Made by a program: the position numbers and the translations under genes | Origin: Leidyana gryllorum EB-2025a | Lineage: Eukaryota; Protista; Apicomplexa | Assembly: GCA_048772705.1 (NCBI GenBank) | Contig: JBLWGC010000051.1 | Span: 248,001 to 312,000, forward strand | Length of the DNA stretch: 64,000 bases | Direction: 5' to 3' | Notes under the pieces: generated by a model | Told to the model about the DNA's origin: nothing | Database searches by the model: none | What the model saw: the letters and a program-made list of their open reading frames with translations, nothing else | Part shown: positions 1 to 64,000 of the stretch, in pieces | How positions within the stretch are numbered: the stretch's first letter is position 1 | Layout: each line of letters starts with the position of its first letter

Positions 1-289
1 GGTTTCCAATTTGCAGGCAATATTGGTATAACGATTCTCGGCGACTGGATATACATCCTTCTTTTTCGAGATTGGTGCCCGCTCAAGGGCCGAGGCTGCT
101 TCTCTCCAATTGCTGCTGGATGGACAATGGGTACCCCACCACTGTTGCACAAACGCGAATGGTAGAGCATCGGAGCTATATTTGAGAGTACCATTGGCTT
201 CAGCAGCTAGATAGGCTTTGAAGCCAGGGTAGGTGAGTAGGTGGAAGATTCTATCATTCCGCACACTCATGGGGGGTCCAAAGTCATCC

Positions 290-1136
290 TCAGGACGTCG
301 ACTCATTTTGATTTTTTGGTACGATTATAAAGGCAACGGTGGACACGGTTTGGCCTTGCCGCCCGCCGAACGTGAATTTGGGTACTCCAGTGGTCATTGT
401 AGCTAGATGTTGATACTGTAGAGTGGGGTGGGAGGACCTTTCAAATTTCCGGATCAGCTCTTGAATGGTGAGATTTGAGCTGGTGACCAAGAGGAGTGCT
501 CCTGGTGTGCCGAAACGGGTAAGGATCGCATCAATAGCGACGCCAGTGCGTTTCTGTAGCACAAATACATCCAAAGTTCCCTTGTCATGGATCAAGTCGA
601 CTTTAAGATCTTTTTCCCAAGTTGACTGGACTGCCAGGTCGTCGACGATGAATTGAGGTGCTGGAATGTCCTTCGGCCTCTCTTTCTCCCAAAAGAGTTT
701 GGATACTTCGATTGCACTGGGGACAATGTCAGTCCCAACGAGGCGTCGGAAACCAATGTCTGCACAAGTGTGGCATGCGAGAAAGGAAGCGGCGGGGCGC
801 GGCTGACCTGAAAGGGCGTGTAGGAAGAGGCCGTTGCCCGTCCCCAAATCGAGAACACACGCTTTGTCTCTGGCAGCGTGGGTGGTGCGGGGGTCGGTTT
901 GCCAGGTGTCCCAGTTGTCATCTATCCACCGAAGAATGGCGCTCTGATAGTCCGAATACCACTCTTCGCCCAGAGTACCTATTAAAATGAGATTGGTTGG
1001 TCTACTGTGGAGAAAGGCGCGTTAAAGTACCTGTGTCTATATACTCATCGGCTTCCTCTTTATATAGGCCTTCCCAGTAGGCCACTGTGGCATATTGCGA
1101 ATCAGGGTTCTGTTCGCTTCCGTCTGCACTTGACAT
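290..1136 (-). CDS. EFM4: Protein-lysine N-methyltransferase, EFM4/EEF1AKMT2 (METTL10)-like; 2 exons (intron ~979-1030)
   Basis: Spliced N-terminus MSSADGSEQNPDSQYATVAYWEGLYKEE...GTLGEEWYSD, then motif I VLDLGTGNG, DLIHDKGTLD, LLLVTSSNLT and C-terminal PKFTFGGRQGQTVSTVAF, all typical of the Efm4 family. Confidence 0.85.
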
Positions 1137-1150
1137 ATTTTTGGACACAA

Positions 1151-1602
1151 ATGGTGGTCATTCGGGTTGGCGGACAGGTTGTCGAAGTGAGTATGGCGGT
1201 GACCGATGAGGGTCCGCTGCCGGACTCTGTCGACTTGGCTCTGGACCTCCACACCGAGAAGCTGAACGCAGTCGGTCACTTATGTAAGCTAACAACAAAG
1301 TCTTGGAATGGTAACATGTCTCTGGTGCGGCAGACCGATCCCAAATCCAATTGCGGGAGGCTGACCCGGTAGGCAAATGGCGAACGTAGACGAATCCGAG
1401 TTCACCATAGGAGAAGAAAGACACCGATATGCAACTTGCTTTGGCTGAGAACAGTGTGGTTATTATAAAGAAGTTGCAATACTTGAAGGCTTTGGAGACG
1501 CACATGATGAAGCTGGAGCCTACTAAAGTTGATCAAATGCGATTGTCTCGTGAAGCTGTTGAAGCTGAATTTGCCACCGTTCCCCAATATGTGGATCTGT
1601 GA
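1151..1602 (+). CDS. Small helical hypothetical protein (~119 aa), 3 exons (1151-1283, 1334-1368, 1411-1602)
   Basis: Two canonical GT-AG introns restore a continuous frame: ...LNAVGHLYRSQIQLREADPEKKDTDMQLALAENSVVIIKKLQYLKALE...YVDL*. Confidence 0.6.
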
Positions 1603-1635
1603 TCTGTACAAAGCGAAAGTTGGCGTTCCATCCGG

Positions 1636-2469
1636 CTACTGCCCAAGCAGCGGGCTCGCAGGCTTGAGGCAGAAGCGGTATATAGTGTATAGATTCTGGA
1701 GAACGCATAGCCAGAAACCGGCGGTGGTACCTTTATTTAACTCACCTCTGGGAACTTGGAACTCCTCTCTCCCAGTATGAGATCAGCCCCAGCAGCGTCG
1801 AAAATTTGCATATATGTGTCGAGGCTGCGCGCTCGACTAGAGTCGACCGAGTCAAACTCATCACCTTCTTCACTCACGTTCTCTTTGAGAACAATGACAC
1901 CCTGCAGTCAAAATACCGGTGCTAAGAATCATTACTGTTGAGCTCACTTCGGCGGTCAGGCATCTCAAAGCTGCCTTCAGTAACATTGTAACCTCGTTGT
2001 CATTGAGATACATCGCCGTCTAAGAGCAAATATGACCACACAGCCTCACCCACACATGACTAACCCACTGAATCCATACCAGGTCGTACAGCGGACCTGG
2101 CCGAGGTGGGGCGAACCTCTGTGCTGTTTGGAGGAAGCATTGTGTTCGATCTTGGGCTAAATGTTCAATCCGCTGGCGGGCCTGCTCTAAGAGGTGAGGG
2201 ACTGGCTCGTACAGATCTACGTGTGAGTACAGAGGCAGTAGCAACGCCTCCGTTACCCGCCCTATCCCCGCACCTACATCAGCAGCCCGCCGAAAAGCAA
2301 GTTTCCGAGGGCCGTTCCGTTTACCAGACAACTTCTCCAAACGTGCTTGGGCTTTCTTCAGAAAAAGTCGACTATCTTCAATGTCGAGCTCATGTATGTG
2401 AGGCAGATTTCCGGTTATTCCTGCCAACGTGCTCGGCTGAGCTGCCCAGTAGGCCAAAGGGTCCACCAT
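1636..2469 (-). CDS. NTMT1: Alpha-N-terminal protein methyltransferase (NTMT1/Tae1), multi-exon
   Basis: YW..QPSTLAGITG, DVGAGIGRVTEALL, VDLYEP, YDLVWIQW; downstream exon GVIVLKEN...DSVDSSRARS. Confidence 0.9.
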
Positions 2470-2497
2470 CTTCACCAAAAAAAACTCCGATGATCGC

Positions 2498-3056
2498 ATG
2501 GAATTGCACAGGAGATCGATCAATGAGAGCGCATTCGCTCCATACTCACTGATCAGTGAAGATGAGGAAATTAATTCTGCTTTCCACGGACCGGCGGCCT
2601 ACCTACCCAAACCTATTACTCCTACACCCTGTTGGCCTACACCTAAACCGGTGCGCTCAAGACGAGTCCCGGTGTATGAAGATGAGCCACCAAGTGGCTC
2701 TGATTGCAAGCCTGTGAGTATTCTGTCAATGCTGATGTCCCACACATCATTCTGCCGCCCTGCAGCAATTCTTGAATGCGACAAATAAGTGGTTGTTAAG
2801 CACATGTACCCGATCACACACGTCATATGGTGCGAGAACGATTGTGATACCGCCGGCGAAGCAGATAGAGTCTGCTCCTCGAAGGCTGCCACCGGCAAGT
2901 CTCCATCTGGATCTTTCCCGGCAATCAGTAACGAGGTCGCAGCCCCATCGCCGTGTTTGTTCAGCCCGGGCTCGCACATCTGAGGAATCGTGCGCAAGCA
3001 GTCAGAATCTGTCCACCCGCCCTTTGCCCCTCCAGATGGAATGCGATTGGCTTTAG
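2498..3056 (+). CDS. Hypothetical protein, 2 exons (intron 2714-2765)
   Basis: ORFs 2498-2788 and 2772-3056 join in frame through gtgagt...tgcag; no family recognised. Confidence 0.4.
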
Positions 3057-3559
3057 TTGGTGGACTCATCATCGAAGTGTTCTTGATTTGTCAAACGCTG
3101 TCTCTCTTCTTCCAATCTCTGTGTTGCAAGCTGTTTCCGCTCCTCCAGTTGATTGACTCCCCATGTCAACGCTTTTTTAGCTGAATCCTCTACCATTGAC
3201 CTGAGCCGTTGTATGCTGCTACCCGTACTCTGTTCGCTGGCAACTGTACTAGGGCTGTTTGCGGCCATTTGTTGTTGGTCCATACGTTCCAGCATTTCCT
3301 GCATCAAGACCTGAGCTTGATCAGCTTTGGACTGGAGCCAAATGGATGTTTTCTCTCTGGCGGGTCCAACCATTCCTTGACAAATGGTCATCATCTGGAG
3401 CGGGGTCATGTCGCCACACTGACCTTCCTGCAACGCTGTGATCATGGCACTGAAGGAAGGAGTGAAGCGTAGGCCCCCGTCTGGGGAAACAATCACTTCA
3501 TCGGAGTTCCGGAAAAGTTCAGGGTCGCTGTAGTCCATTAGTGACTGATCACCAACCAT
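3053..3559 (-). CDS. Hypothetical protein with C-terminal coiled coil (168 aa)
   Basis: Uninterrupted ORF with protein-like composition and an A/T tract just upstream. Confidence 0.55.
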   Translation of the reverse strand: MVGDQSLMDYSDPELFRNSDEVIVSPDGGLRFTPSFSAMITALQEGQCGDMTPLQMMTICQGMVGPAREKTSIWLQSKADQAQVLMQEMLERMDQQQMAANSPSTVASEQSTGSSIQRLRSMVEDSAKKALTWGVNQLEERKQLATQRLEEERQRLTNQEHFDDESTN

Positions 3560-3599
3560 AGTGCATGCGCACCATCAATGTTTTTTTATCCCATTCATT

Positions 3600-4460
3600 A
3601 TGAGCATTAGCAGTCGTGACTCATTCCAACTTATTGGGGATGAGAGCGAATGTCCTCCAAGTAAAGAGCGACCCCAGAGGGCATCCACGTCGTTGGGAAG
3701 TGTAAAGGTTCCGAAACTGAATGTCTTGATCGCACCTCCCCGAGAACCTCCGGTAGCCACGGAGCCTCGGCGTCCAGCTCGGTTACGACAGGTGAGCCTG
3801 CCTACTGACGGCCCCAGTTTAGTAAGTTGTTGGTCTCAGTATGAGCCGGAGGAATTCAACCTGCAAGATGAAGAAGAAGATGACGACACTACAGCCACCA
3901 CCCCTCCAGCATCCGCTGTTCTGGTGAGTCAAGTATCCAGTGGCAGTAACCCCAAGAATGCCAAGGTAAGAGACTGCCAGTGAGCTTTCTCTCTACATTT
4001 TATATGCACAGTTCCGAGCGCTGATGGCAAAATTCCAGCACAGCAAGAGTAGTACTCCAAGCGCCAAGGACGACGGCGGCGACCCGTTCTCGTGGCTAAG
4101 TGTTTCGGAAGCCAATGCGGCCGGCCGCAAGAAGACTTCTGGCACCAAGATGTCTGTACGGTCCACCCGCTCATAATCTTCTGCCGTCCCTATTGCTCGA
4201 CAGAGACCCACAGCCTTTCTTTGTGGTGATGACGGGGACGACATATGCGAAATGACGAGGAGGGGGTTCCCAACGAAGCCGCGACTACATGGAGCACTCC
4301 AGCCAGCGAGACGATGAGTAGGGATCCGGTGAAGCGCGAAAATGCGACTTTGGGCCAGAAAGACTCCTGTCGAAGAATGGGAGCTGGCCACTAACGATGA
4401 AGCTTACCTTAATCAATGGAGACCCAAGATGCAAAGCTTGTGCCTCGGGCAGTATTGTCA
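3600..4460 (+). CDS. Hypothetical low-complexity Ser/Pro/acidic protein, multi-exon; 3' end uncertain
   Basis: ORF MSISSRDSFQLIGDE...; intron gtaaga...gcacag near 3966-4010. Confidence 0.35.
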
Positions 4461-6259
4461 CATCTTGATCTTCCATACTTGCTGATTTAGGGGATTCAGG
4501 TTCGAGCTTTTCGTGGATGCGGCACACACCCTCCACAGAACAAATCTACAACAACGCAAATTCGTCAAACGAATCCCTCCATTGACTGCTCTTACCGCGA
4601 CTCTGATCCAATCCTTGCCATCTTTCCCTTCCTGAGTATAAATGGCTGAGCTCTGCAACACTTGAAGGTTATTGTCCTCTTTCTGGTTTTGTATAACACG
4701 TCTTGCGATTCTGTGTGACCAACTCAGGTTCCCTACTCTCCTCGAATCCTCAGGAATGGTATACCCGATATACCGCAGTTGCAAGGTATCTAAGTCGACC
4801 CTGAAGATGCGACAAGGCATGTCTGGATCTATCGGTACCGCTAGTAAGTAGCCTCGTCTTTCATCATAGTCTATTGAACTGATCAAACCTTTTTCTGAGA
4901 CCCCGGGAAACACATTTGTACTCATCTCCACCTCATCGTCAAAGCCCAGCCCCGAATTCGTCACTCCATTCGCTGAACATTCCTCCTCGTCGGAGCCAGT
5001 TTGACTCCCACAGTCCGTCCAGAAACTGTTCCGCTCCACACCAAGAACCCTGCTTCCTCCTGCTGCTTCTGCCACATCCTCGTAAACCCTTTCGTGACGG
5101 ATCACACTTTTCAGGGTCACCAGGTCCACACACGACAAACGTCCAGCTCGTGTCTCGCACCACAAGAGCACGCGACCTTCAGACGATGAAGATTCTTCAC
5201 ACAACTCCACCGGCGCCGCTTGTACACTTTGTTCCCCTGGCGGAGACCGGTGGACACACTGTTCGCAGACCCGAGGCCCCATTTGTGGCACATTGGATTC
5301 CATCGAGGCCTCCATCGAGGGGGTTTGGTCCCCGCTTGACGTCTTGTGTCCGTTTCGACGGTGCTGTGCAACTCGAGCATTCAGTGCCTTGGAACGTTGC
5401 CACCTCTCCTCGGCCCCGTGTAACGAAACGTATATCGACGGAGTGATCTGGTTCGGCACCACCGGAATACTCAGGAGAAGCACGAAACTCAATAGGTCAT
5501 AGATCCGGATTTGACGGGAACTCGCCACAATCAATCGCTGAATCTCAGGAGCCGAAGTATCGATCACTTGCACATCTGTAATTGGAGATGGCAGAATTTG
5601 TCGGTGGACACATCGATTTTCTGTCGGATTCAACACGCGGAACTCCATAGTGTTCGCCAATGGTACATATACAATCATCGGGGCCGCACCACTCAGGACT
5701 TGAGCCATCGCCACGCCTTCGGGCACACGGATGTTGAAAGTCTCAGTGATGGCCCGCAGCCCAGACATATCACTCGGGCAGGGTTGTTCACCCACAATGT
5801 CTCCTGTGGCAAAGAAAGAAATGGTAGTTTGCTGTTGTCAGACGTACCTGTGACGGCACTAATGTCCAATACTTGAAGACCATCTGTGTAGCATAATACT
5901 AGGAGACTAGAATCGTTCTTCACGAAATCACACCGTGTCAGATGCATTACATCCTCGTCAATTCGCCGATGAGATCCTAAAAAAGCCTGAATCATGATTG
6001 CTATCCAATGCTCTCATCCTACTCGGATTCGATCGGGAATTTGGTCAGAAATGTGCTCCACATATGCTGCTGCACTTCTTGACACAATCGGAATACGGTT
6101 CAACAATGCAAGCGACGGCGGCACCAAAGATCGAGCAGCTCTTTTCGATATATTTGTGATTATGGCCCCCGCAGTACTGCTGCCCGGAGTGCGCAACTCT
6201 CCCGATGTGGGTGAGTGACAACCGCCACCAGCTCCATTCGTGTTGGTCAATGGGCTCAT
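4458..6259 (-). CDS. BCAS3/ATG18-like beta-propeller protein, multi-exon or with uncertain frame junctions
   Basis: SLLVLCYTDGLQVLDIS resembles the BCAS3/Atg18f-h N-terminal LLLGYxxGxQVWD strand; SPITDVQV, LIVASSRQIRIYDLLSF and LISSIDYDERRGYLLA are WD40-like. Confidence 0.5.
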
Positions 6260-6309
6260 ATCATCCCCCTCTGTTCGTCACTGTTATACATCAAACATGC
6301 ACATCAATA

Positions 6310-9288
6310 TCATCTACACGTGAAGCTCGCACCTAGGTACTCCCACACCCCCAAAAGTCCAGGATTACCACTGTGCGCTGACATCGCAGTAATCATTTTC
6401 AATAAATCAAATCCACGCGAGGCGCTGCCTTTGCCAGATGGGTGCCGTTGCTTCGACAGCAGAGTCTTCACCCTCGCCGATTGTGGTATCCCAGGCGACA
6501 CGTTTGTGCTCCGCCGCTGTCGCCGAGCCGTTGTGTCTACCCTAGGTGTGCGCTTAAGGCTCTGCAAGACAGCCTTCTTCCGTATCGCGCTCGTGTCTAA
6601 GGGTCGTAACTCATAGGCCTGGTTCGTCTCACTGATTGTCACGAGTAGTTTCACTTTCAGTCGATCCTCAAACGACAGGAGGGTCAAACAAGCCATGCGA
6701 ACGGCTTGCAGTTGCCACGGTGGCCCGGACGAGGGACTTTCACCTTCTGACATTGATGCGGTCGTAAGGGAGGCTGCAGTTTTCAGCCACTCCCTCGCGT
6801 AAAAGCTGGGTAATCGACCAAAAGCGTCCCGAGCTCCCAGCAGTTCATACTTCTTCATACAGATCGTCTCCACGACACGTGACATTTGTCCTTGGATGGC
6901 TTCCATGTGCTCCTCACGCGCACATAATATGTCACACAATGCGAGAGGTCCGTTTCGGACTTGATTTCCCACAGGCTGGATCCGGGGTGTAACCAAAGGA
7001 GCAGGTGATGGCTGTTCATCCAGTATCCCTTCCACTGCGGCCCGCAAGTCCACCCGCAATGAATTCGCACTCCCTCTTGCCCAGGTCGACATCAGATTGG
7101 AACACTCATTGGGTCGAGGCATGAATATTGCGTGCAAGATATTTCTCTCTGCGTGGTCAACAGAGCTCACGGAAGCCCCCAAATCCAGCAGAGTCTTAAC
7201 AGTCCCAGCAGAGGAAACCCGACTGGCCAGTAATATCGGAAGTGTGTAGCTGGGCTCCACATTATTGCACTCCTGTCCCACTCCAAAGAAGTGCCGTCGC
7301 AAACGCTTGGGTATGGGTAAGGGGTCGTCCAGATCGTCACCTAATTCTGCGACAGCAGCTTCGATCATGGACGGCGTATTATTAAGAATCCCTGAACGCC
7401 ATGTGTGCCAATCTACGGGCTGGAACTCACCGGTCAACAACAAGCGCCGACTGTTTGGTCGCCGTTTAGGTGCTAGAGGTCCCACTGACCGTCTGTAACG
7501 GCTAATGCTGTATATATTTGTTATGGGAGGTGTATGAATACTCGGGCGGAACGGGCAGGGGGTGTGCAGGTCGGACCCCAGGACCGCCATCCATTGACGG
7601 ACTTGCGTGTCATCTTGCGAGCTCCGAATGACCGATGATCGGGAATCAATCATTGTACTCTTCCTACCCTCCTTCCCAGGAGCAATAGGGGTCGCTGCTG
7701 CAACATGCTCCTCATTTGTCACAGGCTTCGCTGGCCGTATAGACGGCAGCAAGTCCTCTATGTCGCTATGTGATGAGACGGGACTGACTTCATGGTCCGA
7801 GCTGTCATCGTCCGCATCCTCACTCTCACCACTATCCAAAAGCGATCGTTTCCGCCGCAAACAGGGATCACCGATGATGTCTAACGCTCGGACGGACCAA
7901 CCATTGCTCAGAGGGTCAGTGAGTCTGCTAGGAGGTGTCAAGGGCGCGGTAGCTGGGCGTCCTGTTAACGGGTTGGTAACCCGAGGTGGAGATCTGGTAC
8001 GCCTGTTCGCAGTCAGCATGCAAGAGCGCGGTGGTGTAGTGTCTTCCACTTCGTGTTCCACGAGACGTGATAATGCAGCACGAGCTACTGGTAGCTCATG
8101 GTCGACTGTGTCAGTCAACTTCCGTGCCGTTACTTGACCAGCCTCCGGAGTCACAGCAAACCCTGCCTTGGCAGGCTCGAGTACTTGATGGATACTTTCC
8201 TCAACGCTGACGTGAGAAGTGCCGATAGATGGAGGTTCGGGATCTTCCGGAACGCTTTCCAGCAGGCTGTGACTGTTGGAGGTAGTATCCACTGTGGTGG
8301 TCGTTTTGTTCTTCCTCTCGATTGGCTGTGCAAAGCTGGGCGTGGTACTTGGACGAGATCTCTGCTGACTGTGCCCTAGAGTTCCCGCAGTATGCGGTCG
8401 CGGCAAAACGGAAGCTCTTGATCCCGACGCTGTACGCCCGCCTACGCCTATGCTTTCGGAGGCTCGCCGCGTATTGGAAGCGGTTCGAGATATGTTTGCG
8501 ACTGGTTGGCGCTGATTCCGAGTTGAGCCATCATCCCGTGGGGCCCTTGGTCCACGTTGTGTCAAGGGCGCGGCGAAGCAAGGGCCGGTGCTGGTGCGAT
8601 CTGATAGTAAACTTTTTGTGGCCGCACTAGGTGGAGCGAAACGACTGGAGGCCGCCAAACAAGAGTTGGACCGCGAATGGGTTGATAAATTGATACTGTG
8701 TTTGGGTTTGGTGCTCGATTGAATCTGGACAGATGCCTGTCGACTGTGTACCTCTGATCTGCTTGCTTGTCGGCATGAAGTGCCGGAGGCAAAGGATGGC
8801 GCGTTCGATGGAGCAGTAATATGACGGTTGACATTTCGTGTAATAGGCTCTTGAGATAGCGTGGTCTTGAGAGCAGGCCCAGTGCACGAGCGCGTGGGAT
8901 GCTTCATTTGAGCTGTGGGTCCGGGCGTAACATATGCAGGGGTACGGGGATTGATGTCCCTTTTAGGTACAGAAGCTTTAGACGTCAAAGAGTTCCGGCC
9001 TATGGTGGCGGTTGATGATTGCACACGCGTGTGAAAAGAGCTTGACGCCGCCGAATTGGTTCTCGAACATGCCGAGGTAAGCCTTTTACTGGAAGATATG
9101 TCCATGTCGGAGGCGTCCTCTCGACTCACATTGGCCTCAACAGGGTTCACTCTCAAACAGTGTGTACAGGGGGCGACTGACGATACATCAGTTCGGATGG
9201 AGTTGGCCGAGGTTTGGGCGAATGGGGTGTCATTGATGAAGGAATGCCTAGCTACTGGTCGCCGAGTCCGGGTAGGGTTGCTGAACAT
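6310..9288 (-). CDS. 992-aa protein with a long disordered Ser/Thr/Arg-rich N-terminus and C-terminal ankyrin-like repeats
   Basis: Intronless long ORF; TVKTLLDLGASVSSVDHAERNILHAI and LLGARDAFGRLPSFYA match the ankyrin pattern. Confidence 0.65.
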   Translation of the reverse strand: MFSNPTRTRRPVARHSFINDTPFAQTSANSIRTDVSSVAPCTHCLRVNPVEANVSREDASDMDISSSKRLTSACSRTNSAASSSFHTRVQSSTATIGRNSLTSKASVPKRDINPRTPAYVTPGPTAQMKHPTRSCTGPALKTTLSQEPITRNVNRHITAPSNAPSFASGTSCRQASRSEVHSRQASVQIQSSTKPKHSINLSTHSRSNSCLAASSRFAPPSAATKSLLSDRTSTGPCFAAPLTQRGPRAPRDDGSTRNQRQPVANISRTASNTRRASESIGVGGRTASGSRASVLPRPHTAGTLGHSQQRSRPSTTPSFAQPIERKNKTTTTVDTTSNSHSLLESVPEDPEPPSIGTSHVSVEESIHQVLEPAKAGFAVTPEAGQVTARKLTDTVDHELPVARAALSRLVEHEVEDTTPPRSCMLTANRRTRSPPRVTNPLTGRPATAPLTPPSRLTDPLSNGWSVRALDIIGDPCLRRKRSLLDSGESEDADDDSSDHEVSPVSSHSDIEDLLPSIRPAKPVTNEEHVAAATPIAPGKEGRKSTMIDSRSSVIRSSQDDTQVRQWMAVLGSDLHTPCPFRPSIHTPPITNIYSISRYRRSVGPLAPKRRPNSRRLLLTGEFQPVDWHTWRSGILNNTPSMIEAAVAELGDDLDDPLPIPKRLRRHFFGVGQECNNVEPSYTLPILLASRVSSAGTVKTLLDLGASVSSVDHAERNILHAIFMPRPNECSNLMSTWARGSANSLRVDLRAAVEGILDEQPSPAPLVTPRIQPVGNQVRNGPLALCDILCAREEHMEAIQGQMSRVVETICMKKYELLGARDAFGRLPSFYAREWLKTAASLTTASMSEGESPSSGPPWQLQAVRMACLTLLSFEDRLKVKLLVTISETNQAYELRPLDTSAIRKKAVLQSLKRTPRVDTTARRQRRSTNVSPGIPQSARVKTLLSKQRHPSGKGSASRGFDLLKMITAMSAHSGNPGLLGVWEYLGASFTCR

Positions 9289-9311
9289 AATTGTTAATTT
9301 TGCGCGGGGAA

Positions 9312-10469
9312 ATGGAATTCGGGTTTGTGCTCGATGTTCGGTTAGAAGAGGACTCGAAAGGGAGCGATTGCATCGATGAAGATAAGCTTTTGGATGCCGT
9401 TGAGCTGCCCAAAGTGACTGAGGATGTTAGGTGGAACAGAATATCGATGGAGAGCATATTGGATGACAATCGGATGATGGAGCTCTCTGCGCCGTACATG
9501 CCCCTCTTGGTATTGAGTGATGAGGAAACTGAAGAATATGCCACAACACTCCGGAGAAGTAAAAGGCCACGCCTCGACGGCGAGACGGCAGCACACGAGG
9601 GGGCTGGTGACGAAAAGGACGATGAAGAGTCTAAGGCGGTACAAGCTATATTCAAGGAGAGGGGGTGGGGCCAGATACGTGTTCTGGACGACCGGCTGGA
9701 GGTGCTGGCGATGTCGAAGAAAATGAAGCAGCTTGGGGATGCGGCACCGCTATGGAGCCAAGGACCGTTGGTTGCTGATCTGTTGAGAGTGGTTGGCAAG
9801 ACAAACGGACTGGACGCAAGCAAGTTCTGGATGCCGCCGCCTGGAGATTCTCAGACCCCCAGCAGTATAGTATGTCTTGACGTAGGGTGCGGAGTTTGTC
9901 GAGACGCCATAGTCCTTTGCCGGGCTGGGTGGAATGTTGTGGCTGTGGACCAGCGGAACGTGTTGCTGCGTAACGGACGTGGGTTGGCTGAGAGACTGGG
10001 TGTGGGTACCAGTGTTTTTGAGAACGGAGAGTTGACACAGAGTACTACTGGAAAGCACAAAGGCTTTGGGCATCTGGTGACTGTCCGGTCAACCATCAAG
10101 AAGACGATTCCACACACAATAGAACTGGCAGCAACAGCTCTTCGTCGGCGGTTGGAGAACGATAGAGCGGATCAGACTAAGGCAGCTGAGGGTTACGATG
10201 TGGTGTACTGTTCAAGATTTCTGGTGCGGTCGATCCTGGGAGAGTTGATAAAATTGCCCAAGACAGCGTTCGCCTTCCACCATTTCTTGGAGGGCAGCGA
10301 GCGGCCGATTGAAGCCGATTTGGTATTGCGACGGAACGAACTGAGGGAACTAGCAGAGCAGAGTTCGTTGACAGTTGATATGGATGAGGAGATGGAGATA
10401 ATAGATGGTGTAGGACGTCGACGAATGAGTATGTTCATCGCCAGTGTCAATCTTTTTTCGACTAAATAG
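9312..10469 (+). CDS. Class I SAM-dependent methyltransferase (TehB/Methyltransf_25-like), possibly with a rhodanese-like N-terminus
   Basis: CLDVGCGVCRDAIVLCRAGWNVVAVD motif I; YDVVYCSRFLVR; LVLRRNEL. Confidence 0.75.
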   Translation: MEFGFVLDVRLEEDSKGSDCIDEDKLLDAVELPKVTEDVRWNRISMESILDDNRMMELSAPYMPLLVLSDEETEEYATTLRRSKRPRLDGETAAHEGAGDEKDDEESKAVQAIFKERGWGQIRVLDDRLEVLAMSKKMKQLGDAAPLWSQGPLVADLLRVVGKTNGLDASKFWMPPPGDSQTPSSIVCLDVGCGVCRDAIVLCRAGWNVVAVDQRNVLLRNGRGLAERLGVGTSVFENGELTQSTTGKHKGFGHLVTVRSTIKKTIPHTIELAATALRRRLENDRADQTKAAEGYDVVYCSRFLVRSILGELIKLPKTAFAFHHFLEGSERPIEADLVLRRNELRELAEQSSLTVDMDEEMEIIDGVGRRRMSMFIASVNLFSTK

Positions 10470-10801
10470 GGTCCGTATGCGCGCTCTGGTGCCCTCCTCC
10501 CTAAGTAACCCTCGAATCTTATTCTGCTGTGCAGCACCTCTGCTCGAAGATGAGCTCGCAGCAGACCTCAGCAACGTGAGCCTCTCTTGGATACAGTTAT
10601 CGAATTAGTGGTTTGTTCTTGTTGCAGGTAAGGGTGAGGCTTCCTGATGTCTGTTGAATACGGAGTAGCAGGTTCTGCGCCACTCTCCCGGCATGTGTAG
10701 CTAAGCTGTTTTCTCCCTGTCTCCCATCACCTGTTGATCACGCCTTACCCCCATCTTCTCCCCAGGCCCCTCGCACGGAAGCACAACCCAGGCGTTCGAG
10801 T

Positions 10802-12402
10802 GTGTTGAGATTCCCAACAGGACCCATCCCATCACATGGCGTCATCACCCAAACTACTCGGCCTGAGACCCAAGGGTCACGCGCACAACCGCGCCAAATC
10901 TCCATTTTAGGTTCTAACCTCGCTGACGAGCAAAGACCGCCTATGCTTGCGCGGAAGCTCTCCGCAACGTCGGATGTCAGCATGAAATTACCACCACGTT
11001 CCACCGTGAAACAGGTCTCGATCGATCTGGAATCTTTGCGATCAGGCCGAAGGCCGCCGATGGTACTCAAAGCCTCCCACCCTGAGGAAAGAGCGCCCTC
11101 CATATCGAGCAAGTTGGGAGACAAGACCCCACCGGTGACACCAAGAAGTGTGAAATCTCGTGCTATCTCTGGAGATTCTGAAAGCGGACTTCGCTCGTCC
11201 GTGCTTCGGCTACCTTCCTTTGATGCGGTCACCATTGAGTCACAAAGGGGACTGGCCAACCAGATCGACAGCTCGCGGACACTCTCGCGTCAGCCAACTC
11301 TCCCACGACAGCCGTCGCTGACTCGTCAGCCATCAAAAGCAGCATCAGTGCATCGGAGCGGCAAGTCACCTCTCTCAGGAGATACCGAATTACCATCTGT
11401 GCGGGCCACCCCCACTGCTACCAAACCTTCTCCGAGGCTATCCGTGACCACCGTCGGCGATATGCGGACTTCAAATGTCACCACCCCCCAGACTCTCAAA
11501 AGGTCAAGGCTGCGGGCATCTCGGCCGAACGAGGATCCGACCGCCACTGCCCTAAAGTCTCCAAAGGTTTTTGATTTCGCAGATACCCCCTGCTACCGGT
11601 CTGTGGCTGAAGTAAGTGTTCGTCGTCATTCATTATCTCGCTCGCTCGGTGCAGGAGTTGAACGCGGACACGAGTGGCAAGCCCAAGACCCCCACCGCTG
11701 CCTCCAAGACCCTCACAACCGTAAGGATTAGGTGGATAGCGACACCTTTGTTACTGGAGCATCTGCGACAGCTCAAGAGGACTGGCGATATGCTAGTGCT
11801 CAAAGGACTTCCCGTGACAATGATTCCAGTCGGACGCCACTTTGCCCGCAAACAAGTGGTCATTTACATGGATAATTCTCTACAAGTGAGTTTGGGATTG
11901 ATGGGATCACTTGTGGCCACTCTCTCCTTTACCACAGCAAATCTGGTGGGACGCTGGAAAACGGTTTTCCTTCAAGTTGCTCAACGTAAGCCGTTTGGAA
12001 CGTGAGGTTTCTTTCTGAGCACACGATTTGCGAAGCTATATGTGGCTCTCGATTGGGTTGGAATTCTTCGAACATCTCGTTTGTATCCTCATTTGGTGAG
12101 TCTCATACTAATGATAGGCGAAAATGAGGTGCCTAACTCAACAACAGGCGAGCCCTTCCATAACTTCCTTATCGGACACGGAACGACGTCAGTTGATGGT
12201 ACTTGAGGTGAGGCGGTTTTACAATGATGATTGATAATGCATTGTTTTATCGAGGCAGTTTGTTGATCATAATCAGTACCTACAACGGCAATGGATGCTA
12301 GTTGAGCCTGGTCATAGCACCGCCGAATTGGCGAGCTTACTGCAGACTGTTCGGCATTATCAGCGGCAGCAAGCTAACCTTGCTGAAGGCAATTCGCCCT
12401 AA
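10802..12402 (+). CDS. Ser/Pro/Arg-rich protein with a possible PH-like C-terminal domain; multi-exon, 5' end uncertain
   Basis: Long low-complexity ORF, then GT-AG-joined exons LVLKGLPVTMIP...VVIYMDNSLQ/QIWWDAGKRFSFKLLN/...ELASLLQTVRHY ending at TAA 12400-12402. Confidence 0.5.
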
Positions 12403-12414
12403 ATTTTTCGACTC

Positions 12415-13307
12415 ATGCCTCGGAAAAGTTGGTGCACCACAAATGATAGCTCCGAGAAGACAGAAGCCACAATAGATACATACTTGCAGGAGTCTTTGCG
12501 CTGGGATGAAGCGGACATCGCGGTTGTGGCGCCCTTCATCAGGGCTTTGTCCAAAAATGAGCCTCTCAAAGCAGGTCTTCCCCCTACTCCGGTAACAATG
12601 AAAGACGCTCTGAACTATGGTGAGTGGCTTAGATTAGTGAGTGATTTTCGTGGACCCGCCGCCGTTCAGATCGACTGCTCGGAAGCTTGATAGAGCTCAA
12701 TATTTTGGACCTGAGCCAAGAAGTGGCGACTGCCAGTTTCATTGCTTGGCTGGTCGAAGCGAAGTTGGAGACCGCTGGTCCTTTGCTTGTATCTGTTTCG
12801 ATAGGCAACCCTAGAGCCAACAAAGTGGTACCAGCCTTTCTTTCTCGAACAGAGGAGCTCTCGTCGTCGGACAAAATCGACTATATAATCAGAGTGCTTA
12901 CTCGAGGATTGACCACAGCTGCTCCCAGCCAAGCACGAGCTCTTTTTGCCGACTCTAAAATCGATCGAGCCCGTTTCATCAGACTCATCATTGCCAAACT
13001 AGAGGCCCCCTGTTTGGATGAGTCAAAACGGTTCAGACTGCAGCCATCAGATCTCGTTAACCTCTTACAGTTGACAGTGATGGGCTTTTCGGGCTCACCT
13101 TCCTCTGCGAAACCTGAAGAAGACGAAGTCCACAATCAGGCCTTCTGGACTGTCCTAAAGACCAATCTCAAGGACTACCCCAACTGCATGGCCGTGGCTT
13201 CTGCGACAGCTTCTCCTTCTTCAAGTCAGAAATCTCTCCCTCCGACCGGGGTGCCAGCCGCTATAGCTCCCGACGTTGAGCAGTTCGAGATTGATATATT
13301 GGTGTGA
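12415..13307 (+). CDS. Hypothetical helical protein, 2 exons
   Basis: ORFs 12415-12690 and 12687-13307 linked by an intron starting gtgagt near 12620. Confidence 0.55.
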
Positions 13308-13322
13308 CAAAAAAACAACCAC

Positions 13323-16300
13323 ATGTGTACGATCAATAAGCTCGGAATTCGTGGCATCCGCTCCTTTTCTCCAAACACCCTTGAAACCATCAAGTTTGAC
13401 AAACCACTCACACTCATCGTCGGCCATAATGGTGCCGGGAAAACTGTGGGTTTATTCCCCACCTACTTTTATCAATCGCGCATGTCGTCGTAGACCATCG
13501 TAGAATGTCTCAAGATGGCCACTACGGGGGAGGTGCCTCCCAGTGCCAACAAAGGGCAGAACTTCCTCCACGACCCGCGTGTAAGCCTCGCTCGGTGGTA
13601 TACTGCTTAGCACCTCCTACTCTATACTCCAGCTACTTGGACTGAACGAGGTCAAAGGCCAAATCCGATTGATCTTTACGAACGTTGTCCAAGCCGAGGT
13701 GGCAGTCATTCGTAGTTTTCAACTAACTAATACTCGCGACCGGAAAGGAGGTGTGAAAGCGTCTTTCAAAGCACTCGACGCTTTGGTTCAGCTCAAGGAC
13801 GCTGGCGGGAATCTCAAGAGCACCAGCAACAAATGTGTCGATACCAATGCCACAATCTCAAGTTTGATGGGAGTACCGAAACCCGTCCTGGAGAATGGTG
13901 AGGATCAGTCCTCACACTCCACCGACCGTCGACTCAATAATCTGAACTGCAGTCATTTTTTGTCACCAGGAGGACGGGGGGTGGCCGCTGTCGGACACGG
14001 GCACACTCAAGAAGAAGTTCGACGATCTGTTCGGTTCGTCCAGATTCACTAAAGCCCTCGATCTACTAAGCGCAATGCGCAAGAATTATACCAAGTTGGC
14101 CAAGGACAAACAACAGCACCACGAGCTCTTGGACAAAGACTTTGCGGCAGTAAGCAACAAAGACGACACCCCATTATGCCATTTGGTCGTCAGTTGAGAG
14201 ACCTGCGAGAAAAGTCTGATAGTTGTATGGCTAAAGAAAGCACTCTATGTGAAGCCATAGAGTCCCTCCTCGAGAAGCAGAATGAAGCCGAACGAGAATT
14301 GAAGGAGATACAGCAAAAGTTGGGGAGTGTTGCTCATGTAGATGCCGAGTGGAGTGTATTGGATCGACAAGTCAAAGAGTAAGACATCAACTTTAGAGGT
14401 GGACAAGAAGCGCTCCCGACGCCACAGGTGTACTCAGAAGCTCGAGACATTGGAGGCGTGCCTTGATGAACAGTATGACGAGACCCATGAGGAGCTAAAG
14501 ACGATCAAAGAGTCGTTTGCCGAGCAGAGTGCTACCGATGATCAGGACTTGACAACTGCCCGGTCCATGTTGAAGGAATGTGAGGCCAAGTTGAGGTCGG
14601 CGACTTCCACGAGAGATAGTTTACAACAAAAGGTACGCAAGCAGCGCCGCGCCTCCTCCCTAACGAACGACTGTTGATAGAGCATGGATTATGTTCGCGC
14701 TCAAGAGCGACTGGTGGCAGCTCAAGAACGATTGGCGGCATTGTGTCACAAAGCAGACGAGATCGTTGAGAGTGACGACACCGGAACTCTTTCGAGCGCC
14801 ATCACCGGCCGCCTCAGCACCGCAACGACACAAAAGGAGAGACTGCGGCTTGTTAGGTGAGCTATTTGTTGAGTGCCCAATACTCCTTCCCGCCCCCACC
14901 CCCGCCAGTGCCCTCCAATCGGCTATCAAAACAATGGAGAAAAGAGCAACGGACCAGCTGAACATCAAGCTGCAAGCGCTCAAAGACAAAATCAAGACAT
15001 TGGAAGACGAACTAACGAATAAAGAGGGTGAGTGGGTCAGCCTCTGTGGTCGACCTCCAACATGTGTCAGCGGCGAGAAACGACTTGTCGAGCCGCCTCG
15101 CAGCCGCCAAGGCAACAGCGGAGGCCAGACGGAGGGAGGAGAATGAGCGAGACGCAGTTCTGAGAGACATAGCCAAGATCGAGAAGAATCTTGCGGGCTC
15201 TGAGGAGTTGGGTGACTGGATCAAAGAGGTGGAAGAAAAGTTCGAACAGGCCAACGCAGATCGCCAGACGTACGAAGAAGAAATTGACATTGTTCAGGCT
15301 AAACTTGGTCGGCTGGATGCAGTGCGGGAGAAGAACGAGAAGTTACAGACAGCTCGGGCTCGCGTAGCGGACCTCGAGAGTCGCGCCACTGGCCTCCAGG
15401 AGCAATATTTGACGAGCGAACTTAGCACATCTGATGTGTATCTCCATCTCGTTGCTGAAGTGGGCCCTTTTGACGCGAGCACATGGGCAAGAGCTATCCC
15501 TCGAGCCTATGCCAGAGCGCGTCAGGTACAAAGCCGAAGTCAAACAGGTCTGCACCGAGCAACCGCGGACCTGGGCCAAGCCCAGAGCCGCGTGGAGATG
15601 GCACAAAAGAGGGTACGAGACACCGAGGATGACGTGAATGTCCTGCGACAACGACTGCGTGAGACGGCCGGCACCGACTCGACTCGCAGATTCTCGGAGA
15701 AGCTCGGCAGTTTGAAGGAGGAAACGGATATGGCGTTGAAAGAGTCAATGGTGGCACGCAACGCCGAAGAGATGTACTCGAACTACTTTGAGTGTGAGGG
15801 GCATCAATGGACCTCTCAATTTAATGATTGGATTTCATCGCAGATTCTATCCAAAAGAAGAAGTGTGCGTTCTGCACTCGCGCGTTCAAAGACACCAAAG
15901 AGATGGAGAACTTCAAGAGGCATTTGGATCAACGGATTCAGAAACTTCCCGCTCAGATCTCAGCAACAGCAGACGCGTATTCTGAGAAGAAATCAGAATT
16001 GGAGAAGATCGAAAAGTGAGATTGGGGGACCACATATTGCCAACTTCCTCACCTCCTTCAAACAGACTCAAAGAGGAAGTCGCGAGACTGGTCCACCTCC
16101 AGGAAAAGGAACTGCCGCTCTTGAAAGAGGAAGTCACTCAGGCAGTACAATCGCTGACCGAAGCACAGGATGTGTTGACACAGGCACAGGCTGCTGCCAA
16201 GCAGGCTGAGGTCGATGTGGTACACTACAAGACTTTGGAACGTCTCGTGTCAGACCTGGAGAGCATCGGAATGGAATCAGCGGCAGCTCAGTGGTGAGTG

Positions 16301-18169
16301 GGTAATCAATCACCGGCCGATATGACTCTCGCCCCTTTTCTCTCGCAGTGAAGTGTCGGACTGGGAGAGTGAGATACAGACTGCACTGACCCCTGGAGGG
16401 AAGATGGGTCGTAAACGAGCACGATCGCAGATGGAGGAGAGTCTCAGTATTGATGATCTTCCCCGTCTCAAAGCCACGGAGCAGGAATTGAGGACGAAGA
16501 TTCAAAAAGCGAGTTCCGAATACCGACTGGCCGCAGAGCAGTTGGACGTGAACAGGAAGAGGCAGCAAGAGTGGGCTGTTCAACGAGGGTTTCTGCGGGA
16601 CAGGAAGCAGCGTTTAGAGACAATCACGAAAGACCTCAACGAAGCGAGTGGTCGAGCATTGAGCCCCTCCGAGATGCGATCTGCCGAGGCGGATGTGAGC
16701 TTGGCAGAGCAAGCCATAAGTCAAGTCCGAACGACTATTGAAGCGGTGCGGGGCCAGGCGGAGCAATGCCGGAACGAAATAATGTTGGCCGCACGGCGGG
16801 TGGCACAGCATACCTCAGTCATCTCGTCAATGAGCCACGAATTAGCCGAGGCTCAGAGTACAATAACGCAGCTGGAGGTGGAGCTGCAAAACCACAACCA
16901 CATAGCGTCACGCCTGAACACAGCGAGCGCGGAGGTGGAACGGTGTGAGAAAGTGGTCGAGACTGCTCGGAGAGAGGTGGAAGAGGTGGAGACCCGTATT
17001 AAAGAGCGTCAAGAGATGGAAGAAACCTTACGGAAGAATCTGGAAGTTCATGAACTACGCGATCAAGTCTCCCGGTTGAAGAGTCAGCAAGTCGCCCTGC
17101 AGACACAGGCAAACTGCACCGACATCTCGGCGGTCCGGGAGGCTTGCCGCGTCGCACAAGACCGGGTGACTGAACTCCAGCGCGGCGCGTAAGTGGAGTT
17201 GCCCACATACTGGAAGACAAACTGCTTTCAGAGCTGTGAAAGAGGGCGAGAGGACCGCCAATAGGGAATGGATAAAGCAATTGGGTCAGGAAATGAGTCA
17301 TAGCAGATTTAAGGGGCTCGAGAAAGCCTTGTCAGATGCCGAAGTGGAGTGTATGACACTCGATCTCGCTGCCAAGGTGGGGCAGTGTCCTGCCACTGTG
17401 CTGTGTCTCAGCTTCATGTCTATTTATTGTTCACAGGATCTCAAGCGGTACCATTCAGCGCTCGACAGAGCCCTGATGATCTATCACACGGAGAAGGTGA
17501 GTGGGGAAATGGACGAAAAGACTGCACTCGATCGTAGATGAAGGAGATCAACCTGACGATTCGAGAGCTGTGGCAACAGATATACCGCGGCAACGATATC
17601 GAGTGCATTGCAATCCGTTCATCGACTGAGAGTTCAGACGCAGCAACAGAAGCTGTGGCAGGTGTCGCTGGGTCGCGGTCTTACAACTACCGTGTGGTGA
17701 TGATAAAAGATGGGGTCGAACTGGATATGAAGGGTCGCTGCTCTGCCGGGCAGAAAGTGCTGGCGTGCCTCGTAATCAGGCTCGCCCTGGCCGAATCATT
17801 CGCAGTTCAATGTGGTGTGATGACGCTCGACGAGCCAACCACCAATCTCGACAGAAAGAATGTGGAGGTAAGAAGAAAGAGTTCCTCCCTCTGATATGGA
17901 GCCGCCGTTTTAGTCTCTGGCTCGGGCATTGTCAGATCTGATCGAGGCACGGCGCCAGAATTCAAATTTCCAGGTGAGACACACACCGTCGTCACAGAGA
18001 CAGAAGAAAGGAGAGACGTCGTATATCACTTTTCCTCTTGTAGCTCATACTCATCACGCACGATGAGGAGTTTGTGAGCTATCTCCAAAGGTTCGATGCA
18101 TCAGACCACTTCTACCAAGTACGCAAAGACGAACATGGACATTCCACAATCCGAGCTCTGCAATTCTAA
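13323..18169 (+). CDS. RAD50: DNA repair protein RAD50, many short introns
   Basis: N-terminus [17 protein letters not shown]...[14 protein letters not shown] (Walker A); VIFCHQED Q-loop; long coiled coils; zinc hook [11 protein letters not shown] (~15860); [13 protein letters not shown] signature; LDEPTTNLD (Walker B); [11 protein letters not shown]. Confidence 0.97.
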
Positions 18170-18480
18170 AAAAGCCAGCGGGCCAGCTCCCTCCCGGCCA
18201 CGGAACCACCAACGCATCTAGTCACACTTTAGTCCTCCCCGAAGAGAAAGAAGTTCACTGGCGTACTCTCTTTCTCTCTCTCTCTCGCGGGACGACAAAT
18301 GTAACAACAATATATGATTCTGGCCATACAAACCATCCGTCCATCCAACAACTGCTTGGCCAGCTCCGATGGTGTTCGACGGGGGTCTCTCACTCCGACC
18401 GCACCGCACAGTCAGTTGTATATAGATGAGTGCAATCATCAACGTACCCTTGTCTCGTGTATATGAAGGAGGATTAATCG

Positions 18481-21094
18481 CTAGCCCATCGCCTTGACCT
18501 TCTTGGACAACAACGGACTTGCCAAAAATAATGCCTGCGACTGTCGACAGTCAATAACACCGTCTTTGGTGAACACGGCCTGTTGTGATCTGCGCAATGA
18601 GCATTGGTCGTGGGTGAGCAGAAACAAAGACCACTTACACAAGAAATTGAGTTGCTTCCTCGTGGTCAACGAACCCAAGCCATTTCACCACCTGTTCGAC
18701 ATTCAACTGATAATGAGCTCTGAAACGGGGAGGCAAATTTGAATTCCAAGTCGATCAGTGTAGGAAGTACCCACTTGCTGAGTAGAATGAGATAAAGGAT
18801 CCGAATCTTGGGCAACAGAACGCGAAGGATGCAGCGACTCAGGTGAGGAGTCTCACAATTTGGCAGTTTTTTCGCCCAACCCACTGCCTCCGCCTCTCGC
18901 ACTGCCTGAAGGGTGAATTCTTGTGAATCTGAATCGTTGGCGTTGTTCCGCGATCTCCAACGCGTCTCAAACTCTTTGACAATCTTTCGAACTGTGCGCA
19001 ACTCCTCAAATCTCTGCTGATGTAAGGAGGTCTGGTGCACGGTGCCAATGAGCTTGAACGCTCGGCAATAGTTGCCCTCTGATAGGGCTTTTCGTAATTG
19101 TGATACCCACTGAACAGCTTCTGATTCGAGCAACACGGAGTCAGCAGCTCTCAAAATCTTCCAGAAAGCAGCCTCCAAATTATTGACTGCCGCATAGAGC
19201 AGCCGCTGGGCGAGTACTTCAGCCTGAAAATACAGGATTGAAGGAGTGATGCCTCTACTTGAGAACTCACTGTGGGTGAAAAGTCGAGTTTACGCTCCAG
19301 GACCTCCATCTGTCCCTGACATTGATTGAACTGACCGAGATCGTGATAAATCTGACTGATCCTGGCATTCACAGAATACACGAAATATAGGAAGTGTGAC
19401 GAAATTCCCTGCACCACATAATCCTGGCGGATAGATCGCAATTGCTCATCAAGATATAAGTATGGACATGATCCCGACCCATCCCTCGGGGCCGCCTCCA
19501 CCCTCTCGAAGAACTTATTCAGTACATGGAAGAACGACTGATGCAATGCTTGCGGGGTTCGAACCTGAATTTGGGAGACACACACATTTTAGAAAAGATG
19601 GAAAATGTCAGCGTTGCTTACCAGGGCTGGATCTGGCGGCCCACACAGCCTCAAATAAGGCTTTTCCAGGACGGTGGACTTTCCTGCCACTTTAGCAGTT
19701 GAGGCATTTAGAGCCAACTTCTCCTGCCATGTCAATGGACGAAGTGTACCACCACCACTGGACGTTGAGTCGGTGGTATCGAGAAGAGGATTGCTGGTAG
19801 TGGTTGCTCGCGGGGAACTGAGATCGAACCGAGCTGCACGCGCTCGGCGGCGCTCCATCTCAGCTCGCGTCATTGGACCCTTCGGTGGGGCAGCGGGTTG
19901 TGGAGAATCTACATGGAAAGCCGCAGGAAGCTGATCAGAGAGAGGGATATAGGTGATCTTGGCTGCGTCGCTACTGATGGAGACTGTACGTTTCCGGTTG
20001 GGAGCAGATAATCGAGCTCTCTTGGTTGGAACAGCCTCAGAAGAGGACACAGAACTGAGAGGAGACTCGGCAGCAGCAGTAGCAGCAGGTGGCTCTTCAG
20101 TGTGGGTGGTGGAGGAGGGAGGTACCCATAGTCTTTTTCTGCTCTTACCGCCTACTGGGGTTGGAGCAGGTTGCTGATTATCGTAATAACCGGGAAGTGT
20201 TTCTGTGTATTGCTGCGGATCTTTCATTGTCCGAATCACAATAGCGGGTGTTGGTGTCTGAAGCGCTAACCAGCGCATAGCCGCACCCTCCTCGGGACCA
20301 CGAGAAACCCCTGCCACCACCATCTTGAGGAAGTCGGTGACTGTTTGCCGCCACTGGTCAGAGTTCCCATCAAAATCAGCGGGCTGGTGGCTGAGCGCCG
20401 AGTACGCGCGCTGTAACCACCTCTGCCCCAATATGCGCGTCGCTGCGTTGTTTCCAGGAATGGTGACGTCGGTGGGCTTTTCGTCCCCCCCAAACCGCGT
20501 AGCCGTCTTAGCACAGTCTCTGTTGAGTGTCAGGTTCGGGAAGGACCTCTCTTTGGCAATAAAGGGTGGAGGAGGTGGAGGGGGCGCAAAGTGCATTGCC
20601 AGAGGCTGTGGCTGTTGTTGCGCCAGCGCGGCACTCGTCATCAAAGCCATCATCTGTTGAATACGCTCTTGGGGTTGGGCGCCCAACTTTGCTTGCAAGT
20701 TCTCCGCCGCCACGTAGCCGGAGTACTCCAACAAGCCCTGCGCTACGGCCGCCGCAAAGTTGTGCCCCCCAGAAGCTGAATCGCTATGCATAGCTCGAAC
20801 CGCCGCGGTGTAGAGATAGAGGCTGTGCGCTGGGTTGGTCTCAAAGGTTTGCTGCACGCACAACTGAGCGTTACGTCGCGCCAACTCCTCCGGTGTTCCA
20901 TTCGCCATCCACGCCTGAACCTGCCGGTTTACTTCCGCGTTTCTAATGGCCTGCCACCGAGAGATGATTACTCCAGTCAACCACCCTACCTGGATATAAC
21001 GTTGGAGTCGGGGATCCCCCACACTGATCAGATTCGAGATAGAACTGCTGTTACCAGAAGCCATGTCGATTGATGATAATGGGGCTGTTAACAT
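18481..21094 (-). CDS. THP3: SAC3/GANP/THP3 family protein (LENG8/THP3-like), multi-exon
   Basis: RRRARAARF, GKSTVLEKPYLRLCGPPDPALV/RTP, YLYLDEQLRSIRQDYVVQ, VYSVNARIS..HDLGQFNQCQ, EGNYCRAFKL. Confidence 0.88.
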
Positions 21095-21134
21095 CTGTTC
21101 GGTTGGAATTTTTTCGGGCCCCCGCCCGGCACAG

Positions 21135-21150
21135 GTGCATGCACGCGCGT
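21135..21150. promoter_or_regulatory. Candidate ApiAP2-type site (TGCATGCA) fused to an ACGCGCGT palindrome upstream of THP3
   Basis: gtgcatgcacgcgcgt lies in the 81-nt gap between the alveolin stop and the THP3 ATG; TGCATGCA is a known apicomplexan ApiAP2 motif. Confidence 0.45.
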
Positions 21151-21175
21151 GTCTATACGGTTTTGGGACAGCAGA

Positions 21176-22852
21176 CTAACGCCATTTCAACCCCCCAGCC
21201 GGTGCACGGCGAGACCTCCCTCTCAAACGGTCCATAGAAGCCTGACATTCAGTGCAGCTGCTGCATGTACTAGACAGATCGTCAGAGTCGGCTCGCGTCC
21301 GTCGAGGGAGAGCCACAGAAGGATAAGAGCCAGCAAAGGAGACTGGGGTAGCTCCTGGTCCCGTCTGCGCTCTCAACACAGCGGAATGTGATGTCCTGAT
21401 TGGATATGTACGGCTGCTGGATGTTCGATCCGAGTTTTGAGGCCATTGCAAGAGAGGGTTGGGGCATCCCCAACGCTCCAGGAATGTCTTCTCACGCTTC
21501 TTCTTGGACCGACGATGTTTAGATCCGCGCTCTTTGACAACATATGTAGCGGGTGGGCCGGAAACGTGGGCAGAAGGCGCCTCTGTAATTTGGAGCTGTC
21601 CTGCTTTATACTTCTGCATGAGCACTTCTTTTCCGCTTCGAGCAACCTGTTCATCGAGTTTGGCGACTAAATCGGCTTGGCGTAATTCTGTAGCCATATT
21701 CTCCACTTGGCACATAGCCATGGGCTGTTGCGAGCTGCTGAGGAGGGCGACGTGATTATATAGTCGCGCAGCTTGCTCGGCCATGAAAGATTCGACGAAC
21801 GGACGTGCGACAGGAACTTCCACAAACTTGGGGACATAAAGAGGGTACTGTTGCTTGGTGACCACGGGTTCCAGCTGTGGAACCTCGTACTCGTGTACCA
21901 CTTCGGCCGCGTATGCCACAGGGACCTTCACAGGGACATCGACTTCCTTCTTGACTTCGACATACTCAGGATAGGGTTTGTCAACATACTGGGGAACTGG
22001 TTTATGCTTGACGACAACTTCCTCTCGAATTTCTGGCACTTCGACTTGTTTGACTATGGGGATCTCTCTGTATTGTATTTGAGGGACCTCCACGACCTTC
22101 TCCTGACGTATGATCTTTGGAACATGTTGCACCCGCTCCACGATTTCGACTTTGGGTACATGATGGACTCTCTCCTGTGTGATCACCTCTGGCACTTCCA
22201 CAATTCGGTCCACATACTCAATTTCCGGTACTTCGACTACTTTCTCCCTTATAATGGGTTTCGCAACCTCCACAATCTTTTCCCGGACGACTTGCTCTTC
22301 TTCAATTACCTCCTCTACCACGCGGCGATCTGGGACGACCACGATTTTCTCAAAGAGATCCTCCCGTACGATTTTCTTGGGGATCTTAATGCGATGCTCA
22401 GTCCATCGCTCGGAGATGACGCTGCCTCCAGCGGTCATCGAGCTAGCGGCTGAGACTTGGGAGCTTGTGTACCGGGGAGGGAGCTGGACAGTCTGTCCAG
22501 TGGGAGAACCTCCGTTGACCGACAAGTACTGATTCGACGAGGCGCCGACAATCTCGCGCGCGGTCGACACTATGTGTGGGGCTTGTTGGCTATATGTCGA
22601 GGCGTACGCATTGTTACTGCCAATAGTGTGGGCAGAGTAACTGTGGCGAACAGAGGGGGAGTAGCTGTTGTAGGCAGCGGCATGGTGATACCCGGCCTGT
22701 CCGGTCATCGAAGTGTGATGCGTTTGTCTGGTGGCATACTGACGCAGGGGTGACTCCGTAGCGCTAGGGACCTGCAAGAAAGATCCCAAAGATTGTGCGC
22801 CCACGGGACGCAGTCGGTGGGTGGACTGCGAACTGGAGTCGTCAGACATCAT
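21176..22852 (-). CDS. Alveolin / inner membrane complex (IMC1-like) cytoskeletal protein
   Basis: Val/Pro/Glu/Lys-rich repeats EKIVEV, EKVVEVPEIEYVDRIVEVP, EKVVEVPQIQY, YVPKFVEVPV, characteristic of alveolins. Confidence 0.88.
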   Translation of the reverse strand: MMSDDSSSQSTHRLRPVGAQSLGSFLQVPSATESPLRQYATRQTHHTSMTGQAGYHHAAAYNSYSPSVRHSYSAHTIGSNNAYASTYSQQAPHIVSTAREIVGASSNQYLSVNGGSPTGQTVQLPPRYTSSQVSAASSMTAGGSVISERWTEHRIKIPKKIVREDLFEKIVVVPDRRVVEEVIEEEQVVREKIVEVAKPIIREKVVEVPEIEYVDRIVEVPEVITQERVHHVPKVEIVERVQHVPKIIRQEKVVEVPQIQYREIPIVKQVEVPEIREEVVVKHKPVPQYVDKPYPEYVEVKKEVDVPVKVPVAYAAEVVHEYEVPQLEPVVTKQQYPLYVPKFVEVPVARPFVESFMAEQAARLYNHVALLSSSQQPMAMCQVENMATELRQADLVAKLDEQVARSGKEVLMQKYKAGQLQITEAPSAHVSGPPATYVVKERGSKHRRSKKKREKTFLERWGCPNPLLQWPQNSDRTSSSRTYPIRTSHSAVLRAQTGPGATPVSFAGSYPSVALPRRTRADSDDLSSTCSSCTECQASMDRLRGRSRRAPAGGLKWR

Positions 22853-22894
22853 TTACCACAAATTGATTCTTTTTCGCAACCTTAGACACATGCT

Positions 22895-25720
22895 ATGAAC
22901 ACAGACAGCACTATAGCTGACACTTCACCATCTGCCCTGACTCCGACAAAACTGGATGTATGGCTGGCCACCCCACCCTCTTCTACCGCAGGCGGTCAAT
23001 CCCCCATCCCTTCGCTAGCGCCTCTTCTAAGGTGAGTTCTCCCTTCAATGACTCCCCAGCACAACCCCAGATTCTTTACGGACATGGAAAACAGCGATCG
23101 GAAGGCACTTAGGGAGGCTATGACTCAGATAGCTCGGATGTTAGACTCGGATACGAAGGCCTCAGAGGGGGACGAGGAGTACACCACTTCGGAGGTTGCA
23201 TCCAAGGCACACGATTCTTCAACCACAGACAATGCGCAGGAGTGGGGTACACCGACTTCAAGTGGACGCTTAAATCATCAGCAGATTGCTGATCGGCGAG
23301 AGGGAAGGTCTTCCAGCAAGAGCCGACGCAACACTGGGGCTCAGATGCGGCGAGACATGAAGCTTGAGGTTCTGGGGAGCCACAAGGCTGCATTTGAGGA
23401 TGATAATGGGTTAGCCTCCGGCAACATTGTTGCTCTGATATTGGTGAGCCTCTTCGGAACCATTGCCATCAATGGCTGACTGACGAATTAATGGCTTGTT
23501 ATGTCATGAAGTGTGGACGTGTCTAATGCTCCCTCCTATGAGAACTCCGGCCCGTCTCGTTGACAGCCAACTGTTATGCTCTTGTTTCCCACAGCGCGAC
23601 CAAGCCGGGTGTCGCATCGTGCAACGTTTGCTAGCCGACGGCAGTGAGCCAATGCAGCGACGTATCATAGCCCAGACAATCCCATACTTTGCACGCTTGA
23701 TGTCAGACCCGATTGGCAACTACTTTTGCCAATCAGCTTTGCATGTCTGCACAAATAGTGAAATCGGACCGATATTGGATCGCGTATGGAAACGTTTACC
23801 CCAAATGTCTAGGAGTCTGTACGGAACCCGAGCCGTCCAACGACTCATTGTGCGGGTATGGAACAACGCGTGTGTCCTAGCCCATTTTCTCCCGACAGGG
23901 CGCTGGACAACATAGCGCCCGCCTCATGGAGGCGTTCAAAGGCCACATCAAGGATTTGGCAGTGGACGTCTGTGGAAGTCATGTTGTCCGCCAGCTCATT
24001 GAGTCGCTACCCCCTGATCATGTGGAAGCTGCTCATGCTGAGCTTCGCGCCCAGATTCCCGGCATTTCTACCACAAAACGGGGTGAACAACATATTGTGA
24101 CTATTCGATTTAAGCTTCTCAGGATGCTCTGCAATTCAACAATGTCTGGACCATGGAAGCGCGGCGCAGAAATCCCGAATGACCGCGAGCATACTTCCAC
24201 ATACACGGACACTTATCCAGGATCCCTTCGGCAACTATGTGGTCCAACATGTTATGAGACTACGCGACGACGAGACCAACAACTACATCATTGAACTCGT
24301 CTTGCTTGATTTGGGTATCCTCAGCAAGCATAAGTTTGCGAGCAATGTTGTCGAGTTGTGTATCAGGATGTCCAATCCATATCAGCTGGGATCCTTTGTG
24401 GGAGCACTCGTATCGTCCGGGATACGCAATGTGCACGATCTGCTTGAAGATTCATTCGGAAACTATGGTACGTTGCGTCCGTACTTGCTCACACACACAC
24501 AAACACACACAATTCTGAGTTCGACTTTCCGCTCAATCTCTCTTTTTGTGAATCACCCCCTCTCTCCGCATACGCGAAGCACCCAGCGTGCGGTTGGTTT
24601 GGGTGACCGACGGCGGCCCCGATTGTCAATAGTTGGTACACTCACCGCAAGGTACCCCCGGTTGCCGGCGTACCGTTGCATGCTATGCTGTGTATTGTAA
24701 CCGCTCAGCGCGAAAAGTCGGGCTGAGCCGCACGGTAGCACGCGAGAGAAGGAAGTGATGGGGAAGACGACATGTGTTTGGCCCGCAATAGCTATTTGGC
24801 GTGGCAAAGGTGATGATGATGAGTGTGGTGCGCTAAGCCCCCTCCTTCACACCTGTCTCTTCCGTCACTTTCGAACTATGTCGGCCCGGATGGCTAGCGT
24901 GAAACGAAAATTCAGTCCGCCTGCCTGTCTGTTGCCAAGTGCCCGTGTTATGTATGCCCTTTCACCTGCTGATCGACTGATCAGCCACCCGTGTTCACCG
25001 AGACAGGATAATTTGTCAATGATTATCCGCTGACTCACTTTTACTCTATCAAAATGGCTTTCCGCAGTTATACAAATCCTTTTGGAATGTATTCCGCACA
25101 ACACATTCAGTCCTCTTGACCGCGTTGTGGCATTGTGTTTACCAAGCCTCAATCAAAGTGTGCATGGACGCCGTGTGTCTCAAATTCTCCTGACCCGATT
25201 CCCATTTTTGGCGGGGGCGTGTCTTAACGGGATGCCGTTGATGCCGAAGCTCGAGAACACCGACAACACTTGGACAGATTCCAGTGCAGTGCCGCAAAGT
25301 GATGGGTCAATGGAACCTCGAAGCAGCACTCATCATAGCAACGGGAGATCCAGCTCATCTGGCAACGAGATCCCCCAGATCAGTCCAAGCAGTGTGACGT
25401 CGAGACACCGACTGACTCAACGGGAGGAGCCGAGCGGTTCTTCCTCCGCGCCCGAGGAGCCGCCCCCCCCGGTTACTGCCGAGACCGAGAACAACCCGCC
25501 TAGTTCGCAAGTTCATACGTTACCGTGCTGGCTGGAAGAGCCCGCCTCTCCTTCACACCAGATTTGCATCACGGCATTTCTGGACAGTAGTGACTCTTCG
25601 TCCCAAGTGGGAGTGCCCCATCGGCTTAAAGCCGTATCATCACGAAGTATGTCTATGGCCCTGAATCGTTACCGCCATACGAGTAGTTTCTCTGGCGGGG
25701 GAGAAGGAGGATTGTGTTGA
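22895..25720 (+). CDS. Pumilio/PUF RNA-binding protein; includes 151-nt (23444-23594) and 600-nt (24468-25067) introns
   Basis: PUF repeats RDQAGCRIVQ, LMSDPIGNYFCQ, YGTRAVQ, CGSHVVR, LIQDPFGNYVVQ, KFASNVVE; splicing 24467 to 25068 completes repeat 8 (FGNY-VIQILLEC) and the cap (SVHGRRVSQIL). Confidence 0.9.
24490..24510. repeat. Imperfect (CA)n microsatellite at the 5' end of the 600-nt PUF intron
   Basis: cacacacacacaaacacacac. Confidence 0.7.
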
Positions 25721-25986
25721 AAACGAGACCTCTTCTCCCACTACCGCTCATCCAAACACCCAACTCCACTACATACAGGATCAATCTGATTAGAAATGGC
25801 CGGATTGTTCCACAACACCACTTGTCGTGACGGAAAGTTAATCGTGCGACTTACGCCATTGGCCTGAATGTGCTAACTGGGCGCGAGGAGGTGCTTTGAT
25901 CTCCGTGCATGCTGCTACTCGATACTTAAGCCCGTTTAAAAAAAAAAACTTCCAAGTTGCGAATTCAACAGCCGAGGGGCTGAGTG

Positions 25987-27045
25987 ATGATCTCCTGGAG
26001 TTCCTTTGTGGCCTTAGCCACCTGTCTGCTGGTGGCAGTGTTGTACAGTATGTCTTTCAATCGTTCAAGAGGGAGACTACGGTCCACTACAGGTTCAAAG
26101 GTCCTATATGCTTATAGAGGACGTGCCAAGACAGTACCACGTGTTGTTCTGGCTGGACTACAACGCTCCGGCAAGACTATCCTATGGCAGCAAGTGGGAT
26201 AGAATTATTAGTCGTTGTTCGTTGAAACCCCCCCTTAGCTCACCGCATCTGAGCCTCCTCGCCCGACTGTAGCGAGCTTGGAATCCAATATGGGCTACTT
26301 TTTGCCCACTACCGCCGCTTCCGTAACACCAGAGGAAGCTCGTCGATTATTCGGCAAAATAGAGATATGCGACACCCCAGGCCACAGCGCCGCGCAGATG
26401 GATCTTGTCAATGACCGACTGTGGGCCGCGATGGCTATAGTTTTTGTGATCAATTCTACCGACAAAGCCTCGATGCGGGAGGCTGCGAGCTATTTATTCT
26501 CCATATTAACCTCCCCTGCCTGGCAGAAGCTCCGACAACCTTTGTGTTTGGTACTCAACCGGCAGTGGGACCGGGGTGCCAGACATCGCAATCTCATTCG
26601 TGAGGACCTGGAACGTGAAATGTAAGTGTGCAGCACAGATAGTCGTTACTTCGATCGATGCGCAGCGAGCGGCTGAACCGTTCACTCGCACAAGCCCCCC
26701 GTCGAGCCCAAATTCCCTCTGGGTGAGGTTATCCCGAAAAGCGTTTTGGCTACAGCCTTCAGTGCAAACTTTGTCAAAAGCTTCCTTGGTAAGATCACCA
26801 GAGGATATTATACTCGCTTCGCGGAGTATAAAAAGTCTGATGGCTTTTCATCCCCCGTGCTGTTGACGCGTCAGCAACGACACGATGGAATATTCCGATT
26901 TTCCGACCTTGACTGCAAACTGATGGTGAGAAGAGCCGACTTATCTGTTGACCTTTCGTCCCAGATGATGGTACACGAGACATCAAATGAGACCAACGTG
27001 ATGGGTGTCAAAGGCTTCATTCAAAGAGCCGCTTTGTGCCGATAG
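25987..27045 (+). CDS. SRPRB: Signal recognition particle receptor beta subunit, multi-exon
   Basis: N-terminal TM segment, VVLAGLQRSGKT P-loop, PTVASLESN, DTPGH, AIVFVINS, EAASYLFSIL, IREDLERE. Confidence 0.85.
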
Positions 27046-27090
27046 GGGGAATGGTCGTTGTCTGCTATGTCTGAGAGAGAAGGGGCTAGT

Positions 27091-27238
27091 TTAGGTGAGA
27101 ATCTGATCTGCAGGTGGTGGCTGGGACAGCGAGTCACCTGTCCCACCTGCCGTACGCTCCATATGAGCTATTCTCGCAGCAAAGGCATCACGCAGCTTGG
27201 CTTCTATTAACTTTCGCGACCAAGTGAAGTCCACCTAA
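27091..27238. ncRNA. Candidate structured RNA between the convergent SRPRB and PPX1 genes
   Basis: Nested complementary stems ttaggtg/cacctaa, gagaat/attctc, gcaggtgg/ccacctgc, gacag/ctgtc and cttgg/ccaag; no family recognised. Confidence 0.3.
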
Positions 27239-27252
27239 GTGCATTACCTATT

Positions 27253-28461
27253 TTACCGGAACCGCCGTGGTGCCTCGCTTACCATGTTGGCATACACAGT
27301 GACTCCCAAATCCATGCACTCGCGCGTCACCTCCACAGCGTATCGGGAATCGGCTTCTCCGCCGGCCTCTGGTGTTGAGGGGACCACTTGCACGAGCACT
27401 TGCTTCAGTTCGGTCGGGGACCCCAGCAGCTGGAAGTGCCACAAGCACCGTTCCGATCCGTCTCTCGACAGTATACACATTTCATTCATTCCATTTCCTT
27501 CCAAATAATGGAGTAAGGTCTTGGCCAATTCGCCAGTGCGGCCAGCCACGCGGAGGGGGAAGGGGACAGAAGCGAAGGGGAGGGGTCTTGGAGTGATGCC
27601 ATGGAAAATCTTGAGGTCGCTTTGGAGTATTTTAGTCCAAGACTCCTGGGCTACGAATGCCATCGCTTTTTCACGTGCGGCTCGTCGAGCCTCTTGTAGA
27701 CTCGATCCATCCTCGAGCTCCAGCGCCTCCAAAAGAGCTTCTGCTGCCGCTTTGTCCCGATCTTGCCATCTGTTTCCATACAAGTCGGGCGCAAAGTCAG
27801 CAGTGTCTTCCTGCAACGTCATCAGCAACAGCTTGAGACAATCTGCGTCCACAGTGACCTCGGACGCGGGCCGGACGGGCTGGAACCCGCAGCCTTTTAT
27901 CAAATGCTCAAGCCATTCCCTTTGGCCCCCGTCAGGAGGGTCGAGCCCCAACACCATTTCCGTTATCAGCGTAGTTGTGCTCCCCAATACTTTCTCCGAG
28001 GAGTTGCAGTAGATCATATGTGGGTTCTTCGCGAGCATCTCCGCTTTTGGCTGGTCTACGTGGTGATCGAACACCCCTACCACACAGCCTCGTTCCCACC
28101 AACCCTTGTTCGCTTCTGTAACATCATTGTGGTCCAGTAGGATCCATTTGCGCCCGCTGAAGGTGTGTTTCCGCCATATGTCTTTTCGGATAACGGGATC
28201 CTCTATGAAGAAGAGGAGGTCCGGGGTGATGTGTGATACGCCAATAGCTGCGGTAGTGAACTCTGAAAAGCGTTTGCGTCCAGTATTGAGAATGGGGTAA
28301 ACCTGAAGGTTATAGGGAGCCAGTTGTGCTAAGGCATATGCCAAAACGAGTGACGAAACAACCGAGTCGAGATCGGCTGACTGGTTGCCAACAAGATACA
28401 GCGTGCAAGTCCCACGTCCACCTTGTTGGATGAAACGAATGTATTCTAACAGTCCTGGCAT
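27253..28461 (-). CDS. PPX1: DHH-family exopolyphosphatase (PPX1/Prune-like)
   Basis: GNQSADLDSVVS, LLDHN, VFDHH, GSTTTLI, EDT and SDLK motifs. Confidence 0.88.
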   Translation of the reverse strand: MPGLLEYIRFIQQGGRGTCTLYLVGNQSADLDSVVSSLVLAYALAQLAPYNLQVYPILNTGRKRFSEFTTAAIGVSHITPDLLFFIEDPVIRKDIWRKHTFSGRKWILLDHNDVTEANKGWWERGCVVGVFDHHVDQPKAEMLAKNPHMIYCNSSEKVLGSTTTLITEMVLGLDPPDGGQREWLEHLIKGCGFQPVRPASEVTVDADCLKLLLMTLQEDTADFAPDLYGNRWQDRDKAAAEALLEALELEDGSSLQEARRAAREKAMAFVAQESWTKILQSDLKIFHGITPRPLPFASVPFPLRVAGRTGELAKTLLHYLEGNGMNEMCILSRDGSERCLWHFQLLGSPTELKQVLVQVVPSTPEAGGEADSRYAVEVTRECMDLGVTVYANMVSEAPRRFR

Positions 28462-28501
28462 CACCGCTCAGTCGAAAAAAGAGTGCCTTAAGGGGCAAAA
28501 G

Positions 28502-31500
28502 TCACACTATTTCCCAACCCTGTCCTCCCAGCATGGTTAACTCTTCACTTGAACACGGCAAAGCGATAGACTTGGCGAAGCTTGAGACCATCGGACACGT
28601 ACCCGCGAGCGCCAAACAACGATGATATAGACGCAATGCAGTGCGTGTTGGGGTGTTTTGACTAATGTAGCTGGAAAGAATCATTCCAGCCAAGATGCCA
28701 CATGTCTCTGGGGCTTTGTCCAGCAGCAAATCGGCAACTTCTAACAGCTTCGCCCACAGTCGGTTGCGTCCTGTGTTCCAACGACCCTCGCCCAAAACTG
28801 CCAGCTGTCCGATAAGATACACTGCGTTGGGATCCCGAGCAGCCAACTTAATTATGCCATCCGCAACGTCCTCCGGTGTACCGACACACTCCACCACGAG
28901 GGCAGCGAAGCCCATGCCATTTGGCGTTTCAAGTGCTTGCTGGAAAACTTGACGCGCGGGTCCAACGGGTATGCGCCCTTTGGTCGTCAAATAAGTGATC
29001 AGCGCTTGGAACGCCTTGAGCTCTCTGTCCTTCCATACCTTACAGAAGAGGTAATGAAGGAGTTCTTCGTTATACACAATACCGGTGCAGAAATCCGGTA
29101 TGAAAAGAGATGCTTTCTTGCGCCCACGCGGGTTCCGGTGTTGCATCACTTTGGCTATCTTATTCTGGCCCTTTCCCGATGTCAAACATTGTAGTATGGC
29201 GTCGCCCACCAACTTGATCTGCATTGCATCCGTGGTGAAGACCCGCCCACGCATCAACGCCCATGACGCCCCAGCCTTGTCGCACAACTGTCTGGCCAGC
29301 ATGCAGTCCATCAAACGCCAGACCAACACTTTCGACATATACTGCGGCTTCAGCCGTTTCGCTATCCGGCCAGCAACCTCAGCCGGATCCTGGGTCAACG
29401 AGTCGATCAGAAACTCCATACACCCTTCTGGGAACCAATCAGCGTGTGCAGCCATCAGTCGCAAGACTGCCAACTGAGACCTCCGAGTCATTTTCGGGAA
29501 CAACGCCATCATATGTGGTATCAGAGGTTTCAGCGCTGTGGGTTGACTTCTCATGTTTCTGCCAACCTCCAGGAGCGGACTGATTGTGAACCGAGTAGCG
29601 ATTTCGTCGGAGTGCAACATGTGCTCGTGCAACTTTTCGAAAAGTTCAGCTTGGGATTCGTCGTCCAATCTGGGCCACATGCTGCGTAATAATGCTGTCG
29701 CCGGCAGCAACTCGCTTCGGTACGACTCCTCCGTGTGGCCGGCCCGTAAGATGGCCGCGAGGCATTCTTGTGCGTGCTCCTTAAGACGCGGCACAGAGTC
29801 CACGCGTCCTTTCAGGGCGGTGGCGCTCACCAGGAACTGGGGCAACTTTTCAATTCCTTCGGTGGACAAAATGTCGTCCACCATTGGGTCAACACCTGAC
29901 CGGGCCATCAGCTCGAGCACACGCAAAAGTCGGCCTTCGAAAGGTGGGTCGCGAACGACCTTCTCAGCTGCCTCTCCGCCAGCCTCCGCATGCTGAACGG
30001 TCAGGGCGATTCCCTCTTGGATATGTGTTAAGATCTGATCGCGATATTTTTCAAGCTGTGTTTTACTCAGATTTTGCAGCCCGTCGATAGCTTCAAGTGG
30101 GGCCCAGACTGCGGGGTCGTTGGAGTCACAGTAACCCTCTTCCAGGAAAGTGTTGAATGCTTTGGGCAAATTGCGTAAAACCAACGATGTTAATTCCTGA
30201 TGTTTGAACCACAAGGGACGACTGGATTTGTCCTTGGCTGCGGATGAGATCGTCCCGTGCTGATCATCGCGACGCGTGTGGGCAATCTTGGCAGCGGCGA
30301 CAGGATCAGCACGACCAAGCACTTTCAGGTCGTTGACCAAGTGCCAACTGCCACCTATATACCTCAGTCTCAAATTGACCACTGTCTTGAGCGTAGCAGC
30401 TCTGGCTTGCAGTGTCTTGCGCTTCTTGAAGCCCTTCATATATAGGTGGACATTGAAGTACATGGGGTCCGCATTGAGAGGTATGTCAGTGATGGAGGGT
30501 AGTTGGCCCCTCCCAATGGCAGCAGAAATCTTGTGACGACCGCCGGAGGTTGCTTTGGGGATCAACTCTGTCACGGTGACGAATTGCTCTTCAGTCAGAT
30601 AGCCCAGGACCTTTGCGACTAACAGCTTCTTTATCGTTGCTGATATATTATCGTCGAGTTCCCAATTGTCGTCTGTGACTGCGCCAGCAGCGAGCAGCGC
30701 TTCCACCACGTAATCTAAATGAGCAGCGAGTACTTTGGGTCCAAATAGATTGACGGCCTCGAACATCTTGGCTCTGACTGGGCACTGATCATTCTTTGTC
30801 TTGGCCACCTTTTCAAAGAAAGAAAGTCGGTACTCCGGCAGTCGCAATGCCAACTTGGCGAATCCAATGAAAGCTTTGCCGCGCACATCAGAGTTTTCGT
30901 CATGAAGTGCGCGTAAAATTGGTGGGCTTCCTTCCTCGTAGGGCAATTCAGCAAACCATCCCAGCCGCTCAACTGTGGCCGTGGCCATATTCGGCAGCTC
31001 CAGCATCCTTCGGGCCTCCGCCTCTCTGATGAACTGAGGGAACGGCAATTTGTCGAGATCAGTGCACCGATCGTGACTACAACGCATCGCAATGTGATTC
31101 TCGGTCCACCAATCACGCCAAGCAGCTTCGGGTACGGTATTCCGCTTCACCGGCAGCTTGTAGCCGGCGGAGAAGAGCTGTAAAACTTGACGGCCGAGGT
31201 CCAGGTCCAGAGGAGGGATGAAGAAGCGGCGGCCTCGATGTCGCATACTCAGCTGACCGCGGTTATGAGTCGGGTGCGTATGGCGGAGCAGATCAACGGC
31301 GAGGGAGAGCGCTCGGGGGAAGTCAATGCGGAAAGCCGCTGGCCATACTTTATCCATTTCGAAGTTGGTAGGAAGCAATGTATGGGATTGGACTACCTTC
31401 TCAATGACTGTAAATGCTCGTGCAGGGTCCAAAGAGATGGATCTGGTAACGACTTCTTCTATCAAGCTCAATACCCAGCTGGGGTCGAATCTTGTTTTCC

Positions 31501-31885
31501 CGTCCAACATATCCTCAACATAACGAAGGGCTACAAGCGGCCTTTTGTGGCACAGACGTCTCATACAACGGATATCCAATTCATTCTTCGTAGGCTCCAG
31601 ATACCGACAAGCGAGGGGTTCCGCTCGCAGAGCCTCCAAGCTTTCAGGTGTCAGCTCCTGGAGTCGACCCGCACGTGACAACTCACGGGCGATTTGGACT
31701 TTGGATACTTCCCATTTCAGCAACTTTTCGAATGTAGGAATCGGGTGTTTATGTGCTACCAGCAGGCGCCAGGCTGCTCGTCGTACGCTCTTCCGTTCGG
31801 ACACATCGCCTAATACCTCACACAAGAGCTTTGGCTGCTCAAGTCTCGATATCTTATGCAGCTGGTAGACGGGGTGTGGTATCAT
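28502..31885 (-). CDS. Large intronless alpha-solenoid (HEAT/ARM-like) hypothetical protein, ~1,127 aa
   Basis: 3.4-kb open frame, Leu/Ala-rich and helical; HEAT-like ILRALHDENSDVRGKAFIGFAKL. Confidence 0.8.
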   Translation of the reverse strand: MIPHPVYQLHKISRLEQPKLLCEVLGDVSERKSVRRAAWRLLVAHKHPIPTFEKLLKWEVSKVQIARELSRAGRLQELTPESLEALRAEPLACRYLEPTKNELDIRCMRRLCHKRPLVALRYVEDMLDGKTRFDPSWVLSLIEEVVTRSISLDPARAFTVIEKVVQSHTLLPTNFEMDKVWPAAFRIDFPRALSLAVDLLRHTHPTHNRGQLSMRHRGRRFFIPPLDLDLGRQVLQLFSAGYKLPVKRNTVPEAAWRDWWTENHIAMRCSHDRCTDLDKLPFPQFIREAEARRMLELPNMATATVERLGWFAELPYEEGSPPILRALHDENSDVRGKAFIGFAKLALRLPEYRLSFFEKVAKTKNDQCPVRAKMFEAVNLFGPKVLAAHLDYVVEALLAAGAVTDDNWELDDNISATIKKLLVAKVLGYLTEEQFVTVTELIPKATSGGRHKISAAIGRGQLPSITDIPLNADPMYFNVHLYMKGFKKRKTLQARAATLKTVVNLRLRYIGGSWHLVNDLKVLGRADPVAAAKIAHTRRDDQHGTISSAAKDKSSRPLWFKHQELTSLVLRNLPKAFNTFLEEGYCDSNDPAVWAPLEAIDGLQNLSKTQLEKYRDQILTHIQEGIALTVQHAEAGGEAAEKVVRDPPFEGRLLRVLELMARSGVDPMVDDILSTEGIEKLPQFLVSATALKGRVDSVPRLKEHAQECLAAILRAGHTEESYRSELLPATALLRSMWPRLDDESQAELFEKLHEHMLHSDEIATRFTISPLLEVGRNMRSQPTALKPLIPHMMALFPKMTRRSQLAVLRLMAAHADWFPEGCMEFLIDSLTQDPAEVAGRIAKRLKPQYMSKVLVWRLMDCMLARQLCDKAGASWALMRGRVFTTDAMQIKLVGDAILQCLTSGKGQNKIAKVMQHRNPRGRKKASLFIPDFCTGIVYNEELLHYLFCKVWKDRELKAFQALITYLTTKGRIPVGPARQVFQQALETPNGMGFAALVVECVGTPEDVADGIIKLAARDPNAVYLIGQLAVLGEGRWNTGRNRLWAKLLEVADLLLDKAPETCGILAGMILSSYISQNTPTRTALRLYHRCLALAGTCPMVSSFAKSIALPCSSEELTMLGGQGWEIV

Positions 31886-33784
31886 GATCTCCAAGTTTTT
31901 TTACTTTCTCTCTTTACTACAAAGTATTGGTCACTACTCCACTGATCATCTGGTCGTGTCGGCTGTTCCAGCGTCTCAATCTTCGCACGCAGTTTTCTCT
32001 GCTGATTCTCCAATCGCGCAGCCTCCCAGTTACTCTTTGAAATTCGTTCCTCATCAGCCTCCTGCCGTCTCTCTCGTCTTCGCTCGTCGTTCTTCTCCAC
32101 TATCCGGTTGTGAGACAGGGTACTCTGGAGCACATTGTTCAGTATCTTCTTTCCGTCGCCGTCCATCTCGCTCTCAAGCTAAGTTCGTCCTCTAGCTCCG
32201 CGTGTTACCCATGAAAAGTAATTGCACCTTCCTTGTGCGCCATCATTTTTCGACCCACCAGACGGGTAACAGCAGGTCCAGAACTGCTGCCCATACGTCG
32301 GCCCGCTTTTCTTTGTTCGCCGCAGAACACAGGGCAATCTGAAAGTGTCTATGGTTACGCCCCGACCCCAGAAGGACTCACTTGTGCTCACAACGAGGAG
32401 CCGTTGCTGCCATCTGAAAGTACCGTTGACGCTCGTCCACACTCAGATACTGCGTCGCCTCGTCCATCTCGGCGACCTCCTTTTCTGTAAGACCGTATCC
32501 ACCACCCGACAGAAGTTGCTGGCCACTAAAACCTGACGGGATGGGCTTTCTTCTTAATGACACTTTCGAAGGGGTATTGCCACCGCTCACGGCTTGCAAC
32601 TCCTCTCTACCGACCCGAGACAGTCCGCTGCCGTCAGCTCCTCTGTCGTGGGCCGCTGGATGCTCCCAGATGTAGTATTGTGGCGGCGCTTTGGTCTCGG
32701 CCCGCAGTGAACTGAACGGAAGGGTGAGAGTCACCGGACAGTGGTCGCTGCCATGGATCTCGGGCCGTATCTCTGCAGCCGCGTACATATCCACCACTCG
32801 GGCAGGTGCCAGAATGTAGTCCAATCGCGCTCCGTGGTTTAGCGCACGAGCTCCACTCACTTGACTCCAGCAGGTGTAACAGGATGATTCTGAGGGATGG
32901 AGGACGCGGAAAGTGTCCACCAGATCAAATTCACGACAAAAGTTCGCCAACCATCTCGACCCCATCATCTGATGAGGCGCAAGATTACTTTTGTTCGAGT
33001 CTGCAACGTCAGCCACGACATTCAGATCTCCAGCGACGAACAGAGGCCGATGCTCAACATTGATCAACTCATCAGCTATCAATTCAACACATCTATCGGT
33101 AGAAAGATACGTATACAAACGTACTCGAACTGCGCACCTACTGGAGGAAAGCTATCTTTGTGGGCAGTCGCTCCATTTTAGTCAGCGCCACACCGTACAA
33201 GTTGAGAACAGCTGGTCCGTGGTCGCCGAACCTCACTGTCAGCGCCCGTCCTTCCTTTTCCAAGGCTCTAAGGCGACACGACATAGGGTGAGACGACATT
33301 TGAAGAGAGAATCTTACTCGGCTGTTGCTCGGAGATCAGTCAGTAAGTGACGGCGATGGTTTCGGGCAGCCGCCCGGTCAAAGGCCCACATTGCCCCCTG
33401 TTGGAAAGATATGGATCGCCATTCCTCTGGCCAGTCGACAACAGAAGAAGATAGCAGATCATCACGGACGAAAGTAGACACACCATATCTTGGACCGCCA
33501 TCCGGCACTGCCAAACAATGTCCCGAGCGCCAATTTGGTCTGGTGAAAGAGCGAAAACTTATCACCCCTGAACGCGTGGCCAGGCCTCACACATTTTGCA
33601 GTCCAGCCGAGCTGGAGACCTTGACTTCTTGGAGCATCACGATGGCGGCACAGTATCTGTCGCTCACGTTCTCCAGCATCTCTGATAGTGTTTCATCCTT
33701 GGCGCGCCGCAGTAGACTGCTCTCGACGCCATTCACGTTCCAACTCAACAGTAACAGTTGAGCAGACGACGGGGCTTTTCCCAT
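31882..33784 (-). CDS. APEX2: AP endonuclease 2 (ExoIII family) with C-terminal GRF-type zinc finger; ends at 32179, or at 31882 if the 30-nt intron 32179-32208 is spliced
   Basis: SWNVNG, LQEVK, YGVSTF, AGDLNV, LVDTFR..HP, YTCWS, GARLDYIL, GSDHCPV; Zn finger PRCEH...KKSGPTYGQQFWTC...RCNYFSW. Confidence 0.9.
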
Positions 33785-33855
33785 GGTGGTGGTGTGTCAC
33801 GCTTTTCATCCCGAATGGCGATAGAAAGGAGTTTGTTAGCACAATAAAACAGTGG

Positions 33856-35006
33856 TCACGAGGGTGGAGCAGCCGCTTGGCCAGTTGACGGAGGAGAGGG
33901 AACAGCGGGATCAGCACTAGGATGCTCCAAATTCCCCGGGCTACCGACGTACGACTGAGCTTTTGCGACAGCCTGAAGCTACTTCACATTAGAACCTGCC
34001 ACTTGCACTCACACTGCCCAGAGTCTCGCCTGCGGTTCCCACCAGAGCGCCGACCTTTTCAGTGGTACTCCGCCAGAATGTCTCGTCTTGAACTGTGTCA
34101 ACGACTCCCTTACCCTTTTCCGCTACCCAGTGGGCGGACGACGTCGCTGCGGTGCTAATGCTACCCAATATATTCTCCGTGGGAACGTTTTGGAGAGTCT
34201 GATCAGAACATAACGCCAGAGCTGCTCCCACCCAGACTTACCGTTGTGGCCTTCTCCTTGGCGGTTTGAGCGAATGCCCCCACAGCTGTGAAGGCTGCCG
34301 ATCCCCAGCTTGCCAAAGCTCCAAATTCTTGAGACTCCCTGATAAGCGTTCAGTTATGCCCAACGATCACTTAGACAAACTCACGAGAGGGCTGAGAAGA
34401 GACCACCAGTTTCATTGCTAGAGCGAGCAAAAGCATCGGGAGCATTCCCCTCGAAAGCTTCATGTGATTGTTGGGTTCCCGATCCACTAGCTGTGCTAGC
34501 AGTGGGGTTGCTCTGTTCCAAGGTCGTCTCCTTGCCCTGAGATAGCTCTGGGGCTGGTGGAATAGGTTGGCCTTCAACCTGCGCTCGCAGTTGATCACGA
34601 TACCACTGCGCGGCTTTGGTGTTGTACTTGAAGCGAGCTTGCATGTTATCGGGTATGTCCTAAGAACGCTGATCAAAACCATTGCAATCACCAGACTCAC
34701 GTAATCTTTGAAACACTTCCGCAGCTTCTCGTTCCCGCCCAGCTCCATGTACTTCTTCTGCTTTTCACTCCATGCATCCATCGTGATCGATCGTACGAAC
34801 GATACTTGCACTCCGAGACCACGGTGCATTCCCGAACACAATAGACACATGAAAGTGCCATGGGAAACAGATGCCCATTGTGGGTTTGCAGCCCCTTGAA
34901 CTCATTTGCAGTACCCAAACCACCTCCACTCACTGCAATCAACACATGTTGTGTTCTCCGGGTCTTGACGCAGTTTGCGGAAGAACGTCGTGGCCTCGAG
35001 GTCCAT
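33856..35006 (-). CDS. ADP-ribosylation factor GTPase-activating protein (ArfGAP1/Gcs1-like), multi-exon
   Basis: ENTTCVDC / NPQWASVSHGTFMCLLCSGMHRGLGVQVSFVRSITMDAW, MELGGNEKL, KYNTKAAQWYR. Confidence 0.92.
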
Positions 35007-35047
35007 GATTATTGTCGAATAGGAGAATTTTTTTTGAAGAGTCAACA

Positions 35048-35380
35048 ATGCGCTACACAAGAGTTCATAAGGGCACAGTGGGATGTGTGATCAAGCTGGG
35101 CACATTTGCGCGCACCATGGTCGTACTCTGGCCGGTCGCTGCAACCTACAAAATGCTCAAGCAAGTAAGTCCGCGCAGCTAAATACAGTATGCGATCTGA
35201 TCTCAGCGGGGAGGCGAGCTGCGAGCGATTGAGGATGCGTCCAAGCTTCTGAATATACCAGCTGACGACCTCAAGGCTGGCATTCGATGGAACCCTTTGA
35301 CCCCTCGAGTCTTCTTCGGCGACTGGCGACTACAAGCAGATCTAAACTTAATTACCAAGGCAGCCAACGGCGGGTGCTGA
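35048..35380 (+). CDS. Putative 96-aa two-exon microprotein (exons 35048-35164, 35207-35380), absent from the ORF track
   Basis: ATG after a T8 tract; in-frame 42-nt gtaagt...tctcag intron; MRYTRVHKG...TYKMLKQ/RGGELRAIEDASKLL...GGC*. Confidence 0.5.
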
Positions 35381-35430
35381 CAACCGACGGTAGCAGTGTG
35401 CAGTGATGATCGCGTGCTTGTGTCTCCTTC

Positions 35431-35443
35431 CGCGCGCGCGCGC
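35431..35443. repeat. (CG)6C tract 18 nt upstream of the SSADH ATG
   Basis: cgcgcgcgcgcgc seen directly. Confidence 0.8.
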
Positions 35444-35461
35444 AAAACAAACTAAGCGAGC

Positions 35462-36931
35462 ATGAAAGACCATCCTTTGTTTCCTTTGGCTTGCCCTGAG
35501 TTGCTCAAGAATCAAGCCTTCATCGGTGGAGAATGGATTGATGCTGAGGAAACTATCAGCATCACTTGTCCGGCAACCGGTCAACAGCTCAGTGTCATCC
35601 CGAAACTATCTCAATATCATGTAGAACGGGCAGTTTCTGCAGCTGTTCGTGCTCAGCCGGCTTGGAGGAGTATGTCCGGTGACGATCGAGCCGAAATCCT
35701 TACTAGGTGGCATTCAACAATCATGGCTCACAGCGAAGACTTGTGCCGACTTCTGACCGCAGAGCAAGGCAAGCCTCTAGCCGAAGCTAGAGCGGAGCTC
35801 ACTTACGCAGCGGATTACATCCTTTGGTACGCAGAAGAGGCTCGGCGCATCTACGGCGAAGTCATTCCCCACCAAAGTCTGAGCAAAAGGATGTTTGTGC
35901 GCAGAGAGCCCATAGGAATCTGCGCAGCCTTTACCCCTTGGAACTTTCCAGCTGCTATGTTCACCCGGAAGGTCGCTGCGGGGCTGGCTGCAGGTTGCAC
36001 GATGATCACTAAGCCGTCCAGTCGGACGCCATTGACCGCTTTAGCGATGTGTGACCTCGGCCAGCGTGCTGGTCTTCCAGGAGGCGTTTTGCAGGCATTG
36101 ACGGGCAGCAGCAGCGAGATCTCAAAGCTCCTTACCGGTCATGGTGAGATCAGAAAGATCAGCTTCACGGGGTCCACTAATGTGGGGCGGAAAATCGTGG
36201 CACAAAGTGCACAACATCTGCAAAAACTGTCCTTGGAATTAGGGGGAAACGCGCCTTTCATCGTCTTCCCAGATGCTCAGCTCGGTGCGGCGGTTGAAAG
36301 TGTGATTGCTGCCAAATTCCGAAACTGTGGTCAGACCTGCATATGTGTCAACAGGCTTTACATTCATGAGGAGATCTACGATCAGTTCATTGGAATGCTG
36401 AAAACTGCGATGGAGGATCTACAAATTGGATATGGCTGGGAACCTAACACACAGATAGGACCTTTGATAGATCAGCATGCGCTTGACCATGTTCACCAAT
36501 TAGTCACCCGAGCCCTCGAGCATGGAGCTCGCGTTCTGGTTGGTGGACAACCACTGAATGTCGGGAAAGCAGGAAACTGGTATCCTCCAACACTGCTTGT
36601 AGATTGTCGTCCTGGAACACAGATCAGCTCTGAGGAGATCTTTGGACCGGTTCTGGCTTGCTACAAGTTCAGCAGTGAAGATGAAGTACTGAAATTAGCC
36701 AACGATTGCCCTCAAGGTCTAGCGTCATACCTATGCACCGAAAATATCAGAACGGCAACCAGAGTTGCAGAAGCATTGGAAAGTGGAGTTGTTGGGATCA
36801 ATACAGGAAGTGTTTCGAACGCTAGAGCACCGTTTGGAGGCGTCAAATACAGTGGATTCGGTGTGGAAGGATCGCGGCACGGACTGGAGGAGTATTGCTA
36901 CCTCAAGTACATTTGCATGGATATCTACTAA
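35462..36931 (+). CDS. gabD: Succinate-semialdehyde dehydrogenase (ALDH5/GabD-type), intronless
   Basis: EQGKPLAEA, WYAEEARRIYGE, TPWNFPAAM, KISFTGSTNVG, LELGGNAPFIVF, KFRNCGQTCIC (catalytic Cys), EEIFGP, APFGGVKYSGFGVEG. Confidence 0.95.
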   Translation: MKDHPLFPLACPELLKNQAFIGGEWIDAEETISITCPATGQQLSVIPKLSQYHVERAVSAAVRAQPAWRSMSGDDRAEILTRWHSTIMAHSEDLCRLLTAEQGKPLAEARAELTYAADYILWYAEEARRIYGEVIPHQSLSKRMFVRREPIGICAAFTPWNFPAAMFTRKVAAGLAAGCTMITKPSSRTPLTALAMCDLGQRAGLPGGVLQALTGSSSEISKLLTGHGEIRKISFTGSTNVGRKIVAQSAQHLQKLSLELGGNAPFIVFPDAQLGAAVESVIAAKFRNCGQTCICVNRLYIHEEIYDQFIGMLKTAMEDLQIGYGWEPNTQIGPLIDQHALDHVHQLVTRALEHGARVLVGGQPLNVGKAGNWYPPTLLVDCRPGTQISSEEIFGPVLACYKFSSEDEVLKLANDCPQGLASYLCTENIRTATRVAEALESGVVGINTGSVSNARAPFGGVKYSGFGVEGSRHGLEEYCYLKYICMDIY

Positions 36932-37174
36932 TTTGATTCGATTCGAAGCGGGCCCGAGACAGAAGGAATGAAGCTGCTAGAATGGATGAAGCGCCGGCTA
37001 CGTCCAAATCGTCAGGATCAGGGAGTCGGAAGAGTTGAAGTACCTTGCTACTGGACCACTCGAGAGTCAAAAGAGGCCTTGTTGGCACGAAGTTACAGTG
37101 ATCGCCCACAAGGCACACGGAGTGCTGGGCATGCGCGCCGTAGTTTTACTTTCACCTCGATTCAACCATTAGGG

Positions 37175-37360
37175 ATGACTGTGATTTATCATTGCCGCCG
37201 GTGCAGATTCACATGGCAAGGGGTGGAGCAATTTTGCCCTCAATGTAGACTACCTGCTACTCGGAAGAAGAGCAAAGGGCCTGATCTGAGTAAACCGCAC
37301 CTGAAAGCGAGGTGTAATCAATGTCGTAGATTTGGCCAGCCGTGCTGGAGTAAACAATAA
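37175..37360 (+). CDS. Putative 61-aa Cys-rich zinc-binding microprotein (could start at 36968)
   Basis: MTVIYHCRRCRFTWQGVEQFCPQCR...RCNQCRRFGQPC contains three CxxC pairs. Confidence 0.4.
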   Translation: MTVIYHCRRCRFTWQGVEQFCPQCRLPATRKKSKGPDLSKPHLKARCNQCRRFGQPCWSKQ

Positions 37361-37375
37361 ATTTTGAGTGTGTTC

Positions 37376-40300
37376 ATGACCAATCAATCAGGGGGCTTTC
37401 CGCCACCAAGAATGGTTGGAGCAAGTACTCAAACGCGGGGATATCTTGATACACCCCCTGCTTCTGCGTTTCAAACTCCTCAAGAGCCGTTGTCAAGGGA
37501 GCCGAGCATTGATCTGACTGAGGAAGCTGAAGACCGGCAGTTCTCGTCGCTTCCTGCCCCAGCAGTGGGATTGTCACAGCGTATATCTACCACCGTCCCC
37601 CTGCACAGGCAACAAGGGCAGTCAGAATACTCCTCGAGGTGAGAGAGGATGACCCGGTCGTTTCTTCGCATTGTTTGCAGTCCTCGAGAAGTGGCATCTC
37701 GCCGTGCGTCAGGAGTTGGCGCTAGAAGGGGTTCTTCCTCCAGCGACTGTGTGCTAGAGACGATTTGGAATGTCTATACTCCGTATGAGAATCCGTGGGC
37801 TTGCCAAGTACACCAATGGGCAAGACGATTTCCCGAGAAGAATGCCTTTGTGTGGCTCGATAGCAATGGCAATGAGTCTGAGAAAGTGTCATTCGCAGCC
37901 TTTGCTCAAACAGTCTGTAAAATCAGTCGGTTCCTACGGGATAGGCTGCACCTGGCCAGAGGCGACCGAGTTGTTCTGTAAGTTACTGAAAGCATACCCA
38001 GATTTACTTCATTCTGCAGCTGCTATCAACCTGGTCTGGAGTTCATTCCAGCTTTCTTTGCATGTCTATGTATGGGCATTGTAGCTATTCCAGTGTATCC
38101 GCCAGATCCGAGCCGTGCGAAGTTTGATTGCGGCAGATTTCTGGCAATCTGTGAATCTGCACAAGTATCGCATGTACTGACCTCTGGGCTGTATCACAAG
38201 GTTGCCATGTTGTTACCGACTTTAGCTCGTGATCCTCGATGGAAACGTTTGACATGGATCAAGACATCTGACTGTTCCCGCGGGCCCGCGATAGATATCA
38301 CCCAGTTTCAGTTCCCTACCTTGGATCCCGCAGGAGTGGCGTTTTTGCAGTACACAAGTGGATCGACCGGCCAACCCAAAGGTGTAATGGTCACACTCGG
38401 AGGTCTGTTGCACAATTGTTACCTTTGTTGTGGTAGTTTCGGCTTCCCGACCGTTCTGGACCTCGATCCGGAGGATCCTAATGTGCCACCGGGGCCCAAC
38501 AGTCTAGATGACATACCATTTGAAGATTATACCTCGTGGTTCCATGGGGTGCGACTTCAAGTCCATCAGAAGAAGTTCAATCATGAAATTCGCGTATTCA
38601 GTTGGTTGCCTGTGTATCATGATATGGGTCTAATAGGATTTACTCTTGTACCATTCCTGTTCGGCGGATCTTCATACCAGATGAGTCCGATTGACTTCAT
38701 CAAGAAACCTCACTTATGGTTGGAGTGCATGTCACGTTACCATTGTTTGGCCTCAGCGGGTCCCAACTTCGCTTTCGAACTCTCGGTGCGAAAGATGCCC
38801 GACAATGTATACGATAACTTAGATTTGTCGCACGTGTGTGGATTGCTTTGTGGAGCCGAACCGATCAGAAGGAAGACTGTTACACGCTTCTTGAATAAAT
38901 TCAGTCCCAAAGGGCTACAGTATTGGGCATTCCGTCCTGCGTACGGATTGGCTGAGAACACACTCATTGTGAGCGGCCCCCGGAATTACCATACTGTCCC
39001 CCATATCGTGAGGGTGGACGCTCATGCCTTGCGTACTCAGAAGATTGCACGTCTCGCCGTGCGTCCGGGAAAGACGGACGGAGGTTTGGAGCGGATTGAC
39101 GACTTGTTGCTGGAGGATCAGACGAGCGAGTCTGCGGTTGACGAGCTCACTGCAATGCTAGTGAGTTGCGGGAAGCCGAAACAATCTGTGGATGTTCGAA
39201 TTGTCAATGTCGACACTCACCAAGAGTTGCCACCTGGACATGTTGGCGGCATATTTGTGAAGAGTCCGAGTCTGGCACGCGGGTATTTTGGTTGTCCAGT
39301 TCAAAGTATGAAGTCTTTCAATCAGAAGGTATCGCTCAGGATGCAAAAGGAGGGTATCGATGGAAATACTGTCGAGTTTATGGCTGAGACTGGTGGGTAC
39401 CTCGACACCGGTGACGCCGGGTTCTTCTTGGATGGAGAGTTATTTGTTGTGGGGCGTGTGAAGGATATGCTGATCATTCGAGGGCGCAACTACTATCCCC
39501 AGGACATTGAGGCTGAGGTGGAGAACATCAGTGAAATCCGAGAGGGATGCAGCGCGGCTTTCGCCTTAGAAGTGGATGGTGAGGAGCGTTGTGGTCTGGC
39601 GGTGGAGATTCGGGCCGATCAAGTTGCGGCGAAACAAACGCTTCGAGCGACCATGTCATCGTTCTTTACAGGCAAACAGTTTGACGAAAACGCGTTAAAC
39701 GTACTCGCCAAGACGATCAAAGCTCGGGTCAGCCAAGCTTTGGGTCTCGAAGTTGTCGGGTTGTGGATTTGTAGACCGAAAAGTCTCCCCAAGACTTCGA
39801 GTGGCAAAGTGAGGCGGTCTCTGGTGCGGGAAATGATGCTCAGCACGGAAAGTACCAACATTCTCCACCGGCCGACTCCTGAGGCTGCTGCTAAGTTTGT
39901 ATGCCCAACTCAGCCTCTGCCGTCTCCTCCGCCTGTGACTATCCCGATGGGTATTACCGACATCGATGGCCAGATTGGCCTCACAACGGCATCGGCCCCA
40001 GATGTGGAGGAGCAGCAAGCTCTGAGAACTTCGCTTACGGCCTCAGACCCGCAGATGGTTGTGCCAGTGCCTACATCGCAATCGGACAACAAGGACACAC
40101 TCTTCCCGCACCCGACTCCGCCCCCAGCTGTTGCGAGGCCGAAGCCTCCGATACCAATGACAGATCCCAGCCCTCCGCCTGAAACTCCATCGTCTGACGC
40201 TCACGATGAGCCTTTTGCTTCGATCAACAGGACCATTCCGAATGCCCAGGAAGACGACAAGTTGGCGGCTCGTCGAGCAGAGGTCCACCAGATGATCGTT

Positions 40301-43300
40301 GAGGCTGCAAGAGAGACGATCAATCTTCAAGATTTTGATGAAACGGTCTTTGACACCCCAATCTTCGATCTTGGAGTGGACAGTATGACGGCCGTCACCT
40401 TCTTGCAAACATTGGGTAACAAACTGGGCCGCGAGCTCAGCAGTACTGTACTCTTTGAGTGTCCCACTTTGAGTCAGCTGGAGGAGTACCTTACCGACGA
40501 GGCCTCGGCCGCACAGTTACGCCGTGGGGTGTTGGGCAGCACTGTTCCCGGCAGTGATAATGTTTATGTCTTCGGAGCGAGTTGTCGTTTCCCGGGCACC
40601 AGTCGCGTTGTCCATTTGGAGGACGAGGTCCAACCGAACGCTCCGCATTACACGCTGACGCCTCGAGTAGAAGATTTCTGGAACATGTTGGAACACGAGG
40701 TGGACGCGATCAGAGAAGTGCCTTTGGATCGGTGGAATATCGATGCCTACTGGACGTCGTCTATGGATCAATTGGAGCCCGGGAAGATTTACGTCCGGGA
40801 AGGAGGGTTCATGGACGACGCCGATCTGTTCGACGCGCCAGCATTCCGCTTAGCTCCACGAGAAGTGGAGCAAATGGATCCGCAACAACGGCTGGCCCTA
40901 GAAAGTTGTGTCGATACATTGTGGCACGCCGGGTTTAGTGAAGCGGAAGTCAAACACCGTCGGATCGGTACCTTCTTTGGGTGCTGCAGCTCTGATTGGA
41001 GTCGCATCGCCACGTTGAACCGCACCTGTTTGGGAGGCGGGGCCACATGTCCGCCCCAAGCCAACTCGGGATCGCAGATTACTGTTTACACCTCGGCCGC
41101 TCTGGCACCGAGTCTGATTGCAAACCGCGTCAGCTTTGTTTTGGGTCTCACAGGACCTTCTGTGGTAGTGGATACTGCCTGTTCATCGTCTCTCGTTGCT
41201 CTCGATGCCGCTGTGCACCAGATGCGTGATGCCAAGTGCGAAGCGGCTCTAGTTAGTGGAGTCAATATGATACTAACCGTTGAGGTTTCTTCGATGTTAT
41301 GCAAAGCGAATATGTTAAGTCGCGATTCCCGTTGCAAGACTTGGGACGTGAGAGCGGACGGCTATGTTCGTGGTGAAGGTGTGGGGACAATTTTCATCAG
41401 CAACCATTTAGACGTGTATACTCGCTTGCTCGTGGGCTCGAGCCCGATAGCCTCTCCTCATGCCTCCCCTCCGGGCGCCCTGACCTTTCCTTCGTTGGTG
41501 ACGCTGCCGCATCGTCGCCAGGCCCCTCTTGCGGTTATCAAAGGGGTGGCAGTGAACCATGGTGGCGTTGCGGCTGCCTTGACGGCGCCCAATGTATCTG
41601 CTCACCAAGACCTGATGCTCACAGCTCTATCTCAAGCGAATGTGCCTCCCAGACTGGTCCACTTTATCGAGACGCACGGAACCGGCACCAAACTGGGAGA
41701 TCCGGTGGAGTTGGCCGCAATCCGGGCTGTTTATGGTCGCAACAGGTCATTCGAGTTACCCCTGGTAGTCGGAGCTGTCAAGACCAATATCGGTCATCTC
41801 GAGGGGGCGGCAGGTATAGCCGGTCTGATCAAAGCCATTGGCGTCATGTCGCGTCTGCTGGTGCCTCCCAATCTGCATCTCCGGGAACTGAATCCGCTGA
41901 TGCCCACTGAAGGTTTCCCAGTTGTGTTCCCCCGAGAGTGTATCAATTTGCCGGAAGCACCCGACGGGCTGCCACACTATGCCGCTGTGTCGAGTTTCGG
42001 TTTTGGAGGCACCAATGCACACGCGGTGCTTCAGCGATACGTGGAGCCCATTGTCTCGGATGCGAATGATGACATCCACGAAGAAGATATTGAGAATCGT
42101 CAGCATGACAATGTGAACCGTTGCGCTGAAGGTGACACCTCGGAAGCCACGTCAGAGTTACAGGTCGTAACCGAGACGACCGCCACGGTACCATCGACTT
42201 TACCCAAGAAGGTCGTCGAGGGAGGCTTCGAGAATGTTCCCGACTTTGCTCGCGGAAGGAAACTTTGGAAACGAACTCAATATCCTTGGCAAGAGCTTTT
42301 GTGGCCGATGATCGGTCAAGTGGATCATCAGCGCATGGAGGCGGACGGTTCAGGAGAGATAACTGTGACTACGAATGTGCGAAAGGATGTCTCTGCGCTT
42401 CTGGCAGAGCATATCATCCAGGAGGTGCCAGTTGTCCCGGGTGCTGGATTGTTTGAACAGATCAACCAGTGTTATCATGTTCAACAAATCTTGACCAGCG
42501 ATACCAGTGGATCGCCCATGGCAGCGGAATCAGAATCGGTCTCGCCCCGCAAAGTCTGTCATATCTCGACGGTCGCTATCGAACGGCCTGTTGTCTTAAT
42601 AGAACCGGTTGGTGACGCGGGCTCAGAAAGCCCTCCTCTCAAAATTGTAACTAATCTGAACCTCCCCTCTGGCCAACTTACTGTGTCAACTCAATACAAT
42701 CATCCGGCAGCTGGCCAAACCGGAGACCAACAATGTCTGACGGCGCGTTTGAACCTCAGCCGTGCCTCCTCTGTCATCTCTCCCCTAAACGCACACTTTG
42801 AGCCCAAAGCGTTCGAAGCTCCAAAGGGAGATGACTGCATATTAATGCCGAAAGAAGAATTTTATCAGCATACAACGACTGTTGGGCTGCAATTGGGCCC
42901 ACGATTCAAAACTGTACAATCTATTTGGCGCGAACCCGGCGACAATGTCGTCTTTTTGGCCGAGATCCGCCATCCCACCCGTCGCGCATGGGAAATTGAC
43001 CAATGCGAGAAGGCGTTCCTGCTGCATCCTGCCATGTTGGATGGTGTTATGCAACTGTCCGCATTGGCTCTCGCAGCTGCTGACCATTCTACCAAAGCCT
43101 TCTTTGTACCCGTGACTGCTGAGAATGTGTACCTGAGCAGTTTCTCTGTGCATGACACTTTGATCGCTAAAACAATGGTACTCAAGCGTACTGACCGCGG
43201 AGGCGATGTGCGAGCTGCAATCTATAATGCGACCACTAAACAGCTCGTCGCACGCATAGATCGCCTGAGTATGGCCACAGTCAATTTCTACCTGCCGCCT

Positions 43301-46300
43301 GAGATGCCCAAAGAACTCTTGTGGCGTCTCGAGACCGCACCAATTGACAATCCTGCCGGAAATCCTCAAGAGCACGCCACTCCGCCCACTACGCCCAAAT
43401 TGACCTCAGACAGGCCCACCATTGCTGTGTCGGCGTCTCCCAATCTGTCGGGAAGTCAGGCCCCGAGCAAAGAATGGGTGCTCGTTGCCCCAGCTCACCA
43501 ACACAATCTGCTCGAGCAGCTCGCCCAGAGTCTCCCAGAGCCCCACAACACCACAGAGGTGGACCTGAACGATAATCAGCCCTACCCAGCTGGATCCACC
43601 AACATTGTGCTTCTCTTCAAAGACATTAGCGCGGAAGCCGCGGCCCTCACAGCTCTCCTCAATGCCCAACGCATCACTGGACTTCCCAATAGAACGGTAC
43701 AATTCTGGTTACTGTGGAGTAATCGTGAGCTAGACGGTGTTATTGGTGCATTCCGACGATCGCTTGATATGGAATGGAGCCTTCTGGGTACCAATTCCAG
43801 AGTGGCGTCTCTGAGGATCGACGATCTGTCTATCCTCAGCGCCTCCCACTGGATTGATCTCGAGGCCAAACTGCTAAGTGGGGAGTCCGAGATTATTCTC
43901 AACTCACACTCCGCAACTATGATGGCCCCGCGTCTGATGCCAGTGGAATGGGGAAACCGACCTTTCGGAACTGTGCTCGAGCTCTACCGAGATGGTCCGG
44001 GCCTGAAAGTGAGAGGAGCCAATGCGGCCATCCGCCGCAACCCGCGAGCTGACGAAGCCGAGGTGTCGGTACGCTGTTTCGGCCTCAAACGTCGCAGTGG
44101 GGCCCACCAAAGGGCGGGTGATCACTCATTCGTGGAATCAGCCGATGTGTACTTTAGTGGAATAGTGGTGGGAGTGCCCAACCATCCCAAGAGTCACGAG
44201 CACGAACTTTCATACAGAGTGGGAGCTCGTGTGACAGGAACGTGGCCAGCCAACACGAGCGTCTGGAGAAGTCTACGGTGCATCCCGAAGGAGTGCATCA
44301 AGGATACCTTCCTCGACGATGTCTCATTCGAAGCAGCCATTGTGGATATGTTGGCAGGCCCACCAGAAAGGGGCGAAGTGAATAGGGTCTTCCAATGCAT
44401 CGACGCCAGCAGCAATGAAGACTTGCAGAAGAATCTTTGCATGAGTGACAACGATGACATTGTCGTCCTCAAAGTCCCCTCTGTGATCGAAGGTCTGAAC
44501 CAAAACCTCAAGATCAAGCCGAGCCATGAGGCAGTGGTAATCACAGGTGGTCTGGGAGGATTGGGTCTCCGAATCGCAGAGTGGTTAGCCTGCCAAGGGC
44601 TCAGGAATATAGTGCTATTGAGTCGACGGGGTACACTATCACCCGAGTTGGCGGCTGTTGACCAGTCGTGGATGCGACTGGTCAACCACGACAGCGAAAT
44701 CAATGTCAAGTGTGTGGCGTGTGATGTGACGGATTACGACTCTGTACACCGAGTCTTTGAACGTTTGGTGAACATTGATGGTTTCGATGTAGTTGGCATT
44801 ATCCACGCGGCCGGTATCCTGAGCGACAAACCGTTACAGCGTATGACCATCGAGGAAGATTGGGATCCAGTCAATGCTGTCAAGAACCTCGGTTTCCGCC
44901 ACGTCTCCGCAGTTGTTGACGAGTTGAAATTGAAACCGCGTTTCTTCACCGTCTTCTCATCAATTGCGGCTCTGATGGGCAATGCCAATCAAACAAATTA
45001 TGCCATGGCAAATGCGTTGATGGATACATTGGTTGAGAGGCGACGAATCAAACGACCTGAACTGCCCTGCCAGACAATCCGCTGGGGTCCTTGGAAGGAG
45101 AACGGTATGGCCGCCTCCCTCGAGTCGGCCTACACTTTGTTGGGCTATCGGGGGATCAGTAATGAGCTCGGACTCGTTGTACTCAGTGAGGCGCTCAAGC
45201 ACCCCAGCACAGACTACAATGTCATGCCACTGGACTTGGGACAGTTTGTCACTGGGAGACCACGAAGATGGGCCATGTTCGAGAACATCTACAGCCGGGC
45301 CCCCGAAGGCGGAGTCAGCAAAGGCGGCAAACGAGTTCTGCCCAAACGATTGCTGCGCCTCAATGATGCAGATCTGCACGCTCACATCCGGAAAACGGTC
45401 TTGGAGGCTGCCAAGAAGGTTATTGGGGGAGACACCATCAAAAGCATCGATGATCTGCCGACTGATGTACCTCTCACCGATGCTGGTGTTGACTCTCTGG
45501 CCGCTGTGGAGTTCCGAGACGAAGTTAGCCGACAACTGGGGATCAATCTGAGTGTGTCCACACTGTTTGATTATCCCGCCCTCGACAACCTTGTGGACTA
45601 TGTCTACCAAGAAATCAAGTCCATTGCCGGAGCTCCGGGTACGGCAGGCCCCTCCACGAGCCCCGCCATGGGCAAACCTTTGTTGGGCTTAGGCGGGAGC
45701 CGAGCAATGGAAGGATACGCGGTGGTCGGAATCGCTTGCCGAATGCCCAGATCACCTGACCCGAAGTTGTTCTGGCAAATGCTCGAAAAGAAGACAGATT
45801 GTGTGGTTGAAATGCCACTAAGTCGATTCAATCTCGACCATTTCTACTCTCCCGAAATGGACAAACCCGGTACCGCCTACACCAGAGCCGGAGCTTTCAT
45901 GGGTGGCATTGAGTGGTTCGACAATGGGTTCTTCTCCATCAGTGATGCAGAGGCAAAACTGATGGACCCCCAACAACGAATGATGCTGGAAGTCACTTAT
46001 GACGCTGTTGTGGATGCCGGATTGGATCAAAAGTCTCTCAGATCCCACTATCAGGACCTCGGAGTCTATGTGGGTTGCTGTAACTTTGATTGGCACTATA
46101 TGGATGCCAACAACAACCCCAAGAGTGGATCTCCCTTCAGTTGTACTGGTGGCAGTATGAGTCTGGTGTCCAATCGTATCAGTTACGCTTTTGGTCTTCA
46201 TGGTCCCAGTATGACCATTGACACAGCGTGCAGTAGCAGTCTGGTCGCGCTCGACGCCGGACGTGAAAAGATGGATGGGGGCGCCTGTTGCGGACTGCTC

Positions 46301-49300
46301 CTCGGAGGTGTCAATCTGATGTTGAGTCCTCAACTCTTCATTGGCTTCTGCAAAACCCGCCTTCTCAGTCCAGACTGTGCCTGCAGGACTTTTGATGCAG
46401 GAGCTAACGGATATGTCAGAGGTGAAGGAGCCGCCGCCATGTTGCTGTTGCCCGTGGGAGGCCTCAAGAGTGTTCGGGAGCAAAAGATCTACGCCATCAT
46501 CCGTGGATCTGCCACCAACCATGTTGGTCGAGGCTCCACCTTGACAGCGCCGAACGGTCCGGCACAGGCGGCTTGTATCACCGAGGCCCTCCAACGTGCC
46601 CGAAGAGAGCCTAACGATGTCTTTTACCTCGAAGCCCACGGCACCGGCACAGAGCTCGGTGACCCCATCGAGGCCGGAGCCATCAAGAAAGTGTTCTTCG
46701 GTGCCACACCTCGCCCCGCCCCTCTGGTGCTGGGAGCCATCAAGACTAACATTGGTCATCTTGAAGGCGCGGCTGGTGTGGCTGGGCTGCTGAAGACCAT
46801 TCTGGTGCTGCACAAGCGACAGATTCCTCCTAATGTTCACTTCAAAGAATTGTCACCCCACATTGACTTTACCGACTGCAATGTGAAGATCCACGCTAGC
46901 GAGGGTTGCCTCTCCTTCGATGACGATCTGGGCACTGTTCCACAGGTCGTGTGTGCTGGTGTGAGCAGTTTCGGATTCGGAGGTGCCAATGCCCACGTCG
47001 TGATTGAGAGCTTACCACTCAATCAGAACACAAAGCGGGAGACCACCACTGCCCTCCTCCTGTTCACCGGGCAAGGAAGTCACTTGGCCGCTATGGGAGC
47101 CCAATTGTACAATAAGTCGAAGATCTACAAGGAGCGGTGGGACATGTTGGAAGCGGAATTCCACAAATTTGTGGCATCTGCACTGTTCCAAGACAACGCG
47201 ACGGAAAGTGACATCCAAAACATCCCTGAGGGCTCACTGATCGAAGCGTTGGAGAATGTCGAGAAGCTCGATGCCTCTCCTGTGACTGCACAGGTGTCGG
47301 TGGTGATGCTGGAGCTGTCCTTGATGGCGTTCCTACAGTTCACATACCCCGATGTTCAGATTGCGGGAGTTGTGGGACACAGTTTGGGTGAACTATCTGC
47401 GCTGGCTGCTCTCGAGATAATGGAACCAGCCGACATAGTCAAGCTGGTCGCCCTCCGAGCAGCCTTCATCCAGAGTTGGTGCGATAAACCTCAAAATCAG
47501 TGCATGGTGGCTTGCAAGGAATCCGCGCAGGTGGCAACTGCGAAGATATCAGAGTTGAATTTGACGCACGAAGTTGCAGTGGCTGCAGTCAATGGACCGA
47601 AACGCGTAGTGATCAGTGGTATATCGTCTGCCGTTGAACGAGTGGTGACTGCCATGGGACTCAAGGAAGGACGAACAGCTAAGCGATTGAATGTCAACCG
47701 AGCATATCACAGTCCGTGCATGGCACCTTTGAAGGAGCCATGGGAGAAGGTGCTCACCCTGCGCTTCTTACCCAAATTACTACCGCGCCCCGAGTCTAAG
47801 GCTGGAATCCAGTACTTCAGTACAGTAAAGGGTGGTGTGATTGATCATTCCGAGTTACGGAAGCCTCAGTATTGGGTGGACCATTTGATGAACACTGTGC
47901 TCTTCTACGATGCCGTGAATGACGCCTTCACCAAACTCGCCCCGTCACTCGACACCATCATTGAGGTCGGGCCCAGCGGGGTGCTCACTCGCCTCATTGG
48001 CGCATTCAAACCAACTCTGAAGAGTACCTTCAGCTGCTTCACACTCGACGAGGATCCTCTCATGGAGGACATTAACTGTCAACGAACCACGACTGGACAT
48101 CAGTGGCGTCGACGTCGGCATAGATGGACTGACCACGTTTGCCATCCAATGCTCGGGAACGGACAGAATCTGTACGATGGCAGTGTTCAGTTCCGCACAT
48201 GGCTCAGGAACGATGCGGCAGCACTGTTCCGAGATCATAAGGTCGTCAATAGGGCCATCATGCCTGCTACGGGAATGATGGATATGGTGACTGTCCAAAT
48301 CGCTCAGCTCAACACAAAGAAGTGGCAGACAGCTGTCAGCGTCATTGAGAGAATGGACTTTATTCGTCCCTGTCTCATCCCTCCCGAGGCCACGGACCGC
48401 TCGAGCAAGTTCAAGTGCGAATCGCAGCTCTGTGTCACTTATCAAGCAGATGGATCTTTCAAAATCGTTCAGAACTATCCTCGTGCTGATGAAGATGAGG
48501 ATGGACCTGTGGTGGTGTGTACGGGCCGAGTGTCTCTGCGAACAGGTTTGACGGAGAGGAGTCCGATGTCGAGTCCCACTTCCCCCAAGACCGATGTCCT
48601 GGACACCGGAGACGGTTTGGCCCAGATCAAACAACGTATCGCTCGCCATGCATTGTTGAGCTCTTCTACGATGCGCGATATTGGTTTCACTGATCTCACG
48701 GAAAACATTACCCCCGAACTGCTGGAGGAGGTGGCTGCCTCGGACGAAAAGGCATTGGCTGTTTTCGACACCATCGCTGAGCGATCGTCTGAGCACATTC
48801 CGTTCATCTATGAGAGGTTCGCAAACAAAGGCATCCAATATGGCGCGCGTTTCCGGACAATGCGTCAGTTGGTATGCAGCGACACAGAGGTTTGTGCCCT
48901 CCTCAAAGTCACGCTCCCCGAAGATCCCTGCCTGGCCGGCCCAGAAGAGGTGTTATCCCATGATGAAGCTGATTACTTTGTGGATCAATGCTTCCGTTGG
49001 CATCCTGCAGTGTTGGATGGTGTGCTTCAGGCGTCGGCACCATTGGTTCGAACGGTGGAAGGTGTCTATCTGCCGAGTGTTATGAAACATGCGTACTTCC
49101 GCGGCTTATCGTGGGACGTCACTGAGCGCGGTCTGTGGGGACACGCGCAGATGATCACCAAAGACGAGAACACCATCTGCATGTCACTGGCGTTTTACAG
49201 CGCAGTGACATACGAGCGAGTCGGAGTCATCTCTGACTTGCGGTTCCGGAAACTGAATCTGCAGTCCACTTTCACCGTGCCGACCTCTATGTTCTGGACC

Positions 49301-52300
49301 ACCACCTGGACCGCGGCGCCGGAAAGTCTGACGGAGAGCGATGGGCCATCTGCTGCAAAGGAGATCGAGAACCAACCGGCCGACAATAAGGCCACAGTAG
49401 ACAGTGATCCTCAGAACATGTTGCTGTTGGGCCGGTCTCGTGACTTGGAACTGAACGACTTGGGCGACAATGTCGCGGAGGTGCCGAGTGATGACTCCTG
49501 GACGGAGTGCTTGAACGATGGCAATAGCAAAATCATTGCATCCCTCCACCTCCTTACCAATCGGAAGATGAATGAGCTGTCTCGAGTATATCAAGGGCTG
49601 TATGACATGTTGCAGAAGCTGCAACTGGCTGTCAGTGCCAGCTCGACCGCAAAACAGTACCTCGTGATAGTGGGCACGCAGAGATCGGGACTGACGTCTT
49701 TCATCCGGGCAACTTGTCTCGAGATTATAGCCACCGGACTCGGACGCAAACTGGAGGTCGTCGGTGTCGAAGTGCACGGTGACTACAACTCCACTTCCAT
49801 CACAAAACTGCTTGCCAGCCTCTCGCACCATGTTGTCAAGAGGAGTGTCAGTGAACGTGAAACGCTCTTGAGATACAATGCGGAGGAGAGCACGTGGAGT
49901 GTAAGCAGACTCATCAAGTCGGCTAACTTTGAGTGTTACGGCCCCATGGAGATGTTCCTGCCCAAGCGTGGCACTATCAGTAATCTGCGCATTCGGCCGA
50001 TGAGCAGCGAGGGACGGATGCTGCCGGGCCCTGGCGAAGTTGAAATCCTCGTCCTCGCTGTTGGTCTCAATTTCCGTGATGTACTGAACGTTATGGGACT
50101 CTATCCGGGCGATCCTGGCCCCCCAACTGCGGATTTGGCAGGTGTTGTTCTGAGAGTTGGGCAAGGGGTCACTCGTTGTCGGTTGGGTGACAGAGTGTAT
50201 GGTCTGGCTACCAATGGCGCCTTGAAAACTTATATCACCACTCCAGAGAGTCTGGTGGGCGTCTTACCCGACACTCTGGAAGCTCCATGGACTTTCGAAG
50301 CGGCATCTGCCCTCCCGGTGGCTCAGATCACTGTGGAGTATGCCTTCACTGATTTGGCGCGTCTCGACGGGCCAAACAATATCATCGATGACAAGTCCGC
50401 TTTGCCCATGTCAACCGAGGCCAAACGTATACCCGAGCCGTACCACTCCAGCCCCAACATCCTCATCCATGCTGCGACTGGAGGCGTAGGTCTGTTTGCG
50501 GTCCAATACTGCAAGCGTATTGGAGCCACCGTTTATGCAACTGCAGGAGCAGACTTCAAACAAGATTACCTCCGCAAGGCCTGCGGTTTGGAGTATGTGA
50601 CCAGCAGCCGCAATCCGACACAATTCAAAGAGGACATGTCGCGTTGGCTCGGTGCTGACAAAAAGCTGGACGTTGTACTCAACTGTTTGGCCGGAGATTT
50701 CATTGATACAAGTTTGGCGCTTCTCAAACCCGGAGGTACTTTTATCGAGCTGGGCAAACTGAGTATAAAGACTGTGGCTCAAGTTGCGGAAATCCGCCCA
50801 GATGTTATCTACACGCCAGTTGCTGTCGATGTGATGGTGGCTCGTGACCCAAGGTGGTTCGCAGCGCAACTCGATAGGACTGCTCGCTTGTGTTCCGAAG
50901 GAAAAATCGTCCCGATCCCGGTCACAAACTTCCACATACTCAACAGTCACGATGCCTTCCGCTTCTTACAAAAGGCGGGACATATCGGCAAGGTGGTGAT
51001 CGCCCTCCCAGTATTGTCAGAGTGGCTAAGCAGTCAGTCGCCTGATGAGAAGGCCTCGGAAGAGATCACTCAGAGCGGGCTGAACGCTGCCTCAGGATCC
51101 AACAATGGTGGCCGCTCTCTTAACGAATACGACAGACCTATCATCATCACTGGTGGATTGGGCGGCTTGGGGTGCGTGATCACTGAGTGGCTCATATGCC
51201 ATCTGGGGATGCGAAACATCATCGTGATGAGCCGGAACGCAAAGATACCAGAACCCCCTGCGACAGAGGATATTGAGCCAACTTTGGCGTGGCAGACTTG
51301 GGAAAAAGTCCAAGCGTATCCTCAAGCCACCTTGCAACTCATCAAATGCGATGTTAGCGACCGACAACAAGTACTCGATGCTTTCGGCCAACTGAACATC
51401 AGAAATCGGGGTGTACAGGGGATAATACACGCTGCCGGTGTCCTGAGAGACCTGCCCATCAAAAGTATGACGCCCGAGTCAGTAGATGCAGTATTTAAAC
51501 CCAAGATTGATGGTACATTGAATCTCTGCGAGGCTCTGCGGACGAACGATCTTGAACCATCCTTGAGTTTCTTCGTCGCTTTCAGCTCTGCAACAGCAAT
51601 GCTCGGCAACATCAACCAGACGAACTACGCGGCTGCAAATGCAATCATGGATCACATAATGCTCGAGCGGCAAGCTGCAGGACTGAAAGGCCAATCGATC
51701 CGCTGGGGTCCGTGGACCGAACAAGGAATGGCTAAAAATCTCGAGTCCTTCTTGGGTACTCTCGGTATCAGAGGTATCACCAATGACATTGGACTGCGAG
51801 TTCTGGGCGACGCCATTCGCCAGCAGAGTACTGTGCCCGTATTGGGTGTGGAAGGTCTGCGATGGAGAGCTTACTTGACACAATATGATGAGAAAGTTCC
51901 TGCTTTCTTCAGTGAAGTCGCATCCGATGCTGCTGGAGGTGCAGCGAGAGATCGTCTCGATAAGAACTTACTCAATATGGACGCTGAAACACTGAGAGCT
52001 CATGTTCTACAGATCGTTGTCAGCACTGCGGTCGAAGTGTCCGGTCGCCGGGCTGAAGATGGGATCGATCTGGATCAGCCACTGACGGAATCCGGTATCG
52101 ATTCCTTAGCAGCGGTGGAGTTTGGAAATGAACTCTCTAACAAACTGGGGGTCAAGTTGAGTCCGACCACGCTTTTCGACTACCCGACCCTCAATGGCAT
52201 CGCTCAACACGTGTACGAACGCATTGCCAGCAGCATCGGAGTTGCGGCAGGTGAGGGTGGAGCGGAAGCGGGAGTCTTGGGCGGCGCTCTAATTGATGGT

Positions 52301-55300
52301 GAAGAAGGCCTCGTCTTGGGTCCCGACCTGTCACCTCTGGCAGATAGACCCATCAGTCGGGTGCCCCCGGGCGCTATGATGGTACGATCGCCTAATCTCG
52401 CTATTGTCGGGGCAGCGTGCAGGATGCCAGTTCACAGCTGGTCTCTGGATGCCTACTGGGATATGATGGTGTCGAAGAAGGACTGCATAAGATTCATTCC
52501 CGAGAGTCGCTTTGACATAAGTCGCATCTTTGACGCTGACCCGAAGATGAGCAATCGATGCTATGTGCGGGAAGCCGGCTTCATGGATGGCGTGGACTTG
52601 TTCGACCACCGCTTCTTCAACATCACACCGGCAGAAGTGAATGTAATGGATCCACAGCAAAGAATCTTCCTCGAAGTTGCCTACGAGTCGCTTTTGGACG
52701 CTCGGCTCAACCGCAAAGCTGTGCAAAACAAGAACATTGCAGTCTATCTGGGTTGCTGTAACTTCGATTGGCACTGCACCGAAGCCACTGCCCGATGTGA
52801 CAGCACTTTCAGCAGCACTGGCATCGCGGCCAGTATTATTGCCAATCGTGTGTCATACGTCCTTGGTTTGGTGGGGCCCAGTATGGTGATCGATACAGCC
52901 TGTAGCAGTTCATTGGTCGCGCTGGATGCTGCAATGAACAAGATGAGTATCGATGACAGCATTGAAGGTGCCATCATTGGTGGTGTCAATGTCATCGCTG
53001 CTCCTCACGCATTTGTCGCATTCTGCAAGACCCGAATGCTGGCTCCTGATGGCAGGTGTAAGACCTTCGATGCAGCTGCAAATGGCTACGGACGAGGAGA
53101 GGGTTGTGGGTCCATTTATGTGGTTCCAAGCCGGAGTCCAATGGCAGCGACTTCGAGAATTCATGCCACCATCCGAGGATCTGCTGTGAATCATGATGGA
53201 ACAAGTGCCAGTCTCACTGCTCCCAACGGTCGGGCCCAACGAGCCGCACTGGCTTCGGCCTTGGTGCGGTCTGGCGTAGCAGCGAGTGATGTGGTGTACC
53301 TTGAGGCTCATGGTACCGGTACAGCCCTTGGCGACCCGATTGAGGCTGGAGCCATTAGAGGTATCTACTTGGACGGTATCCGTGCTGAAGGAGGCGACGG
53401 CATGCCCTTGGTGCTCGGAGCTGTCAAGACCAACATTGGTCATCTGGAGGGAGCCGCGGGTATTGCTGGATTGTTAAAGACCATGTTGGTCTTGAAGCAT
53501 AAGCAAGCACCACCTCTTGTACACTACAAGAGCTTGAATCCACACATCAAGTTCGATGGAGTTAAAGTCGTCATCCCGACAGAGGTGGTTGACCTTGAAG
53601 TTGTGAGCGGCCGGTTGAATCGCACGAAGCCACGTCTATGTGGAGCTGTCAGTAGTTTCGGCTTTGGCGGCGCGAACGCCCATGTTATCATTGAGGAAGT
53701 TGTGGGCCGACAAGCTTCGTGGCCCCAAGAGAGTGCGGACAAGACATCAGAAGCAAACGTCGTTTTCCTCTTCACTGGCCAGGGCTCTCAGTATGTGAAT
53801 ATGGCTCGTGATCTGTATGACGGTGATGCTGAGTTCAAGTCTACCGTGGATCACCTGCTATCGTTATTCGGACCTCTGGGAGAGGAAGCACGGAAGGCCT
53901 GGTTCAAGTCCGATCAGGATGCTGAGACGTCGGTGGAGGAGATAAACCGAACAAATGTTGCCCAAGTCTGTCTCTTCGTCCTACATGTCAGTCTATTCCG
54001 ACTCTTACAATCCAAAGGAGTCACCCCCTCTTTCGTGTTAGGTCACTCTCTCGGCGAGTACGGAGCCGCAGTGGCGGCTGGAGTAATGACAGCGGAGGAT
54101 GCAGCTCATCTGGTCCTAACTCGGTGCCAAGCGATGCATCACACTGTGTCTGACGACCCCGTTATGGTGGCCTTGCGAGTGTCCGAACAGACAGCGCTAT
54201 CTCAGATTCAGGCATTGGGTCTCGATGTGGCGGTTGCGTCTGTCAACGCTCCACAGAACATCACTGTCAGCGGAGAACGAGGTCAGGTTGTCCAACTCTT
54301 GGATGCGTTGAAAGTGGGAGATAACTGTCGCTACTTGAGTGTAACGCAAGCATTCCACAGCTCCTCCATGATACCCGCCAGCGAGAAGCTGCGTGCAGCA
54401 ATGACTGGTGTTGTCCTACGTGAATACTCGCCTACTCAGAGTGCGCCCAAGTTCATCAGTACTGTAACTGGCAATATCGGGCCGGAGGCTCATGAGAGTG
54501 ATTACTGGCCGAACCAAATCATTCAACCAGTCCGGTTCCACGAAGCGATGCGAACGGCGTTGGTACGCGGCGGCTCTCTGTTTATCGAGATTGGCCCCAA
54601 GCCAACTCTCATTAATCTGGGTCGACTGGCGCTCCAGTCCGAAGAGAATACCGGGTGTCAATGGGTCCCATGTCTGATGCCTCAGACTGATGCCCAGAAG
54701 ACTGTCGCCGCGGTTTGTTCCGTTGTGAAGGGTCAAGAGGCACACTCCTGGAACCACGTCAGCATTCCCTGGCAGCCGTGTATGGTGGCTGACGATGGAA
54801 GTTACCTCGCCCCCAACATGGCCATCAGCAAGTCCGAACCGCAGACCGAGCAACCTGGAGATCGGTCCGAGGCAGAAGAGATGGTCACCAATGCCATTAA
54901 GGACGTCGCTCGCCGGGTGTTCACTGATGTCTCCATAGAGGATCTGGAGACCCCCCTCTTTGAGCTGCTGGCTGGTGTGGACAGTCTTGCCACTGTTGAG
55001 TTCCGCGAACAGCTCAATGACAAGCTCAACTTGGAAGTCCCAGTTACTGTTCTGTTCGACCACTCGAATTTCCGAGAGGTCCGCGACTACGTGGTGGACA
55101 TGGTGCTCGAGACGTCCGGCAGAGTCAGTCGCAAGGGTCTGGGTGTGGAACTGCATGGACCAGTCAGCGCAAGTCAATCAGTTGGTATCGTTGGAATTGG
55201 TCTGGCGTTCCCGCACCGCGCCCGCAGTCTAAAGGAGTTCTGGCAACCAATCATTAATGGCGAGGCTCTCTTTGTGGACATACCATTGGCGAGATACAAC

Positions 55301-58300
55301 ACAATGTTGAGTTACGAGAGCGATCCAAGCTCGTTGACCACAACCACCAACTACAGCCGCTCCGCAGCTCTCCTGGACCTCGACATACTGACGGATATGA
55401 AAACCTCATACTTCCATCTGTCCAACCGAGAAATGGAGCTGGCCGACCCACAGCATCGCCTGGCTATCACCGTTGGATACGAAGCCCTGCTGAGTGCTGG
55501 GATGACCCTGAAGACTATACAAGGCCACGAGATCGGTGTCTTTGTTGGCAGCTCAGATCACGAATGGCCCCTCATCCTCGGAGGTATTCAGGGTGAAAAG
55601 GTCCCAGAAGCGACTTCCAACGCGAGCGCATTGTCGTCTGCCCATCACTACACAGGGGCAGCCTCATGTATGTTGGCTAACCGGGTCAGTCACACTTTGA
55701 GACTGCGAGGGCCGAGTATGTCAGTTGACACCGGGTGCAGCAGTTTCGTGTCGGCTCTCAGTATGGCTTGTGACTCTATCAACCTGAACAGAGCACATCA
55801 AGGAGCTCTCGCGATTGGTGTCTCGGCGATATTGGGACCCTTGGCAACCACTGGGTTGTGTCAAATGCGCTATCTCTCCACAAATCGTGATCATATCAAC
55901 CCTTTCGATGTGAGGTCAAATGGCACTCTGCGCGGCGAAGGCTGTGGAGCTGTTATGCTGATGCCCTATGCGGCTTGCACCACCTCCGACAAGTACAAAG
56001 TCTTCGGTTGGATCAAAGGCATAGGGGTCAATCAGAATGGAGGAGGTACCCATCTTACTGCTTTCCACACTCCGGCTGTTGAAGGTGTCATGCGGAAGGC
56101 GCTCAGAATGGCCACCACCAGTCCCTCGGATGTCGATGTCGTGGAAGCCCAAGCGAACGGTATCGTCATTGGCGATACTGTCGAGATGAATGCTATCCGC
56201 AATGTCTTTGCACCCGACGCCGGCTCAGAAACCCTTCGCCCTTTGTACGTGGGCTGTGTACACTCACACTTCGGCCACAGTAACGGGGCTATGGGAGCGG
56301 CACAACTCATCAAAGCTTTAATGACGATCCATCATCGCGTCGTGCCTGCGCTCCTCGGATTCAAGCAACCTCATCGCTTCCTGGGAGACGTCAAGAAATA
56401 CTCTGTCATTCTGCCGACTGAGAACACACCACTTCGCAGCGATGGTCATCCCATTACTGTTCTTATGAACTCCTTTGGAATGGGCGGCGCAAATGGAAGT
56501 GTTATCATCAGTGGGGTGAGCGATAGCAGAGTTCGCGAAGAAGACCTCAAGTACCCGAGCACCGACGAGGCGTTCCTTCAATGTCCCTCTGCTCATCTGC
56601 CTTGGTCTCCTCCTGACGCCCTCGTTGCTGCCAGTGCCTTGAGCAATGACCTCGCCCATCCCACTGCGGATCTTGACGAGCTGCTCAGCATCGTGGCTAA
56701 GGCACCCAACCGGGTCAACTTCCTCAGCTCTTGGCACCGGATGGTCGACAGCACTCCAGAACTGAGAGACTACAATATCCTCATTGTAGCTGGAGGACCA
56801 GTCTCAGACCTCATGAAACAGCTGGTTGACCGATTGTTTGAGAGGCGCGAGTACAGTCGTATCACCGTGATCTGCCAGAGGAAATACTACACACCCTTCG
56901 AGAGCGACTGGCCGTTCCCCATACGCAGTGCTGACGAGGAGTTCTCCCGTTTACAATGGGTTGCAGTCGAGCCAAGTGTGGATACAAACTTGCCTGTCAC
57001 CCCTGATGCTTTCGACTCTGTGTTTGTTATCCCACGAAGTCAACTGTTGGGAGTTCCCTACGCCCTGTGTCGAGATGATGTTCAAATGGTCAAGTTGTGT
57101 CTGCCGCTCCTCTTGGAATCTCGCGAAATTCAAGTCCTTAGTCATGCTTACAGCGATCCTCAACTGCTTTTCTTGACAGAAGGGAAGCTCAATTGCGTAC
57201 CCCGACCTCTAACTGTGGAAGAGGTCAGCCGCATGGCTTCCCCTCAGCTGCACGGAGGCGTCTGGGCCCGTTTAATCATCGAGAGGATCCTCACAGAGCT
57301 GAAAGGCGGCCGTCGTATAACGATCCATCGCCACGGCCTTATCATGAACAATGAGTTGTTGTCCAACGTCATGATGGCTATGCTCGAGACTGCTGTCCGA
57401 GCAGGACAAGTAGTAGATGGCGCTCCTCTGCTGGTGTCGAACGTTCAGTCCCTCATCGAAGGTCTGTGTGACTACAATAGCGAGTACTGGAAGGCGACCA
57501 ACTTTGAAGGGGTTCTGTACACTAACTTGGTGTCTCGCACACCTTACACGCGACAACATTTGGTTTTGGATCTGACCCTGTTGGGATTGAACGTTGATGT
57601 GGTGCCGCTTGAAGCGGTCTTGCGGGAGGCCAAGAACGCCAACAGCAACTCGGGAACTCTTGTTTCGATGACCATTCATCGCATGCTGGCTCCGCATCTC
57701 ACGTCGCCGCAGACTACTCCTGTAACGTTCGGTGGATACTGTCCAACGTCTGTGGAGGCCGTGTCCGCGGTCCACCTGCGTATGCCTACAGTGACGCTGA
57801 AGCGGGGCTTCCCCTTCCGCACCCCAGTTGATGCAACGATAAGTGCGGAGAAGATCCTGGGGGCTTTGTACACGGCTGGAGCATTACCGCGTAATCGCCC
57901 GCTCAGCGCAGTGACACTGGCTGTACTCAAGGCTTTCAGCCATGCGGCCAGTGCTGCCAATCTCAGCAGCCACGGTATCGCCATGTTGAGGTTGATGCTC
58001 TGTCACTGTGTCCAGAACCTGGAAGTATGTGCCGCATTAGAAGAGGCAGGCGTACAGCCGGCGTATAACCAAGGATCGTCTACCACTGACGCTCTGCAAC
58101 CCGTTTTCGTAATTGGAATGGACCGCCTGTCGAATCTGTTGGTAGCCAATATGTTGTTGGCAGACAAGGAGCGGTTCCGGTCTCCTGGGTTTGGTCGAAT
58201 GATGGCCCTGTTTGGTCCCATAGGCCATCTCAAATGGGATGAGGATGAGCCAATTTGGCCAGCAATCACTCGAGCTTGGCAGAACTTTGACAAGGCGCAG

Positions 58301-61300
58301 GCCTATGTCGAAGATTCCATCCAGACACTGAAGAACATTGTTGGCACCGACTATGAGTGCTTGTTCCCTGACAAGGAGGAACAGCCATGGGAAGACACTC
58401 TGCTTCTGGAGTTCATGGGGTTGAACCAAAGTTATATGATGAAGTTCCAGATCGATGTGACGCAAGTCATGAAAGACCATATGCTGGAAGCCTACAAACT
58501 GCACAGAATGATGCTCGGACTGCAGCTACATCGCATGAAATTCAAGTGTCGGCCACTTGATGGACAGCATGTGGTTCTCACCTCGCCATACCACTTACTC
58601 GGCCTGAAAGAGCTCATGACCACCTATCCAGATTGCCGGATAGTCTACATCACTAGCTCCATAGAGTCCGCCTTGCACTTGAACATTCAAGTTTCTGAGC
58701 GATTCCAGTACAATCTGCGTCGGACCTACGACTTGGGAGAGATTGTGAGAAGCCAACGAAAAGTATTGCGAGAAGGCATCGGGGCTGCCCTCCCACAACT
58801 GAGACAACTGAGTGACAAACAGCTCTTCGTGGTGCGGCCGGAAAGCATTTTCGAGAACAGTCGTTCCTTGTTATCCTCATTGCGTGCCTGGTTGAACATT
58901 CCGAGAACTGAGCCTCTGCCAACGAGCTGTACCCGGGCGTTGTCGGAAGTGGTATTGGACCAGCTGCTCCCCCACTCGATGGATCATCGCAGTCGTGGAC
59001 GAGTCGCCCTGATCAGTCAAGCTATGCAACACATGAGTGAGGCTAGTGAGGAGCAATTGGCAGAGACGCCTTTGACCTTCGAAGCCCCGCGCGGCACTGA
59101 TGAGTACTTTGCGTGCCTTCAGGTCGCTGCTTCGAAGAAACTGACCAGCGCGACTCTCCGAAAGGCACTTCAACACCTCAGCGTCCCTGTGGCCGCACCT
59201 GGGGACGACCCAACGGAAGTCATCCGCCATTACATCACTAATCTGATCCCGACTTTGTTCCAGATTGAGGTGATCGAAGGGACCAAACCCAGATCGCGGA
59301 TAATACTGACTGGCGCTGTTGGCTTTTTGGGAAGATACGTTCTGCACTCACTCCTTCAGAAAGACTTGGACAGCTACACAGGACACAAGAATACCAAAGT
59401 GACATGTTTGATCCGAAATAACCAGAAGATGACAGCACGCGAGCGGTTGTTCGCGGCCTTCAATGAGGCTGGGCTACCGACCGACGAGCTCAGGACCCCT
59501 CGGGTGGAAGTGATTGTCGCAGATCTGGAGAGAGACCGATTCGGGTTGTCGAACGCGATGTATACAGAGCTCGCTGAGACCACCTACTGCATCTATCACA
59601 CAGCTGGAAAAGTGCATCCTCTGGCAGATTTCAAGGATCTCGCAGGACCCAATGTTCACGCAACATTCCAAGTTGCCAAGTTGCTGGTGTACTCTGGCTG
59701 TGAACGGATGAACTTTGTCTCGTCGGTGATTGTGTACCCCGAGGCTACTCAGGGAGCTCCACATCTCGACTTCTTCCCGGAGAGTCAGCAACCCACACCA
59801 TTCACCCAACTCGCAGATTTCCCGTAAGTGATGCTAAGTTTTGCTATATATAGACAATGAATCATGATGGTTGCAGAGTTGCGGGCAATGGTTACGCATG
59901 GGCAAAGCAGGCTGCCGAACTGATGATGCAAGTTCTCAGCGAGAGAATGGATCTTCCCATCGCCATCTATCGCTTCCCCCACGTGTTTGCAGCTGCCAAT
60001 CCTCCTCGTTTGAATGCTGATGATCCCATCACCGACATTGTCCAGGTGGCAATCGAAACTGGGCTTCTGACTGAGCGTATCATTTCCTGGACCAATGGCG
60101 TTACAGTGGATGATGGCGCACGATTGATGGTGGAGGTGAGTTTGGTGTACAGAATTGACTGTTATTGATCCCTTTTGCAGATCTCTATGAAGACGGCGGC
60201 CCACAGCGCTCACAACTCCGACGCCCCTAACACCAATACATATCACATCTGTCGCGGCAGCCACCCGAGTTCTTTCTCGAACGCGGAGGAAACGCTGGAT
60301 CTCGCTCGCACAGTTGGCATACCGATTGACGTGGTGGAGGATGACGTCTTTGTCAAACGGGCGACTGAAATGAACCCTGGCAGTAAAGCTATGGTGTTCT
60401 ATAGTTTCGCTCGCGACATGATGGACATCCGGGGTCCTCAGGTGCGCAAACGGCGGGCGCTGACGGAGAGTGAAACACTCTGCAACACGAGAGCCCTAAA
60501 TGCGCATACTACATGGACTCCCAGCTCCGAGCTGTTCGCCGGTTTGATACGTCAAGTTCTGATGACTCGGCAATTGAGTATGAATTCGGCCATCTCGTCA
60601 TTGGACGGGCACAAAATCATTCAACTTTGTCACCACGCTGTCCGCAATGTATTGGGTGCCGATGTGTGGAGAGAATTGGAGGAGACATTCCAGGATCGAT
60701 CTAAGCGAACTCTTTTGGATGATGAGAACTTCTTGATGGAGCCCCTTGAGATCTTCCGGAGCGAAGCCTCTCAAAAAGCCAATGCTTTGGGTCGCATCTT
60801 TGCGCGAAGATTCGTACAGCAATGGTATTGCAACTTGATGCTTATGCAACTGGCGGAGAAACGGGATCCGTCGCTGCTCACCCTACCCATCGTGGAGAAA
60901 CCCGTTTTCATCGTTGGACTGAACCGAAGTGGAACTACGTACTTGTACCATGCATTAGCCCGCGATACGTCAGTGTTCAGAGCTCCCACCCTAATGGAAC
61001 TGATGATGCCCTACGGTACTGATGGGGTCTTCTTGCCGCAACCGGGCGAGACCAGTCCCGCTCCGTTACTGCCGTGTGATCTGGAGTCATACGCAGAGGA
61101 CCCACGGCGCGAAGTCTGCCAGATGCATCTCAAGTGGGCGAGCGTCCCTAACTGGGATGTAATCCACCAGTCCCACGCGCAGCTCCCAGAGGAGGATTAC
61201 CTGATCTTCGATCATTCCGGACGAACGTTCTCCTTCCCGATCGCATATGACGCAGCAGAGTATACGAGATGGTTGGAGGCGAACGACTACGCGGAGTTGA

Positions 61301-61881
61301 GAAGGGGATACAAAACGCACATAAGATTCCTCAGACACCTCCAACGCCAGAGAGAAACTCCCCGATGGCTGATCAAGGGACCCTTCCATATGATCACAAT
61401 GGACACTCTCTTCGAGACGTACCCAGATGCCAAAATCATCTGTCTGCATCGGAGTCCGGTGGCATCAGTGGAGTCGTGGCTCAATTTGGTTCTGGCGTTC
61501 CGGAAAACTCTGTCGGACAGCGAGGACCACACTTTGTGGGCCCACGAGGAAGTGCAGCGCGAAGCGTTGATGATGGAGAGGTTCCAGAAATGGCGCGACG
61601 CGAATCCCGAGTTGGCGAGTGAAAGAGTCCTTGACGTCCACTTCAACCGGATGATAAAGAGTCCGGGCGATACCGTCAAAGAAGTTTATGACTTCGTGGG
61701 AGAAAAGTACGACGACACGGTGGCCAGCCTGCTGGAGGGATTTGAATGCGAGGATGGAAACTGGCGTCTTCAGAAAGGCACTTTGAATCGAAAAGAGCCT
61801 CTGTTATACTTTGGCTTAACAGAAGAGGAAGTGAATAAGGCTTTCGCAAAGTGCCGCTTGCACAGCTCCTCCACCAACTAG
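37376..61881 (+). CDS. Giant modular type I polyketide/fatty acid synthase (~8,107 aa); exons 37376-37638, 37681-37977, 38020-59823, 59877-60135, 60181-61881
   Basis: Four canonical GT-AG introns join the ORFs in frame (24,324 nt in total) and restore GDRVVL-CYQPGLEF and DFP-VAGNGYAWAKQAAE; FAAL, ACP, KS, AT, DH, ER, KR, reductase and sulfotransferase motifs as listed in the domain entries. Confidence 0.95.
37790..39830 (+). other. PKS domain: fatty acyl-AMP ligase (FAAL) loading domain
   Basis: FLQYTSGSTGQPKGV, SWLPVYHDMGLIG, GPNFAF, AYGLAENTL, FAAL-specific insertion before LVSCG, KDMLIIRGRNYYPQDIE, LPKTSSGKVRR. Confidence 0.92.
40280..40500 (+). other. PKS domain: loading ACP (ACP1)
   Basis: PIFDLGVDSMTAV, LFECPTLSQL. 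Confidence 0.9.
40560..45620 (+). other. PKS module 1: KS-DH-vestigial ER-KR-ACP2, with no AT
   Basis: KS DTACSSS/HGTGT/GHLEGAAG; DH AEHIIQEVPVVPGAG and HPAMLDGVMQ; KR TGGLGGLG, HAAGILSD, NQTNYAMAN; ACP GVDSLAA. Confidence 0.88.
45715..52230 (+). other. PKS module 2: KS-AT-DH-ER-KR-ACP3 (fully reducing)
   Basis: KS triad intact; AT FTGQG/GHSLG/AYHS; DH RDHKVVNRAIMPATG and HPAVLDGVLQ; ER GLNFRDVL and LIHAATGGVG; KR HAAGVLRD and NYAAAN; ACP GIDSLAA. Confidence 0.92.
52395..55110 (+). other. PKS module 3: KS-AT-ACP4 (non-reducing)
   Basis: KS triad intact; AT FTGQGSQY/GHSLGEY/AFHS; ACP AGVDSLAT. Confidence 0.92.
55180..56520 (+). other. PKS domain: non-elongating ketosynthase (KS0)
   Basis: DTGCSS keeps the Cys, but EAHGTGT is replaced by EAQANG and KTNIGH by HSHFGH. 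Confidence 0.8.
56770..58900 (+). other. PKS domains: degenerate reductase followed by degenerate sulfotransferase
   Basis: GGVWARLIIERIL...ITIHRHGLI parallels GYAWAKQAAELMM...IAIYRFPHV; QPVFVIGMDRLSNL...RFRSP...LTSPYHL...TYPDCRIV parallels KPVFIVGLNRSGTT...VFRAP...IKGPFHM...TYPDAKII. Confidence 0.7.
59290..60560 (+). other. PKS domain: thioester reductase (R, NAD_binding_4/SDR), split by two introns
   Basis: IILTGAVGFLG, VTCLIR, ADLERDRFGL, IYHTAG, PNVHAT, FVSS and YxxxK (GYAWAK). Confidence 0.9.
60600..61860 (+). other. PKS domain: C-terminal PAPS-dependent sulfotransferase (Sulfotransfer_3, mycobacterial Stf-like)
   Basis: PVFIVGLNRSGTTYL (5'-PSB), PEED, WLIKGPFH, YPDAKIICLHRSPVASVESW (3'-PB, RxxxxxxxS). 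Confidence 0.88.
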
Positions 61882-61889
61882 TCGTCATC

Positions 61890-62295
61890 TCAAGTATTAT
61901 GCTTCTTCTTTGGTTTATACCGTTTGTCCTTCTGTTTGCGAACCTTCTCAGCTTGGTACACATCCCGATATTTATTAACGCGCAGTTTGACCCCCGTCTC
62001 CTTCTCCTTCTCCAAAGTCTTGGCCACGGCCTTGTCAGCGGCCTTACGCCGCGCAAAGACTTCCGTGAGGGGCATCTTTTGACGTTTCTCAACCTGCAGT
62101 GACAAAATGAGACTGTGAACGGAGGGCCTGCTGGCTGGCTACCTTGGCACCCAAAGCTTTCAGTTTGGTCAACTCGTAGTCTTTCCGCAGATGTTTGCTC
62201 AAATGGGGCATCGCGAGGTCTCGAACTTCCCTCACGATTTGATTAAACTGGTCCGTATATCCCACATTGCGACGATTTGGCTTCGGCTTGGCCAT
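61890..62295 (-). CDS. Small basic nucleolar-type protein (FAF1/DUF4602-like), 2 exons
   Basis: Spliced RKDYELTKLKALGAK/VEKRQKMPL...KAVAKTLEKEKETGV resembles the DUF4602 family. Confidence 0.6.
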
Positions 62296-62343
62296 TGTAT
62301 TTGCAATCCAAAAAAAAGATTTGGACTCTACTGAGAGGATGAG

Positions 62344-63783
62344 ATGGCAGCAAACGTTGAGCATGACCGAGACACCGTGGTAGGTGAAGGGAAGGGCGCT
62401 GCTCGTGGACAAAGGTAAGATTTCCGAGCCCTAATGTCCATTGTGTGTAGTCTAGTGGAACTGAGATCAAAGATAGGTGCGCTCAAACGCCAGGTCGACG
62501 ACTATGAATCTCGCTCAAGTATCGGCGTGGGCATAGTCGCGCCCGAGAGTATGGATGAGAATAATACGCAACGGCATTCGCGAGACGCCAACTCCTCCAT
62601 CAACGGTGTGTGCTTAACCGGTTGCGAAAGATCGTCCCCCCCCTCCCCATCCGCATACCGCCGGCAAAGCTGGCCCGCATTAGTGTCGGCATCGCCGAGA
62701 AGGCGAGAACGTTCATCTGACCGATCCCACATCGATCTCTTGCAACAACAAGACGAGACCATACACAACCTGCAAGAGACTATAGATTCCCAGAGTGCCA
62801 AAATACGCCAACTCGAGGAAATTGTCGCTCGACGGACCCAACAAGTCGAACAGTTAACCATGTCAATGGCCGGGGTCCGGCAGGATCTGTTCGACGCCGA
62901 CTCGGGTGCCACACTACGAAAGCTCAATAACTTACAACACCATCTGCAATCTTCGCAGAGACACGAAGCACAGTTAGAATCATTGGTAAGCGATTCCTTT
63001 TCCTCTCCCTTCCCCCTCCCTTCCCCTCCATCACCCAGTGTGCCTGTCTCTCTGCTGATCGGCCGCCCCTTTGCCTTTGTCTTTGTCTTTGCCTTTATTT
63101 ATCAAATAATTGCTCCGCGACAGGTGAGCTGCTCGGAGAGCAGACTAACGGAGTTCTACGCCCTTCAATGTGCCCTAGAAACCGCGAACGAAAAGACTCG
63201 TACCTGGCAGAAACGTGCTGCTATGTTAGCACAAGCTCGAACCCAAACTCAGAATGCCCATGAACGGGCTGTCCTACTGGTAATTGAATGATGCCAGGAT
63301 TCTGAGCTCATCTTGCTTAGCTAGCTGGCTGCCCAGGATATGGCTGATTATGCCAGTGGTGTGGACCGGGCTGGTGCCGGAGCAAACCAAGTCACTAGTC
63401 CCCCAATGCGGGAGGCTGGCGCACAGACGGACCCTGAAGGTTGGGAAGCGATGCTCAACGAACAGATCGTCTCATCTGTGATGAGTACCCGCACTCCTCA
63501 TCGCGCTAATCGCCGATCACCCACACGAGGGACGCCGAGCTCGCCGCAGAGCAGCTGGAGTCCATCGTCTGTGTGGATAGGGAGTCAGGAGAATCGAGAG
63601 CGTCGTTCGCTAGTTATGATGCTTCGAAAAGAACGACGCCAACGCCAAGATGCTGAACGCAAGTTGCACGATCTGCTGGGCTTTCACTTGATGGCTATGG
63701 AGAAGCCCCGTAAATCTGAAGGAGGAGGCGGCGGCGGCGAGATTCAGTTTGGGGGGGCTCGGGTCTTTGATTTCACGACATAA
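62344..63783 (+). CDS. Coiled-coil hypothetical protein, multi-exon
   Basis: Heptad-rich ORFs 62434-63291 and 63340-63783 with GT-AG junctions. Confidence 0.55.
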
Positions 63784-63798
63784 AATTTGAATGAAAAA

Positions 63799-64000
63799 AT
63801 GCGCCTCATATTCGTCCGGCATGGCGAGTCTTTGAACAATCTGTCCGCAAGTCAGCAGCATAGTGGCGATTCGGAGGACGCCTACAACGCACTCCGTATT
63901 CCGGATCCACCATTGGTGTCGAACGGTAAGACATTCAAGATGCCCCCCCTTACACTGTCGCAGCTGGAGAGGCCGGCCAGAAAGCAGGAAAATGGCTGTG
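63799..64000 (+). CDS. Histidine phosphatase / phosphoglycerate mutase family protein, partial (runs off the window)
   Basis: MRLIFVRHGESLNN (RHG motif)...DPPLVSNG. Confidence 0.8.
   Translation, partial: MRLIFVRHGESLNNLSASQQHSGDSEDAYNALRIPDPPLVSNGKTFKMPPLTLSQLERPARKQENGC

What the first reader, a model, noticed from the sequence alone, without database searches (positions are those of the whole stretch)
37376..61881. Single ~8,100-aa PKS that looks like a complete sulfolipid (alkyl-sulfate) assembly line
Seen: four canonical introns join the 7,251-aa ORF to its flanking ORFs, giving one protein: FAAL-ACP-[KS-DH-ER*-KR-ACP]-[KS-AT-DH-ER-KR-ACP]-[KS-AT-ACP]-KS0-R*-ST*-ACP*?-R-ST (* = degenerate). 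Known: FAAL-loaded, reductase-terminated giant FAS/PKS occur in Cryptosporidium and coccidians and are thought to make long-chain lipids. Inference: collinear logic gives a fatty acyl starter plus 3 malonyl extensions (enoyl, methylene, beta-keto), reductive release to a primary alcohol, then O-sulfonation. The product would be roughly R-CH=CH-CH2CH2-CO-CH2CH2-OSO3-, perhaps a cyst or oocyst wall lipid or a surfactant. It may be orthologous to a coccidian PKS such as Toxoplasma PKS2, so I cannot confirm the architecture is new, but I know of no characterised product.
Basis: partly seen in the sequence, partly recalled or inferred. Interest (0 to 1): 0.9.

Follow-up and report, generated by a model that had tools for sequence, protein, structure and literature searches.

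The report
Gregarine giant sulfolipid-type polyketide synthase
A single-celled parasite (a gregarine, related to Toxoplasma) has one giant enzyme that probably lengthens a fatty acid, reduces it to an alcohol and caps it with sulfate; this kind of ending was proposed in 2013 for related enzymes, but no product has been found in the papers I could search, and this copy's tail layout appears undescribed.

Summary
The gene is real: five exons, 24,324 nt, 8,107 aa, no internal stop. Introns 2-4 match gap-free to transcript-derived orthologues (Blabericola migrator, full length, 44%; Gregarina sp. Poly1, partial), so R-ST belongs to the same protein. Intron 1 is unproven. Architecture: FAAL-ACP-[KS-DH-ER*-KR-ACP]-[KS-AT-DH-ER-KR-ACP]-[KS-AT-ACP]-KS-R*-ST*-R-ST. 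Corrections: no evidence for 'ACP*'; KS4's His-to-Gln change is peculiar to this species; it is not a simple TgPKS2 orthologue but a gregarine paralogue of the apicomplexan FAS1/PKS1 family. The R-ST ending is not new: it is widespread in apicomplexans, chromerids and sponge-symbiont SwfB, and 'R+ST gives a primary alkyl sulfate' was proposed in 2013 (PMC3908369), with no product found. This genome has a second R-ST-ended megasynthase (also noted earlier by this scan on other DNA), PAPS synthase, a sulfate transporter and an Sfp-type PPTase. What seems new is the conserved KS-R*-ST*-R-ST tail (also in Selenidium) and an unreduced last module, predicting a 3-oxo-alkenyl sulfate that could eliminate to a vinyl ketone. 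New variant of a known kind; product untested.

The parts
37376..37638 (+). Exon 1 (putative; low-complexity N-terminal extension). Alternative start ATG 37649 makes it unnecessary
37639..37680 (+). Intron 1 (42 nt, unproven)
37681..37977 (+). Exon 2, N-terminal part of FAAL
   Evidence: aligns to Blabericola 120-220; acyl-ligase hits
37978..38019 (+). Intron 2 (42 nt)
   Evidence: gap-free junction against Blabericola
38020..59823 (+). Exon 3 (7,267 full codons)
   Evidence: 43.9% to Blabericola 222-7295
38021..39880 (+). FAAL loading domain (rest)
   Evidence: best NCBIfam hits are fatty acyl-AMP ligases; PF00501
40268..40495 (+). Loading ACP, Ser motif intact
40553..45610 (+). Module 1: KS-DH-ER*-KR(B-type)-ACP, no AT; ER* at about 43808-44500 lacks its nucleotide-binding half
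45698..52225 (+). Module 2: KS-AT-DH-ER-KR-ACP, all motifs intact
52379..55105 (+). Module 3: KS-AT-ACP, no reductive domains
55163..56530 (+). KS4: Cys (motif at 55727) and second His kept; Lys lost in all three eugregarine copies; first His is Gln here only; no ACP after it
56633..57820 (+). R*: degenerate reductase (glycine motif and YxxxK lost)
57821..58990 (+). ST*: degenerate sulfotransferase (PAPS loop altered; fold kept)
58991..59275 (+).
59276..60585 (+). Thioester reductase R over exons 3-5: glycine motif 59309, Ser site, YxxxK at 59893 (end approximate)
   Evidence: TIGR01746 and PF07993
59824..59876 (+). Intron 3 (53 nt)
   Evidence: gap-free junction against two transcript orthologues
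60136..60180 (+). Intron 4 (45 nt)
   Evidence: gap-free junction against two transcript orthologues
60718..61881 (+). Terminal sulfotransferase of the Stf1/Stf9-like type: 5'-PSB loop 60916, PEED 61186, 3'-phosphate motif 61447; stop ends at 61881 (start approximate)
   Evidence: PF13469 E 3.7e-30; 2ZQ5 and 2Z6V by sequence and fold

Best explanation
A gregarine paralogue of the apicomplexan FAS1/PKS1 megasynthases that makes a sulfated long-chain alcohol. Shown by sequence: domain order and intact or dead active sites. Inferred: FAAL loads a fatty acid; module 1 (malonyl supplied by AT2/AT3 or by ACP self-acylation, since no free-standing AT was found) leaves an E-enoyl; module 2 reduces fully; module 3 leaves a beta-keto thioester; KS4 and R*-ST* do not elongate and act as a holding or scaffold unit; the terminal R reduces the ACP3 thioester by 4 electrons to a primary alcohol; the terminal ST adds sulfate from PAPS. 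Collinear product: about R-CH=CH-CH2CH2-CO-CH2CH2-OSO3-, probably a cyst or oocyst wall or surface lipid. I put 'some sulfated fatty alcohol' at about 0.7 and this exact skeleton at about 0.4.
For: Contiguous transcript orthologues. R keeps its glycine motif, Ser and YxxxK. ST keeps its PAPS-binding motifs and folds like mycobacterial Stf1/Stf9. R-ST is a conserved unit from SwfB to apicomplexans. Fused ATP sulfurylase-APS kinase, SulP transporter and Sfp-type PPTase are in the genome. TgTR reduces octanoyl-CoA to octanol and acts on the ACP that lies upstream of an intervening KS (bioRxiv 10.1101/2023.05.23.541938). PKS1 is abundant in coccidian oocysts (PMC3760245). AT-less or AT-dead modules are normal in this family.
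Against: No product is reported for any R-ST system in the papers searched; the swf cluster gave none in E. coli, and the major oocyst wall lipids found were triglycerides. R must reach ACP3 across about 1,400 residues. KS4 keeps Cys-His-His in orthologues and may do chemistry. 2- versus 4-electron reduction cannot be read from sequence. ST looks dead in several relatives (Cryptosporidium canis, Chromera, Vitrella). No expression data for this species. A 3-oxo primary sulfate is chemically labile (own knowledge).
Confidence: 0.55

Rival explanations
1. KS4 is a working transfer or condensing domain (transacylation onto an alcohol, head-to-head joining with a second chain such as the product of the C2 synthase, or reuse of ACP3), so the final sulfated lipid differs from the collinear prediction.
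For: Cys and both His are kept in Blabericola and Poly1, Cys and the first His also in Selenidium; KS4 is 45-47% conserved; module 3 leaves a reactive beta-keto thioester; no ACP follows KS4.
Against: The decarboxylation Lys is lost in all three eugregarine copies and the first His is lost here; the similarly placed TgKS5 was inactive in vitro.
Confidence: 0.2
2. The sulfate is a transient leaving group: the 3-oxo-alkyl sulfate eliminates to a vinyl ketone that attaches lipid to, or cross-links, wall proteins.
For: Module 3 has no KR here or in two orthologues, placing the sulfate beta to a ketone; sulfation as activation for elimination is known in curacin (PMC3908369 section 9); no sulfatase was found.
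Against: Chemical inference only; the four-module sister enzyme on C2 keeps KR and DH in its last module and so cannot work this way; no adduct data.
Confidence: 0.12
3. The line releases an aldehyde or alcohol, and the ST sulfates another hydroxyl or another molecule, or matters little.
For: ST has decayed or been lost in several relatives while R stayed; a third, free-standing R*-ST gene exists on C202.
Against: The terminal ST motifs are intact in all four gregarine orthologues and R and ST stay fused across bacteria and protists.
Confidence: 0.1
4. The R-ST exons are a separate gene and the joined model is wrong.
For: No reads from this species.
Against: R is split mid-domain by introns 3 and 4, and two transcript orthologues run through both junctions without gaps.
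Confidence: 0.02

Closest known systems
Apicomplexan type I FAS / PKS1 (CpFAS1, TGME49_294820, ETH_00015480; the 9,878-aa synthase on contig C2 here)
   Same: FAAL-ACP loading, reducing modules, AT-less or AT-dead first module, R-ST ending; KS1-KS3 fall among FAS1-type KS domains.
   Different: Three modules, the first without a working ER and the last without any reduction; an extra KS-R*-ST* unit between the last ACP and R-ST; terminal R has GYAWxK in place of GYPWSK and sits outside the FAS1 R clade.
SwfB of the swf cluster of sponge symbionts (PMC3908369)
   Same: Contiguous R and ST domains, about 25-32% identical to the window's exons; same proposed chemistry (primary alkyl sulfate), also untested.
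   Different: SwfB is a free 835-aa protein next to a one-module PKS and a B12 radical SAM enzyme; here R-ST is fused to a modular line.
TgPKS2 / Besnoitia BESB_051670
   Same: Last ACP followed by a non-elongating KS and then a reductase; that KS has lost the same Lys; a shared origin of the terminal KS is not rejected (AU p 0.52).
   Different: The Besnoitia protein has no FAAL, no ER and no ST and a different module order; its extension KS domains form a separate clade from KS2 and KS3 here.
CurM and olefin synthase ACP-ST-TE release
   Same: A sulfotransferase at the end of a PKS; distant ST fold.
   Different: There ST acts on a tethered beta-hydroxy group before a TE; here there is no TE, module 3 makes no beta-hydroxy group, and ST follows R.
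Entamoeba fatty alcohol disulfates (PMC6801973)
   Same: Functional analogy: a gut parasite turning fatty acids into sulfated fatty alcohols.
   Different: Made by separate sulfotransferases, not by a megasynthase.

Membership tests
Apicomplexan FAS1/PKS1 megasynthases | N-terminal FAAL-ACP loading unit | tested here: met
Apicomplexan FAS1/PKS1 megasynthases | Extension KS domains group with FAS1-type KS | tested here: met
   KS2 and KS3 in a 97* clade with C2, Cystoisospora and Chromera FAS KS; KS1 with first-module KS (96* and 82); quick trees
Apicomplexan FAS1/PKS1 megasynthases | C-terminal R-ST unit | tested here: met
Apicomplexan FAS1/PKS1 (as the one-to-one orthologue) | Three or four reducing modules with the last ACP directly before R | tested here: not met
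   module 3 is KS-AT-ACP and KS-R*-ST* intervenes; the C2 gene fits this layout instead
TgPKS2 orthologues | Layout as in BESB_051670: KS-ACP loading, no FAAL, no ER, no ST | tested here: not met
   the Toxoplasma sequence itself was not retrieved
TgPKS2 orthologues | Extension KS domains in the PKS2 clade | tested here: not met
TgPKS2 orthologues | Terminal KS of common origin before the reductase | tested here: inconclusive
   free trees separate them; AU test does not reject one clade, p 0.52
SwfB-like R-ST | Contiguous homologous R and ST domains with intact motifs | tested here: met
swf cluster | One-module SwfA plus free SwfB plus radical SAM SwfC | tested here: not met
   multimodular fused protein in a eukaryote; no radical SAM search was run
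Alkyl-sulfate synthase (function) | 4-electron release and PAPS-dependent sulfation of the product | not testable with these tools
   needs enzyme assay or lipidomics
KS0 (non-elongating KS) | Loss of the first catalytic His | tested here: inconclusive
   lost here, kept in three orthologues; the Lys is lost in all three eugregarine copies

The most novel reading that the evidence does not exclude
Gregarines use this conserved line to make a 3-oxo-alkyl sulfate as a masked vinyl ketone, a built-in electrophilic lipid that cross-links or lipidates cyst or oocyst wall proteins, with KS4-R*-ST* kept as a non-catalytic scaffold across gregarine lineages.
Probability: 0.12. Interest if true: 0.8.

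Novelty: new variant of a known kind. Interest (0 to 1): 0.48.

Why it matters
The papers read state that no apicomplexan PKS product has been characterised and that PKS genes are restricted to coccidia; these data show two megasynthases in a gregarine and trace the R-ST ending through gregarines, marine apicomplexans, chromerids and colpodellids. The work gives a specific, cheap test (negative-mode lipidomics, coupled R-ST assay) of a 2013 hypothesis that also bears on the abundant oocyst PKS1 of Toxoplasma and Eimeria. It also suggests that the motif-less C-terminal half of the CpFAS1 reductase (PMC2995488) is a decayed sulfotransferase.

Tried and rejected
RNA runs: none listed. Homologue search on the degenerate tail alone gave two weak bacterial hits. 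Bacterial contamination rejected: spliceosomal introns, an alveolin (IMCp) gene in the same window and gregarine best hits. ACP* not supported by profile search. A recent local duplication of R-ST rejected: ST* forms its own clade with Selenidium and is only 22% identical to the terminal ST. A trans-acting AT was not found. The fold model of R*-ST* was weak (pLDDT 51) and only supports the ST fold. Codon scoring could not decide exon 1. The Neospora model P0059 (7 KS) looks irregular and was not relied on. PMID 28976181 was not held.
Full report
Observation. A 7,251-aa ORF lies at 38072-59827. Four GT..CAG introns (37639-37680, 37978-38019, 59824-59876, 60136-60180) give five exons of 24,324 nt, 8,107 aa, with only the terminal stop. 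The best relative is a 7,930-aa transcript-derived protein of the gregarine Blabericola migrator (P0058): exon 2 maps to 120-220, exon 3 to 222-7295 (43.9%), exon 4 to 7297-7382 and exon 5 to 7402-7926. Junctions 2 and 3 align with exactly one split codon and junction 4 without a gap; junctions 3 and 4 also match Gregarina sp. Poly1 (P0220). Exon 1 is unproven, since ATG 37649 offers a start without it. No RNA run was listed for this species.

Host. The genome has 15.5 Mb in 237 contigs, short introns and an alveolin gene in the window. Best hits are gregarines, so the host is inferred to be a eugregarine, species not identified.

Anatomy. FAAL (best NCBIfam hits are fatty acyl-AMP ligases) and ACP are followed by module 1 (KS-DH-ER*-KR-ACP, no AT), module 2 (complete) and module 3 (KS-AT-ACP). 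ER* has lost its nucleotide-binding half here and in Blabericola. AT2 and AT3 carry GHSLG and an AYH or AFH motif, read as malonyl-type (rule as in PMC9301873). No free-standing AT was found in the genome, and AT-less or AT-dead modules are usual in this family, so module 1 is probably served by a neighbouring AT or by ACP self-acylation, as reported for TgPKS2 ACPs. KS4 keeps its Cys and second His. Its first His is Gln only here; Blabericola, Poly1 and Selenidium keep it, while the three eugregarine copies all lack the conserved Lys. The next 800 residues are a full degenerate copy of the R-ST unit (hhalign probability 99.95), with the glycine motif, YxxxK and PAPS loop all altered; the ST fold is kept. 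The terminal R keeps its glycine motif, Ser and YxxxK. The terminal ST keeps the 5'-PSB loop, the PEED acidic motif and the 3'-phosphate motif and is closest to mycobacterial Stf1 and Stf9 by sequence and predicted fold.

Supporting pathway. The genome encodes a fused ATP sulfurylase-APS kinase (C2:117259-118448), a SulP transporter and an Sfp-type PPTase; no sulfatase was found. It has a second megasynthase, an uninterrupted 9,878-codon ORF (C2:46931-76564) with four modules ending ACP-R-ST, and a free-standing R*-ST gene on C202. The window's neighbours (succinate-semialdehyde dehydrogenase, ArfGAP and others) do not look like a cluster.

Relatives. R-ST endings occur in Gregarina, Selenidium, Rhytidocystis, Cardiosporidium, Cryptosporidium canis, Chromera, Vitrella, Colpodella and Digyalum, and in bacteria, fused to or next to one-module PKSs. 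The KS-R*-ST*-R-ST tail is shared with Blabericola, Poly1 and the archigregarine Selenidium pygospionis; an unnamed fragment has ST*-R. ST* forms its own clade, so the dead copy is old and conserved, not a recent accident. In quick KS trees KS1-KS3 fall among FAS1-type domains, apart from the coccidian PKS2 extension clade. Besnoitia PKS2 has no FAAL, ER or ST. A common origin of KS4 and the PKS2 terminal KS is not rejected (p 0.52). The gene is thus a gregarine paralogue of FAS1/PKS1 that resembles PKS2 only in its KS-before-R ending.

What is already known. Della Sala et al. 2013 (PMC3908369) described SwfB, noted its similarity to the two C-terminal domains of coccidian type I FAS, and proposed conversion of the carboxylate to a primary sulfate; expression in E. 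coli gave no product. The bacterial loci found here have the swf layout. Bushkin et al. 2013 (PMC3760245) drew FAAL and ST in coccidian PKS and found PKS1 abundant in oocysts. TgTR makes octanol from octanoyl-CoA and works on the ACP upstream of an inactive KS (bioRxiv 10.1101/2023.05.23.541938). Toxoplasma has sulfate activation and Plasmodium does not (PMC6801973), and Plasmodium has no PKS. I found no paper describing this gregarine enzyme or its tail, but the library lacks most subscription journals.

Mechanism. Most likely: fatty acid loading, three malonyl extensions (enoyl, methylene, beta-keto), reductive release from ACP3 to a primary alcohol, then sulfation. The domain content is shown; every chemical step is inferred. 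The main doubts are the role of KS4, the long reach from ACP3 to R, and 2- versus 4-electron reduction. From my own chemical knowledge, a sulfate beta to a ketone eliminates easily to a vinyl ketone, so the product could be a masked electrophile for wall proteins (about 0.12).

Verdict. Real and well supported as a gene; a new variant of a known kind. The alkyl-sulfate idea is ten years old and untested; the gregarine paralogue, its conserved dead R*-ST* copy and its beta-keto last module are what is new. Interest 0.48.

Noticed in passing
G000:C2:46931-76564 (L005-L009): Uninterrupted 9,878-codon ORF: FAAL-ACP-[KS-AT*-DH-ER-KR-ACP]-[KS-AT-DH-ER-KR-ACP]-[KS-DH-ER-KR-ACP]-[KS-AT-DH-KR-ACP]-R-ST, the likely FAS1/PKS1 orthologue; no ER was detected in its last module, so it may give an allylic alcohol sulfate.
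   Followed up: partly
G000:C2:117259-118448 (-), L014-L016: Fused ATP sulfurylase-APS kinase (PAPS synthase), about 41 kb from the C2 synthase.
   Followed up: partly
L010:4048-7864 (-) (G000:C202, about 215000-218900): Free-standing spliced gene with a degenerate reductase (no YxxxK seen) and a sulfotransferase with a near-intact PAPS loop.
   Followed up: partly
P0196 (Cryptosporidium canis FAS), P0185, P0189: The ST after R looks dead in C. canis, Chromera and Vitrella; this probably explains the motif-less C-terminal half reported for the CpFAS1 reductase (PMC2995488).
   Followed up: partly
window:35462-36931 (+): Intronless succinate-semialdehyde dehydrogenase-like gene just upstream of the PKS; no link to the pathway shown.
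   Followed up: partly
window:21176-22852 (-): Alveolin (IMCp) gene, showing an alveolate host.
   Followed up: yes
window:36968-37360 (+): 130-aa Cys-containing ORF between SSADH and the PKS with no Pfam hit; may not be a gene.
   Followed up: no
window:28502-31894 (-), 6310-9288 (-), 19589-21094 (-), 4458-5795 (-), 62434-63291 (+): Long ORFs with no Pfam match.
   Followed up: no
P0202, P0206, P0213, P0259 (metagenome proteins): One-module PKSs fused directly to R-ST (SwfA-SwfB fusions), about 2,900-3,300 aa.
   Followed up: no

What the first reader, a model, noticed from the sequence alone, without database searches (positions are those of the whole stretch)
59290..61881. Reductase-then-sulfotransferase chain-termination unit
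Seen: an intact R domain (TGAVGFLG, GYAWAK) is directly followed by a terminal sulfotransferase with intact PAPS motifs (GLNRSGTT; HRSPVASVES), and there is no thioesterase. Known: the characterised PKS sulfotransferases (CurM, olefin synthase Ols) act before a TE, sulfonating a beta-hydroxyl to drive terminal-olefin formation. Inference: this ST most likely sulfonates the alcohol made by R, which is a different release logic. Its helical N-terminal extension (GRIFARRFVQQWYCNL...DPSLLTLPIVEKPVF) resembles mycobacterial Stf-type sulfotransferases, hinting at recruitment of a bacterial domain.
Basis: partly seen in the sequence, partly recalled or inferred. Interest (0 to 1): 0.85.

Follow-up and report, generated by a model that had tools for sequence, protein, structure and literature searches.

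The report
Gregarine polyketide synthase with reductase-sulfotransferase tail
A giant lipid-building enzyme of a gregarine-like parasite ends in a reductase plus a sulfotransferase that probably release the chain as a fatty-alcohol sulfate; that ending was described in 2013 but is still untested, and the new detail is a catalytically dead second copy of the unit just upstream, kept in two other gregarines.

Summary
A ~8,030-aa apicomplexan (gregarine-like) type I PKS ends in a thioester reductase, split by two short introns, then a sulfotransferase, with no thioesterase. The ST has the mycobacterial STF9/STF1 fold (Z 37.6/36.4; CurM 12.8). The unit is not new: Della Sala 2013 (PMC3908369) described it in sponge-symbiont SwfB and coccidian FAS and proposed the same primary-sulfate product. 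I find it in gregarines, Rhytidocystis, Cardiosporidium, chromerids, 80 of 80 bacterial loci examined and twice more in this genome, so it is old, not freshly recruited. I found no biochemical test. New support: the genome keeps PAPS synthase and a sulfate transporter, shows no sulfite or PAPS reductase, and its only detectable sulfotransferases follow reductases. The last module has no KR, so there is no CurM-type beta-hydroxyl. The finding missed a full, catalytically dead R-ST copy between the terminal KS and the live unit (HHalign 99.6%), conserved in Blabericola and Gregarina sp. Poly1. Other scan notes on this genome flagged the same features. Verdict: new variant of a known, untested system.

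The parts
37649..61881 (+). Type I modular PKS/FAS gene, about 8,030 aa. Inferred exons 37649-37977, 38020-59823, 59877-60135, 60181-61881. Domains: AL-ACP-KS-DH-KR-ACP-KS-AT-DH-ER-KR-ACP-KS-AT-ACP-KS-deadR-deadST-linker-R-ST
   Evidence: collinear with Blabericola migrator P0010, 7930 aa. The start codon is the first in-frame ATG and is inferred
54926..55093 (+). ACP4, last carrier domain (GVDSL), in a module with KS and AT but no KR, DH or ER; likely substrate donor for R
55178..56545 (+). Terminal KS4 without its own AT or ACP; catalytic Cys kept, first His changed to Gln (EAQANG) here but kept in the two orthologs
56770..57840 (+). Degenerate reductase copy: Gly-rich NAD(P)H loop and YxxxK lost (HGGVWAR in place of GY.W.K)
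   Evidence: (HHalign 99.6%, 667 columns)
57842..58950 (+). Degenerate sulfotransferase copy: 5'-PSB GMDRLSNL, KxP changed to TSP, 3'-PB changed to ITSSIESA
   Evidence: (PF13469 E 1e-4, below cut-off)
58961..59290 (+). About 110-aa helical linker, 25% identical in orthologs; no match to ACP or to the FAS-type ACP-R linker
59297..60570 (+). Intact thioester reductase (R) over three exons: TGAVGFLG, FVSS (Ser at the Thr/Ser triad position), GYAWAK
59824..59876 (+). Intron, 53 nt, GTAAGT..CAG
60136..60180 (+). Intron, 45 nt, GTGAGT..CAG
60586..61881 (+). Intact STF1/STF9-type sulfotransferase with helical N-terminal extension; 5'-PSB GLNRSGTT, PEEDY, KGPFH, 3'-PB HRSPVASVES

Best explanation
A cytosolic lipid assembly line. 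Inferred from domain order: AL loads a fatty acid; module 1 (KS-DH-KR, no AT of its own) adds an enoyl unit; module 2 adds a fully reduced unit; module 3 (KS-AT only) leaves a beta-keto acyl chain on ACP4. The intact R domain reduces that thioester with NAD(P)H through the aldehyde to a primary alcohol (shown for the related TgPKS2 reductase, inferred here). The fused STF-type sulfotransferase then transfers sulfonate from PAPS to that alcohol, giving a long-chain alkyl sulfate (inferred; not shown for any R-ST unit that I could find). KS4 and the dead R-ST copy are non-catalytic or transfer-only parts, kept as a scaffold, dimer interface or lipid-binding spacer. Shown: sequence, motifs, fold, distribution, PAPS supply genes. 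Inferred: all chemistry.
For: R and ST motifs intact and matching the family consensus. ST model pLDDT 88 matches STF9/STF1 at Z 37.6/36.4, rmsd 2.9 A over 370/357 residues, against CurM Z 12.8 and Ols Z 12.5. No TE, and no KR in the last module. TgPKS2 reductase makes octanol from octanoyl-CoA and acts on acyl-ACP4 (10.1101/2023.05.23.541938); CpFAS1-R reduces C20-C26 acyl-CoA (PMC2995488). The genome keeps ATP-sulfurylase/APS-kinase (C2:117259-118448) and a SulP transporter, has no sulfite reductase hit, and its one weak PAPS_reduct hit carries an FAD-synthetase-like motif. All Sulfotransfer_1/3 hits follow an R domain. In 80 bacterial loci 79 keep all three motifs, 75 lie in or beside a PKS, and 12 have an APS-kinase/PAPS-synthase homolog within 8 kb. 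Mtb Stf3 is proposed to sulfonate a hydroxylated long lipid (PMC6469627); that Stf3 is in this subfamily is from memory, not tested.
Against: No enzyme assay or product exists; E. coli expression of the swf cluster gave no new metabolite. Two- versus four-electron reduction cannot be read from sequence. A third gene in this genome pairs a dead R with a live ST (C202), and chromerid FASs pair a live R with a degenerate ST, so the two activities are not always coupled. The Sulfotransfer_2 search had no positive control, and short exons can hide genes. The roles of KS4 and the dead copy are untested.
Confidence: 0.58

Rival explanations
1. R releases the chain, but the ST sulfonates another acceptor: a secondary hydroxyl of the product (for example after reduction of the 3-keto group) or a separate lipid.
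For: Dead-R plus live-ST gene at C202, with an ortholog in Gregarina sp. Poly1; most STF-like relatives are stand-alone proteins.
Against: R-ST contiguity is kept from bacteria to alveolates with both active sites intact in most copies, which fits a direct hand-over.
Confidence: 0.15
2. The sulfate is an activating group, not the end product. Module 3 leaves a 3-keto group, so a C1 sulfate is beta to a ketone and could eliminate to a vinyl ketone or be displaced, for example in cross-linking a cyst wall.
For: Last module lacks KR, DH and ER; sulfonation as a leaving group is known from CurM. The chemistry is my inference.
Against: The FAS paralog (C2) and the bacterial swf systems end in reducing modules and use the same R-ST, so a stable alkyl sulfate is the family default.
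Confidence: 0.1
3. R stops at the aldehyde, which other enzymes turn into an amine or acid; the ST then makes a sulfamate or acts elsewhere.
For: Many R domains are two-electron; an aldehyde dehydrogenase gene lies just upstream on the same strand (35462-36931).
Against: That gene scores best as succinate-semialdehyde dehydrogenase; the tested apicomplexan R goes on to the alcohol; no aminotransferase domain in the PKS.
Confidence: 0.08
4. The terminal ST is inactive and the product is a plain fatty alcohol, as in coccidian PKS2.
For: Neospora and Besnoitia PKS2 models end in R with no ST; degenerate STs occur in chromerids.
Against: PAPS motifs intact; the ST (44-53% identity to orthologs) is better conserved than R (37-44%) or the dead copy (25-32%); PAPS synthase is retained with no other detectable use.
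Confidence: 0.06
5. CurM/Ols logic: the ST sulfonates an ACP-bound beta-hydroxyl before release.
For: Distant homology to Ols and CurM ST (phmmer E 0.006 to Ols; Z 12.5-12.8).
Against: No TE, the ST lies after R, no KR in the last module, and the fold is much closer to STF1/STF9.
Confidence: 0.03

Closest known systems
SwfB of sponge symbionts (swf cluster; Della Sala 2013, PMC3908369)
   Same: Contiguous thioester-reductase plus sulfotransferase downstream of a type I PKS/FAS; same motifs; same proposed primary alkyl-sulfate product; untested in that paper
   Different: SwfB is a stand-alone ~835-aa protein beside a mono-modular PKS; here the unit is fused to a multimodular PKS, spliced, and preceded by KS and a dead R-ST copy
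Apicomplexan/chromerid type I FAS/PKS1 (CpFAS1, TgPKS1 type; Zhu 2010 PMC2995488; Bushkin 2013 PMC3760245)
   Same: AL-loaded multimodular enzyme with a terminal reductase region; an ST is drawn at the end in Bushkin Fig. 2; the C2 paralog in this genome and many alveolate proteins end ACP-R-ST
   Different: Those have reducing modules and ACP before R; this one has a non-reducing last module, a terminal KS and the duplicated unit. Cryptosporidium and Toxoplasma sequences were not retrieved here, so they were not compared directly
Toxoplasma TgPKS2 KS-TR release (Keeler 2023, 10.1101/2023.05.23.541938)
   Same: ACP4-KS before a reductase; four-electron reduction to the alcohol shown there
   Different: TgPKS2-type proteins (Neospora, Besnoitia models) end at R, with Asn-Tyr-Lys; here Ser-Tyr-Lys, an ST follows, and the terminal KSs do not group in the quick tree
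Mycobacterial STF1 (2ZQ5) and STF9 (2Z6V)
   Same: Whole fold including the helical N-terminal extension (Z 36-38); 5'-PSB and 3'-PB motifs
   Different: Stand-alone enzymes, 20-23% identical; not part of an assembly line
CurM and Ols ST-TE
   Same: PKS-embedded PAPS-dependent sulfotransferase
   Different: Different ST subfamily (Z about 12.5), acts before a TE on an ACP-bound beta-OH; no TE and no final KR here

Membership tests
SwfB / coccidian-FAS R-ST didomain | N-terminal thioester reductase contiguous with a C-terminal sulfotransferase | tested here: met
   (exon by exon; the ortholog is one transcript-derived protein)
SwfB / coccidian-FAS R-ST didomain | Lies at the end of, or beside, a type I PKS/FAS | tested here: met
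SwfB / coccidian-FAS R-ST didomain | ST groups with other R-fused STs rather than with stand-alone STs | tested here: met
   34-row set with alveolate and SwfB-like STs, SH-aLRT 97; quick, unrooted tree; one unassigned stand-alone protein inside
SwfB / coccidian-FAS R-ST didomain | Makes a primary alkyl sulfate (proposed only) | not testable with these tools
   PMC3908369 proposes it and detected no product
Thioester reductase (PF07993 / TIGR01746) | GxxGxxG loop and Ser/Thr-Tyr-Lys triad | tested here: met
   TGAVGFLG, FVSS, GYAWAK
Thioester reductase (PF07993 / TIGR01746) | Score above the curated cut-off | tested here: inconclusive
   PF07993 passed in both exon pieces; TIGR01746 121 bits for the first exon piece and 159.5 for the ortholog against a cut-off of 213
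STF1/STF9-type sulfotransferase | Helical N-terminal extension plus ST core in one fold | tested here: met
   Z 37.6/36.4, model residues 15-446 aligned
STF1/STF9-type sulfotransferase | 5'-PSB and 3'-PB PAPS-binding motifs | tested here: met
CurM/Ols ST-TE termination | ST followed by a thioesterase | tested here: not met
CurM/Ols ST-TE termination | KR in the last module supplying a beta-hydroxyacyl-ACP | tested here: not met
   KS-AT-ACP only
TgPKS2-type KS-TR release | Terminal KS directly before the reductase | tested here: inconclusive
   KS4 precedes a dead R; the live R is about 900 aa further on
TgPKS2-type KS-TR release | Asn/Glu-Tyr-Lys triad | tested here: not met
   Ser here; Asn in Neospora and Besnoitia
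TgPKS2-type KS-TR release | Terminal KS orthologous to the coccidian terminal KS | tested here: inconclusive
   Not grouped in the quick tree; both are long branches; no AU test run

The most novel reading that the evidence does not exclude
The gregarine enzyme uses a pseudo-dimeric release machine: KS4 and the dead R-ST copy pair with and feed the live R-ST, which makes a C1 sulfate on a 3-keto chain. The sulfate then works as a built-in leaving group to give a reactive enone for cyst-wall lipid cross-linking. This would be a termination chemistry distinct from CurM and from the alkyl-sulfate proposal for SwfB.
Probability: 0.1. Interest if true: 0.75.

Novelty: new variant of a known kind. 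Interest (0 to 1): 0.42.

Why it matters
[quoted passage not shown] If R-ST makes alkyl sulfates, it gives a concrete candidate (sulfated long-chain lipids, perhaps in cyst or oocyst walls) for a family that spans gregarines, other apicomplexans, chromerids and sponge bacteria. It would also be a PKS release step useful for making anionic surfactants. This genome makes a good test case because PAPS has no other visible use in it. The dead tandem copy is a conserved pseudoenzyme that I did not find described. The core idea is 2013 literature, which caps the surprise.

Tried and rejected
No sequencing run was listed. The homolog search with the dead-copy region found only NRPS R domains. No Cryptosporidium, Toxoplasma or Eimeria sequence came back, so their R-ST status rests on papers. 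The linker at 58961-59290 is not an ACP or a FAS-type linker (HHalign 0.07% and 0.15%) and has no useful Atlas hit. The Atlas gave only weak Rossmann-like (TrkA-N/RCK) leads for the dead R. The upstream aldehyde dehydrogenase was set aside as a partner because it scores best as SSADH. 'Recent bacterial recruitment' was rejected on distribution; the direction of transfer was not tested (no root). Orthology to TgPKS2 was not supported. Paper searches for PAPS synthase in Apicomplexa and for later swf work returned nothing; the Stf3 primary paper was not held. The fold of the dead copy used an alignment with intact R-STs and so is not independent; one search is the independent test.

Full report
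Setting. The window is eukaryotic and apicomplexan: it holds an inner-membrane-complex gene, short GT-AG introns, and comes from a 15.5-Mb assembly. The nearest proteins are from the gregarines Blabericola migrator and Gregarina sp. Poly1. The finding is the 3' end of one type I PKS gene. A 7251-codon frame (38072-59827) is joined to a probable first exon from 37649 and to two later exons, for about 8,030 aa. Pfam gives AL-ACP-KS-DH-KR-ACP-KS-AT-DH-ER-KR-ACP-KS-AT-ACP-KS followed by the release region.

Observation. Every motif named is present. The reductase is split by introns at 59824-59876 and 60136-60180; both keep the frame. The pieces line up end to end with the transcript-derived Blabericola protein of 7930 aa. 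NAD_binding_4 and Sulfotransfer_3 pass their cut-offs and no thioesterase is found. No reads were available.

The sulfotransferase. By sequence the best PDB matches are mycobacterial STF1 and STF9 (E 4e-16 and 9e-15) against E 0.006 for the Ols ST. A confident model (pLDDT 88, pTM 0.90) matches STF9 and STF1 at Z 37.6 and 36.4 over 370 and 357 residues, including the helical extension; CurM and Ols score Z 12.8 and 12.5. The PAPS motifs and the family's conserved Glu, Lys-x-Pro and His-Arg positions are intact.

What the finding missed. The ~870 aa between KS4 and the reductase is a second, complete R-ST. A profile of this region from three gregarines aligns to a profile of 22 intact R-ST units at 99.6% probability over 667 columns. 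It has lost the Gly-rich loop, the catalytic Tyr and Lys, and both PAPS motifs in all three species. It is still 25-32% identical between species, against 37-44% for the well-aligned parts of the live R and 44-53% for the live ST. The architecture KS-deadR-deadST-R-ST is shared by Blabericola and Gregarina sp. Poly1. KS4 keeps its Cys but has lost one His in this genome only.

Distribution. Terminal R-ST is the usual ending of alveolate type I FAS/PKS in my hit set: Gregarina, Selenidium, Rhytidocystis, Cardiosporidium, Digyalum, Chromera and Vitrella. This genome has two more: a 9878-codon FAS ending ACP-R-ST, and a separate gene with a dead R and a live ST. In bacterial genomes 197 stretches matched, and the 80 fetched are MAGs, many from sponge-symbiont lineages. 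All 80 encode R-ST, 72 sit beside a separate PKS, 3 are fused to one, and 12 have a PAPS-synthesis homolog within 8 kb. In a quick unrooted tree the window ST groups with its two orthologs (100) inside a set of alveolate and SwfB-like STs (97) apart from nearly all stand-alone STs. The unit is therefore old and was not recruited at this locus; the direction of any transfer was not tested.

Literature. Della Sala et al. [quoted passage not shown] Bushkin et al. 2013 (PMC3760245) draw an ST on coccidian PKSs. Zhu et al. 2010 (PMC2995488) assayed the 780-aa CpFAS1 reductase region on C20-C26 acyl-CoA and called its C-terminal half motif-free. Keeler et al. 2023 (10.1101/2023.05.23.541938) showed four-electron reduction by TgPKS2 TR and state that no apicomplexan PKS product is known. 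I found no assay of an R-ST unit and no description of the dead duplicate; the library lacks most subscription journals.

Mechanism. Most likely (0.58): R reduces the ACP4 thioester to the alcohol and the ST makes the C1 sulfate. Genome context supports a live ST. PAPS synthase and a SulP transporter are present. Sulfite reductase was not found, and the single weak PAPS-reductase hit looks like FAD synthetase by its motif. The only sulfotransferases found are the R-linked ones (one search lacked a control). CurM logic is unlikely because there is no TE and no KR in the last module. Because that module leaves a 3-keto group, the sulfate could also act as a leaving group (0.1, my inference). The other rivals are a different acceptor (0.15), aldehyde release (0.08) and an inactive ST (0.06).

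Verdict. What is added here is the conserved dead duplicate, the breadth of the family and the PAPS-supply argument. Earlier scan notes on this genome raised the same points; I tested them separately and do not count them as support. New variant of a known kind; interest 0.42.

Noticed in passing
G000:C2 about 46900-76560 (L005-L008): Second megasynthase, an intronless 9878-codon frame with four KS domains, ending ACP-R-ST with all motifs intact; a simpler construct for the assay.
   Followed up: partly
G000:C2:117259-118448 (L014-L016): Fused ATP-sulfurylase/APS-kinase gene about 41 kb from the end of the C2 synthase, on the same contig.
   Followed up: partly
G000:C202 about 215060-218300, minus strand (L009): Separate spliced gene with a reductase lacking the catalytic Tyr and Lys and an intact sulfotransferase; ortholog P0149 in Gregarina sp. 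Poly1.
   Followed up: partly
P0145, P0282, P0155: Chromera, Vitrella and one unassigned FAS keep an intact R but have degenerate PAPS loops in the ST: the reverse of the C202 case.
   Followed up: partly
G000:C33, C230, C224: Several further NAD_binding_4 reductase domains away from any KS; earlier notes call them A-T-R enzymes, which I did not check.
   Followed up: no
window 35462-36931 +: Aldehyde dehydrogenase, best match succinate-semialdehyde dehydrogenase, about 700 bp upstream of the PKS on the same strand.
   Followed up: partly
window about 40600-45700 +: Module 1 has KS-DH-KR but no AT and only a remnant where an ER would be; the Blabericola ortholog also lacks the AT, so its ACP must be loaded in trans or self-acylate.
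   Followed up: partly
window 27253-28464 -: DHH-family phosphoesterase, weak match to Mn-dependent pyrophosphatase; probably unrelated.
   Followed up: no
window 21176-22852 -: Inner membrane complex protein (IMCp), the marker for an apicomplexan origin.
   Followed up: no
L012 / L018: Saprospiraceae MAG with a single 3179-aa KS-AT-DH-ER-KR-R-ST protein beside a PPTase: a compact bacterial model of the same release unit.
   Followed up: partly
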